NCBI GenBank assembly: GCA_018062425.1
Contig: JAGOSH010000001.1
Span: 16,039-80,038 of the forward strand
Direction: 5' to 3'
DNA length: 64,000 nucleotides
From: Minisyncoccota bacterium
Lineage (GTDB): Bacteria; Patescibacteriota; Minisyncoccia; Phycocordibacterales; UBA9973
The notes under the pieces: model-generated
Seen by the model: the letters and a program-made list of their open reading frames with translations, nothing else
Databases searched by the model: none
What the model was told of the DNA's origin: nothing
Translations under genes and position numbers: made by a program
Shown here: positions 1-64,000 of the stretch, one piece after another
Position numbering within the stretch: position 1 is the first letter of the stretch
Layout of the letters: the number at the start of each line of letters is the position of its first letter

Positions 1-2118
1 CAGGCAGAAAAACATTATAGAAACGCACAGGAATATTATGACAATGCCACCGGCGAAGATAAACAAGCAGCGCTCGAAGCATTGAACGGTGCAAAAGCAG
101 AGTTAGATTTTCAGAGAAAATACTTGGAAGGTGTTGCTAATGGAACAATAGTAGCCACTGAGGCTCCTATAGATTCAGTAGAGTCTCAGGTAAAAACAGA
201 TACTATTACTCGTCAATCTACTTACACACCACTAGAAAAAGACACAACAATAACAACAACAACACCGGAAACAACTGTAAAATCTGACTCCCTAGAAGTA
301 GCTTCAGCTAAAGCAAGAGAAGCTCAGAAAGTTTATGAGGAAGCTTTAGAAAAGCAAAGAAATGCAAAGACATATGGAGAAAATGCATCCGCAGAAACTG
401 AATTAGCACGGGCGAAAGAAGAATCCCTGTCAGCAAATAAAAAACTAGAAGAAACTGCGAAGGCTTATCGAGAACAAAAGAACGCTCCTCAAAGTGAACA
501 ATCTGAACCTTCAAAGAGAACACCCAAAACAGAACGACCTACTACCAAAGCACCTAAAGCAGAGAGAGGAGAAGACAGGGCGACCACAACCGAAGACAGT
601 GATGAAAAAGCAAAAGCCAGAGTTAACGAGCGTCCTATAAAACGTGTTAGACAAGACACCGGCAGTACAGAAGCAAAACCACGAAGTGTTCCATCTGCCC
701 CAGAAACAAAAGCAACTGTCGGCGACATGGATCCGAATGCAGTAGTCGGCGAAGGCGAGGGTGTGACTTTTGCATTCAAACATCAAATCGAAGCTGACCC
801 AGCACTCGGTGAAGCACTCAAAAAACAAATCGGCTACGAGGGTAAAATTGGAACAAAAGCATTTTACGAAGCACTTGGTAAAGAGTTCGGATATATAAAA
901 CCAAATGGTGAGTGGATTGGCGTTAGCGAAGGCGACGTAGCAGCATACAAATTCGTAAAGGTTGGGGACTCATATAAAGTGTACGAGTATCACCTAAAAG
1001 GCACTGAATGGGAAATTGTTGAAAGGCATAACGCAGATAATAATTTCGAAGGTGAAGACTACGAAAAAGAATACGAATATTTGAACGAGCCAAAAAGGAA
1101 GCCTGAGGTTGCGAGTGGTGACGAGGAAGAAAATCCTCAATTCGCGAAACCCGAAGACCAAACAAACAGATCTCTCAACACTGAGCAGTTTGCACCTCCG
1201 TCAAAAACACCACCGTTAGATGAAAATGCAGTACACAAAGCTCAATTTGCTAAACCTACTAACCCACCAAAAACAAAAAGTGTATTACCTGATGACAATC
1301 GAATTAAAACTAAAACTGTATCCAGAACAGAAAAAGTAATTCCTACTGTAGAAAAAGGAAAACCTGTAGTTTTGGAGTCCGACAAACAAGACGTGAAGTG
1401 GACCATCGAACCCGGACCACCGGATGGACGACCGACATTAGTAGAGGACTTCAAGCTCGTCGGACCGAAAGCTTTACGTATGTTTGCAGACAGATACGGA
1501 TATGAAAATTTGACCGCAAGTCAGGTAGACTTCGTAGGTCAAAGATACCGATTTAATTTAAATAAAATATTTGAGAAGAGTAGCGACTGGACCGACAAAT
1601 GGAGCAAAGAGTCTGCTACCCGACTACTGCGCATGGACGTAGGAAGTGAAGTCAAAGGTAACAAAGAAGAATTGAGTACTTATATAAAAATGTTGCACGA
1701 CGCAGTGAAGGCATCTGGCAAAAAGATGGAGCCGTTCAACGACGGATTCGTAGGCAACAAAGAAACTACTAAGGACTATATCCTCCGCATGTTGTTCGAA
1801 CTCGAAAAGCGCGGCAAGCTCGATGCCTTCAATGACAAGTTCGATGCGTTCGTGGAAGGTGCAAGCAAACCAGAAGCAGAAGTTTCTGTTGGGGATGCCG
1901 CAGATCAAATTGATTTTGGAAAAGTATATATGTACGAATTGTGGCAAAGATATGCCAATACACCAGAATCATTAAGTGAAGACGAACTTGCCTTTGTAGA
2001 GAAAACTGAAGCATTAGGTAAGAAACTAGATAGTAAATCTACCACTCTAGAAGCTAGTGAAACCGCAGAACACTATATGAAAAGATTAGAGGGTTTAGTG
2101 AAAAGTAAATCTAAATAA
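1..2118 (+). CDS. hypothetical Lys/Glu-rich coiled-coil protein, 5' end outside window
   Basis: Frame 1 is open from nt 1 with no upstream stop, so the listed M at 82 is internal. Low-complexity K/E/A-rich N-region, no recognisable catalytic motif. Convergent with the next gene. Confidence 0.55.
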   Translation, partial: QAEKHYRNAQEYYDNATGEDKQAALEALNGAKAELDFQRKYLEGVANGTIVATEAPIDSVESQVKTDTITRQSTYTPLEKDTTITTTTPETTVKSDSLEVASAKAREAQKVYEEALEKQRNAKTYGENASAETELARAKEESLSANKKLEETAKAYREQKNAPQSEQSEPSKRTPKTERPTTKAPKAERGEDRATTTEDSDEKAKARVNERPIKRVRQDTGSTEAKPRSVPSAPETKATVGDMDPNAVVGEGEGVTFAFKHQIEADPALGEALKKQIGYEGKIGTKAFYEALGKEFGYIKPNGEWIGVSEGDVAAYKFVKVGDSYKVYEYHLKGTEWEIVERHNADNNFEGEDYEKEYEYLNEPKRKPEVASGDEEENPQFAKPEDQTNRSLNTEQFAPPSKTPPLDENAVHKAQFAKPTNPPKTKSVLPDDNRIKTKTVSRTEKVIPTVEKGKPVVLESDKQDVKWTIEPGPPDGRPTLVEDFKLVGPKALRMFADRYGYENLTASQVDFVGQRYRFNLNKIFEKSSDWTDKWSKESATRLLRMDVGSEVKGNKEELSTYIKMLHDAVKASGKKMEPFNDGFVGNKETTKDYILRMLFELEKRGKLDAFNDKFDAFVEGASKPEAEVSVGDAADQIDFGKVYMYELWQRYANTPESLSEDELAFVEKTEALGKKLDSKSTTLEASETAEHYMKRLEGLVKSKSK

Positions 2119-2135
2119 TTCTGCCTAAAAAGCTA

Positions 2136-2171
2136 AAACCACCTTTTGCTTGATGCTGAGGTGGTTTGTTG
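2136..2171. terminator. intrinsic terminator hairpin between convergent genes
   Basis: AAACCACC-16nt loop-GGTGGTTT followed by a T-rich run, lying between the stop at 2118 and the minus-strand gene end at 2214. Confidence 0.5.
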
Positions 2172-2213
2172 CTTTAATGATTTTTTTTAAAATGCTTAAT
2201 TTTTGGTTGATGG

Positions 2214-2771
2214 TTAGTTTCGGCCGGGAGCAACGGCGGTGGGCGCAGATTCTTTTTTGAAAGGGATTGCGACAACCGACTTGTTGATGACGGTGTATGG
2301 ATACTTACCAAAAGTAATGTCTGTGGCGTTGACCCGGAAGTTTCCATCGGGGCTGGCGGTAAATGTAAAATACAAGTATTCCTGACCTGGGGGGTGTACA
2401 CACACCCGGAATTCAGAAATTGTATTTCCATTTTTTACTACGCCATCTTTCAAGATAACGCCACGGGTGCCGGGTGCAACGACAAAGTCGGTGAAGGTCA
2501 TAAAAGTGGCCACTCCTTTTGCATCCACGGTCCAGGTACCTGGAACCTTCGGGCGAATTTTAATGGTGTCTTTTACAACAATTCCAATTTCTTTTATTCC
2601 GAGAACCTCGAACAGTCCGAGGGTTTGGATAGTTTGATTCGATACAGTAACCTCTGCATTGGTGGCAAGAAGAGGTGCTGCTACCGGCTTTCCGAACTGA
2701 TCGGTTTGGGCGTTGAGGGTGGTGGAGAAAAAAGAAAGGAAAAGGATGGTGGTGATGCTGAGCGTACGCAT
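2214..2771 (-). CDS. hypothetical secreted protein with signal peptide
   Basis: The N-terminus MRTLSITTILFLSFFSTTLNA has signal-peptide character and the rest is beta-rich. Confidence 0.55.
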   Translation of the reverse strand: MRTLSITTILFLSFFSTTLNAQTDQFGKPVAAPLLATNAEVTVSNQTIQTLGLFEVLGIKEIGIVVKDTIKIRPKVPGTWTVDAKGVATFMTFTDFVVAPGTRGVILKDGVVKNGNTISEFRVCVHPPGQEYLYFTFTASPDGNFRVNATDITFGKYPYTVINKSVVAIPFKKESAPTAVAPGRN

Positions 2772-2998
2772 GGTGTTTAGTATTTTAAACTAGTGATGAG
2801 TGGAATTGTTGATTCCAGACCCTGTTGTGTTTGAAAAACAAAATAGGAGCTAGATCCAACAATCACTCACACAGCCTGCGCAGCGCTCGCTACGAGAGAA
2901 AAAATTAAGCATTTTCAAGGTACTGTAACTTACGTATTATAGCATATAAACATGCCTTTTGTCAAGTGCTAATATTTGGATATGCTATAATCATTTTC

Positions 2999-5032
2999 AT
3001 GGAAGAACATCTAAAAGGACTCAACCCAATGCAGCGGGAAGCGGCGTTACACAAGGACGGACCACTTTTAATTGTGGCTGGTGCTGGTGCAGGCAAGACA
3101 AAGACTGTGGTACACAGGATGGTGAATCTTGTTAAACAAGGCGTGGAACCAGGGAGAATCCTGGCGGTAACGTTTACCAACAAAGCCGCCAAGGAAATGC
3201 GCGAGAGAACAGTGAAGGAAATGGAGAAACATGGGGAGGTACAGGATGGTATTCCGTTCGTTTCGACGTTTCACTCGCTAGGAGTGTTTATCATTAAAGA
3301 AAATGCCACGTTAATCGGATTAACAAAACACTTCAGTATATTGGACGACGGGGACACAAATTCAATTATAAAGGACATCCTAAAGGACATTGGAGTTGAT
3401 CCAAAACAATATGACCCTAAGAAAATCAAAAACATTATCTCCCGAGAGAAGGGGAAGTTTGTGAAACATGGGGAATACCGGGAGCGGAGCGAGAATTTCG
3501 GTAGTGGTATCGAACAGATTGTGGCCCAAGTTTGGGAAAAATATGAAAGCAGAAAGAAGACCGAGAACAGCCTAGACTTCGATGATCTATTGGTAAAGAC
3601 GGTTGAACTTTTGAAAGGCAACGAACAAGTGCGTGAACACTACCAGAGTAAATGGGAGTACATACATATAGATGAGTATCAGGATACGAACGAAGTGCAG
3701 TATCTGATGTCGAAAATTCTGGCGGATAAAAACAAAAACATTTGTGCGGTGGGTGATGCGGATCAGAACATTTATTCTTGGCGTGGTGCAAATTTGAAAA
3801 ACATTCTAAGTTTTGAGAAAGATTATAAAAATGCAAAGATTGTGTTGTTGGAAGAAAATTATCGTTCCACTCAGAACATCCTCGAAGCCGCGAATGAAGT
3901 GATCAAGAAAAATCAATTTCGTCCCGACAAAAATTTGTTCACCAAAAATAAAGAAGGGGAGAAGTTGTCCCTCTATGAAGCACTCGATGAATCCGACGAA
4001 GCAGAATTTGTAGCGGTGAAAGTTTTGGAGATACGAGATGGCTCCGTCGATGCAAACTTTTCTCAGGTCCTCGGAAACAATCCCCAGACCAGTTCGAAAA
4101 GTTTCATCGACTACGCAAAACCGAGCGACAACACTTTGTCCGAAATAGCAGTTTTGTATCGGGCGAATTTTCAGTCGCGAATTTTAGAAGAAGCGATGCT
4201 CCGCTACAACATCCCGTACCAAGTACTCGGAGTTAAATTCTTCGAACGAAAAGAAATCAAAGACACCCTCGCATACTTGCGAGCAGCACTGAATCCAGAA
4301 AACTTGGCTGACATAAAACGTATCATCAACTTCCCAGCACGAGGCATCGGCAAAACAACCTTGGCAAAAATTTTCGCCGGACAAAAAAGTGAACTACCGA
4401 TAAAAATGCAGATCAAGCTACAAAACTTTTATGAACTACTCGAAGAAATAAAAAATATAATTGAAAAAGAAAAACCGTCCGAAGTTATAAAATATGTTAT
4501 CAAGAAAACCGGCATCGAAGACGAGCTCCTTTCTGGTGGGGAAGAAGAAATGGAAAGACTCGAGAACATCAAAGAGTTGGCCACTCTCGCTCTGAAATAT
4601 GATTCTCTGGAAAATGGTTTAGGTACAGAAAAATTGTTGGAAGATGCGGCACTGGCCTCGGACCAAGATTCACTGATTATAAATACCAACTCCGCAAGAC
4701 GAGATGTAGTAGAGAATAAAGTTAAGTTGATGACTGTGCATGCTGCGAAGGGTCTCGAGTTTGATTATGTGTTTGTTGTCGGACTCGAAGATGGATTGTT
4801 TCCTAATCAGCGAAGTGGAGATGTGAAGAGCGGAGAAGATAGCGAAGAAGAGCGGAGATTGTTTTACGTAGCACTCACTCGAGCTCGCGAAAAGATTTAT
4901 CTATCATTTGCGAACTACCGCACAATATTCGGTTCACGTCAGATAAACGCACCATCTGAATTTCTAAACGACATACCCGGTGACTTGATTGAACGCGAAC
5001 GTGGTAATATATTGAAGACTATATATTTATAA
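2999..5032 (+). CDS. pcrA: ATP-dependent DNA helicase, UvrD/PcrA/Rep family (SF1)
   Basis: Walker A GAGAGKT, a DEYQDTN motif II, and the CAVGDADQNIYSWRGA and VHAAKGLEFD motifs. The start is taken at ATG 2999 (MEEHLKGLNPMQREA...); the listed 2966 start is a GTG lying inside a TATAAT box at 2984-2989. Confidence 0.85.
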   Translation: MEEHLKGLNPMQREAALHKDGPLLIVAGAGAGKTKTVVHRMVNLVKQGVEPGRILAVTFTNKAAKEMRERTVKEMEKHGEVQDGIPFVSTFHSLGVFIIKENATLIGLTKHFSILDDGDTNSIIKDILKDIGVDPKQYDPKKIKNIISREKGKFVKHGEYRERSENFGSGIEQIVAQVWEKYESRKKTENSLDFDDLLVKTVELLKGNEQVREHYQSKWEYIHIDEYQDTNEVQYLMSKILADKNKNICAVGDADQNIYSWRGANLKNILSFEKDYKNAKIVLLEENYRSTQNILEAANEVIKKNQFRPDKNLFTKNKEGEKLSLYEALDESDEAEFVAVKVLEIRDGSVDANFSQVLGNNPQTSSKSFIDYAKPSDNTLSEIAVLYRANFQSRILEEAMLRYNIPYQVLGVKFFERKEIKDTLAYLRAALNPENLADIKRIINFPARGIGKTTLAKIFAGQKSELPIKMQIKLQNFYELLEEIKNIIEKEKPSEVIKYVIKKTGIEDELLSGGEEEMERLENIKELATLALKYDSLENGLGTEKLLEDAALASDQDSLIINTNSARRDVVENKVKLMTVHAAKGLEFDYVFVVGLEDGLFPNQRSGDVKSGEDSEEERRLFYVALTRAREKIYLSFANYRTIFGSRQINAPSEFLNDIPGDLIERERGNILKTIYL

Positions 5033-5110
5033 AAGCACGAGCTATGAATTTTTCGAGTGGTGGCGATGCAAAGCAGGATATCCCGAGAAAAATTTGATAG
5101 CTTGTGCTTT
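5032..5110. repeat. 13-bp-stem inverted repeat (AAAGCACGAGCTA / TAGCTTGTGCTTT) holding copy 1 of a 46-bp repeat (5050-5095) in its loop
   Basis: Stem read directly from the sequence. The loop core TTTTCGAGTGGTGGCGATGCAAAGCAGGATATCCCGAGAAAAATTT matches 5421-5466 at 43/46. Confidence 0.7.
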
Positions 5111-5117
5111 CGCTAAA

Positions 5118-5969
5118 ATGCAAAAACATAAAGCAAAAAAATCATTGGGGCAAAACTTTTTAAAGTCAGAACAAGCCTTGCGCGAGATAGTCAAAGCGGG
5201 GGACATCACCCAAAGTGACACGGTCCTTGAAATAGGACCAGGCAAAGGCGCACTAACCGAAAGACTCTTGGAAAGCTCGGGCCGTGTGATAGCCATAGAA
5301 AAAGACCGTGAACTGGTAACTTTTTTGAATGAGAAATTTAAAGAAGAAATAGAAAACAAAAAACTAATTTTGGTAGAAGGAGATATTTTAGAACTGACTG
5401 TAAGCGAGATGCTTCCAAGCTTTTCGAGTGGTGATGATGCAAAGCAGGATATCCCGAGAAAAGTTTCGGAAGCATCTCGCTATAAAATCATCGCCAACAT
5501 ACCATACAATATAACAGGAGCTATCTTGAAAAAGTTCCTAACAGAGGAAAAACAACCTGAATTAATGGTGCTTTTGGTCCAAAAGGAAGTCGCTGACCGG
5601 ATAATCGCCAGAGATAGTAAAGAAAGCCTGTTATCAATTTCAGTGAAAGTTTACGGCACCCCTACATATATAATGAAGGTTGGAGCCAGATATTTCAGCC
5701 CAGCCCCCAAAGTAGACTCTGCAGTAATCAAAATAAACAACATTTCTCGAGAATTTTTCAATAAAAACAAGATCGCCGAGGCACTGTTCTGGGAATTAGC
5801 TCGAGCTGGCTTCGCCCACAAGAGGAAAGTACTGTCCGGCAACCTGAGATCTTGGCGGTCCACGGTAAACTGGCAGAAACTTTTAACTGACTCAAAAGTT
5901 CCAAAGAATGCTCGTGCAGAGGATTTATCCCTTGATGATTGGATTTCCATTTTAAAACACTTGGAATAA
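5118..5969 (+). CDS. rsmA: 16S rRNA (adenine1518/1519-N6)-dimethyltransferase RsmA/KsgA
   Basis: The SLGQNFL hallmark, the SAM-binding LEIGPGKGALT motif and NIPYNI. The start is taken at ATG 5118 (MQKHKAKKSLGQNFL); the listed start is TTG. The gene contains an in-frame repeat insertion at 5404-5480. Confidence 0.85.
   Translation: MQKHKAKKSLGQNFLKSEQALREIVKAGDITQSDTVLEIGPGKGALTERLLESSGRVIAIEKDRELVTFLNEKFKEEIENKKLILVEGDILELTVSEMLPSFSSGDDAKQDIPRKVSEASRYKIIANIPYNITGAILKKFLTEEKQPELMVLLVQKEVADRIIARDSKESLLSISVKVYGTPTYIMKVGARYFSPAPKVDSAVIKINNISREFFNKNKIAEALFWELARAGFAHKRKVLSGNLRSWRSTVNWQKLLTDSKVPKNARAEDLSLDDWISILKHLE
5404..5480. repeat. copy 2 of the 46-bp repeat (5421-5466), flanked by the 13-bp inverted repeat GCGAGATGCTTCC / GGAAGCATCTCGC, inside the rsmA coding sequence
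   Basis: Seen directly. The rsmA reading frame stays open through it and the insertion encodes roughly SEMLPSFSSGDDAKQDIPRKVSEASRYK. The central octamer GGATATCC is a perfect palindrome. Confidence 0.7.
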
Positions 5970-6005
5970 AAACAAAGTGCTAGTATAATATTTAAATATA
6001 AAAAC

Positions 6006-6809
6006 ATGATTACCTTTCCTAAAAAATGGTTTTTTCTTTCTGCTGTTCTGCTTTTTATAGTAGTACCTGTTTTGTTTGTCTTGGCATTTATTACTGAAGT
6101 AAAAACTCTACCAGAAAGCAACATAGGACAAACTGAGGTTACTTTAAATGGTAGAATCACTGCAAGTGGAAACATCCCAGTACTTGGTCATTTTCGATAT
6201 ACTAAAACCGCTACTGCTAGTTGCATTAATATGCAAAACGAAACTAACACTCCCGACCAAACACTTGTTAATAACTCAGGAACTTATTTGTTTAGTCACA
6301 ATCTAACGGGCCTACAATCGGGAACCACTTATTATTACTGTGCCATCGGCACACAAGGCGGCGTAAGCCAATTCGGAAACGTTGAGAGTTTCATAACCAA
6401 CACAAACGGTGGGGGTAATAATGGGGGTCCGAGCTTTGGAGGGGGTTTCGGCTCTGGATCAAGTAATAGCTCTGTTACAACTACAAGTTTACAAAAACAA
6501 TTCTCTGGAATTATCATAAAATTAAAAGCAAAAGAAATCGAGGCTTTGGAAAACGCTAACTATGCGTGTGCTGTACCGGGCACATCAATCGAAATTAGGC
6601 CCAAAGGAATGAAAGGTTTCCAGCAAACAAGTTACATAATACCTGCTGCGACCATCTCGAAAACAAAACACGCTCCTTCCGTAAACCAACAAATAGTAGG
6701 TAAATACAGTGGAAAAACCTCGGTAACCTGTATTTTCCAAGGCGAACCCCCACTCGAAGAAACCGTTACTTTAAACACAATAAAGATGTATGGTAATTCT
6801 GCTCAGTAA
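6006..6809 (+). CDS. hypothetical membrane-anchored or secreted protein with a TxYYYCA motif domain
   Basis: N-terminal hydrophobic segment. The motif GTTYYYCAIG is shared with three or four repeats in the 10579-14076 protein. A Gly/Ser/Asn low-complexity linker follows. Confidence 0.5.
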   Translation: MITFPKKWFFLSAVLLFIVVPVLFVLAFITEVKTLPESNIGQTEVTLNGRITASGNIPVLGHFRYTKTATASCINMQNETNTPDQTLVNNSGTYLFSHNLTGLQSGTTYYYCAIGTQGGVSQFGNVESFITNTNGGGNNGGPSFGGGFGSGSSNSSVTTTSLQKQFSGIIIKLKAKEIEALENANYACAVPGTSIEIRPKGMKGFQQTSYIIPAATISKTKHAPSVNQQIVGKYSGKTSVTCIFQGEPPLEETVTLNTIKMYGNSAQ

Positions 6810-7753
6810 TGAAAAAATTTAAATTCAAAATTAAAATAAACCCTGCCTATAAAAAATACTTGCCGAGCAAGAGTTTTACTATATTTGTCGGAGGCGGTAT
6901 TACCCTGGTAATAATCGTTTCCGTTATTTTTGGTTTAGCTAAAGGTAAAGAAAACTTCTCCGCCCTCAAAACACAAGATTTGAAAACAGATGGTTCGACT
7001 TTGTCGGATTTGCTTCAAACCGACACCGACCTCGATGGAGTTTTGGACTGGGAAGAAGCCCTTTGGGGGACAGACAAAACCCTGAAAGCAACATTCAACG
7101 CAACCCCAGACGCGATTTATGTAAAACAAAAGAAAGACGCTTTAGCCACAGAAGACGATAGTGAAGGCTTAAATGAGACAGACAAGTTCGCGCGGTCATT
7201 TTTTGCTTCATATTTGGCACTCGAATCTGCTGGTGAAGACCCAGAGACGATAAAAAATCTAGGTCGTGCAGTAGGAGAGAAAATCGGTGACCCAAACTTG
7301 GTAGACGTTTTCGCCGAAGGGGATGCGAAGGTGGTGGTGGGTACTGATATCTCGGATGTAAAAAAATACTATACCGCAATCCAGGAAGTTTTCGACAAGT
7401 ACAGGGAAACAGGCATGGGTGACGAAATTGATATTGTAAACTCTGGACTCGTCAGTGCTCAAGATAAACTAGACTCAGTCAACAGGAACAAATTAGAACG
7501 CACGAGTAAAACCTACAAAGATTTCGCGGATGAAATGATGAAGATTAGCGTACCCCGAGAATACATAAGCGCCCACGTAAAAATGGCAAATAGTGCTTAT
7601 AATACAGGTGTTTCGGTCTTATCGATGACAAAAATAGTTGACGATCCGATTGTTGGGTTAGGCGGTATAACTCAATATCAAAAGTACAGCGAGGATTTTG
7701 TAAAAGCCGCAGGGGATTTAGACGAGGAATTAGCCCAGGTATTGGAAGAATAA
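6809..7753 (+). CDS. hypothetical membrane-anchored protein
   Basis: Its start overlaps the previous stop (TAATG). One N-terminal TM helix, a DTDLDGVLDWEE acidic motif, no catalytic motif. Confidence 0.5.
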   Translation: MKKFKFKIKINPAYKKYLPSKSFTIFVGGGITLVIIVSVIFGLAKGKENFSALKTQDLKTDGSTLSDLLQTDTDLDGVLDWEEALWGTDKTLKATFNATPDAIYVKQKKDALATEDDSEGLNETDKFARSFFASYLALESAGEDPETIKNLGRAVGEKIGDPNLVDVFAEGDAKVVVGTDISDVKKYYTAIQEVFDKYRETGMGDEIDIVNSGLVSAQDKLDSVNRNKLERTSKTYKDFADEMMKISVPREYISAHVKMANSAYNTGVSVLSMTKIVDDPIVGLGGITQYQKYSEDFVKAAGDLDEELAQVLEE

Positions 7754-7782
7754 GTTTTTTTTAAGTTATAATACTAAAATAG

Positions 7783-10566
7783 ATGCAAAGCCATATATTT
7801 AAAAATACAGTCACCGCGTTTCTGGTTATGCTTTTTGTGTTTTCGCCTGTTTTGGAAGTAAAAAAAGCAGCCGCTCAAACGGGGGGAGGTTATCCTACCA
7901 CTGGTTCTTATAGTTATGGTTCTGGTGGAACCTCTGGTGGACTAAGTGGCTATATAAAAGGACTCGGCCCAGCAATAACACAACTCCCTAAATGTAAGAA
8001 AAAGATTAAGGGTGCAATCAAAAGTCTGTTTGGTAAAAGCAAGGGCATACTCGCCAAAGAAGCATCTGGCACGTTGGGCACATCCTTGGGTGGAACTATT
8101 TCTCAATCAGCAGCCCAACAAAACACTATTCAAAACTACGACAAAGAAGCTAATGACAAGTTGAAAAAACAAGATACGAAATTGAGTCGTATAGACGAAG
8201 CTACTGGTTCTCTGGACGAAAATTCTTCTTGTCTCGACTCTATTGGTAAATTAATAATAGACAGAATGATCCAGAGAATCACCCTAGCTACAGTTGAGTG
8301 GATCAAAACCGGAAACAGTGGCGGTCCAGCTTTCGTCCAAGACCCTGGCAGGTTCTTGCGAGACATTGCCAAAGAAGAAATCCTTACTTTTGGACTAGAG
8401 CTTAACCTGGGCGCAGACTGTCAGGCTGTATTTTCTGGTAATGTTTTAGGTACAACAGGTAGCACCAACATAGACTCAACAGACGATTGTTTAAACCCTT
8501 ATGGTAAGTCTTGGTTCAAATATCAAGCTGAAGCTTTTAATAAAAAATTCAACGACAATGCACGTTATTCACTAAACGAACTCATCGCTGAAACAACCCC
8601 CCAATACACCGGGGCTTCATTCCATGCTAATTTCTCCTCTGGAGGATGGAACGCTTGGACAGCGCTTACATCTGTACCCGCAAACAACCCTGTCGGTTTC
8701 GGTCTTTTGGCGGAAACTGAATTATCGAAAAGGTTAGCTGGTGTTCAAAAATCAACAGCCGAACAAGTTCAAGACGCTCTCAAAGAATCAAATGGCTTCT
8801 TGGGGGACTATCGTTGTGCAGACCCAGAAGGAACCACCAAGGACCAGCACAAAGCAGCACTCGAATCTGGAGACACAGACCTGGCTTGTAAGAGATGGGA
8901 ATACGTAACCCCGGGTAGAGCTGTAGCTGAAGAAGCTCTAAAGATAAGTCATTTCCAAGAAAATAAACTAATTCGAGCAGACACCCTAAACGACGCAATG
9001 GCGGCAATAGTAGATGCTCTTATACAAAGATTCTCAAATGAGTTGTACGAGAAGGGATTAGCTGGTTTCTCGGATGAAGGTTCTGATGGTGGGTTGATAC
9101 TGAACGCTTACGCCATCGATGGTAGTTATGGTATCAACCAAGTTGAACAAGACTTCCCGGAATACTTGCAAGGTTCAGAATGGTTTAACGCACATTCTGG
9201 TTTCAATATAAGAACTGATTTAACTCAAGCAATCATAGACGAACAAAGGGTTTTTGCCGAGAAACTGCAAACTCAAAACGAGGTGCTGGAACGAGTAATT
9301 CAGTGGACTCAGGTACTTGATTATTGTATTCCGGGACCGAGTCCAAAAAAATACAGGGAGTTGAATGAGATAGATTTGTTCTCGGATACAGAAGAAGTCA
9401 CGCTGAAATTCGACTTGGCAGAGCTAGTGCTGTCGTTTGACCCAACTGGAATATTCTCCGGTATCGGCCAAGCTATTTTTGAAAAACAACACGAAAAAGA
9501 GGTCAAGAAGATAATTGCTACTCGTCTGGGCCTCATGTTCGATATACACATATATGGTGCTTTCGGATACACCGAACATGAAGACCAGCTAAATATCCAA
9601 CAAGACCAAATCTTGAACAAAGACGATATGGAAGGTTTGGGTAAAAACATCATTGCCTCCTACAAGGAAGTTATCCATAACACATACTTCAACGGTTCAA
9701 AGTCGGCTGCACCTATGCCAATAGTTACCAACGAAGCGCGGAATGAATTTGAAAGAATTGATGCCTACAAAGGAATCATTGAGGAAAACGATGATAGGGT
9801 TGGATTAATGAATGCCGTCGTACAAAGACTTGGTAGAATCAAAGAAACAATCGAAGACCTGGGACCACAGCCAGACCCTACTGATCCAGCTTTTGAGGAT
9901 TACGAAAACTCATTGAAGCCATTCATCGCAGAGTTCGGTCGTCTAACAGGTGAAATGGTGACAGGGGATGATATTGCTAAAGCCCATAAACTGCTACAAG
10001 AAATGGAAGATAAGGAGGTCTATATTCACGATGACCTTCTAACCGGTCCTGGTGGTTGCGAGGAAGAAATGATCAAATTATACGATGATGTTCCAGATGG
10101 TAGAGCTTTGTACAGTAAATTCTACCGAAGGCAGCCATATGGCGAACCTATTCCGTATCTTTACGGTTCCGGAGTAACAGGAAGCAATATCAGTCCTTAT
10201 GACCCAGGACCAAAGGTAGTGCTTAATCCACACGACAGAACTGCTTGGAGTGAACTATCAGTAAAGAACTGGAACCCAAATGATGGTTTCTTGTTTGGTA
10301 GTGTATATTGGAATTTCTGGGCTCGACCATACGATGGAGGTAACGCATATCAAGGAGATAACAAAACACACAACCCTCCTAATTTAGGGAAAATTAGAAA
10401 TAATTCTTGTCCCGAATTTATTGATGTTGTTTATTTCTCATTTCCAAACAGAGCTGACCTTGGTGGTCTAGAACCACAAGGTGCGCTGGGTTATTCAATA
10501 CCATATGGACCTAACAACTGTGGTGTAATAACTCGAAGATTAGAAGAGATGCTTGGTATGTGGTAG
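7783..10566 (+). CDS. large hypothetical secreted protein (927 aa)
   Basis: Signal peptide followed by a Gly/Ser/Thr-rich linker and a large domain of unknown function. Confidence 0.55.
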   Translation: MQSHIFKNTVTAFLVMLFVFSPVLEVKKAAAQTGGGYPTTGSYSYGSGGTSGGLSGYIKGLGPAITQLPKCKKKIKGAIKSLFGKSKGILAKEASGTLGTSLGGTISQSAAQQNTIQNYDKEANDKLKKQDTKLSRIDEATGSLDENSSCLDSIGKLIIDRMIQRITLATVEWIKTGNSGGPAFVQDPGRFLRDIAKEEILTFGLELNLGADCQAVFSGNVLGTTGSTNIDSTDDCLNPYGKSWFKYQAEAFNKKFNDNARYSLNELIAETTPQYTGASFHANFSSGGWNAWTALTSVPANNPVGFGLLAETELSKRLAGVQKSTAEQVQDALKESNGFLGDYRCADPEGTTKDQHKAALESGDTDLACKRWEYVTPGRAVAEEALKISHFQENKLIRADTLNDAMAAIVDALIQRFSNELYEKGLAGFSDEGSDGGLILNAYAIDGSYGINQVEQDFPEYLQGSEWFNAHSGFNIRTDLTQAIIDEQRVFAEKLQTQNEVLERVIQWTQVLDYCIPGPSPKKYRELNEIDLFSDTEEVTLKFDLAELVLSFDPTGIFSGIGQAIFEKQHEKEVKKIIATRLGLMFDIHIYGAFGYTEHEDQLNIQQDQILNKDDMEGLGKNIIASYKEVIHNTYFNGSKSAAPMPIVTNEARNEFERIDAYKGIIEENDDRVGLMNAVVQRLGRIKETIEDLGPQPDPTDPAFEDYENSLKPFIAEFGRLTGEMVTGDDIAKAHKLLQEMEDKEVYIHDDLLTGPGGCEEEMIKLYDDVPDGRALYSKFYRRQPYGEPIPYLYGSGVTGSNISPYDPGPKVVLNPHDRTAWSELSVKNWNPNDGFLFGSVYWNFWARPYDGGNAYQGDNKTHNPPNLGKIRNNSCPEFIDVVYFSFPNRADLGGLEPQGALGYSIPYGPNNCGVITRRLEEMLGMW

Positions 10567-10578
10567 AAAAACAAAAAT

Positions 10579-13500
10579 ATGAAAATTTTTAAAAAAGTAA
10601 AAATAGTTGTTTCCCTAATAATTGCCTTATCTGTTGTGCCGTCTGTTGCTCATGGTGCACTAGTTCTCAAAACCTTACAAGCTATCAACGTAACACAGAG
10701 CACAGCAACACTCCTTGCACGCGTTAGCGACCTGTCTTCCCCCGAGGGAACCATAGTAGACCTGTATGGTAAATTCCGGTATTCCACCAACGCAAACAAC
10801 GCAAACAAGACCTGTGAAACAATGCAAAGTGCTACCGAGGTGGCCGCTGATCCACCACCACTCACAGGACTCGATTTTTTTACTAATAGTGCTTACAACT
10901 TCCAAAAGAAAGACCTTGGTCCTCTGCAACAAAATACACAGTATTATTATTGTGCTGTGGTTTCCAGTACCGACGATTTCTCGAGCGGTGTTTTGTATGG
11001 AAACATGGTGACTTTTACACCAGAACCACCTCCAGACTTGATAGGTAGTGTTATAACAGTAGGCTCGAGTAACGTGGGGGAAAGTACTGCAACTGTTTCT
11101 GGACAAATCATAGAAGACAATCCTAACACTCCGGTGTTTGGTCGCTTTCGTTACTCAGAAAATTTCGGTCCTAGTTGTGGATCATTGCCCAACGCGCAAA
11201 CGAGCCTCAAGAGGAAAAAAACAGGGACCGGTAATTTTACCTTTAATGTTACCTTAACAGGACTCAAGGATGGAACAAAGTATTACTATTGTGCTGTGGG
11301 AGCGGACAATTCTGACTTTTTTGATGCGGTTTATGGAAATGTAAAAGATTTTACCACTCCGTTTAGTAGTAGCACTAACAGAATCGGCCCGGTTAAAACA
11401 CTGACTGCTACACAAATAGATGACACTGAGGTTACCCTTCGTGGCAATTACACTGCTGGTGGACCAGGATTTGCGTACTTTAGAGTGTCCACGGCAGACA
11501 TACCACCGGTATTCTGTAACGACATTTACGGTTCTGACATGATTGGTGTCACCTCAAACATACCAGACCCAATAGGGTATACTACTGGCGGAGATTTTGG
11601 TGTCCACGTAAACGGACTAGACCCAGAAACTGATTACTACTACTGTGCAGTAGTATCCAACGGTGCGTACGATCCAACAAAACCTAGATCTTTAAATGAA
11701 GCTCAGATTAAATACGGAGAAGTGAAAAAATTTAGAACTCTGCCTTGTGACAGCTGCAACAATACAACCATTACTACAAAAGGATCGGATGTAATAGATA
11801 GTACTAGCGCTAATCTGACAGGGACTTTCAAGTCTTCGCGTGCAGTGAATGTTTTTTTTGAGTATTCAAAGTTTGGAATTATTGATCCAACAAACCCACA
11901 ACCACCAACAGCGCTCTGGCAAGCAACTCCAGAGAAAAAATACGGTGCCAATTCTAGCGCTAACTACAACCAGCTGATAAAAGATTTAGAGAAGAACACA
12001 ACATACAGCTTTAGAGCTGTCGCTAAGGTGACCAACCCTGATACTTCAATAGAAATATTCTACGGTCAAACACTACAATTCACCACCAACAAATACAACG
12101 GGGTTACTGGTGAAGACATTGATGATGGAAACGGAATTGATGACCCTCCTATTATAGACCCTGGAGTGGGTGTAGGTCCTGGAGTAATAATAACCACAGG
12201 AGACGACAACTGCCCAGCGGGAACAACTGGTACGTTCCCTGCATGTACGCCGATCATAAACCCATTAGGTTGTTCAATTGGGTGGCTTGGAACCCCTCCA
12301 AACTGTTTCAACCCTGGACCTGGAGGAACCGGTACTGACCCAACAACCAAAACTCCCAAAGTTACCGTAACAGCTAACCCTGTATTTATTGACATTGGTG
12401 AGTCTTCGACTATCTCGTGGACATCATCCGCTGTTTCTACTTGTACTTTAAATGGTTACGAAGTTCCAACAAGTGGCTCTGCTGACACAGGAGGGTTGAA
12501 CAATACCACTTCTTATACAGTTGCATGTTCTGGAATCAATGGATCAGCTGCGGATACTGCAAGTGTTTTTGTAAATATCGACAATGGTAACGGTGGAGGA
12601 GATTTGATTTGGGTTGATGTAACAGCTTCACCTGTTTTCTTTCCACTAAATGCTTCAGTTACCATATCTTGGACATCAGGAGGAGCACAGTTTTGTGATA
12701 GTGGAGGACATGGAGAGGGAACCAGTGGATCGTTTGTTATACCATTAGTCAAAGCTAGTTCTTCTCACACAGTAACTTGCAGTGGTCAGGCTGGCACCGC
12801 CAGCGATACTGCATACATTGTATTGTACGACACCGGCATACCACCTCTACCTACAAACATGTGTGTTCCTACCACAGAAACCAGAAACTTGAACTGCTCT
12901 GCTGGTTATACTGGTTCTGTAAGTCAAACGAGAACATCTTCTTGTCCTACCTTATACGGAAATCCTGTTTGGGCCCCTTGGACAACAACCACTAACACCT
13001 GTACAGACCCGAATGGCAACACAGCCCCACCACCTCCACCACCTCCTCCTGGAGCGTGTTTCTCAAGCAACCAAACTAGACTATTGGCCTGTCCAGCTGG
13101 TTACACTGGTTCAATAAACCAAGCACGTACCTCTTCTTGTCCTACTGCAAACGGAAATCCTGTTTGGACTGACTGGGTAACCACTTCTGAAAATTGTAAA
13201 GACGCGAATGGTAATGGTTTACCTCCAACACCACCAGGCGGCACGCCACCTGGTCCAGGGAATCCTGGAGTTCCACCTAATCCAGCAAACCCTGGAGTTC
13301 CACCTCCACCAGGCGGACCAGGTCAGAACGGCAACCCACCACTAACACAAGACAATGACAATGATGATGATGGTGTAGGTAATCCGCACGACGATGACAC
13401 TGATGGTGATTGGGATCCAAACGATACTGACACCGATGACGATGGAGACGGTATTCCTGACTTTGTTGATGGTTCACCAAATGGTCCAGGCACCGGAGAC

Positions 13501-14076
13501 GACTTTGATGGGGGAGGGCTTCCAAACTCTTTGGATACAGACATGGATGGCGACGGAATTCCAAACTACTTAGACGGTGACACTGATGGAGACGGAGTAC
13601 CTAACGATATTGACCTAGACGATGATGGAGATGGAATTCCTGACTTGCTCGACCCAACGCCTCGAGGCACACATGGTGACCGAGGAAGTGATTTGTTGGT
13701 TCTGGGTCAAGAAGCTACCCCACCAAACGACGCAATAGTACGCTATCATGAAGGTATTGAGACTGTTTTCGCAAGGCAGATTCGCCGAAACACAGCTTTC
13801 GCCGAGAGGTATGGATATACTGGGGGAGACATGGTCAACTTTGCTTGGAACCTGGCGCACACATTTGCTAAATTCTATTTCGGATACATCAACGAATCAA
13901 ACCTGGAAGTTCGAGTTTCCGCACCAGATGTTTCTGCGTACGAATTACGACAAGTGTCCAACACACTGGTTGTGTATGAGTATTACAAAAATGTGATAGT
14001 TGATATCAGGAGTAAGACAGTGGAGTTTAAAAACAAGAATCCGTACGAATATTATTTCCGCAGAATTTTCCGATAA
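10579..14076 (+). CDS. giant surface/adhesin-like protein with YYYCA-motif repeats, Cys-rich tandem modules, polyproline and thrombospondin-type-3-like Ca-binding repeats
   Basis: Signal peptide. The motifs TQYYYCAVV, TKYYYCAVG and TDYYYCAVV. Two tandem ~55-aa Cys-rich modules (C..TR.L.C.AGYTGS..Q.RTSSCPT..GNPVW..W). PPPPPPPPG. Repeated DxDxDGxxD units (DTDGDGIPDFVDG, DTDMDGDGIPNYLDGDTDGDGVPNDIDLDDDGDGIPDLLD). Confidence 0.65.
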   Translation: MKIFKKVKIVVSLIIALSVVPSVAHGALVLKTLQAINVTQSTATLLARVSDLSSPEGTIVDLYGKFRYSTNANNANKTCETMQSATEVAADPPPLTGLDFFTNSAYNFQKKDLGPLQQNTQYYYCAVVSSTDDFSSGVLYGNMVTFTPEPPPDLIGSVITVGSSNVGESTATVSGQIIEDNPNTPVFGRFRYSENFGPSCGSLPNAQTSLKRKKTGTGNFTFNVTLTGLKDGTKYYYCAVGADNSDFFDAVYGNVKDFTTPFSSSTNRIGPVKTLTATQIDDTEVTLRGNYTAGGPGFAYFRVSTADIPPVFCNDIYGSDMIGVTSNIPDPIGYTTGGDFGVHVNGLDPETDYYYCAVVSNGAYDPTKPRSLNEAQIKYGEVKKFRTLPCDSCNNTTITTKGSDVIDSTSANLTGTFKSSRAVNVFFEYSKFGIIDPTNPQPPTALWQATPEKKYGANSSANYNQLIKDLEKNTTYSFRAVAKVTNPDTSIEIFYGQTLQFTTNKYNGVTGEDIDDGNGIDDPPIIDPGVGVGPGVIITTGDDNCPAGTTGTFPACTPIINPLGCSIGWLGTPPNCFNPGPGGTGTDPTTKTPKVTVTANPVFIDIGESSTISWTSSAVSTCTLNGYEVPTSGSADTGGLNNTTSYTVACSGINGSAADTASVFVNIDNGNGGGDLIWVDVTASPVFFPLNASVTISWTSGGAQFCDSGGHGEGTSGSFVIPLVKASSSHTVTCSGQAGTASDTAYIVLYDTGIPPLPTNMCVPTTETRNLNCSAGYTGSVSQTRTSSCPTLYGNPVWAPWTTTTNTCTDPNGNTAPPPPPPPPGACFSSNQTRLLACPAGYTGSINQARTSSCPTANGNPVWTDWVTTSENCKDANGNGLPPTPPGGTPPGPGNPGVPPNPANPGVPPPPGGPGQNGNPPLTQDNDNDDDGVGNPHDDDTDGDWDPNDTDTDDDGDGIPDFVDGSPNGPGTGDDFDGGGLPNSLDTDMDGDGIPNYLDGDTDGDGVPNDIDLDDDGDGIPDLLDPTPRGTHGDRGSDLLVLGQEATPPNDAIVRYHEGIETVFARQIRRNTAFAERYGYTGGDMVNFAWNLAHTFAKFYFGYINESNLEVRVSAPDVSAYELRQVSNTLVVYEYYKNVIVDIRSKTVEFKNKNPYEYYFRRIFR

Positions 14077-14139
14077 AAGTTTCCGTAAAATATAGTTTTT
14101 GTTTCCTTGGTTTGCTACAATGATTAAGTATTTGCATTA

Positions 14140-16461
14140 ATGAAAGCTATCAAGAAAAACTTTTGGTTAAAAGTCGCACTCGGAACATTATTCCTTGCTG
14201 TTTTTCTTGTGCCTGTAAGTTTCAAGAAAGAAAACAGCAATGATTTTATATCTCTCAAAACTAACACTGCTTACGCTGAAATAGAAAAATTAGTAATACT
14301 ACCAGTTGATGCAGCTGGCATCACGGCAACCGGTGTCAATTTGACTATTGAAGTTACTGGTCAACCTGGAACAGATGAGAAAATAAGTCTCACCCTTAAA
14401 ACCAAGTGGAGCCTAATAAACACCTGGGCTATTCCTGACACCATGATTGACAAGACAGCGGCGAGCCAGACAATAAACCTGCCACTTCAATACAACTTCG
14501 ACAAAGACACAATTTATCAAATTACTGTTTTTAAACCAGACAATTCTGTTATTTCCAACACTGTAGAATTCAAAGGGGATGGTAGTGCGATAGACAACAA
14601 TGGTGGACCGGCTGGTACCACCTCAACAGGACAGAACCCTATTCCACAGAAACCATCCCTTGATATTGGTTGTGGTTATCACCCAGAAACCTGGTTTACA
14701 AAATGCCCTGTACTTTTTTTGTATAATTTTATATACGAACCTATTTCTTATCTAACAACTCTAGCGGCAAAATTTCTAGACTTCTTTGTGTATTATTCGA
14801 TCAGCAGTGACGCATATCGTAGTGGTTTCGTAGAAAAAGCCTGGAGTGTTGTCCGAGACATTTCCAATATGTTTTTTATCATCGCGCTTCTGTATATTGC
14901 AATAAAAACAATACTGCAGATGAATACAAGCGATAACAAGAGAGCCATTGGATACATAATCATGATAGCCCTTTTAATAAACTTCAGTTTGTTTGCTACA
15001 CGAGTGGTGATAGATGCATCGAACATCTTGGCTCGGGTGTTTTATAACAACATCACTCCGTATGACGAAAACGGTACGGCAATTCCCCCAAATAGCAACA
15101 AACCAAAATCAGTATCTGTGGGATTGGTTCGAACTTTTGAACCACAAAAGGTGATTAGTGATCCAAAGACCAATACTGCCCAGTTTGCTATCGTAACAAT
15201 AATCTTCATAATACTTCTTGTTTACATGATTTTGATGTTTATCTCGATATCTATGCTTTTCCTGGGACGAGTTGCTGGACTTTGGATGGCGATGATGTTT
15301 TCACCTCTAGCCTTCACCTCAGTCGCTATGCCTTTCTCGATTCCTAAATTCAGTTTCAAAGAATGGAAGACTGACCTATTTAAGTTAGCTTTTATGGCGC
15401 CTATTTATGCTTTCTTCCTTTATGTCATTATTCTATTTGGAGGATTTTTGGAAGCAATTCAGTATGATACAGCCAATACTGCTTCTGGCCCGAACGGTTG
15501 GTTGGATGCTCTGATGAAAAACATAATTCCTTTTATGTTGATATTTGCATTACTCAAGGAGGCCAAATCTATAACCAAAGACTATGCTGGTAAAATGGGT
15601 GAGACGTTCAACAGCGCTGGAGCAGTGGTGGGTGGTTTGGCTCTGGGCGCAGCCACTGGAGGCTTGGCGATGGCTGGACGCGCATCGTTGGGTCGCGCTG
15701 GTTCTTGGATAGCTAGAAACACCAGTAAAGATACTTTTGGAGGCAGGGTTGCTAACAGGCTTGGTAGAAGAATGGGTACTGGTAGTTGGGATGCTCGTAA
15801 TGTAAAAGTTTTCGGTAAAGGACTCTCTAATACTGGTCTCAAAAATCTAAACACTGTTAGTACTCCAAAGGCAGGTGGTTGGGAAAAGATTCGCGAAGAT
15901 AAGAAACAAAAGAGATTAAAACGCGCAGAAGAAGTCAGTAAGGTTGGATACGGGGAAGGGGTGGCTAAGGATTTGCGTAAAGCTGAGTTAGATCTACACA
16001 CACTTCTAGACGAAAACAAATCGAAACTTGAATCTTTAGACAAAGACATTGCAGGGGCAAGGCAAAAACTGCAAGACGCAAAAACAGCAGATGATGGTAG
16101 CACAGCATCAAAATACAAAATAGCTAAATACAACGAGCAAATAAAGGTGTTTAATAAACAAAAAACAGCTCTTAGAAAAGGAGTAGATATTAAGATGGAT
16201 TATATTGATTTCGATGAAAATGATGCAGTTGTATCAAAAAGCATAGATGAAAAATACGCTAGCATTAAGGTTGGAGGAAAATCAATTCATGACTTAGAAA
16301 CAGATATTGTTCCTAAGGCTAGAAAAGCTGTGAGAGATAAAGAGAAAAAACGAAAGCTCGCTTACGCTGACAGACTAAGTATGCGATTCTGGTCGGATGG
16401 GGCGAAAGAAGTAGCACATAAAGTACGTTCAGGAGCTATCTACGAAAACAAAACAGCTTAA
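14140..16461 (+). CDS. polytopic membrane protein, VirB6/TrbL-like (putative T4SS channel component)
   Basis: Signal peptide, a ~180-aa extracellular domain, at least 5 TM helices, a Gly-rich segment GGLALGAATGGLAMAGRASLGRAG, then a Lys-rich coiled-coil tail. The architecture resembles Gram-positive VirB6 homologues (PrgH/TcpH). Assigned from topology and gene context only. Confidence 0.4.
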   Translation: MKAIKKNFWLKVALGTLFLAVFLVPVSFKKENSNDFISLKTNTAYAEIEKLVILPVDAAGITATGVNLTIEVTGQPGTDEKISLTLKTKWSLINTWAIPDTMIDKTAASQTINLPLQYNFDKDTIYQITVFKPDNSVISNTVEFKGDGSAIDNNGGPAGTTSTGQNPIPQKPSLDIGCGYHPETWFTKCPVLFLYNFIYEPISYLTTLAAKFLDFFVYYSISSDAYRSGFVEKAWSVVRDISNMFFIIALLYIAIKTILQMNTSDNKRAIGYIIMIALLINFSLFATRVVIDASNILARVFYNNITPYDENGTAIPPNSNKPKSVSVGLVRTFEPQKVISDPKTNTAQFAIVTIIFIILLVYMILMFISISMLFLGRVAGLWMAMMFSPLAFTSVAMPFSIPKFSFKEWKTDLFKLAFMAPIYAFFLYVIILFGGFLEAIQYDTANTASGPNGWLDALMKNIIPFMLIFALLKEAKSITKDYAGKMGETFNSAGAVVGGLALGAATGGLAMAGRASLGRAGSWIARNTSKDTFGGRVANRLGRRMGTGSWDARNVKVFGKGLSNTGLKNLNTVSTPKAGGWEKIREDKKQKRLKRAEEVSKVGYGEGVAKDLRKAELDLHTLLDENKSKLESLDKDIAGARQKLQDAKTADDGSTASKYKIAKYNEQIKVFNKQKTALRKGVDIKMDYIDFDENDAVVSKSIDEKYASIKVGGKSIHDLETDIVPKARKAVRDKEKKRKLAYADRLSMRFWSDGAKEVAHKVRSGAIYENKTA

Positions 16462-16470
16462 AACAAAAAC

Positions 16471-16950
16471 ATGACTGATAAATTAAAAGAAACAATTGAA
16501 GAAGAAGTAGTTAAAATGCCTAGAGAATTCCAGGAAGCTTTTACAGCGTCAAACTGGATACCTGTCTCCGAAGACATTGCGCGCAAATACAAACTGTATT
16601 TGGATGAAGAGATAAATAAATTCCAAGCAGAAGTTTTTTTGGTTCTATCTGGTGTTGTTCAATTCGAACTACTTTCTGTGAACATAGAAAACGAACTTGG
16701 TTTGAGCAAAGAAGAAGCAGAAAAAATAGAAGGGGAAGTACTTGAAAGAGTAATTTTTCCTTTTTCCAGTAACCTGGAATCCAAGGCAGAGTGGAAAATG
16801 GATATTAAGAATTCAAAATGGGATCAAAATCTTGATTTTATAACGTCAGGAGGGGACTACTCAGCTTTTCTGGATATTAAAAAAAGTTCCCCAGATCTAA
16901 CAACAACGGAAACAAAATCAGAAACAAACCAGAGCAATCCAAGTGTTTAA
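16471..16950 (+). CDS. hypothetical protein
   Basis: Intact ORF in the operon; no recognisable motif. Confidence 0.5.
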   Translation: MTDKLKETIEEEVVKMPREFQEAFTASNWIPVSEDIARKYKLYLDEEINKFQAEVFLVLSGVVQFELLSVNIENELGLSKEEAEKIEGEVLERVIFPFSSNLESKAEWKMDIKNSKWDQNLDFITSGGDYSAFLDIKKSSPDLTTTETKSETNQSNPSV

Positions 16951-16966
16951 GTGTTAAAATAATCTT

Positions 16967-17593
16967 ATGGATAATACAATCGATTTACTAAAAATGAAGA
17001 TAGAGCGAGCCCGAGAAGTACTACCACCGGAAACCTTGGTAGCGATTGATGCTGTGCCTTGGCGAGAAGTCATATATAACATGCGTGAAAGGAAAGGGTT
17101 CAACTTGACTCAACTAGAAGATCTGGAACTTGAGACTGAGTTGGTGCTTTGTGGTCTTGTTCCACCAGAGAAATATCCAAACGAACTAGCCACCAGGATG
17201 GGACTCAGCCTACCTCAGGTCACAGTATTGGTTGAAGAAATGAACGATTTGGTGTTCAAGAAAATCCGCGAGGAGTTAGTAAAAAAAATTAGTAGTAACA
17301 AGGCTTTGGGCTTGGATACCAAAACCCCAATACCTAGTAATAATTTTGTAAACACAGAAGACGCCAACCAAAGGACTGTGGATATCAAAGTAATAAAGCA
17401 AGCCATCGCTCGAAAAGAAGAGGATGAGAACAATTTGATCAACTCTATCTTGGGTCAGAAGCTCTCTGGTGCTCATATTTCTCCTCAAACCAAAACAGAG
17501 TACTCTTTGGGTAATATATCACGAGCAGAAGAACCAAAAACAACCGCAAAAAGTAGTTCTGTGGATCCTTATCGGATGAATCCAGGGGAATAA
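16967..17593 (+). CDS. hypothetical protein
   Basis: Intact ORF in the operon; no TM segment and no recognisable motif. Confidence 0.5.
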   Translation: MDNTIDLLKMKIERAREVLPPETLVAIDAVPWREVIYNMRERKGFNLTQLEDLELETELVLCGLVPPEKYPNELATRMGLSLPQVTVLVEEMNDLVFKKIREELVKKISSNKALGLDTKTPIPSNNFVNTEDANQRTVDIKVIKQAIARKEEDENNLINSILGQKLSGAHISPQTKTEYSLGNISRAEEPKTTAKSSSVDPYRMNPGE

Positions 17594-17651
17594 AACTCTT
17601 TTTTATTTAAAATATTGTATACTAATATAAGTCGCAAGACTGAATCTAATA

Positions 17652-18092
17652 ATGCAATTCAAGGTTCCACAATTCTTGGATATTGAGGATAAACTTTTTG
17701 GGCCTTTTACTTTCAGCGAGTTCGTATACTTGGCTGGAGGAGCAGGACTTTGTTATGTGGTATACAAAGCCCTGGGTCTTTTGCTTGGCTTGATACCCAT
17801 AGCGGCCATCGCCGGACTCGCGGTAGCTTTAGTGTTTTACAAACCCAACGACAAGCCCTTGGTCAACATGATCGAAGCTGGCATCAAATACGCAGCTCAA
17901 AGCAAACTGTACATCTGGAAGCGAAGAGTTGTGAAATCTACTACCAAAACTCCTGCTCCTAGCCACAGAAACCCACAAACCATAAACGTAAGCCCGGAAC
18001 ATACCATCAAATTAACTGGTAGCAAACTTCGAGATTTAGCTTGGAGTTTAGATATTTTAGACACAAAAAAAGAAGGCACCAATGGCAATTAA
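17652..18092 (+). CDS. small two-TM membrane protein, VirB3-like
   Basis: 146 aa with two adjacent hydrophobic helices, sitting immediately upstream of the VirB4 ORFs as in PrgI/VirB3 arrangements. Assigned from position and topology. Confidence 0.4.
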   Translation: MQFKVPQFLDIEDKLFGPFTFSEFVYLAGGAGLCYVVYKALGLLLGLIPIAAIAGLAVALVFYKPNDKPLVNMIEAGIKYAAQSKLYIWKRRVVKSTTKTPAPSHRNPQTINVSPEHTIKLTGSKLRDLAWSLDILDTKKEGTNGN

Positions 18093-18732
18093 CGCACGCA
18101 CAACTCAAGAGTTCATACCAATCAAAGAAGTCCGTGATGGTGTTGTTGTTTTAAAAGACGGCGGTCTTCGAGCTATCATTCTAGCGAACTCTATTAACCT
18201 TTCTTTGAAATCTGAAGATGAACAGAAGGCTACAATCATGCAGTTTCAATCACTTTTAAATACTTTGGATTTCCCGATCCAGATATCTGTCCAATCTCGT
18301 CGGCTAGACATACGTCCATATTTGCTTTTGCTTGAAAACAGAATGAAGGTTCAAACCGAACCCTTGCTCAAGCTCCAAACCAAAGAATATATGGAGTTTA
18401 TCAAGAACTTTACTGATACCGTCAGCATCATGACCAAAAACTTCTTCATTGTTGTACCTTTCACTCAAACAGCATTACCAACTAGCGGGGGTGGTGATTT
18501 CTTTAGTTTCTTTTCCAAAAAAACAAAGAGCGAACTAACGAAAGTAGCCGAGATGGATTTCGAAGAAAAGCGTTCTCAACTCGAACAGAGGGTGGGGGTA
18601 GTGGAGCAAGGGTTAGCGAGTTGTGGAATCAAATCAATCCAGTTAGGCAGTGAAGAAGTAGTGGAAGCCTTTTACAAAGTTTTTAACCCTGGTGAATCTC
18701 AAGGTAAAATTGACCTTGGAGAAATCAAATAA
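18082..18732 (+). CDS. VirB4/TrbE N-terminal domain, separate ORF (split gene or frameshift)
   Basis: FIPIKEVRDGVVVLKDGGLRAIILANSINLSLKSEDEQKATIMQFQSLLNTLDFPIQI matches the conserved N-terminus of Gram-positive conjugative VirB4 ATPases. It ends 2 nt before the ATPase ORF, which is in a different frame. Confidence 0.55.
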   Translation: MAINARTTQEFIPIKEVRDGVVVLKDGGLRAIILANSINLSLKSEDEQKATIMQFQSLLNTLDFPIQISVQSRRLDIRPYLLLLENRMKVQTEPLLKLQTKEYMEFIKNFTDTVSIMTKNFFIVVPFTQTALPTSGGGDFFSFFSKKTKSELTKVAEMDFEEKRSQLEQRVGVVEQGLASCGIKSIQLGSEEVVEAFYKVFNPGESQGKIDLGEIK

Positions 18733-18734
18733 CA

Positions 18735-20573
18735 ATGGGAATTTTTGATACAATTTTGGGTAAAAAGAAAGAAGAGATTAGTACAACTAATGCTTCTATT
18801 ATGCCGATCTTGCCGGAGGAAATCTATGAATCCGCGACCCTCGAATTACAAGACGTCATAGCACCCTCAGCGCTTAAAATCGAACCGAAATCCATAAACC
18901 TAGGGGAGAAGATCGCTCGTACATTTTTCATCATATCTTATCCTAGGTTTCTATCAGACAACTGGTTCTCGCCGATAGTGAATTTGGACAAAGTATTCGA
19001 TGTCGCTATTTTCGTCCACCCGATCGACACCTCACTAGCGCTACGTCAATTCCAAAAGAAAGTAGCCGAAGTGCAGAGCCAGATAAATGTCCGCGAATCC
19101 CGTGGAGTGGTGCGCGACCCCATGCTCGATACTGCGTACCAAGACCTAGAGTCTCTACGTGACAACCTAATTCAAGCTCAAGAAAAGCTGTTTGATGTTG
19201 GAATCTATATCACTATCTACGCAGACAACGAACTTGAACTCTATAAAATCGAAAATGAAATCAAGTCTATATTGGAATCAAAGTTGGTATATATAAAACC
19301 AGCACTTTTCCAACAAGAAGATGGATTTAAAAGTGTTATTCCGATAGGCACAGACTTTTTGAATATCAACCAGAAATTAAATTCAGAACCGCTTTCAAGT
19401 GTTTTCCCATTCGTTTCTTTCGACTTAACATCTGACAGAGGTATCCTCTACGGTATCAACCGCCACAACTCGTCTTTGGTGATCTTTGATCGTTTCTCTC
19501 TCGAGAACTATAACTCGGTTACTTTTGCCAAGTCAGGTAGTGGTAAAAGTTACGCCACCAAGCTCGAGATATTGCGGTCACTTATGTTCGACGTTGATGT
19601 TATCGTCATAGACCCGGAAAGGGAATATGAATTCTTGTCAGAAGCAGTCGGTGGTAGGTATTTCAACATCTCACTTTCATCCGACCACCACATCAACCCT
19701 TTTGATTTACCAATACCCAGAGAAGACGAAACTCCAGAAGATGTGCTACGTTCAAACATCATCAACCTGGTTGGCTTGTTTCGGTTAATGCTCGGAGGAT
19801 TAACCCCAGAAGAAGACGCTTTGGTTGACCGGGCAATCTCTGAGACTTATGCCATCAAAGATATAACCCCTAACTCCGACTTTGCCAATATTGAACCACC
19901 ACTACTATCAGACTTTGAAATGGTGCTCTCTGGTATGGAAGGGTCCGAATCCGTCGTACAACGTCTGGTTAAATACACTCGTGGATCTTGGTCTACTTTC
20001 ATTAATAGGCCTTCGAACGTTGATATCAACAAGAAGTTTGTAGTCTTTTCGGTGCGAGATATGGAAGACGAATTAAAACCGATCGCCATGTACATCGTAA
20101 CCCACTATATCTGGAATACTATTAGAAAAAACCTAAAGAAACGCTTGTTGGTGGTGGATGAGGCTTGGTGGATGATGAAATCAGAAGATACTGCTTCGTT
20201 TTTGTATTCGTTGGCCAAAAGAGGACGTAAATACTACTTGGGTTTGGCTACTATTACCCAGGACGCCGCAGACTTCATGAAGTCTCCATACGGAGTACCT
20301 ATTATCACCAACTCTTCAATTCAAATACTGCTGAAACAGTCTCCGAGTACTATTGAAATCCTCCAAAAGACATTTAACCTAACTGACGAAGAAAAATACT
20401 TGCTCTTGGAGTCTGGTGTAGGTGAAGGGATATTCTTTGCTGGCTTAAAACACGTTGCCATCAAGATAGTGGCATCTTATACCGAAGACCAAATCATCAC
20501 TTCAGATCCTTCACAAATATTATCAATCAAAAAATCGAAGGATGACCTCGAATCCCTCTCTGGTAAGTCTTAA
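18735..20573 (+). CDS. virB4: VirB4/TrbE/CagE-family type IV secretion ATPase (ATPase domain)
   Basis: Walker A FAKSGSGKSYATK, Walker B LLVVDEAWWMM (the DEAW signature), and ITQD near the C-terminus. Lengths 216+612 sum to about the typical VirB4 length. Confidence 0.8.
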   Translation: MGIFDTILGKKKEEISTTNASIMPILPEEIYESATLELQDVIAPSALKIEPKSINLGEKIARTFFIISYPRFLSDNWFSPIVNLDKVFDVAIFVHPIDTSLALRQFQKKVAEVQSQINVRESRGVVRDPMLDTAYQDLESLRDNLIQAQEKLFDVGIYITIYADNELELYKIENEIKSILESKLVYIKPALFQQEDGFKSVIPIGTDFLNINQKLNSEPLSSVFPFVSFDLTSDRGILYGINRHNSSLVIFDRFSLENYNSVTFAKSGSGKSYATKLEILRSLMFDVDVIVIDPEREYEFLSEAVGGRYFNISLSSDHHINPFDLPIPREDETPEDVLRSNIINLVGLFRLMLGGLTPEEDALVDRAISETYAIKDITPNSDFANIEPPLLSDFEMVLSGMEGSESVVQRLVKYTRGSWSTFINRPSNVDINKKFVVFSVRDMEDELKPIAMYIVTHYIWNTIRKNLKKRLLVVDEAWWMMKSEDTASFLYSLAKRGRKYYLGLATITQDAADFMKSPYGVPIITNSSIQILLKQSPSTIEILQKTFNLTDEEKYLLLESGVGEGIFFAGLKHVAIKIVASYTEDQIITSDPSQILSIKKSKDDLESLSGKS

Positions 20574-20596
20574 AAGATGATATAATAATTGAGAGT

Positions 20597-21601
20597 ATGT
20601 TAAAGTCACATTTTTTCTTAAAAACAATTCTTGCGATCGTTTTCTTAGCTTTGGTTTTCTTTCTGCCTTTTTCTACCACCCGAGCCCAAGTACAAGAAAC
20701 TGATGTTTCGATCGGAGTGAATCCAACCTACCCAAAACCAGGGGAGAGTGTGGTTGTGACTTTAAACAGTTTTACCGTCAAACTAGACAAAGCTTTTATT
20801 ATTTGGTCGGTGAACGGTGTTGAACGCGCCAATGGCGTCGGCAAGAAAAGTTTTTCTTTTAATCTCGATCCTTTCAGTTCAAAAACACAGGTTTCTGCTT
20901 CTGTATCAAACGTGGCTGGTGATACTATCACTAAAAATATTTTCATAAACTCAGTAGATGTGGATGTACTTTGGGAAGCGGTAGATTCGTATGTTCCACC
21001 TTTTTATCGCGGTAAAGCACTCGGTGTCCGTGAAGGTAATTTCAAAATTGTGGTTATTCCAAATATTATTTCCTCTCGTGGAAAACTAAGCCCAGGTAAC
21101 CTTTCTTATAACTGGAAAAAGGACGGGGCTGTTCAGGTTTCAGTCTCTGGTTTTGGTAAAGATTCTTTTGTTTACAAAAATAGTTACCTGGACGAAAGCA
21201 ACGAAATACAAGTCGAGATATCTGACGTTGAAAGCAAAACCAAAACTGGTAGCAAGATCACCATACCAACCCTATCTAAACCGGAAATATTTTTCTATCG
21301 CAGAGACCCAAAGCTCGGACTAGCCCTTGAAAAAACAATTGTAGACGGATACTCTCTAGGAGAAACTCCTGAAACTATCGTTGCAGTACCATACTTTTTC
21401 TCACCCAAAAACCTAAATTCTCAAATACTTAGTTTTAATTGGTCATCTGGAGGAGAGGGTATAAAACCAAACCGAAACAGAAACGAGGTCACAGTAGTTG
21501 CACCAAAAGGTAGCAGTGGTGGCACAGAGCTAAAAGTGGTGATTGAAAACAAAGGTAGTTTATTCCAAACTTTAGAGAAAAAATTAAATGTTACTTTTTA
21601 A
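20597..21601 (+). CDS. hypothetical secreted beta-rich protein
   Basis: Signal peptide followed by repeated Ig-like beta segments. Confidence 0.5.
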   Translation: MLKSHFFLKTILAIVFLALVFFLPFSTTRAQVQETDVSIGVNPTYPKPGESVVVTLNSFTVKLDKAFIIWSVNGVERANGVGKKSFSFNLDPFSSKTQVSASVSNVAGDTITKNIFINSVDVDVLWEAVDSYVPPFYRGKALGVREGNFKIVVIPNIISSRGKLSPGNLSYNWKKDGAVQVSVSGFGKDSFVYKNSYLDESNEIQVEISDVESKTKTGSKITIPTLSKPEIFFYRRDPKLGLALEKTIVDGYSLGETPETIVAVPYFFSPKNLNSQILSFNWSSGGEGIKPNRNRNEVTVVAPKGSSGGTELKVVIENKGSLFQTLEKKLNVTF

Positions 21602-22583
21602 AACAAAAAAAATAATCAGCTTGGCTTTGTTGGTTTTCATGCTTTTTGCTTTTTCTTTCTCTTTGGTTGGAGCTCAGGATCCTGATCCAACCACTCTCAC
21701 AGACACACAAAACCAAGGAGGTGACACTACGAGTACTTACAAACTGCTTGAGCCATTGGGTACACCAAACGGCAACCTGACCGAATTCACCACTGGTGAC
21801 CCGTGTCCGTTTGTGCGTTATTTGAACATTGTTATAGAAATATTCCTTGGGATATGTGCAGTGCTCGCGATGATTATGATCATCGGTGGGGGATTTGAAT
21901 ATGTAACTAGCGAGCTTCCATCTGCTAAAGGTAACGGTAAAGCAAGAATAACCAACGCAGTTTTTGGTTTCATTATCGCCCTAGCTGGTTATGTGCTTTT
22001 GAACACAGTGAACCCCAAACTCCTAGACCTTTGTCCGAAAATACCCCAAGCAGTTTTAACTGTAGGCCCAGATGCTGGTGACGGTACTGTGGATTCAAAT
22101 TGTGCCGCGGGAAATGCTACGTATGACACGAGTGTTCCTATGACAGCAGCTCTTGGTCCTGCAATTGAAAAACTACAAAATGGGTGGACAATTTCTAAAA
22201 TAAACGTCTATTCAAATGGAAGCGTACAAATTGATTTAATGAAGGATGGACAACTTGATAATAGTACCTTTATTGGAATGTCACCTGGATTAAACGGTTT
22301 TGCTCCTCTTGGAACAGCAGTATCTGGAGACAAGAAAACACCTCTTGGAGACTTCTTTATAAACGGTATTAACTATACTCCAGGTAAAGCTCAGTGTAGC
22401 CAAACAGGATCTAATATGGGAGCCGCTTTTTGGAACCTAGGTCCAATGACTAGGGGTATTGGTATTCACGGTAACGCAACTGGTACACTGTCTAATACAA
22501 ATGGATGTGTTCGTCTTACAAATGCAGACATTTTAGCATTACAACCTTATATACATAACGGTATCCCGGTAATAATTCAATAA
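21588..22583 (+). CDS. VirB2/TrbC-like two-helix membrane protein fused to a C-terminal L,D-transpeptidase (YkuD) domain
   Basis: Signal peptide, then two hydrophobic helices separated by a short loop (IVIEIFLGICAVLAMIMIIGGG ... AVFGFIIALAGYVLL). The C-terminal IHGNATGTLSNTNGCVRLTNADILAL matches the YkuD catalytic His/Cys motif. Confidence 0.6.
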   Translation: MLLFKTKKIISLALLVFMLFAFSFSLVGAQDPDPTTLTDTQNQGGDTTSTYKLLEPLGTPNGNLTEFTTGDPCPFVRYLNIVIEIFLGICAVLAMIMIIGGGFEYVTSELPSAKGNGKARITNAVFGFIIALAGYVLLNTVNPKLLDLCPKIPQAVLTVGPDAGDGTVDSNCAAGNATYDTSVPMTAALGPAIEKLQNGWTISKINVYSNGSVQIDLMKDGQLDNSTFIGMSPGLNGFAPLGTAVSGDKKTPLGDFFINGINYTPGKAQCSQTGSNMGAAFWNLGPMTRGIGIHGNATGTLSNTNGCVRLTNADILALQPYIHNGIPVIIQ

Positions 22584-22588
22584 AATTT

Positions 22589-23941
22589 ATGTCCAAAAGA
22601 AATATTATACTTTTATTTATACTTCTCGTGATTCTAGCTCTTGTGGCTATGGTATCTAGAGCTCCGAAGCTTGAAGTGGAAACTGATTCTGGGAATTCTG
22701 GAAACAATTTTTTCAGTAACTTTTTTAGGTTTCCAGGACAAGGGAACAAAAATCCCTCCACTGGTGGAGGCAAAACAACTGGCACAGACACAGCTGACAA
22801 TGAATACGTAGTAGAGGAAATGCTTTCTTTACGTAAAGTTTCTTCTATGCCGGTAGCTGGTTTCGGAGTATTCGACAAAGAAATCTACACTTACGTAACA
22901 GCACCAGAAAAACCAGCCGATGTGCCTGAATCAGAAGACAAAACAACACCAAATACCAAAACACCGAAAACTGTGCCTGTAGCCCCAGAGACAGAGTTTC
23001 AGACCACTGTACGCTATGTGGACAAGGGTACTGGCAACATCTACCAAAGCGAAGCAGGCAAGGTTGATGAAAGAAAATTCTCAGAAATAATAATGCCTGG
23101 AATTGCTGAAGCATTCTTTGGTAAAAAAGGATCTGCTGTAATACTGCGATACCTACAACCAAACACTGAAATCATTGAGACTTTTATTCGAGAATTTCCA
23201 GAAGAAGTATTGGGTGCCGATGTGAGTTCAGAAGGAGAGGTGACTGGAAACTTTTTACCGCAAAACATTGTTGATGTTTCTGTCTCCGGAGATGGGGAAA
23301 GTGTCTTTTATATATCCAATATCAAATCAGTTGCCTATGGTGTGGTGACCAATACCTCTGGTGCTAACAAAACCCAAGTATTTACATCACCCTATACCGA
23401 ATGGTTGGCCCAGTGGCCTAACAAAAGTCTTATAACAGTAACCACTAAACCTGCTTCAGGTATACCTGGTTTCGTGTATGGCATTAATCCAAACATGAAA
23501 GATTTTAATAAAATTATGGGTGGGGTGAATGGTTTAACCACCTTGACGAGTCCTAACGGTAAATTAGTTTTATTTGGCGACGATCGATTAAATCTATCTA
23601 TCCTAAACCGTGAAACAGGGGAGTCTAAAAACACAAATCTGAGGACCTTGCCAGAGAAATGTGTTTGGGGTTACGACAATGAAGTGGTTTTCTGTGGTGT
23701 TCCTCAATTCACTCCTTTTGGTAACTATCCAGACTCGTGGTACAAAGGACAAACCTCTTTTGCCGATAGCATCTGGCAAATATCTGTAAATGATATTGGT
23801 AACAACCAAGTAATATCGAACCCTATAACCGAAGTGAGCGAGAGTTTGGATGTTATTCGTCCAACTTTGAGTACCGACGGAAAATACTTATTTTTCATAA
23901 ACAAAAAAAGCCCCTATCTATGGGAGCTTCGATTGAAGTAA
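22589..23941 (+). CDS. hypothetical membrane-anchored protein, possibly beta-propeller-like
   Basis: N-terminal TM helix, a Gly/Thr linker and a beta-rich C-terminal region. Confidence 0.45.
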   Translation: MSKRNIILLFILLVILALVAMVSRAPKLEVETDSGNSGNNFFSNFFRFPGQGNKNPSTGGGKTTGTDTADNEYVVEEMLSLRKVSSMPVAGFGVFDKEIYTYVTAPEKPADVPESEDKTTPNTKTPKTVPVAPETEFQTTVRYVDKGTGNIYQSEAGKVDERKFSEIIMPGIAEAFFGKKGSAVILRYLQPNTEIIETFIREFPEEVLGADVSSEGEVTGNFLPQNIVDVSVSGDGESVFYISNIKSVAYGVVTNTSGANKTQVFTSPYTEWLAQWPNKSLITVTTKPASGIPGFVYGINPNMKDFNKIMGGVNGLTTLTSPNGKLVLFGDDRLNLSILNRETGESKNTNLRTLPEKCVWGYDNEVVFCGVPQFTPFGNYPDSWYKGQTSFADSIWQISVNDIGNNQVISNPITEVSESLDVIRPTLSTDGKYLFFINKKSPYLWELRLK

Positions 23942-23950
23942 ACTTTAAAA

Positions 23951-24436
23951 CTAAAATCCTCCAGTGTATTTAATCACAACTCTACGGGTCCTACCCATAC
24001 CGTCTGATTCTGTTTTCAAATCTGTAGCATCAGACAACAACTCATGCACAAGGCGTCTTTCGTAAGCAGACATTGGTTCTAATTCCACACTTGATTTAAA
24101 ATAACGAGCTCTCTCTGCCATCATGTGTACAAGGCTTCGAAGAGCTTCTATTTTTTTCTTTTGAAACCCGTTCATGTCCACCACCAAACCAACCTCCTCT
24201 GGAGATTCTGGGTTAGCTTTTTTCTTTTCTACTATTCGTCTGACGATATGATTTAGCGCGCTTAAACCTTCTCCTTCGTGAGTTAAAAATGAGTGCGCAT
24301 TTGAAATCTCAACCGAGAAACACCTATTGCCAAGCTTTTCATCCAACACGCATTCAGTAACCGAAACATCACCAGAGACTAATTTTGTCTTCTCGAGTAG
24401 TTCTTTTATTAGGTTTTGGATTTCTGTTTTATCCAT
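23951..24436 (-). CDS. jag: Jag/KhpB RNA-binding protein (KH + R3H domains)
   Basis: The R3H motif AYERRLVHELL, and it lies downstream of yidC as in the conserved locus. Confidence 0.75.
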   Translation of the reverse strand: MDKTEIQNLIKELLEKTKLVSGDVSVTECVLDEKLGNRCFSVEISNAHSFLTHEGEGLSALNHIVRRIVEKKKANPESPEEVGLVVDMNGFQKKKIEALRSLVHMMAERARYFKSSVELEPMSAYERRLVHELLSDATDLKTESDGMGRTRRVVIKYTGGF

Positions 24437-24437
24437 A

Positions 24438-25154
24438 TTATTTGGTTTGTGTTGCGTGCCTGCGTGCTAGGTAAATCTGTTGTAGAGTAGCAAAAATATT
24501 ACTGATAAACAAGTACAAAGCTATTGCTCCGGAGATGCTGTAGGCGATGAACCCTAGGATTATTGGGAAAACGTATTTCATTTGAATTTGTAAGCTTTTC
24601 TGGAAGCTCTCACCGAAAGTACCTTTGTTGTTGGTTTGTGGTGGTTTTGGCATAAAATACGCTTGTATAAACTGCGAGACGCCTGCCAAGATAGCTAAAG
24701 GCAAACTCTTGCTGTTCATATCTAAAAATCCCAAGAACATGCTGTTTATCTTCTCAGGGTTAGGGGTGAAGGTATACAGAATATCACTATTAAAGTTAAT
24801 TCCTCGGTAAAAAGAATAGTATAAAGCGAAAATGATTGGAATTTGTATTAAAACAAGCAGACACCCAGAAAAAGGATTGGTTTTGTTTTGTTTATATAGT
24901 TCGAAGGTTAAACGAGCTTGTTCTTCTTTGCTTTTACCAGAGGCCTTAATTTTCTCAATTTCTGGTTGAATTAAAGCCATTTTGGCTTGGCTTTTGATTG
25001 ATTTACTAGCAAGTGGCATTAGGACTACTTTTACTAGAACAGTAAGTAAAATAATCGCCAAACCAACATCACCTCCAGGAATTACAGACACAAAAAAAGC
25101 GAGTAGGTTTACGAGTGGTTTATAAAGTAGGGTTTCCCAAAGACTATGTAACAT
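24438..25154 (-). CDS. yidC: membrane protein insertase YidC (short, Gram-positive type)
   Basis: Multi-TM protein with MLHSLWETL and LVKVVLMPL, sitting in the conserved rnpA-yidD-yidC-jag locus. Confidence 0.85.
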   Translation of the reverse strand: MLHSLWETLLYKPLVNLLAFFVSVIPGGDVGLAIILLTVLVKVVLMPLASKSIKSQAKMALIQPEIEKIKASGKSKEEQARLTFELYKQNKTNPFSGCLLVLIQIPIIFALYYSFYRGINFNSDILYTFTPNPEKINSMFLGFLDMNSKSLPLAILAGVSQFIQAYFMPKPPQTNNKGTFGESFQKSLQIQMKYVFPIILGFIAYSISGAIALYLFISNIFATLQQIYLARRHATQTK

Positions 25155-25200
25155 GGAGACATTCTATACCAAAAACCCGAAAAATCAAAACGTAAAAAAC

Positions 25201-25410
25201 CTAGGGTAAATTATCTATATGATTCTTCTGCCATGGATGGCAACGTAAAATACGCCTAAAACCCAAATATAACCCTTTTAGGGAACCATATTTGTTTATG
25301 GCGCTCTTGGTGTACTCTGAACAGGTGGGGTAAAACACACAAGATCCATTTTTGAGCGGACTTATGTATTTTTGATATAAATCAATTAATTTTATTAAAA
25401 ATTTTTTCAA
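25201..25410 (-). CDS. yidD: membrane protein insertion efficiency factor YidD
   Basis: YQKYISPLKNGSCVFYPTCSEYTKSAINKYG is the YidD signature. Confidence 0.8.
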   Translation of the reverse strand: MKKFLIKLIDLYQKYISPLKNGSCVFYPTCSEYTKSAINKYGSLKGLYLGFRRILRCHPWQKNHIDNLP

Positions 25411-25708
25411 ATTCGTTTTGTAGGTTACTTTTTGATACTTCTTTTTGTTTCAATGTGAAAACCCCTTCAAAACCATGAGGTAGTTTATGGAAAAAGGGGA
25501 GAATAGCGTTATACCCCATTCTTTTAAGGCTATTTCTCCTGTTTGCTAGTTTCTCAACCTTTTTAGGGACTATAAAAGACACCTTTTTGGGCTTATTTTC
25601 TTCGTTTTTGGTGTATTTTAAGAAGAAAAATGGGTTAGAAAAAACAGAGCCCTTTTTAAACAAGCTCTCTATTTCTTGTTTTGTGGCTCTGTTTTTCTTT
25701 GGTAGCAT
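25382..25708 (-). CDS. rnpA: ribonuclease P protein component RnpA
   Basis: A small basic protein between rpmH and yidD, starting MLPKKNRATKQEIESLFKKG. Confidence 0.7.
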   Translation of the reverse strand: MLPKKNRATKQEIESLFKKGSVFSNPFFFLKYTKNEENKPKKVSFIVPKKVEKLANRRNSLKRMGYNAILPFFHKLPHGFEGVFTLKQKEVSKSNLQNEFEKIFNKIN

Positions 25709-25715
25709 TTAACCT

Positions 25716-25865
25716 TTATGAAACCTTCTTTTTTACTGCGAGTTTTGCTCTACCTTTCCTTCGGCGTCGCAAAAGAACCTTTTGTCCATTCTTGGTCTTG
25801 GTTCTAACCAAGAAACCGTGGGTTTTGGCTCTTTTTCGCTTTTTAGGGTTGTATGTTTGAGACAT
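25716..25865 (-). CDS. rpmH: 50S ribosomal protein L34
   Basis: [42 protein letters not shown] is the L34 signature. The start is trimmed to the internal ATG (its reverse-complement 'cat' is at 25863-25865). Confidence 0.85.
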
Positions 25866-26004
25866 GCTAGGAGTATATGGCAAAATATAGTTAAAGTCAA
25901 AATTTTCAAATTTAGTGTTTTGGTTTATTAACATCTTTTCAACAGGGTTCCCAACTTTTTTTGGTTTGTGGATACATAGGCAAACTAGTATAATTTGACC
26001 CATA
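25866..26004. promoter_or_regulatory. rpmH-dnaA divergent intergenic region with a DnaA-box-like site
   Basis: TGTGGATAC at 25967-25975, the reverse complement of GTATCCACA and an 8/9 match to the TTATCCACA consensus. The region is AT-rich. Confidence 0.45.
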
Positions 26005-27351
26005 ATGGATACCAAACAACTTTGGAAGAATTGCTTATCTGAGATTGAATTGTCTGTTTCGAAAGCTAATTTCAGTACCTGGTTTAAAAACACCAGTATA
26101 GTTAAAGAAGACGGGGGAGTGGTTTATATTGGGGTGCCAAATGAATTCGTTAGGGATTGGTTAAAAAATAAATACCACAAACTTATTTCAAAGGTTATCG
26201 CTGATACTTTTGAAACCATGCGTGCGGTTGAATATATCATCAGCAAAGCTGATACCTCTAAACCTGAAGTGGTTTCAGTGACTATTGAAAGCAATACCAC
26301 TCAAGAACTACCTTTAAAAGACTTATATGTGAACCCAGATGATAATTTAAACCCTCGGTACCGTTTTGATTCTTTTATTGTTGGTGGTTTCAATGAACTC
26401 GCTTATGCTGCTGCTCAGGCAATAGTTGATTCTCCTGGTACAAAATACAACCCTTTCTTTGTTTACGGCAATACCGGTCTTGGTAAAACACACCTACTCC
26501 AAGCAGTAGGGCATGGTATTCGAGAAAAATACCAAAACAAAAAGGTTTACTACTTAACCTTAGAAAAATTTGCGACTGATTTTATAAACTCCTTACAAAG
26601 CAACAAAGCAAACTCTTTTAAAGAAAAGTATCGCAAGTACGACTTGCTGATTATTGACGATATTCAGTTTATCGGCAAAATGGAGAAAATCCAAGAAGAA
26701 TTATTCCACACCTTCAATACTTTCTATGAAAACAACAAGCAAATCATCTTTTCCTCTGACAAACACCCAAACTACATCCCAGAGCTCGCAGATCGTTTAA
26801 AATCTAGGTTTGCAGCGGGTATGATAGTGGATGTCTCTGAGCCTGAATACGAATCTAGGCTCGCTATACTAAAATTCAAGATGGGTGACCAAGGAGTTGA
26901 TCTTGATCCAGATAGTCTGGATTATATCGCTTCTTCGGTTCATGGAAACATCCGAGAATTAGAGGGTTCTTTGAACTCTATTGCTTGCCAAGCAAAACTA
27001 AAAGGTAAACCTCTTTCTTTGGTTGAGATAAAAAATATTCTCAAAAACAATATCAAACCAAAAAGGAATGTAGCTATTAAAGACGTGGTTAAAGTTGTTA
27101 GTGACCACTACAACATCGAAGAAATGGCTGTTTACGACAAAACCAGAAGAAAAGAGATTGTTAGAGCTCGCCAACTTATTATGTACATTCTAAGAGAAGA
27201 TTTTAATGTTTCTTATCCTTTGATTGGGCAGAAACTTGGAGGAAAAGATCACACCACAGTTATACACTCATATTTAAAAATAAAAGAGGATTTAAAAAAC
27301 GATCCACAATTATTACAGGAGTTGGAACAGATTCGTATTATGTTTAAATAG
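26005..27351 (+). CDS. dnaA: chromosomal replication initiator protein DnaA
   Basis: Walker [12 protein letters not shown], the LLIIDDIQF box and a C-terminal DNA-binding domain. Confidence 0.95.
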
Positions 27352-27577
27352 CTGTTTATAAGTATGTGTATAATGTTTTATTCAGAGTTAATTTAAAGTG
27401 AGTAAACAAGGGTTTAGTTTAGGATTTCAAAAGTAGTGTGTATAAGTATGACAAGATATTAAGTACCAATGAAAAGCATTTTCCAAAAATACTTATACTG
27501 AGCTTCACAGTTTTAGTTATCCACTTATCAACAAGACTAATAGTATTAATAGATTAAATATATAAAATATAAACACA
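27352..27577. promoter_or_regulatory. candidate oriC (dnaA-dnaN intergenic) with a cluster of DnaA-box-like 9-mers
   Basis: TTATCCACT at 27517-27525, TTATCAACA at 27525-27533, and TGTGTATAA at 27365-27373 and 27437-27445. The region is very AT-rich. Confidence 0.55.
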
Positions 27578-28675
27578 ATGAAACTAGAATGCAGTGTGGA
27601 GAAAATAAAAAATGCTATTTCGTTAACTGAACGGATAACCGGAGGAAACTTAACCCTACCTGTTTTAAATTCAATTCTTTTTATTGCTAGTGGTAAAACC
27701 TTAAAACTAAGATCAACAAACCTATCTTTAGGAATCGAAGTTGAGATACCAGCTAAAATAGAACAAGAGGGAATTGTTGCTGTTCCTGGTGTTGCTCTCT
27801 CAAATACTTTTTCTAACATTATGGGCACCGACAGCGTTGTTTTAGAAGGGGATAATGGTAATCTGACTGTTAAAACCAAAAAAAGTAAAATGCGGTTTAA
27901 AGGATCAGCTCACGAGGATTTCCCAACAATTCCTTTGGTTGATGGTGATAGTTTTGAAATAGAAGGTAAAAAATTAGTAGAAGGTATTAAGTCTGTTTAT
28001 TACAGTTCTTCGTTGACTGACATAAAACCAGAAATATCTAGTGTTTATATTTATAAAGATGAAAACAACCTAGTTTTCGTTTCCACAGATTCTTTTCGAT
28101 TAGCTGAAAAGAAAATAAAGATCAAAAAAGATTTTGATCTACCTGGGATATTAATACCATACAAAAACATACCAGAGATTATAAGAATTTTTTCTGAGGT
28201 TGGTGGAGATATTCTTGTTAATTTTAATAAAAACCAAATATCCTTCTCAGCTTCCAGTGTTTACTTAACCTCGAGGGTGGTAAATGGTGTTTTTCCTGAT
28301 TATCGACAAATTATTCCAAAGAGTTTTACTACCGAAGCCGTGTTACTTAAACAAGACTTGTTAAACGCTTTAAAACTATCAAATACATTTTCTGATAAAT
28401 TCAACCAATTAAATTTAAAAATAAACACAAAAGATAAGTCTTTTGAGTTAGATTCAGAAAACACCAATATTGGAGAAAATAAGACCCAAATTGACGCAGC
28501 TTTGTCCGGAGTGGATGTAGAGCTCAGTTTTAATTATAAATACTTCCTAGACTGCTTCTCGTCGCTTACAACAGATAGTGTTAGTATTCGTCTAAACGAC
28601 GGAGGGAAGCCAATAGTAATCCAACCTATCTCAGACACTTCTTTTACTTATTTAATAATGCCAATGAATAAATGA
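27578..28675 (+). CDS. dnaN: DNA polymerase III beta subunit (sliding clamp)
   Basis: Immediately downstream of dnaA, ~365 aa with the three-domain clamp pattern, starting MKLECSVEKIKNAIS. Confidence 0.9.
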   Translation: MKLECSVEKIKNAISLTERITGGNLTLPVLNSILFIASGKTLKLRSTNLSLGIEVEIPAKIEQEGIVAVPGVALSNTFSNIMGTDSVVLEGDNGNLTVKTKKSKMRFKGSAHEDFPTIPLVDGDSFEIEGKKLVEGIKSVYYSSSLTDIKPEISSVYIYKDENNLVFVSTDSFRLAEKKIKIKKDFDLPGILIPYKNIPEIIRIFSEVGGDILVNFNKNQISFSASSVYLTSRVVNGVFPDYRQIIPKSFTTEAVLLKQDLLNALKLSNTFSDKFNQLNLKINTKDKSFELDSENTNIGENKTQIDAALSGVDVELSFNYKYFLDCFSSLTTDSVSIRLNDGGKPIVIQPISDTSFTYLIMPMNK

Positions 28676-28923
28676 TAGAAATCAAAGATTTACTATCTAG
28701 ATTCGAAAAAATACTCGGACACGAGGTGGTAAAAATTGGTCTAATTCAAGATACAATCAAGGATTTTGTAGGAATAGATATAGCTAAAGATAATATTAAA
28801 ATTAAAAGTACAACTTTAGTTTTAAACATAAAGCCGATCTATAAAAATGAGATACTTTTAAAAAAAGATTTAATCTTAGAAAGTTTTGAAAAACACGGTT
28901 TAAAAATAAAGGAAATACGTTAG
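28672..28923 (+). CDS. small hypothetical protein downstream of dnaN (possibly DUF721-like)
   Basis: An ATGA start/stop overlap with dnaN; 83 aa with no clear motif. Confidence 0.4.
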   Translation: MIEIKDLLSRFEKILGHEVVKIGLIQDTIKDFVGIDIAKDNIKIKSTTLVLNIKPIYKNEILLKKDLILESFEKHGLKIKEIR

Positions 28924-31478
28924 TTTTTTATTTTTAAAACAGAAGTCAACTCAATTTTATTAAACGCAGAGTCATAAGCAATAACTCGAAGTTCGTTTTC
29001 GTTACGTAGGTTTTCTAACTCACCAGGAATAAAAGAAAAGTTCGCCGATTTAGAATTACCAATATAAACACCATTAATAAACACATCAATTCCTTTTATT
29101 GGGAAAGAACTGTTACCTGAAACAGAAACATTTACCACTTCTTCTGGTGAATAGGTTTTATTTGGGTCAGGTTCAACTAGGTTTATGTTTAACGATGATT
29201 GCTCAGTGTGAATATTGTCGTAAAAATTAGGTTTACTGTTGTAGGAAATAGTAGGGTATTTGTAAGAATTTTGAGACCACCAATTTAGAATAGGTGTTTC
29301 CCAGTTGTTGTACTGATTGTTTTTCTCCGGGTTACTTGGTGATGGTCCGGTTATGTTGTTTCGATCTACCCAGTGAAGTATTGTGTGAACATTGGTTATG
29401 ATTTTCTCTTGTCTGGTTTCTTTTGGGGTGAAAGGTGTTGCGAGTCCTCCTGAAACACTATCAATAAAGAAGTTTTCATTACCTTGCCAGTAACCACGAA
29501 GAGCTGGTTTTATATTTTCTGGATCAGTATATAAATCAGGATTTTCAAAATTTTCTTTAGGAATTTTGGTTAAAGCAAAATTCATAAATTTATTCCAGAT
29601 TGGTCCAGCCAAAGCCGATCCTCCTTTTTTCATAGGTTTATTATCGTTATTTCCAGCCCAGACACCAACCACAATATTTGGACTATAACCAACCAACCAA
29701 GCGTCTTTGTTGTTGTTGGTGGTACCAGTTTTTGCAGCAACATCGAAACCAGGAATGTTTAAACTGGAATTGGCTCCGAAAGTTGGAATTCTAGATTGAT
29801 TGTCCGACAAAATATCAGAAATAATTAGAGCAGTATTTTTAGATAAAACTTCTTTTTGATTAGGAATGTATTCTTCAAGAGTGCTTCCGTTCATGTCTTC
29901 TACTTTTAAAACCCCAGCTGTTTTGTTTTTTACTCCATTGTCTGCAAAAACACCATAGGCTGAAGTTATTTCGAGTAGGGTTACTTCACCGCCTCCGATT
30001 ACCAGGGTTAAACCATAACGTCCTATGTCAGAGAGGGTAGTGATACCCATCTCCTCAGCTGTTTTTAGCGAATCTTGTAATCCAGATAAGTAAAACAATT
30101 TAACCGCAGGTATGTTTATAGATTGAGCTAGAGCTTCGCGTAGACTCAGTGGGCCACGGAACTTACCATCATAGTTATCCGGCATATAACATTCGCTTTG
30201 TTTGTGTCCAGCCAAGGCTTTACCATACGCGTTACAAGTAGTTTGAAACTCTGTAGGAAGATCAAACAAGACTGTTTCTGGAGTGAAGCCTTTATTAAAA
30301 GCGGTCGCATAAATAAATGGTTTGAAAGAAGAACCCGGTTGTCTTTTAGCTAAAGCCACATTGAAATTACCATCAATCGCAGTGTCGAAGTAATCTCTAG
30401 ACCCAACCATAGAGAGTATTTGGCCTGTTTTAGGGTCGATAGCAACCAAAGCAGCATTGCTTCCATTAAAAGACTTTTCGTTCTGTAGAGCGCCTTCTAA
30501 CACTGCTTTCTCAGCTTGTTCTTGTAGGGTGTAGTCTAAAGTTGTGGTTACTTTCAGTCCACCGCTTTCTACTATCTCCCCACCATATTTTTCCTCTAAA
30601 TAATCTTTGATATAAAAAACAAAATGTGGCGCCCGAATTCCAGATACGGCTTTTGGTAGAAAAACCACCACTTCAGCTTTTGCTGTTTCATATTCAGTTT
30701 CAGTTATAAAACCAAGCTCTTTCATTCTAGATAAAACCAAATTTTTACGAGAATCTAGTCTAGCTTTATTTTTTCCATAAGGAGAATAGGTTGTTGGAGA
30801 TTGTGGAATAGCAGCCAAGTAAGCAGCTTCAGCTAATGTTAAATCATAAGCATTTTTACCAAAGTATGTTTTAGTAGCTTCTTGGATACCGTAGATGGTT
30901 CCACCATAAGGTACTTCGTTTAAATAAAGTTCCAGAATTTTGTCTTTAGTTAGAACCCGCTCCATTTTGATAGCCAAAACCCATTCTTTTATTTTTCTGG
31001 TGTAAGTTTTCTTTTGCACTAATAAAGTATTTTTTACTAACTGTTGGGTTATGGTTGAGCCACCACCACCAATACCAATATTGGTTACGTTTGAGAACAA
31101 AGCTCTGAGTATTGATTTGGGACGAACCCCGATGTGGTTATAAAACTCAGAGTCTTCGATCGCGATAGTGGCGTTTTTGATATTTGGCCCCATGTCTTCA
31201 AATGGAATACTGGTACGCTTTATGTCCTCATGAATGTCATAGAGCAATACTTCACCAGTACGGTCGAATATTTTAGTTGAGTTGGCAACCTTACGGTCGT
31301 TAAAGGCATTAAAATCTGGAATCTTAAGAGAAGCAATCCAGACAAAGATACCAGCGGACACTAATATGAAAATACCAGCAAAAAGCATCAACCAATCACG
31401 ATTTGGTTTGATTTTTTGGACCTTTTTATATAACCTCTTGGCCTTCCTAAGGAATCTTTTTAGATATAAAAGCACCAC
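28920..31478 (-). CDS. class A penicillin-binding protein (transglycosylase + transpeptidase), PBP1A-like
   Basis: N-terminal TM helix, the GT51 motif IAIEDSEFYNHIGV, and the transpeptidase motifs SSFKP (SxxK) and KTGTT (KTG). There is a long C-terminal extension. Confidence 0.85.
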   Translation of the reverse strand: MVLLYLKRFLRKAKRLYKKVQKIKPNRDWLMLFAGIFILVSAGIFVWIASLKIPDFNAFNDRKVANSTKIFDRTGEVLLYDIHEDIKRTSIPFEDMGPNIKNATIAIEDSEFYNHIGVRPKSILRALFSNVTNIGIGGGGSTITQQLVKNTLLVQKKTYTRKIKEWVLAIKMERVLTKDKILELYLNEVPYGGTIYGIQEATKTYFGKNAYDLTLAEAAYLAAIPQSPTTYSPYGKNKARLDSRKNLVLSRMKELGFITETEYETAKAEVVVFLPKAVSGIRAPHFVFYIKDYLEEKYGGEIVESGGLKVTTTLDYTLQEQAEKAVLEGALQNEKSFNGSNAALVAIDPKTGQILSMVGSRDYFDTAIDGNFNVALAKRQPGSSFKPFIYATAFNKGFTPETVLFDLPTEFQTTCNAYGKALAGHKQSECYMPDNYDGKFRGPLSLREALAQSINIPAVKLFYLSGLQDSLKTAEEMGITTLSDIGRYGLTLVIGGGEVTLLEITSAYGVFADNGVKNKTAGVLKVEDMNGSTLEEYIPNQKEVLSKNTALIISDILSDNQSRIPTFGANSSLNIPGFDVAAKTGTTNNNKDAWLVGYSPNIVVGVWAGNNDNKPMKKGGSALAGPIWNKFMNFALTKIPKENFENPDLYTDPENIKPALRGYWQGNENFFIDSVSGGLATPFTPKETRQEKIITNVHTILHWVDRNNITGPSPSNPEKNNQYNNWETPILNWWSQNSYKYPTISYNSKPNFYDNIHTEQSSLNINLVEPDPNKTYSPEEVVNVSVSGNSSFPIKGIDVFINGVYIGNSKSANFSFIPGELENLRNENELRVIAYDSAFNKIELTSVLKIKN

Positions 31479-31514
31479 CCTATTTTACCTCGAAATCGTG
31501 TTATAATCCATACC

Positions 31515-32705
31515 ATGAAGATAATTACAGATGAAAAGAAAGTGGATGAAGTTTTAACCCGCGGGGTCCACGATGTATTTACAAAAGAAGAATTGAAAAA
31601 GCAAATGATGAGTGGTAAGCAGTTGCACATAAAACTAGGGACCGACGTAACTGGTTCTTTTTTGCACCTAGGACACTCTGTTATACACCGCAAACTTAGA
31701 GATTTTCAAGAATTAGGCCACAAGGTAACTTTGATTATTGGAGATTTCACCACTTTAGTTGGAGACCACTCAGATAAGGTTGATATGCGATCTGAGACCA
31801 ATAAAAAAGAAATAAAAGAACTCGAGAAGGGGTATCAAAAACAATTTTTCAAAACTGTAAAAGAAAAACAAACAACAGTCAGACACAACTCTGAGTGGTT
31901 AAAAGATTTAAACTTCAACGATGTGATACACCTCTCCAAACAATTCACGGTTTCTCAAATGCTTGATCGTGAAGCTTTTATGATTCGTTATAAAAACGGT
32001 AAACCAATTGGATTGGATGAATTTATGTATCCACTAATGCAGGGTTATGATTCAGTAGCGCTCAAATGCGACGTAGAACTCGGTGGTACAGATCAAACTT
32101 TTAACCTACTAGCCGGTAGGCACCTAATGCCAGTGTTTGGGCAAAAACCACAATGTGCTATTGCGATGAAGTTGCTCTTGGGTTCTGATGGAAGACCAAT
32201 GGGTAAAAGTCTAAAAAACTTTATTTCGATTGCAGAAGAACCAAACAATATGTATGGAAACATTATGTCTATAGTAGACGATGTTATTTTTGATTATTTT
32301 GAATTAGTAACTCGTGTACCAATGGAAGAAATAGCTCAAATGAAAACTAGGGTTAAAAAAGGAGAAAACCCAATGATCTTTAAAAAGATTTTAGCCAAAG
32401 AAGTTGTAACTTTTTATCATGGAGATAAAAAAGCCCAAGAAGCCGAAGAAGCATTTTCTAAAACCTTCCAAAAAGGAGAGATCCCAGAAGAAATGGAACA
32501 AGTGAAGTTCAAAGAGGGGGAGAGTTTAGCTGATGCTTTGGTCCAATCCAAAGTAATCAAATCTAAAAGTGATTGGAGGAGGTTGGTAGATGAGGGTGCG
32601 GTTTCCGAGTTGATCACCAATACCAAAATAACTGACCCACGTTTTATTCCTAAAAAAGGACAAAAGTTTAAAATAGGAAAGAAGCGATTTGTTGAAATAA
32701 TGTAG
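31515..32705 (+). CDS. tyrS: tyrosyl-tRNA synthetase
   Basis: The class I HIGH motif HLGH within GTDVTGSFLHLGHSV, a KMSKS-like GKSLKN, and a C-terminal S4-like domain. Confidence 0.8.
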   Translation: MKIITDEKKVDEVLTRGVHDVFTKEELKKQMMSGKQLHIKLGTDVTGSFLHLGHSVIHRKLRDFQELGHKVTLIIGDFTTLVGDHSDKVDMRSETNKKEIKELEKGYQKQFFKTVKEKQTTVRHNSEWLKDLNFNDVIHLSKQFTVSQMLDREAFMIRYKNGKPIGLDEFMYPLMQGYDSVALKCDVELGGTDQTFNLLAGRHLMPVFGQKPQCAIAMKLLLGSDGRPMGKSLKNFISIAEEPNNMYGNIMSIVDDVIFDYFELVTRVPMEEIAQMKTRVKKGENPMIFKKILAKEVVTFYHGDKKAQEAEEAFSKTFQKGEIPEEMEQVKFKEGESLADALVQSKVIKSKSDWRRLVDEGAVSELITNTKITDPRFIPKKGQKFKIGKKRFVEIM

Positions 32706-32711
32706 AAACTT

Positions 32712-32740
32712 AAAAAACCCAGCATGCGCTGGGTTTTTTA
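32712..32740. terminator. intrinsic terminator after tyrS
   Basis: AAAAAA-CCCAGC-atgc-GCTGGG-TTTTTTAAG. Confidence 0.7.
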
Positions 32741-32757
32741 AGTTTCTAGTGTTTATC

Positions 32758-32931
32758 TAGTATGCTTCTTCCTCTTCTGCTCCACCAAAAACAAAAGCAT
32801 CACTGGAATCAACATCATCTAGTAAATCTAAATCATCTAAGCCTGGTTCTTTGTCTAGATTTGGTTCCTTCTCTTCTCCACCAAACCCATCACCCCCACC
32901 AACTAAATCATTGTTTTCGTCGTAACTCATT
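32758..32931 (-). CDS. possible small acidic protein (57 aa, D/E/G-rich)
   Basis: Hand translation of the minus strand gives MSYDENNDLVGGGDGFGGEEKEPNLDKEPGLDDLDLLDDVDSSDAFVFGGAEEEEAY. It is below the ORF-track size cut-off and sits downstream of ruvC. Confidence 0.2.
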
Positions 32932-33016
32932 TGCAAAAAATTGAATAAAATTTTTAGCGACCTTTTAACTTGAGTAAAAAGTATCAGAATCTAAATTCCA
33001 AAGCAAGGCATCAAAT

Positions 33017-33508
33017 CTAAATCTGTGGAAAACTATTTTTTAAATGCGCAAATCCGGTTAGGGCGATAGCAATAGCATCAAGTTCATCATCAGATTTTTT
33101 ATTCTGGTCTATGTCTACAAGCATTCGCACCATTTTCAAAACATCCTTTTTGTCTGCTCTGCCGTAGCCAGTAGTAGCTATTTTTACTTGTAGTGGTGTA
33201 GCTTCAAAAATTTTTAACTCGGCACTAATAGCCTCGTACATTATTACTCCTCGCGCTTCAGATACATACATGACCGTCTTCTGGTTTGTGGTCATAAAAA
33301 GTGTTTCAATAGCTAGTACTTCAGGTTTGTGTTCTTTTATTACTTTTTTTACTTTTTGCCCAAGCAGTAACAATCTTTCAGGAAAGGGGAGTTTAGCACT
33401 GGTGTTGAAGCACTCAGAGTAGACAACTACTTCTTTGCCAGTTTTGCCTTTTTCTAAAATAGCTATTCCAAGCCTCTCATATCCAGGATCAATTCCTAAT
33501 ATTTTCAT
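33017..33508 (-). CDS. ruvC: crossover junction endodeoxyribonuclease RuvC
   Basis: MKILGIDPGYERLGIAILE. The start is trimmed to that internal ATG, which leaves a 7-bp gap to yebC instead of an overlap. Confidence 0.85.
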   Translation of the reverse strand: MKILGIDPGYERLGIAILEKGKTGKEVVVYSECFNTSAKLPFPERLLLLGQKVKKVIKEHKPEVLAIETLFMTTNQKTVMYVSEARGVIMYEAISAELKIFEATPLQVKIATTGYGRADKKDVLKMVRMLVDIDQNKKSDDELDAIAIALTGFAHLKNSFPQI

Positions 33509-33515
33509 GTTTTTA

Positions 33516-34055
33516 TTATTCCGCATTAGTAAACACATCCTGCACGTCGTCGTTGTTTTCTAGGTCTTCTACAAGTTTGTCTAAGAGTGCCAAATCTTCA
33601 TCTGAGGCTTCAATTGTTGTGGTTGGTATCCAAACCAATCCTTCTTCTGGGGTAATCTTTTTTTCAAAAGCCCAAGATACCGAACCGATGCCCGCAAAAG
33701 CTGTACCATTTTCGGCGAGGATGTGTTTCACATCTTGTGCGGTTCTGTTTTTGCTGTCAGTTAGTGTTTCAATAATTATCCCAACACCCCCTGGGCCATA
33801 TGCCTCATACATAATGTTTTCCATTACTACGTTTGAATCAGAAGCTTTCTTCAGCGCACGTTCAATGATGTCTTTAGGCATATTCACTTTCTTGGCTTTT
33901 TCTATTGCGCTACGTAGTCCAGGGGAGTCTTTGCCACCAGAAAGTTTGGCTTCTACAGAAATAAACCTAGCTAATTTAGAAAAGATCTTACTTTTCTTAC
34001 CGTCAGTAATTTCTTTCTTGTGTTTAATTTGTGACCACTTATTATGTCCTGCCAT
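33516..34055 (-). CDS. yebC: YebC/PmpR-family transcriptional regulator
   Basis: MAGHNKWSQIKHKK at the N-terminus. Confidence 0.85.
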   Translation of the reverse strand: MAGHNKWSQIKHKKEITDGKKSKIFSKLARFISVEAKLSGGKDSPGLRSAIEKAKKVNMPKDIIERALKKASDSNVVMENIMYEAYGPGGVGIIIETLTDSKNRTAQDVKHILAENGTAFAGIGSVSWAFEKKITPEEGLVWIPTTTIEASDEDLALLDKLVEDLENNDDVQDVFTNAE

Positions 34056-34060
34056 AATTG

Positions 34061-35071
34061 TTAAATTAATTTAGATTGTTTTTCTTCTGGTACATCGAAT
34101 CCTAAATGCTCATACGCTTTCGTGGTAGCCATACGACCTCGCGCGGTGCGTTCCAAGAGTCCTAGTTGGAGTAGATAGGGCTCTATTACTTCTTCGACTG
34201 TGGCTTCTTCTTCGCTCATAGCAGCAGCAATAGTGCCCAGGCCTACCGGGCCACCGTTGAATTTTTCAATCACTATCTCCAAAAACTTTCGATCAGACTG
34301 GTTTAAACCCAGTTCGTCTATGGCTAGCATGTTCAGAGCTTCGCGAGTTGTCTTTTGATTCAGTTCCTGTTTGTTAACTTGGGCGAAATCCCGTACGCGT
34401 TTCAGGAAGTAGTTTGCTGTGCGGGGAGTGTATCTGCTTCTTTTTGCTATTTCTTCGAGAGCACCATCATCGAGCACTGTGTCTAGTAGTTTACTAGAAC
34501 GTTCTACTATTTTTTTAATTTCATCGTTGGAATAAAATTCCAGTCGGAATACTCCACCGGAGAATCGGGATCGAAGGGGAGAGGAGACCAAGGCTACGCG
34601 GGTAGTGGCTGCAATCATAGTAAATGGTGGCAGGTCGAGCTGAATAGTGCGCGCAGATGGACCTTTACCAATGATGATGTCGAGCACACCGGACTCCATA
34701 GCAGGGTAAAGTATTTCTTCTACCATTTTGTTAAGCCTGTGGATTTCGTCAATAAAGAGAATGTCCCCAGCAGAGAGGTTTGTGAGTATTGAAGCTAAGT
34801 CACCAACCTTTTCTATGGCTGGCCCAGAAGTTATTTTCATCTGTCGTCCAGTTTCTTTGGCGATTAAGTGGGCGAGGGTGGTTTTGCCTAGTCCTGGGGG
34901 GCCATAAAAAAGGATATGCTCTGGTATATGTCCACGTTCTTCAGCAGCCTTGAGTAGGATTTTGACGTTGTCTTTTATGTGTTTTTGGCCAATGTACTCA
35001 TCCCAAGCCTTGGGGCGCAAGGTTTGGTCTAAGACCCCTTCTTCATTTTTCTCGTTTGAGATACTTGACAT
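34061..35071 (-). CDS. ruvB: Holliday junction branch migration ATPase RuvB
   Basis: Walker A LFYGPPGLGKTTLA and an LFIDEIHRL-type box. Confidence 0.9.
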   Translation of the reverse strand: MSSISNEKNEEGVLDQTLRPKAWDEYIGQKHIKDNVKILLKAAEERGHIPEHILFYGPPGLGKTTLAHLIAKETGRQMKITSGPAIEKVGDLASILTNLSAGDILFIDEIHRLNKMVEEILYPAMESGVLDIIIGKGPSARTIQLDLPPFTMIAATTRVALVSSPLRSRFSGGVFRLEFYSNDEIKKIVERSSKLLDTVLDDGALEEIAKRSRYTPRTANYFLKRVRDFAQVNKQELNQKTTREALNMLAIDELGLNQSDRKFLEIVIEKFNGGPVGLGTIAAAMSEEEATVEEVIEPYLLQLGLLERTARGRMATTKAYEHLGFDVPEEKQSKLI

Positions 35072-35349
35072 TATTTTTTATATATGCTATATTACTGAAA
35101 GTTCACATTATTGACAGTTTATCAACAGTGCTGTCCACATTATAACATTTAGTAATATTTTTTAGGAGTTATAATGACGGCAGTTAAAGAGAGCTATAAT
35201 CTCTAAGCAATCAGCCATCGGTTATACAGTTTTGCGTAGGACGTTCTGGATATTTTTTAATTTTCTGGCACTATCCTTCAAGGAATTGTTACTTCCGGGA
35301 CAAAGTTCTGGAAGGATTGTTTAGAGATTAGGGCTCTTTTTTTGTTTAT

Positions 35350-35384
35350 AAATCCACCACTCATCCGGTGGATTTTATCGTTTT
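35350..35384 (+). terminator. intrinsic terminator hairpin in the long ruvB-LOG intergenic region
   Basis: AAATCCACC-actcatcc-GGTGGATTT followed by TATCGTTTT. The T-run is on the plus strand, although no annotated plus-strand gene precedes it. Confidence 0.45.
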
Positions 35385-35386
35385 AG

Positions 35387-36043
35387 CTATATTTTATATT
35401 TTTCGTAGTTTAAACAAAAATCTTTACCGCCAGCTTTGAAGCTCGCATAGGTGTCTTCAATAATCTTGACCGCGTCTTCAGGGTTCTTAACATGAAAAAC
35501 TAAATCATAATCAGCTTTGTCTAAATAATTCTTATCAAGAGGGTTTTCTTTTATCCAACGCAAAAGTCCTTCCCATTCGTCACCCATGAGTATTATGGGT
35601 ATGTTGCAAATATGGTGTACTTGCACAAGTTGCCAAGTATAAAAAAGTTCAAGCATGGTACCCAGGCCACCAGGAGCTACTACTACAGCGTTTGATAGAA
35701 GCATAAATTCATCGAGTCTTTTTGAAAAGCGATTAAACATTTCTTTATACTCAACCGAGTTGTTAAATTTTTGATGCCAAGGCAATTCAACCCCAATACC
35801 AATAGACACCGAATTATTTTTGGCTTTATTTTTTCCAACCATGTGTCCTTCGTTTCCAGCGTGCATAAGTCCTGGCCCGCCACCTGTTACAACATCAATA
35901 CCAAATTCACCCAGCATTTCTGCTAGACGCTTAACGTCATCATAAATAACATCACCTTGTTCGATGCGGGAACTGCCAAATATCGCTACTCTGAAATTAT
36001 TATCCGTTTTTTTCTTGAAAGCTCTAAAAATTCTGTTTTTCAT
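35387..36043 (-). CDS. LOG-family / TIGR00730 Rossmann-fold protein
   Basis: The motifs GGGPGLMHAGNEGH and PGGLGTMLELF. Confidence 0.8.
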   Translation of the reverse strand: MKNRIFRAFKKKTDNNFRVAIFGSSRIEQGDVIYDDVKRLAEMLGEFGIDVVTGGGPGLMHAGNEGHMVGKNKAKNNSVSIGIGVELPWHQKFNNSVEYKEMFNRFSKRLDEFMLLSNAVVVAPGGLGTMLELFYTWQLVQVHHICNIPIILMGDEWEGLLRWIKENPLDKNYLDKADYDLVFHVKNPEDAVKIIEDTYASFKAGGKDFCLNYEKYKI

Positions 36044-36061
36044 ATAGCTTCAACTATAAAG

Positions 36062-37759
36062 TTATTCCTCGCCAAGGTCAACCACACCCGCAACTTCTTC
36101 GATAGAAGTAATACCATTTAATATTTTAACAATACCGTCTTGGCGCATAGAAAGTATGCCTTGTAATTTGGCTACGTTCTTGATTTCTCTTTCAGAAGGG
36201 TTCTCTGGCATTATTTTTTCTAGGGCTTCATCTGTACGGACAGCTTCGAATATACCCATACGGCCTTTGTATCCAGTGTTGTTGCATTTTTCACAACCAA
36301 CAGGGTAAAAGAAGCTAAAAGGTTTACTTTTGTCTATTTTGTATTTCTTTAAATCTTTGCCCTCTGCTTCCATACTAGAGATTATTAAATTAATCAAAGT
36401 AATTTCACGTTCTTTGGCTGGTTTTTCTATTTTACATTCTGGGCAAAGTTTACGTACCAGACGCTGTGCTATAGACAAAGAAAGAGCCGAAACTAAAATT
36501 TTCGGATTTACATGTAGATCAATCAATCGAGGGATAGCACCAGCAGCGTTGTTGGTGTGTAGGGTAGAGAACACCATGTGTCCAGTGAGCGCTGATTGCA
36601 CCGCCATCTCGGCGGTTTCACCGTCACGGATTTCACCCACCATGATAACGTCTGGGTCCTGACGCAGAGCAGATTTCAACCCTTCAGCAAATCCGTAATT
36701 GTCGTCTTCTTTCTTTTGAGTTTGAGTTATACCCCGGAGACGATATTCAACAGGGTCTTCGATGGTGATTATTTTTATTTCCGGAGAGTAAATTCGTCGT
36801 AGAAATGCGTAGAGGGTGGTTGTTTTACCGGAACCAGTCGGACCAGTAACCAATATCAAACCAGTTGGTTTGGAAATTTCTTCTTTGATGACATCAAACA
36901 AATAACTTTCAATACCGATGTCTTCCAAATCAACTTGGATAGATTTAGGATCCAAAATACGCATAACAATAGACTCCCCATAAGTTCCAGGAATCATAGA
37001 AGTACGAATAGACAGTTCTTCTTCGCCTTCTGATATAGCAAAGCGACCATCTTGGGCATTCTTGGCGGTAAGCTTCATACCAGAGATGAGTTTAATTCGA
37101 GAGTTTAGTAGTTGGTAGGTGTCGAGTCCAAAAAAGTCTACATCTTGGAGGACTCCGTCTAGGCGTAGTCTCAAACGTCCACGATCCTTTTCAGGTTCGA
37201 TGTGTACGTCAGAAGCCTTGATGGCGATAGCACCAGCCAAGATAATTTCAAGAATTCGAGAAATCTTGTGAGCTTTGTTTGTTTCCATCTCTTTTTTTAC
37301 CATCTGAGAGATGTCTTGAATGTGTTGGATACTTTCAGCTGTTTTGCGGAGAATCTCAGAAGAAATATCCAAACCACCAACTCGCGAGTTTTCAGCGAGG
37401 GATAACTCAATATATCGCTCCCAAACCTTTTCGATACTACCAAGAGACGCCATGTAAAACACAGGGACAAGTCCATGTCGGTCTACTTCTTCTTTGACGC
37501 GAGTTTTCAATTCTTCGCTGGGAGAACGCAGGGCCACATAAATATTCTTACCAACCAGTTTAAAAGGCCCAATTTTTAAAGACCGGGCGTCTGTCTCGGG
37601 GATAGCTCGCAGGGCTTCGTTATCTATACCAATTCGATACAAGTCTACATACGGCAAGCTGTACTTGGTTTCAGCGAGCATGGCTACCAATTGTTCTTCT
37701 TCAACTCTTCGCAATTCGTCGAGTTGCCTCTTTTGTTTTTCTTCGTCGAAGTCTGACAT
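36062..37759 (-). CDS. pilB: type IV pilus / type II secretion assembly ATPase (GspE/PilB family)
   Basis: Walker A LVTGPTGSGKTTTL, the box IMVGEIRD, and the tetracysteine CPECK...CEKCNNTGYKGR. The start is trimmed to MSDFDEEKQ (its reverse-complement 'cat' is at 37757-37759); the upstream extension to 38065 is probably spurious. Confidence 0.8.
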   Translation of the reverse strand: MSDFDEEKQKRQLDELRRVEEEQLVAMLAETKYSLPYVDLYRIGIDNEALRAIPETDARSLKIGPFKLVGKNIYVALRSPSEELKTRVKEEVDRHGLVPVFYMASLGSIEKVWERYIELSLAENSRVGGLDISSEILRKTAESIQHIQDISQMVKKEMETNKAHKISRILEIILAGAIAIKASDVHIEPEKDRGRLRLRLDGVLQDVDFFGLDTYQLLNSRIKLISGMKLTAKNAQDGRFAISEGEEELSIRTSMIPGTYGESIVMRILDPKSIQVDLEDIGIESYLFDVIKEEISKPTGLILVTGPTGSGKTTTLYAFLRRIYSPEIKIITIEDPVEYRLRGITQTQKKEDDNYGFAEGLKSALRQDPDVIMVGEIRDGETAEMAVQSALTGHMVFSTLHTNNAAGAIPRLIDLHVNPKILVSALSLSIAQRLVRKLCPECKIEKPAKEREITLINLIISSMEAEGKDLKKYKIDKSKPFSFFYPVGCEKCNNTGYKGRMGIFEAVRTDEALEKIMPENPSEREIKNVAKLQGILSMRQDGIVKILNGITSIEEVAGVVDLGEE

Positions 37760-37797
37760 TTTGCTTATATTATATAGCAACTTTTCAAAATGGTATA

Positions 37798-40215
37798 ATG
37801 CAGCCAATGACCAAGGATAAAAAAACAATAGTTCTGCTCGACTCTCATGCGATAATTCACCGCGCGTATCATGCACTACCAGACTTCCTTTCGTCTCGGG
37901 GTGAACCAACCGGAGCCCTTTATGGCCTTGCCAATATGCTGATGAAGATAATCTCGGATTTGAAGCCAGATTATATTGTGGCTTGTTACGATTTGCCAGG
38001 TAAAACCTTTCGCCACGAAGTATACGATGACTACAAAGGTAAACGAGCCAAGACTGACGATGCATTGATATTCCAACTAAACAGTTCTCGTAGAATTTTC
38101 GAAGCTTTTAATGTCCCAATGTACGACCTACCAGGTTTTGAAGCGGACGATATGTTGGGAACCATTGTTGAGAAACTGAAAAAGGATAAACATATAAACA
38201 TAATCATCGCTTCTGGAGATATGGATACAATGCAGTTGGTAGATGATAAAAAAGTACAAGTTTATACTTTGAAAAAAGGTATCACTGACACTATTTTGTA
38301 CGACGAGGGAGCTGTTGTTGACCGTTTTGGTTTTACTCCTGAATTTTTACCAGACTACAAGGGCCTCCGGGGAGATCCATCGGATAACATTATTGGCATA
38401 AAAGGTATTGGTGAGAAAACCGCCACAACCCTAATACAGCAATTCGGCACAATAGAAAAAATTTATCAAGCGATCAAAAAAGATGACGCCGAAGTATTTT
38501 TCAAAAAATTAGGCATAACCGAAAGAATATTTAAACTACTAAAAGAAGGGGAAGAAGAAGCCTTGTTTTCTAAAACCCTAGCTACTATCCGACGTGACGC
38601 ACCGATTGATTTCAAACTTCCAGAGAAAACTTTTTGGCAAGATTTCTCTCTAGAGAAAGTTGAGACTGTTTTTAATGACTTGGAATTTCGTAGTCTAATG
38701 TCTCGACTCAAGAATTTTAATTATGGTGGTGAATCACGAACCAATTTAGACAATTTTGTAGATGACTTAAAAGTATCAGAAACACAAACAACAGAACCAA
38801 CAATCAGTGTAGACCCCCTAGAGTTAGAAGAAACCGCCTTAGCTTTATGGCTAGTTAATTCTGATATTTTAAATCCTAAACTAGAAGACATTTTAGGCTT
38901 TGCTAAAACCAAAGACTTCAAAACAGCCAAAGACTTTATTTTCGGGAGGCTCAAAGGGGACAACTTGGTTCCGGTTTATGAAGAAATAGAAAAGCCAATC
39001 ATGCCCATAATTAAAAGCATGCAAGACTATGGAATATTGGTAGATCAAGAATATTTCACCAAACTTGCAGAGGATTACCACCGAGAACTCGACGCAATTT
39101 CAAACAAAATTTACAAACTGGCCGGACAAGAGTTCAACATAAATTCTCCGAAACAAATGGGGGAGATTCTTTTTGAGAAACTTGGAATCAAAACCAAAAA
39201 GAAAACCACCGGAGGCAAACTGTCCACCAATATTGCAGTTTTAGAAGAGTTAGAAGAAGAATACGAAATAGTTCGGGAGATTATCAAACACCGTGAACTA
39301 GCAAAACTGCTGTCTACCTATATCGACCCAATGCCGAAAATGGTGGGGGACGATGGCAGGCTCCATGCCAAATTTCAACAAGCAGGTTCTGCTACAGGGC
39401 GATTCTCGAGCACAGAACCCAACCTACAAAATTTACCCATCAAAAGCGAGCTTGGTAAAAAAATCCGTGACGGTTTTGTAGCCGCTAAGGGTTATAAACT
39501 ACTAGCGTTAGACTATTCTCAAATAGAACTGCGGGTGGTGGCGCTACTTTCAAAAGATGTGAACATGACCGAGATTTTTAAAGATGGCAAAGATATTCAT
39601 ACCGGAGTTGCTTCTCGAGTTTTTGGTGTACCAGCAGGCGAGGTGGATGCGGAAATGCGACGTAAAGCTAAAGTTATAAACTTCGGAATTATTTACGGGA
39701 TGGGAGTGTCATCTTTGCGTAAGAACTTGGGTGGTACCCGAGAAGAAGCACAGAAGTTTTACGATAACTACTTTCGACAATTTTCTGGGGTAAAGGAATA
39801 CATGGATGGGGTAAAAGAATTTGCAAAAAAGCACGGCTATACCGAAACTTTGTTTGGACGGAAGCGTCATTTCCCGAACATAAACTCACGAATCCCATTC
39901 TTGAAAGCAATGGCTGAACGCACCGCCATCAACGCTCCGGTGCAAGGGACCGCCACCGCTGACATCATTAAATTAGCACTACGATTCGCTCACGAAGATT
40001 TAGAAAAAGCAGGACTTCTAGACAAGGCCCACCTAATCCTCCAGATTCACGACGAATTAGTTTACGAAGTAGAAGAAGGGGTATTAGATAAAGCCGCTAA
40101 AATTATCAAGGGTGCTATGGAGGCGGTGCTCGAAAGATCGTTCCTCCACTACGAAACCGAAATTCCGCTAATTGTACATTCTGGATCAGGAAACAACCTC
40201 GGCGAGGTGAAATAG
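37798..40215 (+). CDS. polA: DNA polymerase I (5'-3' exonuclease + polymerase domains)
   Basis: The N-terminal 5' nuclease, the polymerase motif A LLALDYSQIELR and motif C QIHDELVYEV. A TATAAT box at 37794-37799 overlaps the first ATG, so the real start may be ATG 37807, which would make the transcript leaderless. Confidence 0.9.
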   Translation: MQPMTKDKKTIVLLDSHAIIHRAYHALPDFLSSRGEPTGALYGLANMLMKIISDLKPDYIVACYDLPGKTFRHEVYDDYKGKRAKTDDALIFQLNSSRRIFEAFNVPMYDLPGFEADDMLGTIVEKLKKDKHINIIIASGDMDTMQLVDDKKVQVYTLKKGITDTILYDEGAVVDRFGFTPEFLPDYKGLRGDPSDNIIGIKGIGEKTATTLIQQFGTIEKIYQAIKKDDAEVFFKKLGITERIFKLLKEGEEEALFSKTLATIRRDAPIDFKLPEKTFWQDFSLEKVETVFNDLEFRSLMSRLKNFNYGGESRTNLDNFVDDLKVSETQTTEPTISVDPLELEETALALWLVNSDILNPKLEDILGFAKTKDFKTAKDFIFGRLKGDNLVPVYEEIEKPIMPIIKSMQDYGILVDQEYFTKLAEDYHRELDAISNKIYKLAGQEFNINSPKQMGEILFEKLGIKTKKKTTGGKLSTNIAVLEELEEEYEIVREIIKHRELAKLLSTYIDPMPKMVGDDGRLHAKFQQAGSATGRFSSTEPNLQNLPIKSELGKKIRDGFVAAKGYKLLALDYSQIELRVVALLSKDVNMTEIFKDGKDIHTGVASRVFGVPAGEVDAEMRRKAKVINFGIIYGMGVSSLRKNLGGTREEAQKFYDNYFRQFSGVKEYMDGVKEFAKKHGYTETLFGRKRHFPNINSRIPFLKAMAERTAINAPVQGTATADIIKLALRFAHEDLEKAGLLDKAHLILQIHDELVYEVEEGVLDKAAKIIKGAMEAVLERSFLHYETEIPLIVHSGSGNNLGEVK

Positions 40216-40224
40216 ATTGCTTGA

Positions 40225-40250
40225 CCCCGCCCTTCGCGAAGGGTGGGGTT
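40225..40250 (+). terminator. hairpin after polA
   Basis: CCCCGCCCTTCG / CGAAGGGTGGGG with one G-U pair in the stem; the downstream T-run is weak. Confidence 0.45.
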
Positions 40251-40335
40251 GACTAACTCCGTAAATACTATATAAAGAACTAGAATCAACCAGCACCTTT
40301 CACTTGTCCGTTTTTGGACACAAAAATTTCTAACC

Positions 40336-40686
40336 ATGTTAGATACCAACGCTTTCATGCAAACTCTGCATGATTTTTTCTCACCTTGTTTGGGTGAGTG
40401 GTTAAATCACGCATGTATCTTTTTAGCGTATTTTAACGCTCTTGCCCAACTTTTTTATCTTTCCATCACGATTTTCGACAAAAGAGCTGTAGGAATAAAG
40501 GAGATAGGTATGTCCATGGTATGGATACCTGTATTGATAGTAGTAGTTTTGGGAGGTATTTATTATAAGAACCTTCACCAGACAGCCGGATTTTTTCTGG
40601 CGCTATTATTTCTCTTCATAAACATTCTCATTTCTCTTTTCCGCTATTTTCGTCGTCGGAAAAAACTTAAACGCACGCGGTCATGA
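40336..40686 (+). CDS. small hypothetical membrane protein
   Basis: Three TM segments and a basic C-terminus. Confidence 0.5.
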   Translation: MLDTNAFMQTLHDFFSPCLGEWLNHACIFLAYFNALAQLFYLSITIFDKRAVGIKEIGMSMVWIPVLIVVVLGGIYYKNLHQTAGFFLALLFLFINILISLFRYFRRRKKLKRTRS

Positions 40687-40710
40687 TTCAGAAAATCATG
40701 ACCGCTTTTG
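40679..40710 (+). terminator. intrinsic terminator
   Basis: GGTCATGATT-cagaa-AATCATGACC followed by GCTTTTGC. Confidence 0.65.
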
Positions 40711-40798
40711 CATATAAAGTATTTGGGAACTCATCATATTTAATGAGGTGATCTCGCACCAGCACCCAAAAGGTTTCACAGGAGGTTAAATTTAGTGT

Positions 40799-41686
40799 TT
40801 AATAATCCCTCAGAATTTTAGCCACTGTGAGTGCGAGGTTGTCTTTTGCAAAGTTTTTAAAAACTAGCGTTTGGGTAACCTTGTCGTAGTCTACGCTTCT
40901 TTTCATGCGTTCAATAAAGTTTTTCATAGATCGACACTGGGTGCTTTTAGCGCCGACATTTGGATTCGATTTGTTTTCATCACAATAATCAAGCCATCTC
41001 TCTAGTTGTTCTTCCATTTGCATTATTATCAGATACTTAAAGAAATTATCGGGATAAGTTTCCTTACCTTCACTCAAACAATCCTGGGCTAACACGATAG
41101 CATCTATCCTCCTGATACCAACCACGAACCTCATAGCAGACACTTTGCGTTTTCCACCTTTTGCATCTTTGTAGAAGGTGACTTCACTTGTTTCGTGTAT
41201 GTGCTCTTTGTCCCAACCCCGATTCATTTTAACAGTTAAGGTTTCTATATTAGGAGTCGTGGTTACATCAATACCTACACCTACATGGCCGCTATTTTTT
41301 TCAGTAATTACAATATCAACACCACGAATGATGTTATCAAAGTCAGATGCTGGGGTGGCATAAAAATCCGCAAACCATTTATTTATTCTGTCTATAATTA
41401 GATGTTCAACTAATTCGGCATAGCGTCTGTCTTCTGTTTTATCAATATGTTTTCTCCTTTCTGAATTGTGTTCAATTTTAATTTTCCTTTTCGAACCAGC
41501 AACTGATTCAAGAGCATTTCGGATGTCTAGCCCGGTGTGTTCGGTGCTTTCCGAGAAAGAAGCAACTTCTGGTTTCATATCAGATACATAGGCGAGCTTC
41601 TGCTCAAGTTCTCTGATGTTGTCTGGGTTTTTAAAAAAATCAACACGTTCTGGTTGGGGTTGTGGTGCTACAAATTCATTTGGCAT
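40799..41686 (-). CDS. hypothetical protein
   Basis: An intact 295-aa ORF with no recognisable motif. Confidence 0.5.
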   Translation of the reverse strand: MPNEFVAPQPQPERVDFFKNPDNIRELEQKLAYVSDMKPEVASFSESTEHTGLDIRNALESVAGSKRKIKIEHNSERRKHIDKTEDRRYAELVEHLIIDRINKWFADFYATPASDFDNIIRGVDIVITEKNSGHVGVGIDVTTTPNIETLTVKMNRGWDKEHIHETSEVTFYKDAKGGKRKVSAMRFVVGIRRIDAIVLAQDCLSEGKETYPDNFFKYLIIMQMEEQLERWLDYCDENKSNPNVGAKSTQCRSMKNFIERMKRSVDYDKVTQTLVFKNFAKDNLALTVAKILRDY

Positions 41687-41735
41687 ACCCGTATAGTATT
41701 AGATACAGCCCAGGTATGCAAATACCTCACTCAGG

Positions 41736-42224
41736 GTGTATAATGTCGGCATGGAACCAGAAGAAAAGGTAGAAAAAGAAGCCAGGCACCTAGTTCACCA
41801 CACACTGGCCCACTCATATACTGTGTACTTTTTCGTCCTACTTTTCGGGGTAGCCCTCGACATGCTTTTCCCAATCAAGATTTTTAATGCTACCCACATG
41901 AACATAGGCCTGGCGCTACTAGTGCTGTCTTCTCTCCTTATTGTCTGGGCCCAGAGAAGCTCGAACCATTTGGCCAAAGTAGAGGACGTTCAAAAGCACC
42001 ATTTTAATCGCGGTCCATACAAATACACCCGCACACCTACCCACTGGGGTTTGTTTTTCTTGGTACTCGGGTTTGGTTTACTCATCAACGCTTTTTTTAT
42101 AACCGTACTTACCGTAGTTTCTTTTTTCATAACTAAATTTGTATTTATTAAAGACCAGGAAAACATATTGGAACGTCGTTACGGCGAAGCCTATAAGGAG
42201 TACAAAAAGTCGGTAAAGTTTTAA
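41736..42224 (+). CDS. isoprenylcysteine carboxyl methyltransferase (ICMT)/PEMT-family membrane methyltransferase
   Basis: A multi-TM protein whose C-terminal EERRYGEAYKEYKKSV pattern is typical of the family. Confidence 0.65.
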   Translation: MYNVGMEPEEKVEKEARHLVHHTLAHSYTVYFFVLLFGVALDMLFPIKIFNATHMNIGLALLVLSSLLIVWAQRSSNHLAKVEDVQKHHFNRGPYKYTRTPTHWGLFFLVLGFGLLINAFFITVLTVVSFFITKFVFIKDQENILERRYGEAYKEYKKSVKF

Positions 42225-42225
42225 C

Positions 42226-42873
42226 ATGATCTATCTTTTTGCGGGCGATGATCCCGAAAGGAAAATAGCTAGTTACGAGAAGTTTGTAAATTCTATTTCG
42301 GGTGAAATGGAAGTTTTTCAAGTGGCTCGCAATAACTTCAGTCGGTCCGAGATAGAAAGTTTTTATTCCGGGGCTGGACTTTTCTTTAGTAAATGCTCGG
42401 TTGTTTTCTCGGGTATTTTAGAGAGGGAAGACGACAGGGATTTCATATTAGAGAAACTTCCTGAGATGGCCGACTCCTCGAACAACTTTATTTTTTTGGA
42501 AAGTAAATTACTGAAACCTGTTTTGGACGCATTCAAAAAGTCCCGAGCCGAGATAAATTATTTTGAATTACCAAAAGAAAAGCATGAAAAATACAACAAC
42601 TTTATCTTAGCCTATGACTTGAGTGCGAGAGATAAAAAGAATTTATGGATTCACTACCGACAAGCGGTGGACTTGGGCGTAGGGCTCGAAGAGTTGGCTG
42701 GGGTTATGTTCTGGAAGGTGAAAGATATGCTTTCCCGGAAGTTTTATGGCAAGTGGAAGAGGGAGGAATTAGAGGCTATATCAGAGAGATTGTCATATCT
42801 GTTACCAGAAGCTCGTCGACAAGGCAAAGACGCCGAAACCGTTTTCGAGAAGTTCATACTAGAAATTTTTTAG
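42226..42873 (+). CDS. hypothetical protein (weak resemblance to a DNA pol III delta-subunit N-terminus)
   Basis: The MIYLFAGDDPERK start is like holA, but the protein is only 215 aa. Confidence 0.4.
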   Translation: MIYLFAGDDPERKIASYEKFVNSISGEMEVFQVARNNFSRSEIESFYSGAGLFFSKCSVVFSGILEREDDRDFILEKLPEMADSSNNFIFLESKLLKPVLDAFKKSRAEINYFELPKEKHEKYNNFILAYDLSARDKKNLWIHYRQAVDLGVGLEELAGVMFWKVKDMLSRKFYGKWKREELEAISERLSYLLPEARRQGKDAETVFEKFILEIF

Positions 42874-42946
42874 TGCGCCCAGCAGGAATCGAACCTGCGA
42901 CCATCTCCTTAAAAGGGAGCTGCTCTACCAGCTGAGCTATGGGCGC
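42874..42946 (-). tRNA. tRNA-Lys (anticodon TTT)
   Basis: Cloverleaf folded by hand: acceptor GCGCCCA/TGGGCGC, D-stem GCTC/GAGC, anticodon loop CTTTTAA, T-arm GCAGG-TTCGATT-CCTGC, discriminator A. Confidence 0.85.
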
Positions 42947-42968
42947 GTAGTGTGATAATATAGTAAAC

Positions 42969-45143
42969 GTGTCTCAAAATCAAGGAAGTATCTTTAAATT
43001 AGTTAGTGAATTCAAGCCCGATGGTGATCAACCGAAGGCTATTTCGCAGTTGTTGGAAGGTTTAAATAAAGGCATGAAGAAGCAAACCCTGCTCGGGGCT
43101 ACTGGTACTGGTAAGACTTTTACCATGGCGAATGTTATAAAAGAGCACAACAAACCCACGCTCGTTATAGCCCACAACAAAACCCTCGCTGCCCAGCTCG
43201 CCCAGGAGTTCAAAGAATTTTTCCCCGACGCTGCGGTGCATTATTTTGTTTCTTATTACGATTACTATCAACCCGAGGCCTACATGCCAGTGTCGGATAC
43301 TTATATAGAAAAGGATGCCAGCATAAACAAAGAAATCGATCGTTTGCGACACGCCTCCACCCAAGCACTGCTTACCAGAAAGGACGTCGTTATTGTTGCG
43401 TCAGTGTCTTGCATCTATGGTTTAGGTAGTCCCGAAGAATATGAAAAAGTAAATCTTAAACTTGAGACAGGTATGAAGCTCGAGCGAAACACCTTAATGA
43501 AAAAGTTGATTGATATTCATTTCAGTCGAACCAATGCTGACCTAACACCGGGCACATTTCGATCTATCGGACCCAAGGTTGAATTTATGCCAGTGTCGGA
43601 AAACGTTATGTATTCTGTTGAATTCGGAAACTCGAGGTCGGACCTCAAGGGGTCCCGAGGTCCGACCTCAGAAATTTCTAAAATTAACAAAATTGATCCA
43701 GTATCTATGCAGGTTTTAGCTACAGAGAATAATGTCTATATATTCCCAGCGAAGCACTTCATTACCGAGGATGTGAAGGTAAAGAAAGCGCTCGAAAATA
43801 TAAAAAAGGAATTAGCACTACAACTTAAACAATTTGAAAAAGAGGGCAAACTGCTCGAAGCCGAAAGAATCAAAAGGCGGACTAATTATGACCTAGCTAT
43901 GATTCGTGAGGTCGGGTATTGTTCAGGGATTGAAAACTATTCTAGGCATCTGTCTGGTAAGAAGGAAGGCGAACCACCAGAGACTTTGTTGTCATATTTT
44001 AAAAAAGATTTTCTCACTATTATCGATGAGTCACATGTGACACTTCCTCAGCTCCAAGGTATGTATGCTGGGGATGCTTCTCGTAAAAAAACTTTGGTGG
44101 AATATGGATTTCGACTACCTAGTGCAAAGGACAACCGCCCACTCCAATATCCAGAGTTTGAAGAACGTATTGGTCAGGTTATCTACACCAGTGCTACCCC
44201 GAGCGAGCAGGAACGAACCCAAAGTGCGCAAATAGTGGAACAAATCATTCGCCCAACAGGGTTGGTTGATCCGGAAACAATTGTGCGACCAGTAGCAGAG
44301 AAGGGTGCGTATAAAGGCCAGATACAAGACTTCATTAAAGAAACCGAAGCAACTATCAAGCGAGGTTTCAGGGTTCTTGCTACAACCCTAACCAAAAAAA
44401 TGGCGGAGGATTTGTCGGTGTATTTGAAAGACAAGAAAATAAAAGCCGAGTATTTGCACAGCGACATCAAGACTTTAGACAGAATACGAATTCTCACTGA
44501 GTTTCGAAAAGGGAAGCACGACGTGTTGGTTGGAGTTAACCTCCTGCGTGAAGGCTTAGATTTACCAGAGGTAGCGTTGATTGGAATATTGGATGCTGAT
44601 AAAGAAGGTTTCTTGCGTTCTGAAACATCGCTCATTCAAACCATCGGCCGTGCTGCGCGTAACTCCGAAGGACGAGTGATACTTTACGCTGACCAGATGA
44701 CGAAGTCGATGGAAAGCGCCTTGGGGGAGACCAAGCGCCGCCGAGACACCCAACTATCCTACAACAAAAAACACGGTATAACGCCGAAGACGATTCTCAA
44801 AAACATCAAAGACATTACTGAGGCTATGGAAAGCGAACACGGCAAGGCGGTGAATGCGGAACTCAACATTGATCTGGAAGTATTCAAGAAAGCTTATGCC
44901 AAAGAATTGAAATTAGACCGGAGCAAGATTACCCAAAAGAAAACCAAAGAAGGCAACGTTACCGAGGTCAAACTCCACATGTCCGATGGTGAGAGGAGTA
45001 ACCTGGTTTATGAAAAAATAATCAAAATAAAAGAGAAAGAAATGAGTAAAGCTGTGAAAGAGCTCGATTTTGAAACCGCGGCCATCCTGCGGGATGAGAT
45101 GGGGGTATTGAGGGAAAGGATTGACAAAAGCGTAGAAGCGTGA
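42969..45143 (+). CDS. uvrB: excinuclease ABC subunit B
   Basis: The MSQNQGSIFKLVSEFKPDGDQPKAI N-terminus, Walker A GATGTGKT, the helicase motifs and the C-terminal UVR domain. It contains a 12-aa palindromic-element insertion (43634-43669). Confidence 0.9.
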   Translation: MSQNQGSIFKLVSEFKPDGDQPKAISQLLEGLNKGMKKQTLLGATGTGKTFTMANVIKEHNKPTLVIAHNKTLAAQLAQEFKEFFPDAAVHYFVSYYDYYQPEAYMPVSDTYIEKDASINKEIDRLRHASTQALLTRKDVVIVASVSCIYGLGSPEEYEKVNLKLETGMKLERNTLMKKLIDIHFSRTNADLTPGTFRSIGPKVEFMPVSENVMYSVEFGNSRSDLKGSRGPTSEISKINKIDPVSMQVLATENNVYIFPAKHFITEDVKVKKALENIKKELALQLKQFEKEGKLLEAERIKRRTNYDLAMIREVGYCSGIENYSRHLSGKKEGEPPETLLSYFKKDFLTIIDESHVTLPQLQGMYAGDASRKKTLVEYGFRLPSAKDNRPLQYPEFEERIGQVIYTSATPSEQERTQSAQIVEQIIRPTGLVDPETIVRPVAEKGAYKGQIQDFIKETEATIKRGFRVLATTLTKKMAEDLSVYLKDKKIKAEYLHSDIKTLDRIRILTEFRKGKHDVLVGVNLLREGLDLPEVALIGILDADKEGFLRSETSLIQTIGRAARNSEGRVILYADQMTKSMESALGETKRRRDTQLSYNKKHGITPKTILKNIKDITEAMESEHGKAVNAELNIDLEVFKKAYAKELKLDRSKITQKKTKEGNVTEVKLHMSDGERSNLVYEKIIKIKEKEMSKAVKELDFETAAILRDEMGVLRERIDKSVEA
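43634..43669. repeat. 36-bp composite palindromic element, in-frame within uvrB
   Basis: GAGGTCGGACCTC-AAGGGGTCCC-GAGGTCCGACCTC. The two arms are reverse complements of each other and each arm is itself a GAGGTC/GACCTC hairpin. It encodes RSDLKGSRGPTS. Confidence 0.8.
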
Positions 45144-45182
45144 TAGTTTGCAGGGCAGTAAGTTATTTAAAAAACATCGTAA

Positions 45183-45566
45183 ATGGCACCGCGTCATGGG
45201 CCAAAAACTTCCACCTTCAACTTCCTATATACAATGAAATTGTCTGTTCTAATCTTGCTTATCATCTCCCTTGGTCTTTTTCTCAGTAAAAATAACGATC
45301 AAGACGAACTACAAAAAGTGCAAACAGAACTGGATAGCATGCCAGCAAAAATTGCCAAGATTGATTCTATGTTGAATGAAAAAATTACGGAATTGGAGAT
45401 CCAAAAGGGGATCAACGCAGAACAAGACTTGGTAATCAATCAACAACTGATGCAACTTGAAGCCCAGAAGGCGACAATCGGGTCAGTTAAAAAACTGAAC
45501 AAAGAGAAGAGATATAGGGAGGCTGCGCAGGTTTTAGATAAATACCTGAGGGAGTATCCCCAATAG
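45183..45566 (+). CDS. hypothetical membrane-anchored coiled-coil protein
   Basis: N-terminal TM helix followed by a coiled-coil. Confidence 0.5.
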   Translation: MAPRHGPKTSTFNFLYTMKLSVLILLIISLGLFLSKNNDQDELQKVQTELDSMPAKIAKIDSMLNEKITELEIQKGINAEQDLVINQQLMQLEAQKATIGSVKKLNKEKRYREAAQVLDKYLREYPQ

Positions 45567-45582
45567 TAAATAAGGAACACAC

Positions 45583-45627
45583 AGCCCGATGGCAAGCTCG
45601 ACTTACCATCGGGCTTCGCTATTTTTG
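45583..45627 (+). terminator. intrinsic terminator
   Basis: AGCCCGATGG-13nt-CCATCGGGCT followed by TCGCTATTTTTGGG. Confidence 0.7.
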
Positions 45628-45660
45628 GGTTATTTTATAAGAGATTTTTATTGAAATTTA

Positions 45661-45669
45661 TGTTATAAT
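45661..45669 (+). promoter_or_regulatory. extended -10 promoter element for uvrA
   Basis: TGT-TATAAT ends 10 nt before the uvrA ATG at 45680, implying a leaderless or very short-leader transcript. Confidence 0.45.
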
Positions 45670-45679
45670 ACACAGTCAA

Positions 45680-48298
45680 ATGGTCAAAAAAGAAACAAGC
45701 AAAGGCGTAGACACAATTGTCGTCAAAGGTGCTCGGACGCATAATTTAAAGAATATAAACATAGAAATGCCACGCAACAAGATGGTGGTTATTACTGGTG
45801 TCTCAGGCTCTGGTAAATCATCTCTAGCTTTTGACACTATATTCGCCGAAGGGCAGAGGAGGTATGTAGAGTCTCTGTCTTCTTATGCCCGCCAATTTTT
45901 AAACCAAATGCCGAAGCCGGATGTGGATGAGATCACGGGCCTTTCTCCAGCTATATCTATCGACCAGAAGTCTCGCTCCAACAACCCGCGATCAACTGTG
46001 GCGACGATAACAGAAATATATGACTATCTCCGTGTTATGTACGCCCGCATCGGGCATCCGCATTGTCCAGAGTGTGGCGAAGAAATAAAGAAACTTTCCA
46101 ATGAAGAAATTTTGAATTTCGTTTTAGAGAAAGTAAACGCAATCAACAAAACAAAAAAGGGTACCAAAAAAGTTTTAGATGTTGAGTGGAATGAAACAGA
46201 GATAAGTATCTTCTCGCCAGTAGTACGTGGACGTAAGGGCGAATACTATCAATTGCTTTACGATATGCTGGGTAAAGGTTTCACCCAGATACAACTAGAC
46301 GGAGCAATGAAAAACTTGCGCGAACAGATAACCCTTTCGAAAAACAAAGCCCATACCATCGAAGTTTTGGTAGACCATTTTGCTCTGCACGAATTTACCG
46401 ACAACAAAGACACATCTAAAACAAGGTTGTTTGAAGCCTTAGAGCGGGCATTGATCGAGTCTGACGGATTGGTGAATATAAAAATCGGCGAGGAGGAATT
46501 TCTGATGTCTGCCAAATTCGCTTGTAAAAATGATGGTTTTTCTTTCCCTGAAGTAGAGCCAAGACTTTTTTCTTTTAACTCTCCATATGGCGCATGTTCT
46601 ACTTGTAATGGCCTCGGTACCAAGTACTTCGGCGGAGACGAAGTGTGCGAGGATTGCCACGGTGCCAGACTCCGCAAGGAAGCTTTGAATGTTTTCCTTA
46701 CTAACAACAAGAAAAAGGTTAATATTTTAGATCTAGTTAGTCTGTCCATTAGCGACGCATATGAGTTTTTTAATAATCTGAAACTAAGTGAAAAAGAAAA
46801 AGAAATATCCTTGCCAGTCGTGCGTGAGATATCTGACCGCTTGAAATTCATGCTAGATGTGGGGCTCGACTATCTACAGCTTTCCAGAAAAGCTAACACC
46901 CTCTCTGGTGGGGAAGCTCAACGTATACGGCTTGCATCCCAACTTGGGTCACGACTCGTGGGTGCCCTTTATGTTCTCGACGAGCCGACCATTGGATTGC
47001 ACCAAAGAGACAACGATAAATTAATCAAAACTCTACTCGACCTGCGCGACTTGGGTAATACTATTTTAGTGGTTGAACACGATGAGGACACTATCTATGC
47101 ATCAGACTACATCGTCGACATCGGGCCTAAGGCTGGAGTTCACGGTGGAGAAGTTGTGGTCTCTGGAGATTTAGAAGAACTCTTAACCGCTAAAAAGAAT
47201 TCTAGTAATTCTAGAACGCTTGCATACCTGCGAGGTGAAGCAAAAATCGAAATCCCAGAGAAAAGGCGTGAAGGCAAAGGCATACTTAGAGTTGTCGGGG
47301 GCAAGATTTTCAGCTTGGATAATGTAAACGCAGAAGTTCCGCTCGGTGTTATGACTTGTATCACTGGTGTGTCTGGTAGTGGCAAGAGTTCCTTTATGTA
47401 CGAAGTCCTGTATCGAAATCTACAAGCCCGCCTCGAGCGCAAATACCGAACCGCCCAGATTTTCAATTGTTCAGGATTTACTGGGACAGAATACCTCTCT
47501 AGAGTGGTGCTCATAGATCAGTCGCCGATCGGCCGGACTCCGCGTTCAAACATTGCTACCTATACCGGGACCTTTACTCATATTCGGGACTTGTTTGCGG
47601 AAACAGAAGAATCTAAATTCCGAGGCTGGAAGGCGAACAGATTTTCTTTTAATGTAAAAGGTGGCCGATGTGAAGCCTGTGAAGGTAACGGTGAAATAGC
47701 CGTAGAGATGCACTTCCTGCCTACTGTGTATGTGACCTGTGATGTCTGTGGTGGTAAACGTTTCGACAAAGAAACCCTGACCGTAAAATACAAAAAGAAA
47801 AATATTTATGAAGTTTTACGGATGACCGTCGAAGAAGGTTTGGAATTTTTCAAGGACATACCTGCGATTTCTGACAGGTTGGCTACTCTCATAGACGTGG
47901 GACTTGGTTACCTAGAACTCGGACAATCAGCAACGACTCTTTCCGGTGGGGAAGCTCAACGCGTAAAAATATCTAGTGAGCTTTTCGAATATCGTATGTC
48001 GCACCTACGCGCCGAGAAAACTATCTATTTGCTCGATGAGCCAACCGTAGGGTTGCATTATGATGACGTAGCTAAGTTGCTTGAAGTTCTTCAGAAGCTA
48101 GTCTCAAAAGGTAATACCGTGGTCCTGATTGAACACAATTTAGATGTAGTAAAAAGTTCTGACTACTTGATAGATTTCGGACCTGAGGGTGGAACCCATG
48201 GTGGCAAGGTGGTAGCCAAAGGCACCCCAGAGGAAGTAGCGAATAACAAAAATTCACACACTGGTAAATACTTGGCAAAAGTTTTACGTAAAAAATAA
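45680..48298 (+). CDS. uvrA: excinuclease ABC subunit A
   Basis: Two ABC ATPase modules (GVSGSGKSS and [17 protein letters not shown] x2) plus the zinc fingers CPECG and CEAC...CDVCGG. Confidence 0.9.
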
Positions 48299-48329
48299 AT
48301 GAAGCGAAGACTTTCTGTCTTCGCTTCAT
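48299..48329. terminator. bidirectional terminator hairpin between convergent uvrA and coaE
   Basis: ATGAAGCGAAGAC-tttct-GTCTTCGCTTCAT, a perfect 13-bp stem. Confidence 0.65.
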
Positions 48330-48925
48330 ACTCCTTCATATTTTGTTAGTTCTTGATATAAACCAAGGACTCTTTTTTCTAATTCTTCTATTTCGTACTC
48401 GGTATCGATGACGAACCTAGTGGCCGGATGTGATTCCGGGCTTTGATACTGTAGCTTTATGCGAGCTATTGCGTCTTCGGCTTGCATGTTTCGGCGAGCT
48501 GGGTCGATCAGTCTTGCAAACTGCTCTTTGGGTGAGCAAATTGCTACGATGACTCCGTAGTCAAAGCGCCACTGATCACTTTTCTGGTAAATGAGTGCGT
48601 TTTCGACGACACATAATTTTCCAGCACTTTCCGCAACGAGTTCTTCCACCTTGGCCCAAACGAGCGGGTGAATGAACTGTTCGTAGGCTAGCAATATTGT
48701 TTTATTAGAAAAAACAATATTACGGATCGTTTTGAAATCAATGCATCCTTCAGGGAAAACATTTTCCCCCAGGATAAGATTGATTTCGTTCTGGTATAGA
48801 CCAGAGGCGGCTATTTCTTTTGCGACATTGTCACAAGATATAATGACCGCTCCCAGTTTCTCGAGAAATTTTGCAACAGTACTCTTCCCAGAGCCTATGT
48901 TGCCGGTGATGGCGAAAGCTCTCAT
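48326..48925 (-). CDS. coaE: dephospho-CoA kinase
   Basis: MRAFAITGNIGSGKSTVAKFL P-loop. The start is trimmed to that ATG ('cat' at 48923-48925). Confidence 0.75.
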   Translation of the reverse strand: MRAFAITGNIGSGKSTVAKFLEKLGAVIISCDNVAKEIAASGLYQNEINLILGENVFPEGCIDFKTIRNIVFSNKTILLAYEQFIHPLVWAKVEELVAESAGKLCVVENALIYQKSDQWRFDYGVIVAICSPKEQFARLIDPARRNMQAEDAIARIKLQYQSPESHPATRFVIDTEYEIEELEKRVLGLYQELTKYEGV

Positions 48926-48976
48926 TTCGAGTACAGTTTTTATGAAGAATTGTTTTAAATCCAACCGGATGATACG

Positions 48977-50350
48977 ATGGAAACTATGACAAGTCAAGGA
49001 TTCAAAAAACTGAAACTACCCGAAAAACCCGGGGTTTATTTTTTTCTTGGCGGAAAGAGGTCGGACCTCGGGGATTCTAGAGGTCCGACCTCAAAGAGCC
49101 AGATTCTGTATATCGGCAAAGCCACCAGCTTGCGTGACCGAGTGCGTAGTTACTTTTCTAAAGACCTTATAGATACCCGCGGGCCACTCTTGGTGGATAT
49201 GGTCTTCAAAGCTGGGGATATAAAATGGCAGGAAACAGACAGTGTCCTTGAAGCGCTTATCCTAGAAGCGTCGCTAATAAAAAAACATCAACCGTATTAC
49301 AACACCAAAGAAAAAGATGACAAAAGTTTTAACTACGTTTGTATTACCAAGGAAGAATTACCTCGCGTTTTAATCATCCGGGGTAGAAATTTAATAAAAG
49401 AAAATTACAACAAAATATACGGACCATATCCGAATGGGGGACAGCTCCGAATTGCGCTCGAACTTATTCGTCGAATATTTCCATTTCTGGACGAAAAGTC
49501 CAAGGTTAAAGGAACATACGAATTTTATCGACAAATAAAACTTGCTCCAGAACAGAAAGAAATACTACTTAAAAACATCAAGAATATAAAACTCTTTTTT
49601 GAAGGTAAGAAGAAATCAATATTGAAAAGTTTAGAGAAAGAAATGAAAGTGTATGCGAAGAATAAAGAATTTGAAAAGGCTGGGGAAATAAAAAGGCAGA
49701 TCTTTTCGCTAAACCACATAAATGATGTTGCGTTAATCAAACAGGAAAAAACGAGTTATTCTAGCGCCAACGCCCTCGGAGACATAGGACAGGGGACCCG
49801 CGGCGCTTCGAATAATTCGTTTTTTCCAAAAACTGTCCGCATAGAAGCTTATGATGTAGCGCACATGTCAGGGCAGAATATGGTTGGGGTAATGACCGTG
49901 ATTGACCTGCCTGCCGGTGGGCAGGAGATGGGTGAGGTAAACAAAAGTGAATATAAAAAATTTAAAATTCGGACCCAAGATAATGCCAACGACACAGGCG
50001 CACTCGCAGAAGTTTTGGAACGCAGGTTTGGGCATCCTGAGTGGCGGAGTCCTGATTTGATAGTAGTAGACGGTGGCAGAGCCCAAATAAACTCGGCTGA
50101 GAAGGTTTTGAAGAGACTTAATTTGAGTATACCTGTGGTTTCAGTTCTAAAAGACGAGAGACACAGACCCAAAAACATTCTCTCGTCCCCGAGGTCGGAC
50201 CTCAAGGGGTCCCGAGGTCCGACCTCAAAAGAACTTGCACGCAAATACGAAAGAGAAATCCTACTTGTGAATTCCGAAGCACACAGATTCGCAATCAATT
50301 ATCATAAGCAAATGAGAAACAAAAACTTTTTACCCAAGAGAAATAAGTAA
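48977..50350 (+). CDS. uvrC: excinuclease ABC subunit C (short form)
   Basis: The GIY-YIG module PGVYFF...ILYIGKATSLRDRVRSYF, a UvrC central region and a C-terminal endonuclease domain. It carries two palindromic-element insertions. Confidence 0.85.
   Translation: METMTSQGFKKLKLPEKPGVYFFLGGKRSDLGDSRGPTSKSQILYIGKATSLRDRVRSYFSKDLIDTRGPLLVDMVFKAGDIKWQETDSVLEALILEASLIKKHQPYYNTKEKDDKSFNYVCITKEELPRVLIIRGRNLIKENYNKIYGPYPNGGQLRIALELIRRIFPFLDEKSKVKGTYEFYRQIKLAPEQKEILLKNIKNIKLFFEGKKKSILKSLEKEMKVYAKNKEFEKAGEIKRQIFSLNHINDVALIKQEKTSYSSANALGDIGQGTRGASNNSFFPKTVRIEAYDVAHMSGQNMVGVMTVIDLPAGGQEMGEVNKSEYKKFKIRTQDNANDTGALAEVLERRFGHPEWRSPDLIVVDGGRAQINSAEKVLKRLNLSIPVVSVLKDERHRPKNILSSPRSDLKGSRGPTSKELARKYEREILLVNSEAHRFAINYHKQMRNKNFLPKRNK
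49057..49092. repeat. 36-bp composite palindromic element copy, in-frame in the uvrC GIY-YIG region
   Basis: GAGGTCGGACCTC-GGGGATTCTA-GAGGTCCGACCTC. The arms are identical to the other copies but the spacer differs. It encodes RSDLGDSRGPTS. Confidence 0.8.
50180..50215. repeat. 36-bp composite palindromic element copy, in-frame in the uvrC 3' region
   Basis: GAGGTCGGACCTC-AAGGGGTCCC-GAGGTCCGACCTC, identical to the uvrB copy. It encodes RSDLKGSRGPTS. Confidence 0.8.
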
Positions 50351-50829
50351 TGAAAAACAAAACACAAAACTTTTTAATATTAAATGACATACGTAGTGTC
50401 GAGAACGTCGGTGCGATGTTCCGCACCGCAGATGCTGCGGGGGTTGATAAAATCTACACCGTGGGTTACACACCGGCACCTATTGACCGCTTTGGGAGAA
50501 AGAGGAATGATTTACACAAGGCTGCTTTGGGTGCGGAGGAATATGTGCCATGGGAAGCTGTATCGAGTGTAGTTACGCTTATAAATAAACTAAAGAAAGA
50601 AGGGTTTCAGATTATTGCCATCGAGCAAGCGCCGAATTCGATGAACTATAAAAAAGTAAAAATGGGAGCTAAAAATGTGTTCATAATGGGCAACGAAGTA
50701 ACCGGTGTACTCAAAAAAGTTTTAGATAAATGTGATGTGGTGGCGGAGATACCGATGCGAGGGAAGAAGGAGTCACTAAATGTGTCTGTCGCTTGCGGGG
50801 TAGCACTATTTGGAATGCTTAAAGTTTAA
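50350..50829 (+). CDS. SpoU/TrmH-family RNA 2'-O-methyltransferase (TrmL-like)
   Basis: 159 aa with NVGAMFRTADAAG and the SpoU motifs. Confidence 0.7.
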   Translation: MKNKTQNFLILNDIRSVENVGAMFRTADAAGVDKIYTVGYTPAPIDRFGRKRNDLHKAALGAEEYVPWEAVSSVVTLINKLKKEGFQIIAIEQAPNSMNYKKVKMGAKNVFIMGNEVTGVLKKVLDKCDVVAEIPMRGKKESLNVSVACGVALFGMLKV

Positions 50830-50841
50830 TTTTGATTTAGT

Positions 50842-51012
50842 CTACCAATACGACTCACCAGTATTTAATGGTTTTGGGGGTTTTAGAAATGGTCCGCCTC
50901 CGTAGGCTTCGTATCGTTGTGGGCCTCCAGTCCAGTACCAGATAAACCATATACCGATCACGATCAAGATAAACCATACTATTACAAATCCTTTTTGCTT
51001 CATTTGTTTCAT
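50842..51012 (-). CDS. possible small membrane protein (56 aa)
   Basis: Hand translation gives MKQMKQKGFVIVWFILIVIGIWFIWYWTGGPQRYEAYGGGPFLKPPKPLNTGESYW. It is preceded on its strand by TGGTATAAT 7 nt upstream of the ATG, and is below the ORF-track cut-off. Confidence 0.3.
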   Translation of the reverse strand: MKQMKQKGFVIVWFILIVIGIWFIWYWTGGPQRYEAYGGGPFLKPPKPLNTGESYW

Positions 51013-51030
51013 TTCGATTATTATACCAGA

Positions 51031-51930
51031 TTATTTTTGGCACCGAGGACAAAACACCGTAGTCCTGGTTTGCACAGTTGTTTTTTCTAGAGGCTTTCCG
51101 CATTTGGTGCAATTCTTGCCGGCTTTGCCGTATACTTTGTGCTCTCTGGCATAGTTGCCTTGAGTTTCGTCGAGCAAGCGGTATGTAGCTACAGATGATC
51201 CACCGACTTTGATGGCTTGTTTGAGTATCCTGACTATTGCAGTGTGTAATTTTTCTATTTCTTTTTTAGTTAAACTCGAAGCTTTTCGTACTGGGTTTAT
51301 TCCTGACTCAAATAGACTTTCGTCAGCATAAATATTTCCAACTCCAACCACGACGTCCTGGCTCATGAGTACTGCTTTAATCTTGCCAGATTTATTTTTT
51401 AGTTTCTCTGTTAAATACGAAAGATTAAAATCTTTGTCTTGTGGTTCTAATCCTAGTTTTTCAAAATGATTTTCTTTTTCAAATTTGTTTTTGTCTCCAA
51501 AGTAGAGTACATAGCCAAATTTTCTAGTGTCATTGAAGTATAGAGTTCCTTTTTCAAGTTTGAAAATTATATGAGTGTGTTTGTTGGGTAGGGTACTTTC
51601 AGAGATTTCAATCGGATGACCTCCTGTTACTTTAGTTTTGCCAGTGTTTGCTTTGTACGCAAACTGCCCGGTCATTTTCAGGTGAGCCAGGATTAGTTTG
51701 TTGTGTGTTAATTCAAAAATAAGATTTTTAGCTCTTCTTTTGACGGCAGTAAATTTTTCTCCCTTTAATCCTTCTTCAAATTCTTTTGTCTTTTTAATCG
51801 ACGCAGTACGTAGAGTGCCTTTACCAGAAATTATCTTCGAGTTCTTAACTTCTACATCCAAGATTTTTTGCCCGATAATATTTTTCTCGAGTCCAATTCT
51901 CAAATTTTCTACTTCGGGAAGTTCGGGCAT
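51031..51930 (-). CDS. mutM: formamidopyrimidine-DNA glycosylase (Fpg/Nei family)
   Basis: The N-terminal MPELPEVE and a C-terminal zinc finger CTKCGKP...CPRCQ. Confidence 0.85.
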   Translation of the reverse strand: MPELPEVENLRIGLEKNIIGQKILDVEVKNSKIISGKGTLRTASIKKTKEFEEGLKGEKFTAVKRRAKNLIFELTHNKLILAHLKMTGQFAYKANTGKTKVTGGHPIEISESTLPNKHTHIIFKLEKGTLYFNDTRKFGYVLYFGDKNKFEKENHFEKLGLEPQDKDFNLSYLTEKLKNKSGKIKAVLMSQDVVVGVGNIYADESLFESGINPVRKASSLTKKEIEKLHTAIVRILKQAIKVGGSSVATYRLLDETQGNYAREHKVYGKAGKNCTKCGKPLEKTTVQTRTTVFCPRCQK

Positions 51931-51938
51931 ATGGTTTT

Positions 51939-52502
51939 TTATTTTCCACCTAAAACTTTCAAAGCTTCTTTTATTTTAGCGTTGGTCGAAAGCTCGGGGG
52001 ACAGGCCCTTGAGTGCGTCGCGAGCTTCGTTCTGAGAATAGCCGAGTGCTTGGAGGGCGAGGAGGGCATCTAGTTCGTCTTTTAGAGTTTCATTTTTTTC
52101 TAAGACTCCGACTTTGTCACGAAGTTCGATAACCATTTTCTCTGCAGTTTTCTTGCCGATGCCAGAGATCTTGGTGAGATAGGGAATGTCTGATGTGCTT
52201 ATTGCCCTCTGCAATGTCTCGATAGTTGCGACACTGAGGATTGTGAGCGCTCCTTTAGGGCCTATGCCGGATACGTTAATAAGCATTTCAAAGAAGTCCA
52301 ACTCTTCGTAGTTTAGGAATCCGTACAGGTCGAGCGAGTCTTCGCGTACATGGGTATGGGTGTAAAACAGGACTTCCGCGTCGTTTTTAACCTTAGATAA
52401 GTTGTCTTGAGAGGTCCAGATTTTATACCCCACACCGGCAGTTTCTACCAAGACAAACCTGTCTCCTTTTAAAGTAACCTTGCCTCTAATGCTTCCAATC
52501 AT
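51939..52502 (-). CDS. ruvA: Holliday junction DNA helicase RuvA
   Basis: MIGSIRGKV...GVGYKI and HhH motifs. Confidence 0.85.
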   Translation of the reverse strand: MIGSIRGKVTLKGDRFVLVETAGVGYKIWTSQDNLSKVKNDAEVLFYTHTHVREDSLDLYGFLNYEELDFFEMLINVSGIGPKGALTILSVATIETLQRAISTSDIPYLTKISGIGKKTAEKMVIELRDKVGVLEKNETLKDELDALLALQALGYSQNEARDALKGLSPELSTNAKIKEALKVLGGK

Positions 52503-52525
52503 GTGTTAATAATAACACAATGTTA

Positions 52526-52834
52526 TTACATTCTGAGTTTATGTAAAATCCGACAAGGTTCAACGATTCTAGGGTCGATTATGTTGTAGTAGCCATTTAG
52601 GCCGTGGCGCCTTACGGTTACGAGTTTAGCATGACGCAAAAGTGCTAGGTGTTGGGAAACGTTGGCCTTGGATATGCCCAAAGTTTTCACTAATTCTTCC
52701 ACTGGCATTTCTTGTTCTCGAAGTAAATTTAGAATTTCTAGGCGTTTGGAGTTGGCGAGGATTTTGTATATTTCGGCGTTTCGTTCGTAGGCCCTACGGG
52801 GTAGGGGTTTAATTATTTTCGCTTTTACTTTCAT
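52526..52834 (-). CDS. ArsR/SmtB-family HTH transcriptional regulator
   Basis: A winged-HTH pattern: RLEILNLLREQEMPVEELVKTLGISKANVSQHLALL. Confidence 0.75.
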   Translation of the reverse strand: MKVKAKIIKPLPRRAYERNAEIYKILANSKRLEILNLLREQEMPVEELVKTLGISKANVSQHLALLRHAKLVTVRRHGLNGYYNIIDPRIVEPCRILHKLRM

Positions 52835-52869
52835 GTGCCCAGTATGAAATAAGTTGCGTAAAAACGCAA

Positions 52870-53439
52870 CTATAAATAACTAGGGGGTTTTTCAGAGTAA
52901 CCTTGTTGGTAGTTGGCAAAACGCGCCATAGCGTACAAGGCGCTCGAAAGTCTGTTTAAATACATGGCACCAGTTCTATCTACTCCTGTTTTTCTCTGGT
53001 TCATCAAAGTTACAAATTGCCTCTCGACTCTTCTGGCGGTCGCACGAGCTACGTCCAAATATGCACCACTACTTGCTCCGCCAGGGATAACAAAAGAGGT
53101 GATGGGGGGTAGAACGGTTTCTATCTCATAGATTATATATTCTAGGTAGTTTACAGAATCTTTTTTTATTCTTACTTCAGAGCCACCGAGCTCAGCCTGG
53201 ATGCAAAACAAATGTTCTTGGAATTTCTCCAGTATTTGTTCATAAGGAATCTTGCCTTTGCTGGTGATGATGGTGTCACCAGATGTTCTGGTGAGAGTCT
53301 TGGTGTAACCCAGTGTCGAGTTAAGCTCGTCGAGCCCACCAAGTACATCAAATATAAAGTCAGATTTACTAATCCTTTGTCCTTGTTTGCAGTTAAACAG
53401 TTTGGTTGTTCCACCGTCCCCTTTTCTTGTGTAGAGCAT
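52870..53439 (-). CDS. ATP:cob(I)alamin adenosyltransferase, PduO-type
   Basis: TRKGDGGTTKL at the N-terminus, the PduO/MMAB signature. Confidence 0.75.
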   Translation of the reverse strand: MLYTRKGDGGTTKLFNCKQGQRISKSDFIFDVLGGLDELNSTLGYTKTLTRTSGDTIITSKGKIPYEQILEKFQEHLFCIQAELGGSEVRIKKDSVNYLEYIIYEIETVLPPITSFVIPGGASSGAYLDVARATARRVERQFVTLMNQRKTGVDRTGAMYLNRLSSALYAMARFANYQQGYSEKPPSYL

Positions 53440-53462
53440 AATTTAAAATAAAAAATAGTAAT

Positions 53463-55730
53463 TTATACTTCACAAGTACCAGACGTGCAAGCTAATTCTT
53501 TTTTAACTTCGGTTTCGTCATCAACTTCATAAGTCACAATTTTTGAAAAGTCCAAGTCGCTAACTTTCTTTATCATCTCTTCGTATTTTTCTTTGGTGAT
53601 GGTCTCATAGGGGGCGAGCTGGTACACATGGTTCGAACGGGGCAGGAAGGAAAGCCCTCCAACCAGGTCCCAATTCTCATAGATCCAATTGGCAACCAGA
53701 ATCCACTCGTCTTCTCCAACTGATATGGTGACCGACGGATTGTGTTCGGTGTAGTACTTCTTTACTATTTTCCAATGTTCGAGTTGTTGTATGGCAGTGA
53801 TATCGTCTTTACATATAGCTCCATCAGGAGATTTTACTGGAAACTCGAGCACGAAAGTTGTTGCGTTTTCTACGGTCTGGCCCACTTCGGGATAGTAGGG
53901 CACACCTTGATCTTTCAACATTTTAAACAATGCATCGGTAGCGGAGATGCGCACTCGGCGGATGTAATACGGTGCATGGCGTGGGTGCATTCCTGATGCG
54001 CAGTCGACAGTCTGGGACACGGTGCCAGAAGGTTTCACACAAGTGATACAAGTGGAAGGATTGATCTCAAAACGTTTTGCGTATTTCTTGTTGACTTCAA
54101 TAGAGTATTTTCTTAATTTTTCTAAAATTTCTTCTTTGCGCACTAGGGCAGAGTCCCACTGTCCAGTGACGGACACACCGAGCAGTCTTTCTTTCTCGCA
54201 GTTTTTCTTCCACTCCTTTGATAAATAAGGAAAATAAGTAAGCGAAGACTGATAGGTGCCGAGGATGGTAGCAATGCGAATTTTTTTCATTAAAGATTCT
54301 TCGGTATCTTCGGCACGAGCTACGACTTCGGAAAGATTACAAAATTGTTTTGATTGCAGGATTATTTCTCCACACGGATTAGTACCCCAAGAAGGGAAGA
54401 ACCCGTTTTCCCATTGTTTCAATCTTCTTGTTGGCAATGTTTTGGATAGTCCACCACGGTTAAATATTCCACGTTCCCCAGATCCGCTTTTTACGAGCGC
54501 CGTCCATTCGTCTAGGAATTCTGGTGTTGTAGGCTTGGTCATGTACACCGCAGAATTGTTCGCTAGCATTCTTTGACCTTCGTTTAAATAAAATTGTCCC
54601 TTCTTGGAGTCACGAATAGCTTCATCGTCTAGGTCCGAGAGGGAAATCATAGCACTGCGACGCACTCCGCCAGCGACGACACATTCACCGATTTTACAGA
54701 TGATGTCATGAGCGTCTAAGTTAGTCAGATGTCGTCCTTGTTTGCGTAGAATTCTTTCTCTAGAAAAATCCAGAAGGGAACGAAGAGGTTCTGGACCAGA
54801 ACTTTTGCCACCCATAGTTTTGAGTCGTGAGCCAGCAGGTCGGACCAGTGAGTAATCAAACGAAACATCTGATCCGCTAAACCAAGTTTCAAGTCCATGC
54901 ACAAACGCGTCTGCCCAACCTTCTTTGCTGTCTGGAATCACAAAAGTCGGCAATACTTTCCCAGTTTGTTTTTGAATCTGGGGTAATGCTTGAATGTTTT
55001 CACTCTCCACTGACCAGCCGACACCAGTACCACACATAGATACATACATAATCTCGGCGAAATCTCGGAAGGTTCTAGGCGCGATGAAGGAGCAGTTGTA
55101 GGCGCAGATATTTGTTTTCTTGGCCGCGGGGCCCGAGAATTGCAAAAGTCGCATGGAAGGCATGGCTTCTTGTTTTAGGATTGCTTCTCTCACCTCACTG
55201 TATTCTTCTTTACTAAGTTTGCCGTTTAGGTTTTCTTTCATGAAGCCCATATACCGGTCCACTGTTTCGATCCAAGTCTCGCGTCGGCCTTCTTCGTCAA
55301 TCCATTTGGCGTAAGTGCGATAATATACAAATTCAGCTAAAGGGTTTCTGAAATATTGTTTACTGTCTTCCACTAACTGCTTTACTTTTTCTGGTACAAA
55401 GCCAACCTTTTCTCGAATGTTTGCTCGCTCCTTTCTATACAAGATAAAAGCTTTAGCTGTCTGAGCAAAGTTGTTAGATATTAATTCGTTTTCAATCAGG
55501 TCTTGAATCTTCTCGACATCAGGAATAAATCTTTTCTCTCTGGAAGATTTTTTTAAGGACATAAGTTCGTCGAGCACTTTAAACATGACTTTTTTTGCAC
55601 CGAGTTCGTCACCTTCAAAGGATGCATCCATTGCGCGCATGATAGCCCGGAAAATGTGTTTGGAATCAAAGGGCACAATAGAACCGTCCCTTTTTTGGAC
55701 ATTAGATAAAACCAGATATTTATTTTTCAT
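53463..55730 (-). CDS. nrdJ: ribonucleotide reductase, probably adenosylcobalamin-dependent class II (NrdJ-like, monomeric)
   Basis: An N-terminal ATP-cone-like region, the active-site NPCGEIIL, and a C-terminal redox cysteine pair (CTSGTCEV). There is no glycyl-radical C-terminus. It lies adjacent to the cobalamin adenosyltransferase. Confidence 0.7.
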   Translation of the reverse strand: MKNKYLVLSNVQKRDGSIVPFDSKHIFRAIMRAMDASFEGDELGAKKVMFKVLDELMSLKKSSREKRFIPDVEKIQDLIENELISNNFAQTAKAFILYRKERANIREKVGFVPEKVKQLVEDSKQYFRNPLAEFVYYRTYAKWIDEEGRRETWIETVDRYMGFMKENLNGKLSKEEYSEVREAILKQEAMPSMRLLQFSGPAAKKTNICAYNCSFIAPRTFRDFAEIMYVSMCGTGVGWSVESENIQALPQIQKQTGKVLPTFVIPDSKEGWADAFVHGLETWFSGSDVSFDYSLVRPAGSRLKTMGGKSSGPEPLRSLLDFSRERILRKQGRHLTNLDAHDIICKIGECVVAGGVRRSAMISLSDLDDEAIRDSKKGQFYLNEGQRMLANNSAVYMTKPTTPEFLDEWTALVKSGSGERGIFNRGGLSKTLPTRRLKQWENGFFPSWGTNPCGEIILQSKQFCNLSEVVARAEDTEESLMKKIRIATILGTYQSSLTYFPYLSKEWKKNCEKERLLGVSVTGQWDSALVRKEEILEKLRKYSIEVNKKYAKRFEINPSTCITCVKPSGTVSQTVDCASGMHPRHAPYYIRRVRISATDALFKMLKDQGVPYYPEVGQTVENATTFVLEFPVKSPDGAICKDDITAIQQLEHWKIVKKYYTEHNPSVTISVGEDEWILVANWIYENWDLVGGLSFLPRSNHVYQLAPYETITKEKYEEMIKKVSDLDFSKIVTYEVDDETEVKKELACTSGTCEV

Positions 55731-55735
55731 AGACT

Positions 55736-56278
55736 TTAGCTTTTAAAATTGAGCACGTTGATAATGCTTACAGACTCAAGCTTCCTATTTTCGATAACGA
55801 ATTTGTAGATAAGAGGGGACAGGACCAAGGCGAAGGATACATTGCCGATTAGGTGTATAGCAGTAAATGGTATCTGCCCAAAGAACGCTTCGCTAAAGGA
55901 TTGACCGAAAAATAGTGGTCCAACGGAGAGTCCGGTAACAGCGTCGAAGAAAAGGGTTCCAATGATGGCGAATTTTACATAGTTCAATTTTTCCATCTTT
56001 CTTTTTCGAAAGAAGAAGTATGCCCAAAGCCCTAATACTCCGTAAGTGCCTGCGGTTACGAAAGTCCACATGCCAACTTTGGCGGTTATGAGGTCGTATA
56101 AAACAATACTCAAAAAAGCGAAAGAAAAACCAGCCAAAGCGCCATATTTCTTGGAAAATGGCATCTGGGTGGCCAAAATAGGTTCAATGTTTGGTGGTCG
56201 AAAGGGGATGAGCCTTACCAACAAACAAGCAATAAATCCGACTATAAATTTGAACCAATCTTTTGTGTATGTTTCCAT
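55736..56278 (-). CDS. small polytopic membrane protein, possibly an ECF-transporter S component
   Basis: About 180 aa with 5-6 TM helices, immediately downstream of the RNR. Its substrate is unknown; the context hints at cobalamin. The start is trimmed to METYTKDWFKF. Confidence 0.4.
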   Translation of the reverse strand: METYTKDWFKFIVGFIACLLVRLIPFRPPNIEPILATQMPFSKKYGALAGFSFAFLSIVLYDLITAKVGMWTFVTAGTYGVLGLWAYFFFRKRKMEKLNYVKFAIIGTLFFDAVTGLSVGPLFFGQSFSEAFFGQIPFTAIHLIGNVSFALVLSPLIYKFVIENRKLESVSIINVLNFKS

Positions 56279-56409
56279 AAAACCTTGTAAATTATTGCTT
56301 ATAATATGTACCCACATCAGTTGCATTGTTTCGCAATTGTTAAACCAGTATAACCCCGATGTGTGGGTTTGTGCAAAAGTGGATAACTCCCCATGTTTTG
56401 TTACAAAAA

Positions 56410-56438
56410 TTGCATTTTTTGGAGTTTTCTGTTAGATT
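56410..56438 (+). promoter_or_regulatory. sigma70-like promoter of rpsT (leaderless configuration)
   Basis: TTGCAT, a 17-nt spacer, TAGATT, then 8 nt to the rpsT ATG at 56447. Confidence 0.5.
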
Positions 56439-56446
56439 ATACGCAT

Positions 56447-56698
56447 ATGCCAATAACCAAATCAGCTAAAAAAGCAATCCGTGGATCTTCACGCAAGAAG
56501 GCCTACAACGACCAAAACAAGCGCCTAATGAAGGACGTTATTAAGAAATTCGAAAAAGCTGTTAAGGCTGACAAAAAAGAAGCCGAAAAAATGCTACCAA
56601 AAGCCTACGCAACCATCGACAAGGCTGCAAAGCGAGGGATCATCAAAAAAAATAACGCATCCCGCAAAAAGTCTAGACTAACCAGATTAGTAAAATAA
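56447..56698 (+). CDS. rpsT: 30S ribosomal protein S20
   Basis: MPITKSAKKAIRGSSRKKAYNDQNKRLMK is the S20 signature; the listed upstream extension is rejected. Confidence 0.9.
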   Translation: MPITKSAKKAIRGSSRKKAYNDQNKRLMKDVIKKFEKAVKADKKEAEKMLPKAYATIDKAAKRGIIKKNNASRKKSRLTRLVK

Positions 56699-56704
56699 AG
56701 AAAA

Positions 56705-56734
56705 AAGACTAGGCACACCCTAGTCTTTTTTCTT
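56705..56734 (+). terminator. intrinsic terminator after rpsT
   Basis: AAGACTAGG-cacac-CCTAGTCTT followed by TTTTTCTT. Confidence 0.8.
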
Positions 56735-56753
56735 AACACCAATCCTTTTTATT

Positions 56754-58232
56754 ATGTCTCAAGGAAAACAAGATACCATAGTTAGATTTGATAAAGTCTC
56801 TTATGAATGGAGCGTAAACAAACCTATTTTAGAAGAGGTCTCTTTTTCTATTCGCCGAGGTTCAAAACTTACTTTGATGGGACAAAACGGCGCAGGTAAA
56901 AGTACTATCTTTGGACTCATTTCTGGAATGAGTGTTCCCGAATCTGGAATAATAAATATTATGAGTGGGGTCAGTATTGCTTCTAGTAGGCAAGTCATTC
57001 CTCGCTCCGAGCTTGAGCTCACAGTGCGAGAATTCTTCGAACAAGTATTCCCTAAGAAGGTTTACGACATTGATCCAAAGATAGATGAAATCCTGGAAGT
57101 AGTTAACCTCAAGGGCCACGAGAAAGTACATGACAGAGTCATGAAAAGTTTCTCTGGTGGTCAGCAGGCTAGGCTACTTTTAGCACAAGCACTGATCCAA
57201 GATCCGGACCTGCTTCTGCTCGACGAGCCAACGAACAACCTCGACAAGGCTGGTATCAAACACCTGACTGATTTCTTGGTGAATTACAAAAAGACAGTAT
57301 TGGTTATTTCTCACGATGCGGAATTCCTAAACGCTTTCACTGAAGGAGTGCTGTACCTGGATGTGTATACCAGAAAGATCGAGCAATATGTGGGCAACTA
57401 CCACAACGTAGTCAAAGACATCACTGCCAGAAAAGAAAGAGAGAATATGAAGAACGCGCAACTCGAAAAGCAGATCCAAGCCAAGAAAGACCAGGCCAAC
57501 GTCTTTGCCCACAAAGGAGGACGGCTTCGTTTGGTGGCGCGACGTATGCGTGAACTTGCCGAAGACCTGGAAGAAGAAATCGTGGACGTGCGCAAGGAAG
57601 ACAAAACTATCAAAAATTTCCAGATCCAAAACCAGCCAGACTTGATCGGTGAGATTTTGAATATTTCATCTTTCACCACCATGAAGTCGGGGAAAATAGT
57701 GAAGCGTGTAGCACACGTGTCCCTTAAAAAGAATATGCATTTACTCCTACAAGGACCAAACGGAATAGGCAAGAGTACTTTGTTGGAAAAGCTCGCCAGT
57801 GGAAAAGACGAGGGTTCAACTATTAGTGAAGGTATACGGGTGGGGTATTATCGCCAAGATTTTTCTACGCTTAATTTTGATCACTCGGTATATGAATCCC
57901 TCGCAAGTGCGATGTTAGAAGGTGGAGAGAAATTGGATGAAGAAAAAATGCGCGCTATTGCCGCCGGATTTCTAATCACCGGGGAAATGATTCGTACAAA
58001 AATAGGCAGTTTATCCGAAGGACAGAAGGGGCTCGTGGCTTTCGCTAGACTTGTAATGATAAAACCAGGACTCCTTATACTAGACGAGCCTACCAACCAT
58101 ATAAATTTTCGACATCTACCAATTATCGCCAAAGCGTTAGACTCCTACGCTGGTGCGATGATCCTCGTGTCCCATGTTCCTGAATTCGTAAAACAAATTA
58201 GGATTGATGAAGTGCTTGATTTAGAAAAGTAG
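56754..58232 (+). CDS. ABC-F family ATPase (two tandem ABC domains, no TM)
   Basis: LMGQNGAGKST and LQGPNGIGKST Walker A motifs, two LSGGQ-like signatures, and an inter-domain linker. Confidence 0.85.
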   Translation: MSQGKQDTIVRFDKVSYEWSVNKPILEEVSFSIRRGSKLTLMGQNGAGKSTIFGLISGMSVPESGIINIMSGVSIASSRQVIPRSELELTVREFFEQVFPKKVYDIDPKIDEILEVVNLKGHEKVHDRVMKSFSGGQQARLLLAQALIQDPDLLLLDEPTNNLDKAGIKHLTDFLVNYKKTVLVISHDAEFLNAFTEGVLYLDVYTRKIEQYVGNYHNVVKDITARKERENMKNAQLEKQIQAKKDQANVFAHKGGRLRLVARRMRELAEDLEEEIVDVRKEDKTIKNFQIQNQPDLIGEILNISSFTTMKSGKIVKRVAHVSLKKNMHLLLQGPNGIGKSTLLEKLASGKDEGSTISEGIRVGYYRQDFSTLNFDHSVYESLASAMLEGGEKLDEEKMRAIAAGFLITGEMIRTKIGSLSEGQKGLVAFARLVMIKPGLLILDEPTNHINFRHLPIIAKALDSYAGAMILVSHVPEFVKQIRIDEVLDLEK

Positions 58233-58233
58233 T
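58195..58233. repeat. 39-bp direct repeat, copy 1 (the abcF 3' end)
   Basis: AAATTAGGATTGATGAAGTGCTTGATTTAGAAAAGTAGT is identical to 60185-60223. Confidence 0.9.
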
Positions 58234-60184
58234 GCTTGCAATATTTTTATATATTGATAATATAAGACCTATGTTTAGGTTAAGTCATTATTTATATACA
58301 TCTAAGAAAATTGAAGGGGAGTCCACCAAATAGGCCGCGAAAGCGGTTTTTTTAATACTTAATTTTTAAAAACGATGAATTACAAAGAAAAGCTACTAGA
58401 AAAGTTAAAAGAGAATATTGCTAGTGTCAGGGAAAAGATTTTTGAGAAACTAGAGTCAATCAAACTACTGAATGATAAAAACTTGAAACAGATCGGGTCC
58501 CTAAAAGGAGAAGAGCGGGATATCCAAATGGCAACCAAAATTAGACTAGATGAGAGATTTGAAGAGCTGAACCATCTGTACAAAACACCCTACTTTGCTA
58601 AATGCGAATTTATTCAAAACAAAACAGGAGAAAAGAAAAACTATTATTTCGCTAAACACCAACTAGTAGAGGAGTCTGTTTATTCCTGGGTGGCACCCAT
58701 AGCCGCTATTAGATTCGAAAATCCTGGACAAGCTTCGTACAAAATTCCCAACGGCAAAATAATGGAAGTAAATATATTACACAAAGAGCAATACATGATT
58801 GTGGACGGCAAGGTCATATTTTTCTCAGTAGAGGATTTAGATAAACCTCGAGACCTGATTTATCAAGAAAACTTTACTTCCAAAAAGGCAGGGTTTGTTC
58901 TACCAGAGATCGTTGCGCAAATGGAGAAAGCTCAAGACCAAGTCATCCGTGCATCTCACAAAGGACCGTTGGTTATATCTGGCCCCGCTGGCTCCGGCAA
59001 GACCACTTTGGCACTCCACCGAGTTGCGTACCTGACTCAGGCTCCAGAAACGCTAGCTTTTTATCCAGCTCATTCAATTATTGTGTTGGTTCAAGACACT
59101 GGCACTAAGGAATATTTCTCACATCTTTTGCCAGAGCTGGGTATACACCGTGTAACCATAACAACATTTCAAGAATGGGCTTTCAGTATATTGGACCTAG
59201 AAGGGTGCTCGTATGTTTCTAGATATGGAGACAATGAAGAAGAAAAAGATGTGTATGAGTATCAAAAGATAAAAGCTTTAAGAACAGAAACAACCCCTAG
59301 TTTCAACGATAACTATTTTCGTGTACTTAATTCTGTTTACAAGAAACATATAAACGCAGGGTTGTTTGAAAAGCAGAAAAAAGAAATGAAATTAGATCGT
59401 TTTGATATAATTATGCTTCTACAATCTTACTTAAAAAAGCACAACAAGTTTGTGATTAAAAGAAAATACTTAACCATGGTTAACGGTGAGGTTAAGCAAA
59501 AAGTTGAAAAAAAATCAGTAGTGTATTCACTTATCATTCTGGATGAATTTCAAAATTATTTGCCGGAACAAGTAAAAATTCTGAAATCTTGTTTACAAGA
59601 GGAAACCCAATCTATGGTGTATGTTGGGGATATGGCTCAGCAAGTACAGCTCGGAACTATAAAGGACTGGGACGAAGCAGGGGAAACAATAAAAGAAGAG
59701 AGAAAAATAAAGTTAGATAAAGTTTATCGCAATACTAAAAATATACTTTTGTTTATCGAGAGCCTTGGTTACCCAACAGTTATTCCTGTTGGGATAAAAG
59801 AAGGCGTGCCTGTGGTGGAAAAGTTACTTGAAAATAGAACGAAAGAAATAGAATATATTAAAGCAGTAAGTGATCAATATAAAGAAGGGACTGTTGGTGT
59901 CATAGCCAAAGATCCAGCCTACTTAGAAGATTTTAAAAAAGAGTTCACTGAACACAAAAACATCCATGTACTAACCATGAATGAATCCCAGGGGGTAGAA
60001 TTTGATTTGGTGTGCTTGGTTGGTATTAATGAAAATACCTTTAAAGTTACACATTATGCGGATGTTCTACCAGAGCATTTAATAGAAAGAAAGAGAATGC
60101 AGAAAGACTTGCTCTATGTTGCTTTAACACGAGCCATTAGTGAATTGCATGTTTTGGGCACTAAAAAACTAAAAGAAATTCTAT
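58234..60184 (+). mobile_element. 1.95-kb inserted module carrying a HelD-like helicase gene, bounded by the 39-bp direct repeats
   Basis: The segment sits between perfect 39-bp repeats that recreate the overlapping 3' ends of abcF (plus) and rluB (minus). It has its own TTGCAA-16nt-TAATAT promoter-like sequence at its left edge and a GGCCGCgaaaGCGGTTTTTTT hairpin upstream of the gene. No integrase or transposase is visible. Confidence 0.4.
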
Positions 60185-60186
60185 AA
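58375..60186 (+). CDS. UvrD-like SF1 helicase with an N-terminal accessory domain (HelD / helicase IV-like)
   Basis: Walker A VISGPAGSGKTTLALHRVAYL, motif II IILDEFQNY, and a C-terminal VALTRA motif. Confidence 0.7.
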   Translation: MNYKEKLLEKLKENIASVREKIFEKLESIKLLNDKNLKQIGSLKGEERDIQMATKIRLDERFEELNHLYKTPYFAKCEFIQNKTGEKKNYYFAKHQLVEESVYSWVAPIAAIRFENPGQASYKIPNGKIMEVNILHKEQYMIVDGKVIFFSVEDLDKPRDLIYQENFTSKKAGFVLPEIVAQMEKAQDQVIRASHKGPLVISGPAGSGKTTLALHRVAYLTQAPETLAFYPAHSIIVLVQDTGTKEYFSHLLPELGIHRVTITTFQEWAFSILDLEGCSYVSRYGDNEEEKDVYEYQKIKALRTETTPSFNDNYFRVLNSVYKKHINAGLFEKQKKEMKLDRFDIIMLLQSYLKKHNKFVIKRKYLTMVNGEVKQKVEKKSVVYSLIILDEFQNYLPEQVKILKSCLQEETQSMVYVGDMAQQVQLGTIKDWDEAGETIKEERKIKLDKVYRNTKNILLFIESLGYPTVIPVGIKEGVPVVEKLLENRTKEIEYIKAVSDQYKEGTVGVIAKDPAYLEDFKKEFTEHKNIHVLTMNESQGVEFDLVCLVGINENTFKVTHYADVLPEHLIERKRMQKDLLYVALTRAISELHVLGTKKLKEIL

Positions 60187-60223
60187 ATTAGGATTGATGA
60201 AGTGCTTGATTTAGAAAAGTAGT
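60185..60223. repeat. 39-bp direct repeat, copy 2 (its antisense encodes the RluB C-terminus TTFLNQALHQS)
   Basis: Identical to 58195-58233. It overlaps the helicase stop codon and the last 12 codons of rluB on the minus strand. Confidence 0.9.
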
Positions 60224-60898
60224 CAGTTCTTCGCCTTTGATTTCTCTGGTAGCTTTCGGTGAAAGTTTGCCGAGTTCTATGTTCATGACGCGAACACGCT
60301 TTAGGTCTTGGACATCTTGGAATAGTGCCACACACATACGGCGGATCTGATGTTTCTTGCCTTCGGTTAGGGTTACACGGAAAGTGTTTTCATTTACTAT
60401 TGTAACCTTACAAGGTTTGGTTATGTAATCCTCGATGTTGACCCCGGCTTCCATTTTTTCTTTGAAGTTACTGCGAAGTTTTTGTTTAGTTTTTACTACG
60501 TATTCTTTTTCATGATCAAACTTGGGATTCAGTAATCCGTCGGTTATGCGTCCGTCGTTGGTGAGTATGAGTAATCCATGTGAAGCTTTATCGAGTCGGC
60601 CAATAGGGAACAGTCCCGCTGTTGGTGAATCGGTTTCGGTGCCAATAGGTTTGTTGTATGCAAAATACTTGTAGGTCTTTTTTTCTGCGCCTTTTACTTC
60701 TACTTTGTCTGTTTTTGATACCTTGCTTCCCAGGACTGCAAGCTTACCGTTGATAAAGACTTTCTTTTTCTCCACGAGTTCATCCGCCCCTCGCCTAGTA
60801 GCGATTTGCTTCAGAGCCAAGTATTTATTGATTCGCATAGGATATGTCGGGGTTCCGGCTACAAGTACAGGTTTTTTTGGTTTTGATAGTTTTTTCAT
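60188..60898 (-). CDS. rluB: pseudouridine synthase, RsuA/RluB family (S4 domain + catalytic domain)
   Basis: An S4-like N-terminus and the catalytic GRLDKASHGLLILTNDG with its conserved Asp. The start may be the internal MRINKYLA. Confidence 0.8.
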   Translation of the reverse strand: MKKLSKPKKPVLVAGTPTYPMRINKYLALKQIATRRGADELVEKKKVFINGKLAVLGSKVSKTDKVEVKGAEKKTYKYFAYNKPIGTETDSPTAGLFPIGRLDKASHGLLILTNDGRITDGLLNPKFDHEKEYVVKTKQKLRSNFKEKMEAGVNIEDYITKPCKVTIVNENTFRVTLTEGKKHQIRRMCVALFQDVQDLKRVRVMNIELGKLSPKATREIKGEELTTFLNQALHQS

Positions 60899-61045
60899 AA
60901 ATTTGTTTTTTCTAGGTCACAAATAATTTCTCGCCGTCGCTCAAAATTTTCGCGACCCCGCCTCGCTGTTTCACCTACTGACGAAACTTGCTCCGGCTCA
61001 CAAATCGCCCGCAGGCAAAGCAGTTTGCCTGCTTCCTACGATTTG

Positions 61046-61117
61046 TGCCCTCACCAGGAATCGAACCTGGATCGCAAACTCCGCAAGCTCGCATTCTATC
61101 CATTAAACTATGAGGGC
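61046..61117 (-). tRNA. tRNA, probably Arg (anticodon GCG)
   Basis: Hand fold: acceptor GCCCTCA/TGAGGGC, T-arm CCAGG-TTCGATT-CCTGG, and an anticodon stem CGAGC/GTTTG with two G-U pairs around loop TTGCGGA. The anticodon assignment is less certain than the tRNA call itself. Confidence 0.6.
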
Positions 61118-61158
61118 ATGTAGAGAGACTAGCATTTTTCTAACGAAATTCAAATAGG

Positions 61159-61629
61159 CTAGAACCCAATTATTTCCATGATCTTTTCGGATGGGTGCTC
61201 TTTCATTTCTTCTTCAACCACGTTTTGAGACAAAAGTTTAGCTCGAATCATTTCGGCTAGGTGCTTTTCAATAGGCACATAAATAATAGGCAAGAAAAGA
61301 CGGTCGATTTTAATGAAAAGGTATAGGTCTTTTTCTCCGCCTACGAAGAAGGACTTAATTTTTTTATAAGGGTAGGTGTGAGCCTTGAGCTTGAATCCTT
61401 TATTGTTAACTTCAAAGTTAATCATCTCTGGTGGTTGGCTAGCAAAGTGTCCCATCAATATACCAGCTATAACCAAAAGCGCGGCGAAAAGGTAATTTTC
61501 ATAAATAATAGAAGCTATGGATCCACAAATAATTACCACAGCAAGTGCCCAATACCAGTCGTTGGTTTTTTCTCGGTGTTCGTATTCAGGTAGGGTCCAA
61601 TTTATATTTTCAGGGATGATGTTTGGCAC
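61159..61629 (-). CDS. hypothetical membrane protein
   Basis: Two TM helices; otherwise unknown. Confidence 0.5.
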   Translation of the reverse strand: MPNIIPENINWTLPEYEHREKTNDWYWALAVVIICGSIASIIYENYLFAALLVIAGILMGHFASQPPEMINFEVNNKGFKLKAHTYPYKKIKSFFVGGEKDLYLFIKIDRLFLPIIYVPIEKHLAEMIRAKLLSQNVVEEEMKEHPSEKIMEIIGF

Positions 61630-61709
61630 GGGTTTATTATAGCAAAATACATAACACTTCGTACAACCTTAGAGCAGAAGTTTTCCACTTTACGTGTTAT
61701 ATTAGCGAA

Positions 61710-62381
61710 ATGAGTAGGGAAGTAGACATTGAGCCCAGATGGGCAGAAGTTCTGAAACCATTTTTCGAAACTGAAACATGGGGGAAACTTTCGGACTTTG
61801 TTCGCGATGAGTATAAAAATAAAAAAATCTACCCTAAATCTACAGACCTTTTCAAAGCATTCTGGCTTACTCCTTTCGACCAAGTTAAAGTTGTCGTTTT
61901 GGGTCAAGATCCGTATCACGGGGCGGGCCAAGCACACGGACTTTGTTTTTCGGTAGAGGATGGAACCGCACTTCCACCGTCGCTTAAAAATATTTATAAA
62001 GAAATCGAGTCTGACCTAAAGATTAAAAAGGATTTTAAAAATGGAAATTTAGAAAGCTGGGCCAAGCAAGGCGTGTTCCTTCTGAATGCCATCCTGACCG
62101 TCGTTGCCAGCACTCCAGCTTCACATCAGGGCAAGGGTTGGGAAGAATTTACAAACTTCGTAATTAAAACAATTTCTGAAAAGAAAAAGAACGTGGTTTT
62201 TGTTTTGTGGGGGAACTATGCCAAAGGGAAGAGTGCGCTAATAGATACCACAAAGCATCTGGTCATAGAGTCTCCACATCCGTCACCATTTTCTGCCTAC
62301 AGTGGATTCTTTGGCTCGAAGCCATTTTCGAAATGTAACGAATATCTAAAGGCGCACGGAGAAAAGGAGGTAGACTGGTAG
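61710..62381 (+). CDS. ung: uracil-DNA glycosylase (family 1)
   Basis: VVLGQDPYHGAGQAHGLCFSV carries the GQDPYH motif; the C-terminus has HPSPFS (HPSPLS-like). The start is trimmed to MSREVDIEPRW (ATG at 61710). Confidence 0.85.
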   Translation: MSREVDIEPRWAEVLKPFFETETWGKLSDFVRDEYKNKKIYPKSTDLFKAFWLTPFDQVKVVVLGQDPYHGAGQAHGLCFSVEDGTALPPSLKNIYKEIESDLKIKKDFKNGNLESWAKQGVFLLNAILTVVASTPASHQGKGWEEFTNFVIKTISEKKKNVVFVLWGNYAKGKSALIDTTKHLVIESPHPSPFSAYSGFFGSKPFSKCNEYLKAHGEKEVDW

Positions 62382-62395
62382 TGGAAATTTATTTT

Positions 62396-62905
62396 TTACA
62401 AACCCAACAGTTTCAAAACCATAGGGGCGAGTGGGTCAGCGGTGACTCCGTAAACCATAACCCCACCCAGAAGTCCTGTCATAAATATTGCTACTAGTCC
62501 CAAGAAGGCTAGAACTTTTGAAAGTATTTTGTGGGTTAGGATGCTTGCTAGCAAGTTTGGCCACTTTTGATATTTGGCAAAATCAGGGCGAGAGAAAACT
62601 TTTGAATTTAAATAAGTCAGCACTTCTCCGGCGAGCAACAATCCAAATAGCCATGTTGATGAAGAGGCAAAAAATTCATGGGTTTCGACTAGTTTGCCAG
62701 AGGGGTTAGACAGTTCCTCGGCCACTTCGCCGGTACTACTGGCGGCAAAGGCACCCAATAATCCGAATGTAAGCAAAACCAACTCAACGTCTTTCCAAGC
62801 AAAGTTCGGTAGCCACTTACGAAAGGGCAGTATTTTTATAACCGAGTAAACAAAAAGTAGAGCAATCGGAAAATGCACGATGATGGGGTGAATGTTGTAT
62901 GTCAT
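62396..62905 (-). CDS. hypothetical polytopic membrane protein
   Basis: Four to five TM helices and an HPIIVHFPIALL N-terminal motif. Confidence 0.5.
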   Translation of the reverse strand: MTYNIHPIIVHFPIALLFVYSVIKILPFRKWLPNFAWKDVELVLLTFGLLGAFAASSTGEVAEELSNPSGKLVETHEFFASSSTWLFGLLLAGEVLTYLNSKVFSRPDFAKYQKWPNLLASILTHKILSKVLAFLGLVAIFMTGLLGGVMVYGVTADPLAPMVLKLLGL

Positions 62906-62942
62906 GGGTTAAGTATACAGCACTTATTATTTTTTGTCTGGG

Positions 62943-63083
62943 TTATTCGGTGGGAAGATTTTCCTCTTCCTCTTTTTCATCCTCTTCATAATTACCAGTA
63001 CTTTGGTTTACATTTTTACTCGCGCTGGCATTGTTCTGGTTATTGGTCCTGTTTTCTTCGTCTAAGTTTTCGTCTTCGTTCAT
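62943..63083 (-). CDS. possible small acidic low-complexity protein
   Basis: MNEDENLDEENRTNNQNNASASKNVNQSTGNYEEDEKEEEENLPTE. The listed longer start at 63128 would lie inside a terminator hairpin, so the start is trimmed. Confidence 0.2.
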   Translation of the reverse strand: MNEDENLDEENRTNNQNNASASKNVNQSTGNYEEDEKEEEENLPTE

Positions 63084-63112
63084 GGTGTGATTATAACATT
63101 CTCGCCTCCGCC

Positions 63113-63150
63113 CAACAAAAAACGGCACAAATTACTGTGCTCGTTTTTGT
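63113..63150. terminator. bidirectional intrinsic terminator
   Basis: ACAAAAAAC-GGCACA-aattac-TGTGC-TCGTTTTTG. A-runs and T-runs flank the hairpin on both strands. Confidence 0.6.
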
Positions 63151-63154
63151 AAGG

Positions 63155-63173
63155 GCGGAGGCGGTGAGATTCG
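63155..63173. repeat. 19-bp duplicate of the tRNA-Ser 3' end
   Basis: GCGGAGGCGGTGAGATTCG is identical to 63304-63322, which is the 3' acceptor and T-arm portion of the tRNA-Ser gene. Confidence 0.8.
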
Positions 63174-63304
63174 GTCAGGCGTTTTCGCCTGCTGGCGAAA
63201 CGCACGACCCTGGCTCGGCCCGTCGGCCTCCGCCTTTCTCATCTCCCGCATTCACGCAATGATGCTCCACTCGAATGTCTCCCAGACATTCTCTTGGATC
63301 ATTG

Positions 63305-63389
63305 CGGAGGCGGTGAGATTCGAACTCACGGTACCTTGCGATACTCCTGTTTTCAAGACAGGTGCACTAAACCACTATGCGACGCCTCC
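63305..63389 (-). tRNA. tRNA-Ser (anticodon TGA), with long variable arm
   Basis: Hand fold: acceptor GGAGGCG/CGCCTCC, anticodon stem CCTGT/ACAGG with loop CTTGAAA, variable arm GTATC-GCAA-GGTAC, and T-arm GTGAG-TTCGAAT-CTCAC. Confidence 0.85.
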
Positions 63390-63455
63390 ATGTATTCACT
63401 TTTCGATACAAGGCCGATAATATCAGAAAAATTGATTTTATGCTAGCATGCCAGT

Positions 63456-63884
63456 ATGAAGTACTTGGGAATTGATTACGGTACCAAACGTATAGGCATT
63501 GCTGTCTCGGATGAGGCCGGGCAGATAGCTTTTCCTAAATTTGTCTGGGTAAACGACAAGAAGGTGTTAACCAGTATAAAAAGTCTAGTTTCAGAAGAAA
63601 GTATCGGCGCTATTGTGTTCGGTGACTCTGTCGATGCAAACGGAAAAGAAAATGCTTTGAATGCCGGAGTGAAAGATTTCGCCGAGCAGGTAAAAAAAGA
63701 AACAAACCTGCCTATATTTTTTGAAAAAGAATTTTGGAGTTCATACGAAGCCCATGGACGGCAGGGGAAAGAGTCAAAAAACGCCCGAATGCAGTCAGTG
63801 GCCAAAACTGAAGGAGTAGACGCCAAAGCCGCCGCTGTAATTTTGCAAAGATACCTCGATCGGAACTTCCGCTTAAAGGCTTAG
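63456..63884 (+). CDS. ruvX: Holliday junction resolvase-like RuvX/YqgF
   Basis: MKYLGIDYGTKRIGIAVSD at the N-terminus. Confidence 0.85.
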   Translation: MKYLGIDYGTKRIGIAVSDEAGQIAFPKFVWVNDKKVLTSIKSLVSEESIGAIVFGDSVDANGKENALNAGVKDFAEQVKKETNLPIFFEKEFWSSYEAHGRQGKESKNARMQSVAKTEGVDAKAAAVILQRYLDRNFRLKA

Positions 63885-63902
63885 CGGGTTATAATAAACC
63901 TA

Positions 63903-64000
63903 ATGTTTCGCAATTCAAGTCACAACTTTTTTTCGACTCCGAAATTTCTGGAGATGCCTTCTTTTGGCCTGGACATATCAGACGAGTCGATTAAATATAT
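63903..64000 (+). CDS. start of a PilM/FtsA-like actin-fold protein (3' end outside window)
   Basis: MFRNSSHNFFSTPKFLEMPSFGLDISDESIKY resembles a PilM N-terminus; only 32 aa are visible. Confidence 0.3.
   Translation, partial: MFRNSSHNFFSTPKFLEMPSFGLDISDESIKY

Follow-up and report, generated by a model that had tools for sequence, protein, structure and literature searches.

The closest described counterparts of the elements reported here are the Rickettsia palindromic elements (RPEs), short palindromic repeats of several families that lie in frame in the housekeeping ORFs of a reduced-genome bacterium. RPEs are about 150 bp long, 44 of them were found in unrelated genes of one genome, and they are translated as an extra peptide at fold-compatible positions without having a transposase of their own (PMC10969869). 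REPINs are predicted to form hairpins in single-stranded DNA or mRNA, show compensatory changes and persist vertically for a long time (PMC3116915). They are extragenic, RAYT-linked and present in hundreds of copies, and it is their base (two REPs) that is conserved while the middle is variable. Classical MITEs such as Correia and ERIC are small, non-autonomous and foldable, give occasional in-frame fusions, and carry inverted repeats at their termini, with direct target-site duplications on either side. Mobile sequences of the IS1397/ISKpn1 type insert specifically into the loops of resident REP palindromes, and these are full insertion sequences that encode a transposase. Quasipalindrome template switching makes imperfect inverted repeats more perfect (PMC7202029). 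The process is a source of point mutations and small patches in E. coli and yeast. To our knowledge, it has not been reported to maintain or spread a repeat family. As for single motifs, DNA of the sequence GCGNAGC is far more stable than the corresponding RNA (PMC13037366), and GCGNAGC/CCGAAGG form the DNA mini-hairpins of ssDNA replication origins.

The 46-bp repeat noticed in the first pass represents the conserved core of family A (consensus TTTTTCGARTGGTGACGWTGCGAAGCAGGATATCCYGAGAAAAA), which belongs to a short DNA repeat of Candidatus Paceibacterota that is non-autonomous and folds into a hairpin. The repeat resembles RPEs in being palindromic, in forming several families and in lying in frame in housekeeping genes (ksgA, uvrD and dus) of a reduced-genome bacterium, where it would be translated as extra peptide at positions compatible with the fold; no transposase of its own was found in the window ORFs scanned. 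This likeness is one of features. It differs from RPEs in that the core is only about 45 nt long and is present in 2–3 copies per genome, clustered in uvrD, the uvrD–ksgA spacer and ksgA; dozens of dispersed copies of about 100–150 bp are not seen, and the window (the whole stretch of 64 kb that was analysed) holds two core copies. Its conserved apex, its site-specific base, the exchange of cores between resident hairpins and the phylum (CPR) are further differences. The repeat has in common with REP/REPIN sequences that it forms hairpins whose pairing is retained by compensatory change, but here the copies are mostly intragenic and few, the apex is conserved and the base variable, and neither a RAYT nor an IS200/IS605-type TnpA was found in the 64-kb window. 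Small, non-autonomous and foldable like a MITE, it is nevertheless not a classical one, as the first-pass annotation had suspected: the flanks are inverted and not direct repeats, they are 10–16 bp long and unique to each site, no target-site duplication was found at the elements, and the window ORFs scanned showed no related IS. With the IS1397/ISKpn1 type it would share the landing of a mobile sequence in the loop of a resident palindromic repeat, but the incoming unit is a 45-nt non-coding core.

Results

The two copies of the 46-bp repeat lie on the forward strand, one at 5050–5095 in the spacer between the forward-strand genes for a uvrD/pcrA-type helicase (2966–5032) and for the 16S rRNA dimethyladenosine transferase (ksgA/rsmA, 5118–5969), and the other at 5421–5466 within ksgA. 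They match at 43 of 46 positions, exactly as first recorded, and the three differences are G/A, C/T and A/G. The window contains the 27-mer GATGCAAAGCAGGATATCCCGAGAAAA exactly twice, versus zero times expected from shuffles, and a search of it for TTTYGARTGGT allowing one mismatch turned up no more than a chance-level count outside the two known copies. Each copy is the top of a hairpin of 77–79 nt, in which a 14-bp site-specific outer stem and a one-base bulge are followed by a 9-bp A/T inner stem and then by a structured apex. The intergenic hairpin (5032–5110, forward strand; family A core, covariance-model score 94.1 bits) lies between the uvrD stop codon (5030–5032), which overlaps its first base, and the ksgA ATG (5118). 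It is made up of an outer stem (5032–5045/5097–5110), a bulged G5096, an inner stem (5046–5054/5087–5095), the tandem G.A (5055–5056/5085–5086) and the apex GCAAAGC (5068–5074). The in-frame hairpin of ksgA (5403–5481, forward strand; family A core, 101.3 bits) has the same parts, namely an outer stem (5403–5416/5468–5481), a bulged C5467, an inner stem (5417–5425/5458–5466), the tandem G.A (5426–5427/5456–5457) and the apex GCAAAGC (5439–5445).

The flanking inverted repeats noticed in the first pass are real, with 14 of 14 positions complementary in ksgA (5403–5416/5468–5481) and one G.T among the complementary arms of the spacer (5032–5044/5098–5110). The core had been placed in the hairpin loop; it is indeed inside the hairpin, but about 9 nt at either end of it pair with each other (AATTTTTC/GAAAAATT and AAGCTTTTC/GAAAAGTTT, with a compensatory change from T-A to C-G). 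This makes the true stem 23 bp long, with a single bulged base, and leaves a structured apex of 32 nt as the real loop. The core termini pair solely via the tandem G.A. Similarly, the palindrome GGATATCC is present in the core and conserved, but it pairs with itself in none of the predicted folds. The z-scores of the two window hairpins were −5.7 and −7.2 when folded as RNA and −4.5 and −6.1 when folded as DNA, and the fold of the core is strand-specific (−33 versus −24 and −43 versus −36 kcal/mol). GC skew yielded no usable signal of replication direction. On inspection, nothing convincing was seen in the way of similarity between the arms of the two window copies, and copying of the arms from a donor copy was therefore rejected.

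With the covariance model, three superfamily members were found in the 64-kb window, all of them inside 4041–5481. The third is a reverse-strand element at 4041–4116 with a core of family C2 (TTTTCGAACTGGTCTGGGGATTGTTTCCGAGGACCTGAGAAAA; 30.8 bits, E = 4e-5, and a predicted fold), which sits in frame but in reverse orientation in the variable loop of uvrD and encodes the peptide FSQVLGNNPQTSSKSF; the related species L001 has a different element at this spot. Several familiar structures were considered for these hairpins and set aside. The intergenic hairpin had been called terminator-like, but it is not a canonical intrinsic (Rho-independent) terminator, since 4800–5700 contains no such site, the T tract is absent and the 3' arm ends in ...GTGCTTTCGC. 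Permissive scanning of 4900–5600 against Rfam gave chance-level matches, the best at 20 bits where the gathering score is 120. Hammerhead, twister, kink-turn and C/D-box were rejected by eye, because the tandem G.A occurs without a 3-nt bulge or a CUGAUGA core; a DGR TR/VR pair, because the three differences are not adenine-specific and no reverse transcriptase domain was found in the window ORFs scanned; programmed ribosomal bypass, because the frame is open and no stop codon follows a take-off codon; and an IS200/IS605-derived PATE, because a single hairpin is the entire element rather than separate left- and right-end hairpins and TnpA is absent from the window.

In KsgA, the hairpin encodes S96–R121 and the core peptide FSSGDDAKQDIPRK corresponds to residues 102–115. 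The frame does stay open, but the gain is smaller than the roughly 26 aa first estimated: compared with the closest orthologues that have no insert, KsgA has a net insertion of about 19 aa, and compared with the B. subtilis protein, one of 13 aa. The AlphaFold model (pLDDT 87.9, pTM 0.84) is otherwise confident outside the insert, pLDDT falls below 50 at residues 102–110 and 112–118, and the insert is predicted to be a disordered loop. A host-protein peptide survey with a concatenated 56-aa query returned no match. It might be argued that this is a simple local duplication, or a protein-level insertion without mobility that is kept for its amino-acid sequence, with a single duplication of the KsgA loop peptide into the spacer or in the opposite direction, because the window has just two copies, 371 bp apart, and the related species L001 has both at equivalent places. 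We consider this highly improbable. The core substitutions are distributed 3/6/3 over the codon positions, third positions varying no more than first and second ones, and of the 12 variant codons 9 are non-synonymous and 3 synonymous, which indicates constraint on the nucleic acid and not on the peptide; disorder is predicted for the peptide; the copy in the spacer does not code for protein; and the core is also found in uvrD, dus and ksgA of other genomes, in several arm contexts and in both orientations.

A metagenome scan revealed 22 distinct copies of the family A core, hosted by ksgA, uvrD, their spacer and one dus gene, and by nothing else. Twenty of the 22 are intragenic, with the frame kept open in ksgA, uvrD and dus, and both orientations of the core occur, including at the same sites. 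The suspicion of a mobile element rather than a one-off duplication is thus borne out by the spread of the 22 copies over several arm contexts and over four kinds of host site (three genes and one spacer), and confinement of the core to the two places in the window is contradicted by the copies in the uvrD, dus and ksgA genes of other genomes. What did not emerge is a genome-wide set of copies: none were seen beyond a few sites in the window, a related MAG and the metagenome matches, and in the related species-representative MAG the core 20-mer is found solely at the window's two places. Three further matches, L002 from the genome collection and L015 and L025 from the metagenome, lack the 5' half of the element and are chance matches, and a search of viral contigs for the core gave zero matches.

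All 22 distinct copies sit in a long hairpin. Including the arms, the elements measure 77–90 nt, and their stems of 15–27 bp comprise 461 Watson-Crick pairs, 29 G.T pairs and 13 mismatches. A.C pairs number only 5, although an excess of G.T over A.C is also expected from RNA-level constraint and the fold program biases this count. On the covariance-model alignment, in which the apex is conserved and the base of the stem varies, 94% of the pairing cells pair, versus 72% for shuffled and about 50% for slid controls; double-sided changes are seen at 18 of 28 pairs, and the covariation score of 0.58 versus 0.16 was matched by 0 of 500 shuffles. At the internal pair, 13 copies have A-U and the other 9 have G-C, with zero exceptions. 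The apex reads GCGNAGC (GCGAAGC or GCGGAGC) in 17 of the 22, which is the motif of the mini-hairpins of ssDNA replication origins; the window copies have the non-canonical GCAAAGC, and the likeness to the origins is one of motif.

Family A is part of a superfamily that comprises A, C2, D, S and others, so the resident stems, which had been taken to be unrelated, belong to members of the same superfamily. What unites them is a common junction, in which a T5/A5 inner stem ends in a C-G closing pair followed by a tandem G.A mismatch; a GNA-triloop mini-hairpin apex is found in most family A copies and in the family D copies (GCCGAAGGC). Superfamily hairpins are located in the variable loop of UvrD, the uvrD–ksgA spacer, the KsgA loop before the NIPY motif and, rarely, elsewhere. 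The spacer arms are homologous in five species (window, L001, L028, L030 and L031), and their cores belong to four families; MAFFT misplaced the L031 arms, and the similarity of L031 to the window (GCACGAGATAT versus GCACGAGCTAT) rests on reading the sequences. In ksgA, the arms around cores of families A and B both carry an outermost AGCGAR...YTCGCT on ancestral Ser-Glu codons, and the insert-free relative L028 has a bare 10-bp perfect palindrome, TGTCAAAGAC-C-GTCTTTGACA, at this site. The proposal that the core enters pre-existing hairpins stands to this extent, and resident hairpins appear to have swapped tips. Neighbouring sites of one genome have the same core family, as with A/A in the window and D three times in L030, and core A is present in both uvrD and ksgA of L003, L009, L018 and L020. 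Such paired copies have common lineage-specific variants, with identity of up to 44/44 (L018). The arms of the dus copy in L013 are homologous to the ksgA arms, and a whole hairpin, arms included, has thus moved too.

The uvrD–ksgA spacer hairpin is kept in every related genome examined that has the spacer; it ends 7–20 nt ahead of the ksgA start, and its arms are conserved. Given this retention, the arms could have a host function. In a stronger form, the hairpins would be cis-acting structures of the uvrD–ksgA transcript or DNA. They might, for instance, be sites at which RNase III processes the transcript or its stability is set, at which transcription or translation pauses, or to which a protein binds, and selection would keep both pairing and core. 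The long spacer hairpin, the strong covariation, the nucleotide-level conservation of the core and the more frequent tolerance of G.T than of A.C would all fit, and stems of at least 22 bp are comparable in size to RNase III substrates. However, both orientations of the core occur at the same sites despite a strand-specific fold, unrelated cores are found within the same arms in close relatives, many KsgA orthologues have no insert, some genomes have no spacer, similar hairpins lie at several unrelated positions of UvrD, and neither an Rfam match nor a terminator tract is present. We therefore find such a cis-acting role quite unlikely.

Discussion

We propose that the family is a selfish or neutral hairpin element that would act at the DNA level, similar to RPEs, whose core may be copied between resident hairpins, and we put the probability of this reading at about one half. 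The resident hairpin would be long-lived, and its site-specific arms would stay complementary through compensatory change. The core would be the exchangeable part, copied in either orientation among the hairpins of one neighbourhood while these are extruded in single-stranded DNA, possibly through template switching in replication or short-patch gene conversion, with the common junction as the anchor. The arms may be kept and extended by templated repair within the hairpin ('quasipalindrome correction'), which recalls quasipalindrome template switching and would give perfectly complementary, site-specific arms without selection; a role of that process here is our inference. Now and then a whole hairpin would be copied into a new gene, in-frame hairpins would be translated as a disordered loop in tolerant places, and no dedicated enzyme would take part. 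Gene conversion and template switching would both find a marginal substrate in the common termini, which are about 12–20 nt long. In addition, the core is 86–100% identical between species whose KsgA proteins are just about 61–67% identical, and a purely neutral element would not show such conservation; it calls for selection on the element itself (some factor recognising it), for horizontal exchange, or for a function in the host.

Recognition by a factor leads to the alternative of an enzyme-driven mobile element, in which a trans-acting ssDNA enzyme encoded elsewhere would recognise the T5-C/tandem-G.A junction, excise the core and paste it into hairpin loops. The enzyme might be an HUH tyrosine transposase of the RAYT/IS200-IS605 kind, or else a nuclease or recombinase of a new, structure-specific type. 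Conservation of junction and termini among otherwise unrelated core families points in this direction, as do the far better conservation of the core than of arms or host genes, which protein recognition predicts, an apex motif favoured in ssDNA, and the empty palindrome at the orthologous ksgA site of L028, which might be an excision footprint. The arm pairing is also maintained, as in REPINs with common compensatory changes (PMC3116915). Nevertheless, we judge this unlikely. The cognate IS200/IS605-type transposase for which the first pass suggested a search was not among the window ORFs scanned, which contain no transposase, HUH or recombinase domain (64 kb of the genome); the copy number is tiny, with about four sites, unlike REP/REPIN or MITE populations; the elements are without target-site duplication; and the topology, with a conserved apex and a variable base, is opposite to that of REPINs. 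A bolder reading would treat the cores as 'loop cassettes' of about 45 nt (T5-C/tandem-G.A/G-A5 junction and mini-hairpin apex) that home from loop to loop in either orientation by a structure-directed ssDNA mechanism, driven either by an unknown dedicated enzyme or by enzyme-free replication template switching. We offer this only tentatively, as a possibility that is more doubtful than not. If true, the cores would form a previously undescribed class that moves in a way different from TIR/TSD transposition, and they would continually remodel the surface loops of essential CPR proteins.

CPR bacteria have tiny genomes and few recognised mobile elements. Should the RPE-like reading hold up, the essential proteins of repair and ribosome biogenesis, UvrD and KsgA (and, with other repeat types, UvrB and UvrC), would carry in-frame hairpin repeats, the inserts would explain variation in protein length and call for caution against reading them as functional domains, and 'selfish DNA inside proteins' would reach past Rickettsia. 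The combination of a conserved apex, co-evolving arms and a swappable core would make a compact natural system, in which template switching driven by hairpins, or a new structure-specific DNA enzyme, could be studied. Such repeats would also interrupt metagenome assemblies; contig L013 terminates at one of them.

Structure of the two copies in the window

The 46-bp repeat was found, as in the first-pass annotation, at 5050-5095 in the spacer between uvrD (2966-5032, +) and ksgA (5118-5969, +) and at 5421-5466 inside ksgA, with 43 of 46 positions matching, and a 27-mer common to the two copies occurs exactly twice in the 64 kb as against 0 times in 100 shuffles. The inverted repeats reported around the copies were also recovered: 5403-5416 and 5468-5481 are complementary at 14 of 14 positions, and 5032-5044 and 5098-5110 are complementary with one G.T pair. 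Folding upheld the nested hairpins and showed them to be larger than had been described. Because pairing continues into the 46-bp core, over 9 nt at either end (AATTTTTC/GAAAAATT and AAGCTTTTC/GAAAAGTTT, which differ by a compensatory change from T-A to C-G), each copy has a 23-bp stem, with a single bulged base in the 3' strand, and a 32-nt apex on top. Inward, the apex consists of a closing C-G pair, a tandem G.A, a G-C pair, two further G-C pairs and a small TGC-AAA-GCA hairpin. The spacer and ksgA copies fold at -33 and -43 kcal/mol as RNA (z = -5.7 and -7.2) and at -17 and -22 kcal/mol as DNA (z = -4.5 and -6.1), respectively. The first base of the spacer hairpin is the last one of the uvrD stop codon, and 7 nt separate the end of the hairpin from the ksgA ATG (5118). 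The hairpin has no T tract, and a terminator scan gave no site. A host function of this hairpin remains a live explanation.

Copies in other genomes

When species-representative genomes were scanned with a 20-mer of the core (the conserved hairpin tip), the only real locus was L001, in a Candidatus Paceibacterota MAG, which is collinear with window 3126-11072 at 80.6% identity and has both repeat copies at the same two places. The other match, L002, is due to chance, as it has nothing beyond the 20-mer in common and one such match is expected. Identity to L001 in this part of the window is a mosaic: 97-100% from the ksgA hairpin up to and including the NIPYN region, and only 63-80% just upstream (5390-5600 versus 5150-5390). 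This pattern is consistent with the element lying in a recently recombined tract.

Scanning metagenomes with GCNNAGCAGGATANCCNGAGAAAA, a pattern that leaves out the 5' half of the element, gave 19 loci, two of which are chance matches lacking this 5' half. Together with loci from a protein look-up, 22 distinct copies of this core, family A, were obtained, and their 5' half is nearly invariant (TTTTTCGARTGGTGAYGWT) although it was not searched for. Ten copies lie at the same site in ksgA (one reversed), nine in the uvrD variable region between KILEIL and AILYRANFQ (two reversed), two in the uvrD-ksgA spacer (window and L001) and one in a dus-like gene adjoining dnaX (metagenome locus L013). The simple local duplication that had been offered as an alternative is refuted. 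In L013, the contig ends only a few bases beyond the element (1499-1580, inside the dus-like gene), which suggests that repeats of this type break assemblies.

A long hairpin surrounds every copy, its arms (the outer stem strands) vary from site to site, and the stem pairs over the copies comprise 461 Watson-Crick pairs, 29 G.T pairs and 13 mismatches. A covariance model built from seven copies recovers 22 of 22 at 60-101 bits. On its alignment, which is fitted to the model, although the arm complementarity is evident in the raw sequences too, 94% of the pairing cells pair, versus 72% when shuffled and 40-54% with partners slid; both sides change in 18 of 28 pairs, and the covariation score of 0.58, versus 0.16, was reached in none of 500 shuffles. 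At the core-internal pair adjoining the tandem G.A, 13 copies have A-U and the other 9 have G-C, without exception.

A superfamily of hairpin cores

Other cores at the same sites have a common junction, T5-C-GA-R ... Y-GA-G-A5. Family D is found three times in locus L030 (reversed in uvrD and the spacer, forward in ksgA), family C2 in uvrD of L016 and L020 and on the minus strand at window 4041-4116, where it encodes FSQVLGNNPQTSSKSF, and the same junction is seen in family S and in further cores of L028 and L029. Only three superfamily members are detected by the covariance model in the window, and all of them lie within 4041-5481. The family A apex is GCGAAGC or GCGGAGC in 17 of 22 copies, with GCAAAGC instead in both window copies, and that of family D is GCCGAAGGC. 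GCGNAGC and CCGAAGG are known as the mini-hairpin DNA motif, which has a melting temperature of 76.5 C as DNA and a far less stable RNA form (PMC13037366).

Level of constraint and the KsgA insert

Among 17 forward in-frame copies, variable columns by codon position number 3/6/3 and variant codons are non-synonymous in 9 cases versus synonymous in 3; therefore, the core is not conserved as a peptide. Core identity between species is 86-100%, the KsgA proteins of those species being about 61-67% identical, and the rate of change in the arms, where pairing is kept, is roughly three times that of the core. On the complementary strand, the RNA fold is weaker by 8-9 kcal/mol, so the fold is strand-specific, yet both orientations relative to transcription occur, which speaks against the core having a specific role in the mRNA; alongside this, the long stem itself may have a role.

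Many of 120 Paceibacterota KsgA proteins (247-331 aa) have an insert exactly between DILEF.. and YKIIANIPYN, and others have none. The inserts form several peptide families, and one of them, FFSGYPASQRHHSK, is the translated reverse complement of the present core; thus, the ksgA site carries the element in either orientation. The window KsgA is about 19 aa longer than its nearest insert-free orthologues and 13 aa longer at the insert site than B. subtilis KsgA. AlphaFold, given 47 sequences, models the protein as a whole with confidence (mean pLDDT 87.9, pTM 0.84), and pLDDT falls below 50 at residues 102-110 and 112-118. These correspond exactly to the core peptide (102-115) and a few residues after it, and are flanked by helix 95-98 and strand 122-127. 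In this model, the insert behaves as a tolerated surface loop.

What stays and what moves

The spacer-hairpin arms are homologous in the window, L001, L028, L030 and L031, with compensated changes (e.g., GCACGAGCTAT/ATAGCTTGTGC, GCACGAGATAT/ATATCTCGTGC and GCAAAGTTAT/ATAACTTTGC), and enclose four different core families. The earlier idea of an element that targets hairpin loops is partly right in this respect. In ksgA, the arms around cores A (window, L003, L008) and B (L033) have the outermost AGCGAR ... YTCGCT in common; on the left, this sequence matches the Ser-Glu codons found in insert-free orthologues, L032 for example (GTAAGCGAA-TTTAAAAAA-TATAAA), and on the right it lies directly against the conserved TAT AAA. 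The close insert-free relative L028 has at this site (10407-10427) a bare perfect 21-nt palindrome, TGTCAAAGAC-C-GTCTTTGACA, which may represent either a hairpin left empty or the footprint of an excision and is absent from the more distant insert-free genes of L031 and L032.

Neighbouring hairpins of one genome have the same core family and common lineage-specific variants: GCAAAGC in both copies of the window and of L001, GAT in both copies of L018 (44 of 44 identical), GTT in both copies of L009 and likewise of L020, and family D at all three sites of L030. Whole hairpins move too: the L013 dus copy has arms with homology to those of the ksgA copies in L016 and L018 (ACGAAGCARTYTTGWC ... 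GWGCAARACTGCGAAGT). Turnover is fast, for the window and L001 have wholly different uvrD variable segments within flanks about 95% identical, one having C2 reversed and the other a GAGGTCGGACCTC-type palindrome.

Proposed mechanism and comparison with known elements

We infer a two-step mechanism from the behaviour of arms and cores, from an apex motif that is favoured in ssDNA and from what is known of quasipalindromes (PMC7202029). Cores would be copied between resident hairpins via short-patch conversion or template switching at the common junction, and intra-hairpin templated repair would keep the arms perfect. A dedicated ssDNA enzyme remains a live alternative, but Pfam scans of the window ORFs gave no transposase, HUH, integrase or reverse-transcriptase domain; they showed a dense set of replication and repair genes.

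We found nothing relevant in the literature on palindromic or MITE-like in-frame elements in CPR, Parcubacteria or Patescibacteria. The element resembles the Rickettsia palindromic elements, small palindromic repeats that survive inside essential genes because they are in frame and in a tolerant loop (PMC10969869), but differs in size, copy number and distribution and is not a member of that family. Its flanks are inverted repeats, whereas those of MITEs are direct, and its apex is conserved and its base variable, the reverse of REPINs, from which it also differs in being intragenic and of few copies (PMC3116915).

Other features of the window

A second palindromic family, GAGGTCGGACCTC-N10-GAGGTCCGACCTC, occurs at 43634-43669, in frame in uvrB (42969-45143; peptide RSDLKGSRGPTS), and at 49057-49092 and 50191-50226, in frame in uvrC (48977-50350), where one copy splits the GIY-YIG region; it also fills the uvrD variable loop of L001 (about 950-990). 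A different, further type of in-frame hairpin insert in uvrC, at 49744-49827, has 18-bp arms (GGAAAAAACGAGTTATTC/GAATAATTCGTTTTTTCC) and a 48-nt GC-rich loop (peptide SANALGDIGQGTRGAS). The KsgA N-terminal extension of L003 (10020-10055) contains two small palindromes, ATCGCCTCATCGGCGAT and CCGCCGTAGAGGCGG, in place of the spacer hairpin. Directly after tyrS, a perfect 21-bp inverted repeat with a 4-nt loop (32703-32748; TAGAAACTTAAAAAACCCAGC/GCTGGGTTTTTTAAGTTTCTA) looks like a bidirectional terminator.

The region 23951-28675 has an origin-type gene order, with jag (R3H), yidC, rnpA and rpmH on the minus strand and dnaA (26005-27351) and dnaN (27578-28675) on the plus strand, and no clear GC-skew switch there; an origin between rpmH and dnaA would place the plus-strand genes at 82-23941 in head-on orientation relative to replication. 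A type IV secretion or conjugation-like cluster (17652-22583) encodes a PrgI-like protein, a TraG/VirB4-type P-loop ATPase and a T4SS pilin fused to a YkuD L,D-transpeptidase domain, with large ORFs without a Pfam match around it (7783-16461). A T2SSE/PilB-like ATPase ORF (36062-38065, -) and the polA ORF (37798-40215, +) overlap by 268 nt at their 5' ends, and the true polA start codon is probably further downstream.

Follow-up and report, generated by a model that had tools for sequence, protein, structure and literature searches.

The locus analyzed here raises the question of whether a run of consecutive same-strand genes beside a replication origin forms one type IV secretion system (T4SS), and what such a system would do for the cell. 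The window is a 64-kb stretch (64,000 nucleotides) of a Ca. Nomurabacteria/Paceibacteria genome, in which the cluster adjoins the origin. The ORF listing gave 13 tightly packed plus-strand ORFs (g01 to g13) spanning 6006-23941, or 12 genes with the two-part VirB4 counted once. Gaps between neighbors ranged from −14 to +63 nt. A sequence-only reading had proposed a T4SS-like plus-strand cluster at these positions, and both the ORF listing and a colinear gene core in related genomes (56 of 61 loci for six core genes) bear this out. The two overlaps it named, a TAATG at 6809 (6807-6811, g01/g02) and 21588/21601 (g11/g12), are real; a third, of 11 nt, between g08 (17652-18092) and g09 (18082-18732), had been missed.

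The cluster is flanked by housekeeping genes on both sides. ksgA/rsmA (16S rRNA dimethyltransferase; 5094..5969, plus strand; Pfam RrnaAD, 4.2e-57) is its upstream boundary and the same neighbor in 30 related loci. Downstream, Pfam matches identified jag (23951-24436), yidC (24438-25154) and rnpA (25382-25708) on the minus strand, followed by dnaA (26005-27351) and dnaN (27578-28675) on the plus strand. DnaA-box-like 9-mers in this origin region (27365-27603; one mismatch) were locally clustered, yet not enriched over the whole window. The other ORFs of the window are otherwise housekeeping. A plus-strand promoter-like site, TTGGAA-17-TATAAT (5961..5989), overlaps the ksgA stop 16 nt 5' of g01; it was read directly and had the top score (10/12) of the promoter-like scan. 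This is a possible operon promoter, for which the evidence is weak because promoter-like sites in the region were not enriched over shuffles. We observed no plus-strand terminator-like site within any intergenic gap of the cluster (scan not enriched over chance). Together with the packing, this suggests that the block is probably one operon.

Conservation across genomes was assessed using the best 80 loci, all of which came from Patescibacteria MAGs (Nomurabacteria, Paceibacterota, Parcubacteria). An identical protein was present in a 'Candidatus Pacebacteria' MAG. Eleven of the 13 genes recurred in other species with their order kept, the full order uvrD-ksgA-g02-g03-VirB6-...-g13-jag-yidC-dnaA was present in several species, and a minus-strand yidC lay downstream of the cluster in 62/62 loci. 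Median identity at the same loci was 82.9% for VirB4, 73.0% for DnaA and 54.8% for YidC, where selection of the loci by VirB4 similarity inflates VirB4 conservation relative to the other genes. These data point to vertical, housekeeping-like inheritance. The recurrence of the gene set and a VirB4 more conserved than DnaA do not fit the earlier description of the system as "minimal". That the block is a set of unrelated neighbors sharing a strand is extremely unlikely: although g01 and g04 are poorly conserved and promoter- and terminator-like sites are uninformative, the recurring order, narrow gaps, three overlaps and terminator-free gaps all argue against it. The same gene set, without a relaxase and near dnaA, ksgA and rnpA, has been reported in >2,400 Patescibacteria genomes (PMC12102498), and the MPF-FATA ancestry, TrsD, missing relaxase and origin-proximal position were published in 2023-2025 (PMC10633639, PMC12102498). 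The cluster is this already described chromosomal Patescibacteria T4SS and is ordinary for the group; the lineage and the origin-proximal housekeeping context, neither recognized in the sequence-only reading, together account for it.

Profile searches upheld the VirB4 ATPase. g10 (18735..20573, plus strand; 612 aa) is monoderm CD1110/MPF-FATA-like and scored 369.9 bits against NCBIfam conju_CD1110 (cut-off 325; positions 183-733 of 752). It also matched PDB 4AG5 (8e-40), TrwK (3.5e-7) and Pfam P-loop_TraG (1.2e-23). Walker A (KSGSGKS) and Walker B (LLVVDEAW) motifs were read off the translation, and identity was 76-90% across 80 Patescibacteria species. The TrsD-family g09 (18082..18732, plus strand; 216 aa) is a separately encoded VirB4 N-terminal part, with NCBIfam matches to VirB4_plasma (positions 101-281, 3e-10), TrsD (13-141, 4.6e-6), CD1110 VirB4 (1-104) and VirB4_CagE (3-172). 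In full-length VirB4 models, g09 matched the N-terminal part and g10 the remainder. g09 was a separate ORF in 80/80 related loci, with varying frame and spacing; the split is therefore not a frameshift. We read g09 and g10 as a conserved TrsD + VirB4 pair rather than the "VirB4 halves" of a broken gene.

TrsD is a remote homologue of the VirB4 N-terminus, and the staphylococcal pGO1/pSK41 T4SS (TrsD + TrsE) is the sole MPF-FATA subclass with a separate TrsD beside the VirB4 gene (PMC12102498). g09 likewise matched the NCBIfam TrsD/TraD model, but its score of 26.6 bits (cut-off 200) makes it a distant relative rather than a member by the NCBI threshold. Unlike the present cluster, pGO1 is a conjugative plasmid; it has a relaxase and a coupling protein but no VirB6 homologue (PMC12102498). 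Immediately upstream of TrsD, in 74/80 loci, is the PrgI/VirB3-family small membrane protein g08 (17652..18092, plus strand). Its hydrophobic hairpin (residues 27-61) and its match to Pfam PF12666 PrgI (28.5 bits, cut-off 27) agree with the VirB3-like call made earlier.

The proposed VirB6-like protein was recovered by structure prediction. g05 (14140..16461, plus strand) is an extended polytopic membrane protein. It combines a signal or anchor and an Ig-like ectodomain at the N-terminus with a bundle of long TM helices and, at the C-terminus, a coiled-coil domain in the cytoplasm. Among natural structures, R388 TrwI/VirB6 matched its predicted membrane core best, and from this predicted fold alone we classify g05 as VirB6-like. 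The next two genes encode cytoplasmic proteins without any hydrophobic segment, the acidic g06 (16471..16950, plus strand; 159 aa) and g07 (16967..17593, plus strand; 208 aa), contrary to the claim that the seven remaining ORFs were all signal-peptide or membrane-anchored proteins. A helical domain of ~100 aa, N-terminal in g07, appears to be common to both. It was visible in the alignment and duplicated in tandem in some orthologues, and g06 and g07 matched the same ORF in some loci, although pairwise BLASTP between them gave no significant similarity. g07 had orthologues in 39 loci and a conserved C-terminal motif (..QKLSG.F..P..KTEHSL.NI...DPYRE.PE); it is possibly an adaptor or a substrate.

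The fusion of a VirB2-like protein to an L,D-transpeptidase also stood up to profile searches. g12 (21588..22583, plus strand) consists of a signal peptide, a pilin hairpin (residues about 47-149; Pfam PF18895 T4SS_pilin, 27.6, cut-off 26.6) and a C-terminal YkuD domain (PF03734, 46.8, cut-off 23.4). The segment GIHGNATGTLSNTNGCVRLTN, compared by eye with the YkuD active-site motif, has the expected His and Cys. Some g12 orthologues matched TrbC (PF04956). No second pilin ORF was found in the 64-kb window by pilin profile search; here and in 67/72 related loci a single gene near virB4 encodes a pilin domain, and it carries the wall enzyme as a fusion partner. Between close relatives the C-terminal module has been exchanged, with NlpC/P60, VanY, YkuD, M15, SLT, amidases and modules without known identity all present. 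Neither the fusion nor the module swapping is described in the text of PMC12102498 or PMC10633639, and a pilin fusion whose C-terminal module is swapped between close relatives is a new detail. Because the g12 enzyme has an L,D-transpeptidase fold and is not a hydrolase, a "VirB1-like wall opening" role is not established.

Several remaining ORFs, described earlier as lacking known domains, showed Fn3-like, Ig-like or TolB-like folds. Two are variable accessory surface proteins. g01 (6006..6809, plus strand; 267 aa) has one Fn3-like module (Pfam Pur_ac_phosph_N, 6.5e-5, below cut-off), 35% identical to modules of g04, and a hydrophobic N-terminus (signal or anchor). It occurred in just 5/80 loci, and many relatives have g02 right after ksgA. 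The adhesin-like g04 (10579..14076, plus strand; 1165 aa) has at least three Fn3-like modules (Pur_ac_phosph_N, 43.8 bits, cut-off 30) that align to g01, as well as Pro/Cys-rich repeats; partial matches only were found, in 12 loci. g04 had been called a giant "Ca-binding" protein. Its Asp-rich DxDxDG-type repeats were recognized by inspecting the translation, but had no Pfam match. g02 (6809..7753, plus strand; 314 aa) is a bitopic membrane protein with a TSP3-type (calcium-binding-type) Asp-rich motif, one TM-like segment (residues 25-43) and an ectodomain of unassigned fold. It had no relative among PDB sequences; orthologues were present in 34 loci, with Pfam TSP3_bac in 7/30. g03 (7783..10566, plus strand; 927 aa) is a conserved secreted protein with a confidently helical C-terminal half and no fold assigned.

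Two further proteins are conserved core components. g11 (20597..21601, plus strand; 334 aa), membrane-anchored or secreted, was directly 3' of virB4 in 74/80 loci. Recurring alignment motifs and weak Ig-type matches suggest ~3 Ig-like repeats: g11 weakly matched Hoc and decoration proteins in the PDB (E about 0.07), and some orthologues matched Ig_3, PKD_3 and BiPBP_C. g13 (22589..23941, plus strand; 450 aa; 68/80 loci) combines a TolB-like beta-propeller (sequence profile against TolB 7mx5, E 0.0038, with ten further TolB chains matched weakly) with an N-terminal anchor. Its orthologues carried the peptidoglycan-binding domain PG_binding_1 in 6 cases and PD40 in 4. The proteins that had been left without known domains are better read as wall-spanning or surface parts (Ig-like repeats, TolB-like propeller, Fn3 adhesins).

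An apparatus in which VirB4 powers a pilin filament or anchor displaying wall enzymes and adhesins, with no channel substrate, would account for the many surface proteins and for a sole pilin-domain gene fused to a wall enzyme. VirB4 drives pilus biogenesis in diderm systems (PMC12102498), and the pilin array of Southlakia epibionticum is essential (PMC10633639). However, a 180-aa C-terminal domain on the pilin puts its ability to polymerize in question, and retention of a VirB6-like channel subunit and of the conserved cytoplasmic g06 and g07 suggests translocation of something. We regard a purely surface or wall-remodeling apparatus as unlikely.

Comparison with known systems places the cluster among Patescibacteria T4SSs (PMC12102498; S. 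epibionticum SEML1_0006-0019, PMC10633639). Both have TrsD next to a monoderm-type VirB4, together with PrgI/VirB3, a large protein of VirB6 type, a VirB2-like pilin domain (PF18895) and wall enzymes encoded downstream of virB4. Both lack a relaxase and coupling protein in the vicinity and are chromosomal, adjoining dnaA, ksgA and rnpA (the class Paceibacteria context). S. epibionticum differs in having an opposite-strand array of six stand-alone pilins and in encoding its lysozyme-like protein separately (PMC10633639). Most relatives lack the extra Fn3-rich g01 and g04. Locally, the gene order matches that of pCF10 Prg/Pcf (MPF-FATA): VirB6-like (PrgH), PrgI, VirB4 (PrgJ), the membrane-anchored wall enzyme PrgK, and a bitopic protein (PrgL). 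g10 passes the CD1110-type VirB4 model, which is also the RefSeq name of PrgJ. pCF10 differs in its unsplit VirB4, coupling protein PcfC, relaxase PcfG, VirB8-like PrgL and PrgD, and LPXTG adhesins, and in having no pilin domain. R388/VirB-type diderm T4SSs also have VirB4, a VirB3-like protein and a pilin domain of VirB2/TrbC type, and the VirB6 fold (TrwI) is common to them and the cluster. A VirB8-like protein is normally present in monoderm T4SSs; no VirB8-like or PrgL-like protein was found in the cluster. The idea of lineage-specific "replacements for VirB7-10" fails on the monoderm CD1110/MPF-FATA-like type of g10, as the VirB7/9/10 outer-membrane core is entirely absent from monoderm T4SSs (PMC12102498).

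VirB4 proteins of this type derive from monoderm conjugative systems, and g10 exceeds a conjugal-ATPase cut-off (NCBIfam CD1110). This would suit mating-pair-formation genes with the coupling protein, relaxase and oriT located at another genomic site or on a mobilizable element. T4CP genes are often far from virB4, VirD4-like matches occur in most Patescibacteria genomes (PMC12102498), and the part of the genome examined is 64 kb only. Against this, the window contained no relaxase, T4CP (VirD4 or PcfC), VirB11, integrase or element boundary among its ORFs, in line with the earlier claim on VirD4, relaxase and VirB11, and dozens of species keep the cluster in fixed housekeeping synteny, unlike ICEs. 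Just 109 relaxases were reported in 3,035 Patescibacteria genomes, 15 of them near virB4, and the T4SS genes of S. epibionticum are essential whereas its distal t4cp homologue is not (PMC12102498). A conjugation machine is very unlikely. The sequence-only reading had also favored a non-conjugative machine, and the same has been concluded for Patescibacteria T4SSs (PMC12102498, PMC10633639).

Instead, the cluster is probably a Patescibacteria-type T4SS that is not conjugative and serves as a contact-dependent conduit linking the ultrasmall cell with a host. The membrane translocon would form when a VirB4 hexamer, given its N-terminal domain in trans by TrsD, docks onto PrgI and the VirB6-like protein. 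The pilin-anchored enzyme, as a positional and functional counterpart of PrgK/VirB1, may remodel peptidoglycan at the point of wall crossing. This passage could be scaffolded by the propeller and Ig-repeat proteins, and the Fn3-rich proteins could mediate contact. The cargo of such a conduit would be exported proteins or other exchanged molecules, not plasmid DNA; the analysis found no substrate, effector or secretion signal for the cluster. This function is proposed by analogy with S. epibionticum, whose homologous cluster likewise has no relaxase or coupling protein nearby and is essential for epibiotic growth (PMC10633639). Exchange with the host may run through the T4SS (PMC12857230).

Another reading is a machine that takes up host DNA to feed the cell, as in archaeal Ced or Helicobacter ComB. 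Nucleotide synthesis is absent in Patescibacteria, and importers related to T4SSs are known. The class ABY1 T4SS adjoins comF, recG and radA (PMC12102498). g10 matched the CedB model weakly (33.5 bits, cut-off 700), but over only ~70 residues (444-514); a match so short and so far under the cut-off suggests just a common ATPase core. No DNA-binding or nuclease genes were present in the cluster. Competence of S. epibionticum requires type IV pili and ComEC, and comEC deletion abolished transformation but left cells viable, whereas the T4SS is still essential (PMC12857230). We consider DNA import quite unlikely. Separate type IV pilus genes had been proposed elsewhere in the window. The PilM-like assignment at 63903 is tentative, being drawn from 32 residues; PilB was confirmed at 36062-38065.

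Thirteen plus-strand open reading frames (ORFs; g01 to g13 in gene order) follow one another across 6006-23941, with intergenic spacing of -14 to +63 nt and three overlaps. The sequence-only reading had correctly picked out this packed cluster and its VirB4, VirB3, VirB6-like and VirB2-like parts. In a hydrophobicity scan of the 13 ORFs, eight had an N-terminal signal or anchor and a ninth had a hairpin, and no hydrophobic segment was detected in g06 (16471-16950), g07 (16967-17593), g09 (18082-18732) or g10 (18735-20573). The top sigma-70-like site of the region (TTGGAA-17-TATAAT, 5961-5989) lies directly 5' of g01, and no plus-strand terminator-like site was seen in any intergenic gap of the cluster. 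Because both the promoter and the terminator scans were at chance level, the single-operon reading rests on gene packing and synteny.

All testable defining features of the Patescibacteria type IV secretion system (T4SS) were found here: a monoderm VirB4, a TrsD-like protein, PrgI, a PF18895 pilin, no nearby relaxase or coupling protein, and an origin-proximal site, with a candidate VirB6 supported by predicted structure only. The chromosomal site is that of the Patescibacteria T4SS, with a UvrD-type helicase gene and ksgA on the 5' side and jag, yidC and rnpA on the other strand on the 3' side, followed by dnaA and dnaN. One difference is that the pilin is fused to an enzyme domain rather than stand-alone. 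Such systems have been catalogued in >2,400 genomes (PMC12102498), and this cluster is one more example.

We observed that g10 is a VirB4 ATPase. In the PDB sequence search it matched the solved Thermoanaerobacter VirB4 C-terminal domain (4AG5, 8e-40) and TrwK of R388 (3.5e-7), and it scored above the cut-off of the NCBIfam CD1110-type conjugal VirB4 model (369.9 vs 325 bits; model positions 183-733 of 752). The preceding g09 (216 aa) matched N-terminal parts of VirB4 models (CD1110 1-104, VirB4_CagE 3-172, Mbov_0397 VirB4 101-281) and also the TrsD/TraD family, with a score under the NCBIfam TrsD cut-off. Since the two ORFs match successive parts of the same models, they jointly cover a full-length VirB4 in order. 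Their junction reads TAA stop, CA, ATG. A frameshifted VirB4 was ruled out by comparison with related loci: the TrsD-like and VirB4 ORFs were separate in 80/80 loci, with every relative reading frame represented and spacers of 1 to ~500 nt. The VirB4 split is ancestral and not an error. Among the T4SS proteins of Patescibacteria, TrsD has been reported as the most abundant (PMC12102498), and g09 corresponds to this component.

The related loci came from a VirB4 genome scan that returned >550 relatives, of which the 80 best were kept, one per species (L001-L080). All 80 were Patescibacteria metagenome-assembled genomes (MAGs) labeled Nomurabacteria, Paceibacterota or Parcubacteria, with 76-90% VirB4 identity. 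The NCBIfam match and these best 80 relatives identify the VirB4 as monoderm and MPF-FATA-like, with its nearest relatives, by sequence identity, in Patescibacteria.

g08 (17652-18092) passed the Pfam PrgI model PF12666 (28.5 bits, cut-off 27). g05 (14140-16461) matched nothing in Pfam, NCBIfam or PDB sequences, and neither did 47 orthologues and 120 database homologues; no TrbL/VirB6 Pfam match occurred in g05, the orthologues or the precomputed Pfam annotation of the homologues. An AlphaFold2 model of g05 (121 sequences in the alignment, mean pLDDT 79) consisted of an N-terminal beta-sandwich, a bundle of long membrane helices within residues 183-437 and, at the C-terminus, a helical domain predicted to be cytoplasmic. 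The best relevant Foldseek match in the PDB was TrwI/VirB6 of R388 (prob 0.99, TM 0.44-0.48), the sole membrane protein among the matches listed, and two structure comparisons agreed. The gene lies upstream of PrgI and VirB4, as prgH does in pCF10, the monoderm conjugative comparator. We accept g05 as VirB6-like because of its predicted fold and its position, and put forward homology as a candidate relationship.

Gene content and order were widely conserved. When all cluster proteins were searched against the 80 loci with tblastn, TrsD and VirB4 had matches in 80/80, PrgI and g11 (20597-21601) in 74/80 each, g12 (21588-22583) in 69, g13 (22589-23941) in 68 and the VirB6-like g05 in 63. Upstream and interspersed genes were matched less often: g03 (7783-10566) in 44/80, g07 in 39, g02 (6809-7753) in 34, g06 in 16, g04 (10579-14076) in 12, partially, and g01 (6006-6809) in 5. 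Many loci stop short of the upstream genes, so the counts for those genes are minimum values. The six core genes were colinear in 56/61 loci, and yidC lay downstream on the opposite strand in 62/62. Several species had the complete order uvrD-ksgA-g02-g03-VirB6-(g06)-g07-PrgI-TrsD-VirB4-g11-g12-g13-jag-yidC-dnaA, with g02 beginning 48-200 nt past ksgA. Since these species pass directly from ksgA to g02 and have neither g01 nor g04, the Fn3-rich g01 and g04, which have a module in common, are lineage-specific additions. A protein identical to the 927-aa product of g03 occurs in a 'Candidatus Pacebacteria' MAG.

Median identity across the same loci was 82.9% for VirB4, 66% for TrsD, 73.0% for DnaA, 55% for YidC and 54% for KsgA, a comparison biased by the selection of loci on VirB4 similarity. 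Even with this bias, the pattern speaks for strong constraint and for inheritance by vertical descent. The higher conservation of VirB4 (18735-20573) than of DnaA (26005-27351) across the 80 loci is striking, though the VirB4-based selection biases it.

The sequence-only reading had inferred that the apparatus is probably not a conjugation system, in agreement with the published Patescibacteria T4SS. Among the ORFs of the 64-kb window we found no coupling protein (VirD4/TcpA-type), relaxase, VirB11 or integrase, and domain searches of the window detected no relaxase domain. In contrast to the conjugative monoderm T4SS (MPF-FATA, pCF10), we found in the window no coupling protein, no relaxase and, by sequence profile, no VirB8-like protein. 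The sole T2SSE-family ATPase in the window was PilB, which carries an MshEN domain and lies 12 kb away. The remaining large ORFs were housekeeping genes (PBP1, TyrRS, RuvB, RuvC, PolA, UvrABC, RNR and an ABC-F protein). An integrated conjugative element or island was ruled out by the fixed housekeeping synteny, the lack of integrase and relaxase, and a GC content like that of the upstream flank. None of the cluster ORFs had a Pfam or NCBIfam match to the diderm core proteins VirB7, VirB9 and VirB10 or to VirB11, and the earlier proposal of lineage-specific replacements for VirB7-10 is at odds with a monoderm-type system.

Two proteins encoded downstream of VirB4 are candidate wall-spanning parts. 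g13 (450 aa) has an N-terminal anchor followed by a TolB-type propeller-like region (family profile match to TolB at E 0.0038), and its orthologues carry PD40 and PG_binding_1 domains. g11 (334 aa) showed recurring alignment motifs, with weak Ig-type matches, which suggest about three repeats. Profiles of g02, g11 and g13 gave no VirB8, PrgL or TcpC match in PDB sequences, though these proteins could contain a cryptic NTF2 domain, the fold of VirB8-like bitopic proteins such as PrgL and TraM. In hhalign, g13 reached a probability of 0.3% against PrgL; by its profile match and the domains of its orthologues it looks TolB-like instead. The hhalign comparisons with pCF10 PrgH, PrgL and PrgJ set a profile against a single sequence, and their probabilities (0.2-3.5%) are uninformative. 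The g11, TrsD and pilin-domain profiles retrieved nothing usable from PDB sequences, and g02 had no relative there.

g02 is bitopic. Asp-rich DxDxDG-type motifs resembling thrombospondin type 3 occur in g02 and g04, and Pfam TSP3_bac was detected in some g02 orthologues only (7/30). The adjacent g06 and g07, between the VirB6-like gene and prgI, encode cytoplasmic proteins. The two appear to have a helical domain of ~100 aa in common, and in some orthologues a single ORF contains this domain as a tandem duplication. g07 ends in a conserved motif (QKLSG.F..P..KTEHSL.NI...DPYRE.PE). The pair may serve the machine as adaptors or be its substrates.

g12 passed both Pfam T4SS_pilin PF18895 (27.6 vs a cut-off of 26.6) and YkuD. 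In its sequence, GIHGNATGTLSNTNGCVRLTN, a by-eye comparison with the YkuD active-site motif located the expected His and Cys. It was the one pilin-domain ORF in the 64-kb window, and exactly one such ORF occupied the same position in 67/72 related loci. The gene takes the position of PrgK of pCF10, and its anchor is a pilin-like hairpin; pCF10 has no VirB2-like pilin domain. Southlakia epibionticum (S. epibionticum), in turn, has stand-alone pilins and a separate lysozyme-like protein, whereas pilin and enzyme are fused here.

In this clade, g12-family genes were always fused. Most were 300-600 aa long and a few as short as 130-200 aa, typically with a signal peptide followed by variable N-terminal sequence, then a ~100-aa pilin hairpin ending in a conserved ...LNTINPxLL, and a C-terminal module of mostly 150-280 aa. 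Pfam detected T4SS_pilin in 58/71 of these ORFs. The wall enzyme beside virB4 has a YkuD L,D-transpeptidase fold here and an NlpC/P60, SLT, amidase, VanY or M15 domain in orthologues from relatives. Among the 71 ORFs, Pfam assigned NlpC/P60 to 13, VanY to 8, YkuD to 5, Amidase_5 to 4, Peptidase_M15_4 to 3, SLT and SLT_2 to 2 each, and Amidase_2 and 3D to 1 each. BLAST clustering of the C-termini gave 12 or more unrelated groups, and some of these had no Pfam match. The same module was present in just 15% of species pairs with VirB4 at least 90% identical, and in 7-10% at lower identity. Module type is, by this sequence comparison, decoupled from VirB4 relatedness. Examples of swapped modules in the gene two places past virB4 are L007:12114-13190, L013:12909-14204, L017:12844-14259 and L010:12882-13982.

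Four loci had two pilin-fusion copies with related N-termini and unrelated C-terminal modules (L001:12871-14619 and 16024-17871; L064:12750-14201 and 14221-15648; L076:12564-14303 and 15665-17365; L079:3560-5044 and 5080-6879). The arrangement resembles the cassette layout of a polymorphic toxin locus, and these coordinates leave little or no space between copies for a small immunity-like ORF.

Outside this clade, searching 1.84 billion representatives gave 86,259 members of the pilin family at E<=1e-3. Among the best matches, 59/88 single-domain proteins were extended at the C-terminus by at least 120 aa, and 54 proteins had 2-17 tandem pilin domains. The same enzyme families recurred among 80 extended proteins (SLT, M15_4, VanY, NlpC/P60, YkuD and CHAP), and short stand-alone pilins of the same subfamily exist in databases. 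The large-database search with the pilin profile gave short proteins only, probably through the choice of candidates; the fusions were surveyed by an all-against-library search. Three single predicted proteins held many pilin domains (P0251, 1775 aa, 17; P0247, 1147 aa, 10-11; P0264, 1382 aa, 11); these may be genuine polyproteins, or products of merged gene calls or of reading through a pilin array.

VirB1-type matches have been associated with virB4 in Paceibacteria (PMC12102498). Neither the text of that study nor full-text searches yielded a description of the fusion or of module exchange, a provisional result given incomplete literature coverage. A pilin-anchored, exchangeable wall-enzyme module may be the one new aspect of this system.

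Following the established roles of VirB3, VirB4 and VirB6 in T4SSs, we propose that TrsD and VirB4, with PrgI and the VirB6-like protein as partners, would form the energizing ATPase at the membrane. The pilin hairpin is predicted to have the membrane topology of VirB2, with both ends outside, and the enzyme domain would therefore lie in the wall compartment. There it could remodel peptidoglycan around the machine, the job and position of PrgK/VirB1. The anchored g13 propeller, peptidoglycan-binding in some relatives, and the g11 Ig-repeat protein are plausible wall-spanning scaffolds, and the Fn3-rich g01 and g04 are plausible adhesins.

S. epibionticum has a homologous cluster that is essential for its growth on the host and includes no recognizable coupling protein or relaxase (PMC10633639), and this essentiality is independent of ComEC-mediated DNA uptake (PMC12857230). 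Because of these three properties of the homologue, the likeliest function here, by analogy, is non-conjugative, contact-dependent exchange with the host cell. The role of the Patescibacteria T4SS, essential on the host in the one organism tested, is a question of 'microbial dark matter' biology. For Paceibacteria, the largest class, our analysis maps the conserved core gene by gene and gives the missing VirB6 structural support. It also supplies wall-spanning candidates in the TolB-like propeller and the Ig-repeat protein, a conserved cytoplasmic pair with a C-terminal motif as candidate adaptors or substrates, and a sole pilin-like gene that carries rapidly exchanged peptidoglycan enzymes.

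We also considered a reading that goes further and that we regard as rather unlikely. The Paceibacteria VirB2-like hairpin would be no ordinary pilin but a conserved delivery or anchoring module for polymorphic cell-wall enzymes. At one fixed locus past virB4, a cassette of ~150-280 aa would be swapped behind the LNTINPxLL junction among close relatives, the cassettes including NlpC/P60, VanY, YkuD, M15, SLT and amidases as well as five or more modules of unknown kind. If this exchange follows host wall chemistry and not that of the epibiont, g12-type proteins would be T4SS-presented tools acting on the host wall. Such tools could sit along a pilus or at its tip, or be set free by processing. 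At the attachment site they would open host peptidoglycan or crosslink it anew. In that case they would be one of the determinants of host range, and exchange that mirrors host wall type would give a sequence-readable handle on the host specificity of not-yet-cultured organisms.

Elsewhere in the window, five DnaA-box-like 9-mers, each with one mismatch, clustered at 27365-27603 in and just past the dnaA-dnaN spacer; the motif formed this local cluster only and was not enriched window-wide. On sequence grounds, this segment is a plausible oriC. Two proteins without a credible family match are encoded directly upstream of the helicase gene: one of 678 aa, charged and of low complexity (82-2118, plus strand), and a secreted one of 185 aa (2214-2771, minus strand). 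A YebC/TACO1-family ORF (33516-34055, minus strand) has just 179 aa and matches the model of the second and third domain only in part. A yebC frameshift across 33017-34055 was ruled out, as the second ORF (33017-33538) is ruvC and not the missing part. The 5' ends of the pilB ORF (36062-38065, minus strand; T2SSE and MshEN) and the polA ORF (37798-40215, plus strand) overlap by 268 nt, and pilB translation probably begins at an ATG further in.

Follow-up and report, generated by a model that had tools for sequence, protein, structure and literature searches.

A large part of bacterial diversity belongs to the Patescibacteria, whose cells live attached to a host. In the one genetically tractable case, a T4SS is essential for this host-attached lifestyle (PMC10633639). 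T4SS gene clusters have been described across Paceibacteria, and a 2025 survey detected no adhesin in them (PMC12102498). We analyzed a 64,000-nt stretch from the genome of an ultrasmall Paceibacteria bacterium of the candidate phyla radiation (contig JAGOSH010000001.1; hereafter the window), in which a gene for a large modular protein lies inside such a cluster.

The cluster comprises, in order, small267, p314, p927, the large-protein gene, a gene for a polytopic 773-aa protein, p159, p208, PrgI, TraC-like, VirB4, p334, a pilin-YkuD fusion and p450. PrgI (PF12666, 28.5 bits against a cut-off of 27), VirB4 (NF045971, 2.5e-110, 369.9 bits against 325) and the T4SS_pilin part of the YkuD fusion (27.6 bits against 26.6) were all detected above cut-off. 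Downstream, dnaA (26005-27351) and dnaN follow after 2 kb, and a scan of the ten largest ORFs on that side detected neither a relaxase nor a T4CP. The cluster is a chromosomal, replication-origin-proximal, relaxase-less MPF_FATA-like T4SS, matching the Paceibacteria systems described in PMC12102498.

The large-protein gene follows p927 after a 12-nt gap and precedes the polytopic 773-aa protein, and it occupies the same slot and strand in six related loci (L001-L006) and in 27 GTDB-species loci wherever flanks exist. Gene order is identical across ~25 loci at species level, where protein identity is 30-60%, and in all related loci of sufficient length the gene keeps one and the same slot in the layout uvrD-rsmA-...-PrgI-VirB4-pilin. 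The large protein is a constant member of the lineage's T4SS cluster, its link to the T4SS being conserved synteny alone. In genomes this small the fixed order counts for less as evidence than in others, because uvrD and rsmA, surely unrelated in function, are equally constant beside it. The same frozen gene order, which extends to dnaA, would suit a general envelope or surface-coat protein (S-layer- or wall-associated) inherited beside the T4SS genes without a functional tie; bacterial envelope proteins commonly contain Fn3, Ig-like and TSP3 modules, and the C-terminal domain described below also occurs in a large protein outside the T4SS operon. However, the gene sits within a tightly spaced co-directional block, between cluster-specific proteins, in an order kept at 30-50% identity over ~25 species, and profile scans gave no hit to a wall-binding family such as SLH, LysM or PG-binding. 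We regard this explanation as unlikely.

The same protein is present in NCBI at 100% identity (MBP6865981.1 / MBP9851102.1, four contigs), where it is already named "fibronectin type III domain-containing", and a full-length homologue of 87% identity was found in two independent assemblies. The ORF is a real gene under constraint because its overall dN/dS is ~0.08 (against two relatives, with dS saturated), which shows purifying selection. From the N-terminus, the protein consists of a signal peptide, four Fn3 domains, two beta-rich modules, two 4-Cys modules with polyproline, six TSP type 3 repeats and a C-terminal domain (Table 1). It had been called a giant surface protein in an initial annotation; the secreted multi-module architecture stands, but "giant" is generous for a mature form of ~120 kDa. 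An N-terminal segment equivalent to the signal peptide is present in 118 of 135 family members and an even Cys count in 132; among the same 135, no further TM segment and no LPxTG within the last 60 aa were found. As read from the sequence, the signal-like segment and the even, paired cysteines imply probable export and folding outside the cytoplasm. The large protein contains no catalytic or anchor motifs and is likely to be a non-enzymatic, Sec-exported, disulfide-bonded modular protein, with a putative surface location.

Table 1. Features of the T4SS cluster and of the large protein, in window coordinates.
Feature	Position	Strand	Basis
Co-directional T4SS cluster	6006..23941	+	Same order and strand in ~25 related loci
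Fn3 (YYYCA) domain in ORF 6006-6809, aa 28-131	6087..6398	+	Pfam PF16656 6.5e-5, below cut-off (23.9 bits vs 30)
Large-protein ORF	10579-14076	+	Single uninterrupted ORF, 1165 aa
Sec-type signal peptide, aa 1-26 (...SVAHG/AL)	10579..10656	+	Direct sequence reading; hydrophobic aa 9-27
Fn3 domain 1, aa 27-150, YYYCA nt 10942	10657..11028	+	HMM of five copies; AF2 all-beta, pLDDT ~75-90
Fn3 domain 2, aa 153-262, YYYCA nt 11281	11035..11364	+	PF16656 best stretch aa 207-260, 3.9e-11
Fn3 domain 3 (family core), aa 268-389, PPVFCNDIYGSDM insert, YYYCA nt 11635	11380..11745	+	133/138 family representatives
CxxC junction LPCDSC, Cys 390/393, between core Fn3 3 and 4	11746..11757	+	Cys positions
Fn3 domain 4 (family core), aa 394-505, TTYSFRAV, both Cys lost	11758..12093	+	106/138 representatives; HMM 8e-39
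Linker with 4-Cys CPAGTTGTFPAC...C...C segment, aa 545-576	12094..12354	+	Cys positions; low pLDDT
Two ~75-aa beta-rich modules, aa 593-668 and 676-751, one Cys pair each	12355..12831	+	Mutual 45% identity, 5e-14
4-Cys module A, aa 762-814	12862..13020	+	AF2 three short strands, pLDDT ~60-80
Polyproline spacer, aa 816-824, between Cys modules	13024..13050	+	Direct sequence reading
4-Cys module B, aa 827-879	13057..13215	+	Comparison with module A
Pro/Gly-rich spacer, aa 881-922	13219..13344	+	27-nt x2.2 repeat at 13246-13305
Six thrombospondin type 3-like repeats, DxDxDGxxD, aa 927-1022	13345..13668	+	Motif scan; Pfam TSP_3 4.5e-6
Family-defining C-terminal domain, aa 1031-1165, 3 helices + 5 strands	13669..14076	+	Profile matches 431 clusters; AF2 pLDDT 92.6

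Attention had first been drawn by a TxYYYCAV motif, said to recur three or four times in this protein and once in the ORF at 6006, and taken as the mark of a family of surface modules. YYYCA occurs exactly three times in the large protein (aa 122, 235 and 353), where composition predicts ~9e-5 occurrences, and once in ORF 6006-6809 (aa 109, nt 6330-6344); no reading frame of the window, on either strand, holds a copy beyond these four, and a fourth homologous domain of the large protein carries the degenerate TTYSFRAV (aa 474). The motif sits in homologous domains of ~110-120 aa (domain-versus-domain blastp 1e-9 to 0.06). Judged by the Pfam gathering score for PF16656, which is 30 bits, the large protein qualified as Fn3 with 43.8 bits (Pur_ac_phosph_N, 3.9e-11), and 41 of 62 family members in a census matched PF16656, with 16 of 62 matching fn3. 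AF2 predicted aa 27-505 as all-beta (pLDDT ~70-90), and the top PDB matches in Foldseek were tandem Fn3 arrays (titin/MyBP-C, fibronectin FnIII 4-7 and RPTPmu; E 1e-13 to 1e-9, probability 1.00). Profile and seven-strand beta-sandwich fold both identify the YYYCA domains as Fn3. Within an Fn3 of the Pur_ac_phosph_N type, YYYCA is the F strand, combining the Y-x-Y tyrosine corner with a Cys whose disulfide partner is a second Cys further upstream: 142 domains carry both cysteines, 71 neither, 12 the upstream one only and 0 the F-strand one only (Fisher p = 2e-46). The module is a common Fn3 and not a new one; since it is already characterized, its novelty falls by the refutation clause of the initial annotation itself, and the motif is an ordinary Fn3 signature of no interest alone.

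The best Pfam matches, Pur_ac_phosph_N and PhoD_N, could by their names suggest an enzyme akin to the purple acid and PhoD phosphatases, but these models cover only the non-catalytic N-terminal Fn3-like domain, and no metallophosphatase or other catalytic domain was found in the large protein or in the 62 family members of the census. We give this reading practically no credence.

That the Fn3-type module is common to the large protein and ORF 6006 was borne out, Fn3 domain 2 being the nearest to the ORF 6006 copy (blastp 7e-17). Of the loci compared, the window, L004, L005 and L006 alone have this copy, and elsewhere only aa 161-267 of the protein are conserved; the copy is a lineage-specific gain, found in the closest relatives only, and not the ancestral state of the module family.

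The large protein belongs to a family restricted to Paceibacteria/Nomurabacteria, in which the C-terminal domain profile finds 431 clusters at 50% identity. This domain is present in 136 of 138 representatives; counts for Fn3_3 and Fn3_4 among the same 138 are given in Table 1. The invariant parts of the family are a signal peptide, a core pair of Fn3 domains (Fn3_3 and Fn3_4 in the window protein) and the 125-aa C-terminal domain, with extra N-terminal Fn3 copies and the modules lying between the Fn3 pair and the C-terminal domain as lineage-variable cassettes. The window protein carries all family marks, namely the signal peptide, a PPVFCN-YYYCA Fn3, a second Fn3 and the terminal domain (profile 1e-58). 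Columns of Fn3_3 are nearly invariant in alignments A2 and A4. The LPCDSC junction motif overlaps the final residues of the domain 3 part, and a PCxTC motif is found in 37 of 138 representatives.

The modules between the Fn3 core and the C-terminus are far more sporadic and are folded with low confidence in AF2 models. The CPxGxxGxxPxC 4-Cys linker is common to only 7 of 138 representatives and the beta-rich pair to ~25 of 138; the latter has AF2 pLDDT <50 and no significant Pfam match, and may adopt an Ig-like fold. Both Cys-rich modules reported earlier exist, but the description of them as near-identical and encoded by near-repeated DNA was overstated: they share 58% protein and 69% DNA identity, with no long exact DNA repeat and no TRF array across them. 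Such divergence is too great for the modules to be, in this genome, the active recombination substrate that had been suggested. The 4-Cys module is known only from the window protein, P0001, P0003 and P0005, and a profile search found nothing beyond these four. Expansion and contraction among relatives was nonetheless confirmed: Cys modules number 0, 2 or 3, the three in L001 forming a perfect 174-nt x3 tandem array (100% identical), and Fn3 copies range from 2 to 5 per protein.

The assignment of the DxDxDGxxD runs at 13330-13660 to TSP type 3 also held. Six motifs start between nt 13357 and 13618 and end near 13644, and the sub-segment, unreported in the whole-protein scan, matched Pfam TSP_3 (PF02412) with 26.7 bits against a cut-off of 25. 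The segment includes a 74-nt direct repeat family (D1), and its motif and pI of 4.05 suggest that the repeats bind Ca2+. TSP3 occurs in only ~10% of the large protein's own family and is therefore an accessory cassette.

Sequence change is concentrated at the N-terminus. Against the closest relative, P0001, Fn3_1 and Fn3_2 are 72% and 71% identical, Fn3_3 is 94% and the C-terminal two thirds are 92-98%. Fn3_1 and Fn3_2 are fast-evolving between close relatives, and saturated dS bars reading this as positive selection. Divergence is also fast in further cluster proteins with a predicted surface location, with identities of 60% for the pilin fusion and 66% for the 773-aa protein, against 99% for VirB4. 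These comparisons bear on whether the large protein is an integral extracellular T4SS element, such as a wall-spanning stalk, pilus base or cap, whose variable middle is tolerated decoration. Constant presence and conservation of both ends would fit such a part, as would the makeup of monoderm systems, which lack recognizable VirB8, VirB9 and VirB10 and, unusually, encode VirB2-like pilins (PMC12102498, PMC12857230). Core parts are usually much better conserved, however, as VirB4 is here, whereas family members range from ~390 to 1940 aa (middle region 13 to 1188 aa) and show no similarity to known T4SS structural subunits; we consider this role quite unlikely. The earlier suggestion of pilus-tip or fiber subunits is likewise unsupported: Pfam and NCBIfam detected neither a pilin motif with LPxTG nor a VirB5 helical domain in the large protein, and the predicted structure is beta-rich and modular.

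The conserved 125-aa domain ends 0-7 residues from the C-terminus in essentially all members, with a basic tail (YEYYF-K/R-K/R) and the invariant pattern EGxE...GY...GY...RV...AY...YE...YEY. It had no matches in Pfam, NCBIfam or PHROG. A PDB sequence search gave a best E of 0.012 (agmatine deiminases), with none counted as a relative, and Foldseek gave best E values of 0.35 (PDB) and 0.09 (BFVD) with TM <0.3. The model is a confidently predicted alpha/beta fold that matches nothing known. The signal peptide, the beta-rich module pair, the CPxGxxGxxPxC linker, this domain and the T4SS context had all been overlooked initially; the T4SS context and the C-terminal domain tell more than the features picked at that time.

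T4SS translocation signals are typically C-terminal. The position of the domain and its basic tail could accordingly mark a translocation signal, like XVIPCD or BID, and the large protein would then be a T4SS substrate. The clear Sec signal peptide and paired cysteines instead imply that the protein leaves the cell by Sec and folds oxidatively outside the cytoplasm, the window ORFs of at least 250 aa that were scanned include no coupling protein, and neither sequence nor Foldseek comparison revealed similarity to solved structures, XVIPCD and BID included. Moreover, another large membrane protein, rich in K and E (window 1-2115; P0160, P0161), carries a related domain at an internal position. 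A substrate role appears highly improbable. An XVIPCD/BID-type effector was rejected as a counterpart on the dissimilar C-terminal domain and the Sec signal peptide. The internal copy, whose topology is unclear, also makes an extracellular docking role of the C-terminal domain less secure.

With architecture, family and synteny established, we favor, with modest confidence, an adhesin or stalk of the T4SS that is exported by Sec, carries disulfide bonds, is stiffened by Ca and docks via its C-terminal domain. Docking by this domain and host adhesion by the large protein are inferred. The C-terminal domain would provide the attachment, either at the cell envelope or on an extracellular T4SS partner, for which p314, p927, the polytopic 773-aa protein and the VirB2-like pilin are candidates. 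The acidic TSP3 repeats may bind Ca2+ and, with the polyproline, Pro/Gly spacers and small disulfide modules, could form an extended stiff stalk that holds the fast-evolving N-terminal Fn3 domains distally for contact with the host cell. A further proposal, which we offer tentatively and with some doubt, is that the C-terminal domain is a new envelope/T4SS-docking module and the family the missing host-contact part (adhesin or stalk) of an essential, non-conjugative Paceibacteria T4SS, in which swappable N-terminal Fn3 and middle cassettes set host specificity.

What is new here is a Paceibacteria-only family, constant in the T4SS cluster and ending in a domain that matches nothing known. Exported, with conserved ends and a hypervariable middle, it offers a concrete handle and a candidate for the missing host-contact part, with possible uses in co-folding or pull-down, in antibody labeling for cryo-ET and as a host-range marker in metagenomes.

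Compared with known systems, the Fn3 domains resemble PF16656 (and also PF00041 and PF16655) in their above-cut-off profile, predicted beta-sandwich and Y-x-Y tyrosine corner; most copies here add a conserved Cys pair (F strand and upstream loop), the core Fn3_3 carries the conserved PPVFCNDIYGSDM insert, and no phosphatase domain follows. The six DxDxDGxxDxxD repeats are like those of bacterial TSP3 proteins (OmpA-like) and thrombospondin/COMP, but no OmpA C-terminal domain was detected by Pfam or NCBIfam in the last 135 aa, and unlike in animal thrombospondins there is no Cys within the repeats.

Helicobacter CagY, a VirB10 orthologue, is likewise a T4SS-cluster protein with conserved ends and a repeat-rich middle, in which recombination alters the number of modules; the relative L001 has its perfect array of Cys modules, whereas the window repeats are diverged. 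There is no homology, and CagY spans the membrane as part of the core of a diderm system. The T9SS C-terminal domain similarly comprises ~100-125 aa at the extreme C-terminus of diverse secreted modular proteins within one lineage. It differs in predicted fold (here 3 helices and 5 strands, not a beta-sandwich) and shares no sequence similarity, and the monoderm studied here is without a T9SS, which makes this an analogy only.

The PrgB/aggregation-substance adhesins (pCF10, MPF_FATA) offer a functional comparison. Pfam and NCBIfam found no PrgB/GbpC-type adhesin domain or LPxTG in the large protein; the two share no sequence or domain similarity, the anchor proposed here is the C-terminal domain, and the T4SS, unlike PrgB systems, lies on the chromosome, has no relaxase and probably does not serve conjugation (PMC12102498). 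Both are nevertheless large, Sec-exported modular proteins encoded in a monoderm T4SS cluster, and by analogy the large protein may take the role that PrgB-type adhesins have in Gram-positive conjugation systems, that of providing cell-cell contact for the machine.

The open reading frame at 10579-14076 (+) is intact, lies among co-directional, closely packed genes of the T4SS cluster (6006-23941, +), and encodes a protein of 1165 aa, hereafter the large protein. An identical protein is recorded by NCBI on four contigs (MBP6865981.1 / MBP9851102.1; "fibronectin type III domain-containing protein", Candidatus Paceibacterota), and a full-length homologue with 87% identity is present in two independent assemblies; the gene is therefore neither a pseudogene nor an assembly artefact. 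Its product is an exported, Cys-paired, non-enzymatic and modular protein whose ends are conserved while its interior varies; it is under purifying selection (overall dN/dS of ~0.08 against two relatives) and is a fixed member of the cluster. Because dS was saturated or undefined in several individual domains, positive selection on them is not claimed.

Features of the large protein and of the downstream genes (nucleotide positions are those of the window; aa, residues of the protein named)
Feature	Position	Strand	Remarks
Signal peptide	aa 1-26 of large protein		
Four mutually homologous ~110-120-aa domains (Fn3_1 to Fn3_4)	aa 27-150, 153-262, 268-389, 394-505 of large protein		
Linker, 4-Cys segment of CPxGxxGxxPxC type	after Fn3_4		
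Two ~75-aa beta-rich modules	aa 593-668, 676-751 of large protein		45% identical to each other
First 4-Cys module	aa 762-814 of large protein		
P9	between the two 4-Cys modules		
Second 4-Cys module	aa 827-879 of large protein		
Pro/Gly-rich spacer	between second 4-Cys module and DxDxDGxxD repeats		
Six DxDxDGxxD repeats (TSP3)	aa 927-1022 of large protein		
C-terminal domain	aa 1031-1165 of large protein		
773-aa protein	14140-16461	+	N-terminal hydrophobic segment, extracellular-looking ~200-aa region, five further TM segments, long charged tail
PrgI/VirB3	downstream of large-protein gene		PF12666
TraC-like gene	downstream of large-protein gene		PF26593 recorded for orthologues in related loci; window copy without Pfam match
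VirB4 ATPase, Gram-positive CD1110 type	downstream of large-protein gene		2.5e-110
VirB2-like T4SS pilin (aa 79-138) fused to YkuD L,D-transpeptidase (aa 243-330)	21588-22583	+	
dnaA and dnaN	26005-28675	+	~2 kb after last T4SS cluster gene

The initial annotation had proposed that a recurring YYYCA motif marks a novel family of modules. The motif occurs three times in the large protein, with a degenerate form (TTYSFRAV) in the fourth domain, and once in the small protein that opens the cluster (6006-6809, +); translated in all six frames, the window contains no copies beyond these four, and about 9e-5 would be expected in the large protein by composition. In Pfam, the domain that carries it matched PF16656 above the gathering score (3.9e-11), a family of Fn3-like domains from the N-terminus of purple acid phosphatases. 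The N-terminal 505 residues were modelled by AF2 as all-beta with good confidence, and the best PDB matches of this model were tandem Fn3 arrays. On the basis of the Pfam match, the model and these structural matches, the YYYCA motif is the F strand of an Fn3 domain. The domain is thus common and already characterised, an outcome that the initial annotation had itself named as its refuting condition, and the module family as first claimed is ordinary. Among 62 relatives, 41 matched PF16656, 16 canonical fn3 and 8 PhoD_N; this census revealed no catalytic domain anywhere in the family, and it is scarcely credible that the large protein is an enzyme.

The YYYC cysteine and an upstream cysteine were both present in 142 domain instances and both absent from 71, while the F-strand cysteine alone was seen in 0 (Fisher p = 2e-46 for co-occurrence), which argues for a predicted intradomain disulfide between the two. 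An even cysteine count, found in 132 of 135 members of the family, is what an extracytoplasmic protein would show.

The two 4-Cys modules, previously described as near-identical, are indeed duplicates, but in this genome they share only 58% identity in protein and 69% in DNA, and a repeat search and TRF gave no long near-exact DNA repeat there; the pair in the window is an old one. The suggestion that such modules expand and contract holds for the lineage as a whole, since their number varies among related proteins: none in P0002, P0004 and P0006, two in the window, P0001 and P0003, and three in P0005. The DNA encoding P0005 (locus L001, 12179-12699, in a related Paceibacteria MAG) contains a perfect tandem array (174 nt x 3.0, 100% identity) that specifies three identical modules and stems either from amplification in the very recent past or from the assembly. 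The module is confined to the window's closest relatives, and its profile found no homologue elsewhere among 5.8 billion proteins or in the PDB. Its pattern, CSxGxxGxxxQxRxxxC...W..W, could be read as thrombospondin type 1 (TSR)-like; no Pfam TSP_1 match was obtained, so a TSR-like identity is not claimed.

Homologues of the large protein were found only in metagenome-assembled genomes of Paceibacteria / Nomurabacteria, apart from two oddly labelled contigs. These two, JAGXTH010000017.1 ('Simkania sp.', locus L007) and JBAYGQ010000493.1 ('Bacteroidota', locus L024), are short, bear the gene with a neighbour, and are probably mis-binned. Near-universal elements among 138 full-length representatives were Fn3_3 (133/138), with its conserved PPVFCNDIYGSDM insert, Fn3_4 (106/138) and the C-terminal domain (136/138). 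Members carried two (71), three (36), four (20) or five (2) Fn3 copies. Across the family, Fn3_4 and the C-terminal domain are separated by 13 to 1188 aa, a stretch that holds a mixture of cassettes, among them Ig-like modules, He_PIG, CARDB, CBM_14 and G/N/T-rich repeats. TSP3 repeats, present in ~10% of the family, were recovered in the large protein where they had initially been noted, are acidic (pI 4.05), and matched Pfam TSP_3 when the segment was scanned alone.

The Fn3 domain shared with the small protein (aa 28-131) is present as reported and is most similar to Fn3_2. Only the C-terminal ~100 aa of the small protein (161-267) are conserved across the clade, and its Fn3 domain occurs, outside the window, in none but the three closest relatives (L004, L005 and L006); the domain is therefore a lineage-specific insertion, gained recently.

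AF2 modelled the C-terminal domain with confidence (pLDDT 92.6), placing three helices ahead of five strands. It has no relative in Pfam, NCBIfam, PHROG or PDB sequences, and Foldseek against PDB and BFVD gave no meaningful match; an NTF2 / VirB8-like fold, suggested by ketosteroid-isomerase entries in the Foldseek list, was rejected (TM 0.12-0.2, rmsd about 13 Å). When 1.84 billion representatives were searched with a profile of 16 sequences, 431 clusters (50% identity) were retrieved. In essentially all 150 matches listed, from proteins of ~390-1940 aa, the domain stops a few residues from the C-terminus. Such a terminal element could be read as the signal of a T4SS substrate, which we regard as very unlikely. 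Neither a second TM segment nor LPxTG was found across the family, which leaves the C-terminal domain as the sole predicted candidate for retaining the large protein on the cell. Confidence in its location is limited by internal copies: a 5'-truncated ORF upstream of uvrD (1-2115, +), with a large, K/E-rich product, contains a diverged internal copy (nt 733-1080, E 1e-13); its homologue P0165 (1044 aa) has hydrophobic segments further upstream; and in the related proteins P0160 and P0161, a domain of this type is placed just after hydrophobic segments.

Given the position of dnaA and dnaN, the T4SS cluster adjoins the presumed replication origin, and the ORFs that were scanned included neither a relaxase nor a coupling protein. 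Patescibacteria have been reported to carry ori-proximal, relaxase-less, MPF_FATA-like T4SS, with ori-proximal placement in Paceibacteria and adhesins explicitly not detected (PMC12102498); the window cluster is such a system, and is probably essential. In ~25 related loci (30-90% identity), the order was kept on a single strand as far as each contig extends: uvrD, rsmA, (small protein), p314, p927, large protein, a polytopic ~800-aa protein and, after further genes, PrgI, TraC-like, VirB4, p334, pilin fusion and p450. Frozen synteny holding an unrelated envelope protein beside the T4SS would be another reading of this order, albeit a rather doubtful one. In L006 (20785-21750), the orthologue of the pilin fusion, only 53-60% identical, bears NlpC/P60 and Amidase_5 instead of YkuD, and the cell-wall-active domain seems to have been swapped on a pilin scaffold. 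The 773-aa protein, only 65-66% identical to close relatives, occupies the slot expected for a VirB6/PrgH-like subunit; neither Pfam nor NCBIfam returned anything for it, or for p314, p927, p159 or p208, and it therefore cannot be called VirB6. PHROGs gave no match for the large protein or five neighbours.

By eye, a single TSP3/dockerin-like acidic motif, DTDLDGVLDWEE, was seen in membrane-anchored p314 (6809-7753, +; 314 aa) at aa ~70-85, just past the TM segment. About 12 kb from the cluster lies a T2SSE-family secretion ATPase (36062-38065, -; PF00437, 4.5e-110). Promoter and terminator counts did not exceed those of shuffles, the only notable promoter-like site being TTGGAA-17-TATAAT (5961-5989), directly upstream of ORF 6006; Rfam and tRNA scans gave only three tRNAs, distant from the large-protein gene.

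We propose that the C-terminal domain would dock the large protein, either on the envelope or on a partner within the T4SS, that the acidic TSP3 repeats may bind Ca2+ and, together with the proline-rich spacers, form an extended stalk, and that the N-terminal Fn3 domains would lie distally and face the host. This orientation is suggested by divergence from the closest relative, with identities of 71-72% in Fn3_1 and Fn3_2 and 92-98% in the C-terminal two thirds. This gradient parallels the quick divergence of other predicted surface parts, namely the pilin fusion (60%) and the 773-aa protein (66%), against 99% for VirB4. The large protein could instead be a structural stalk of the T4SS machine rather than an adhesin, which we consider unlikely. 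A literature search on CPR with thrombospondin/Fn3 surface proteins returned nothing relevant. The large protein is of moderate interest as an undescribed, Paceibacteria-specific family whose C-terminal domain lacks any match, and as the holder of a constant slot in a poorly understood T4SS. While tests for membership of the PrgB-type adhesin family were all negative, its proposed role, as an adhesin, would be analogous to that of PrgB-type adhesins in Gram-positive conjugation systems.
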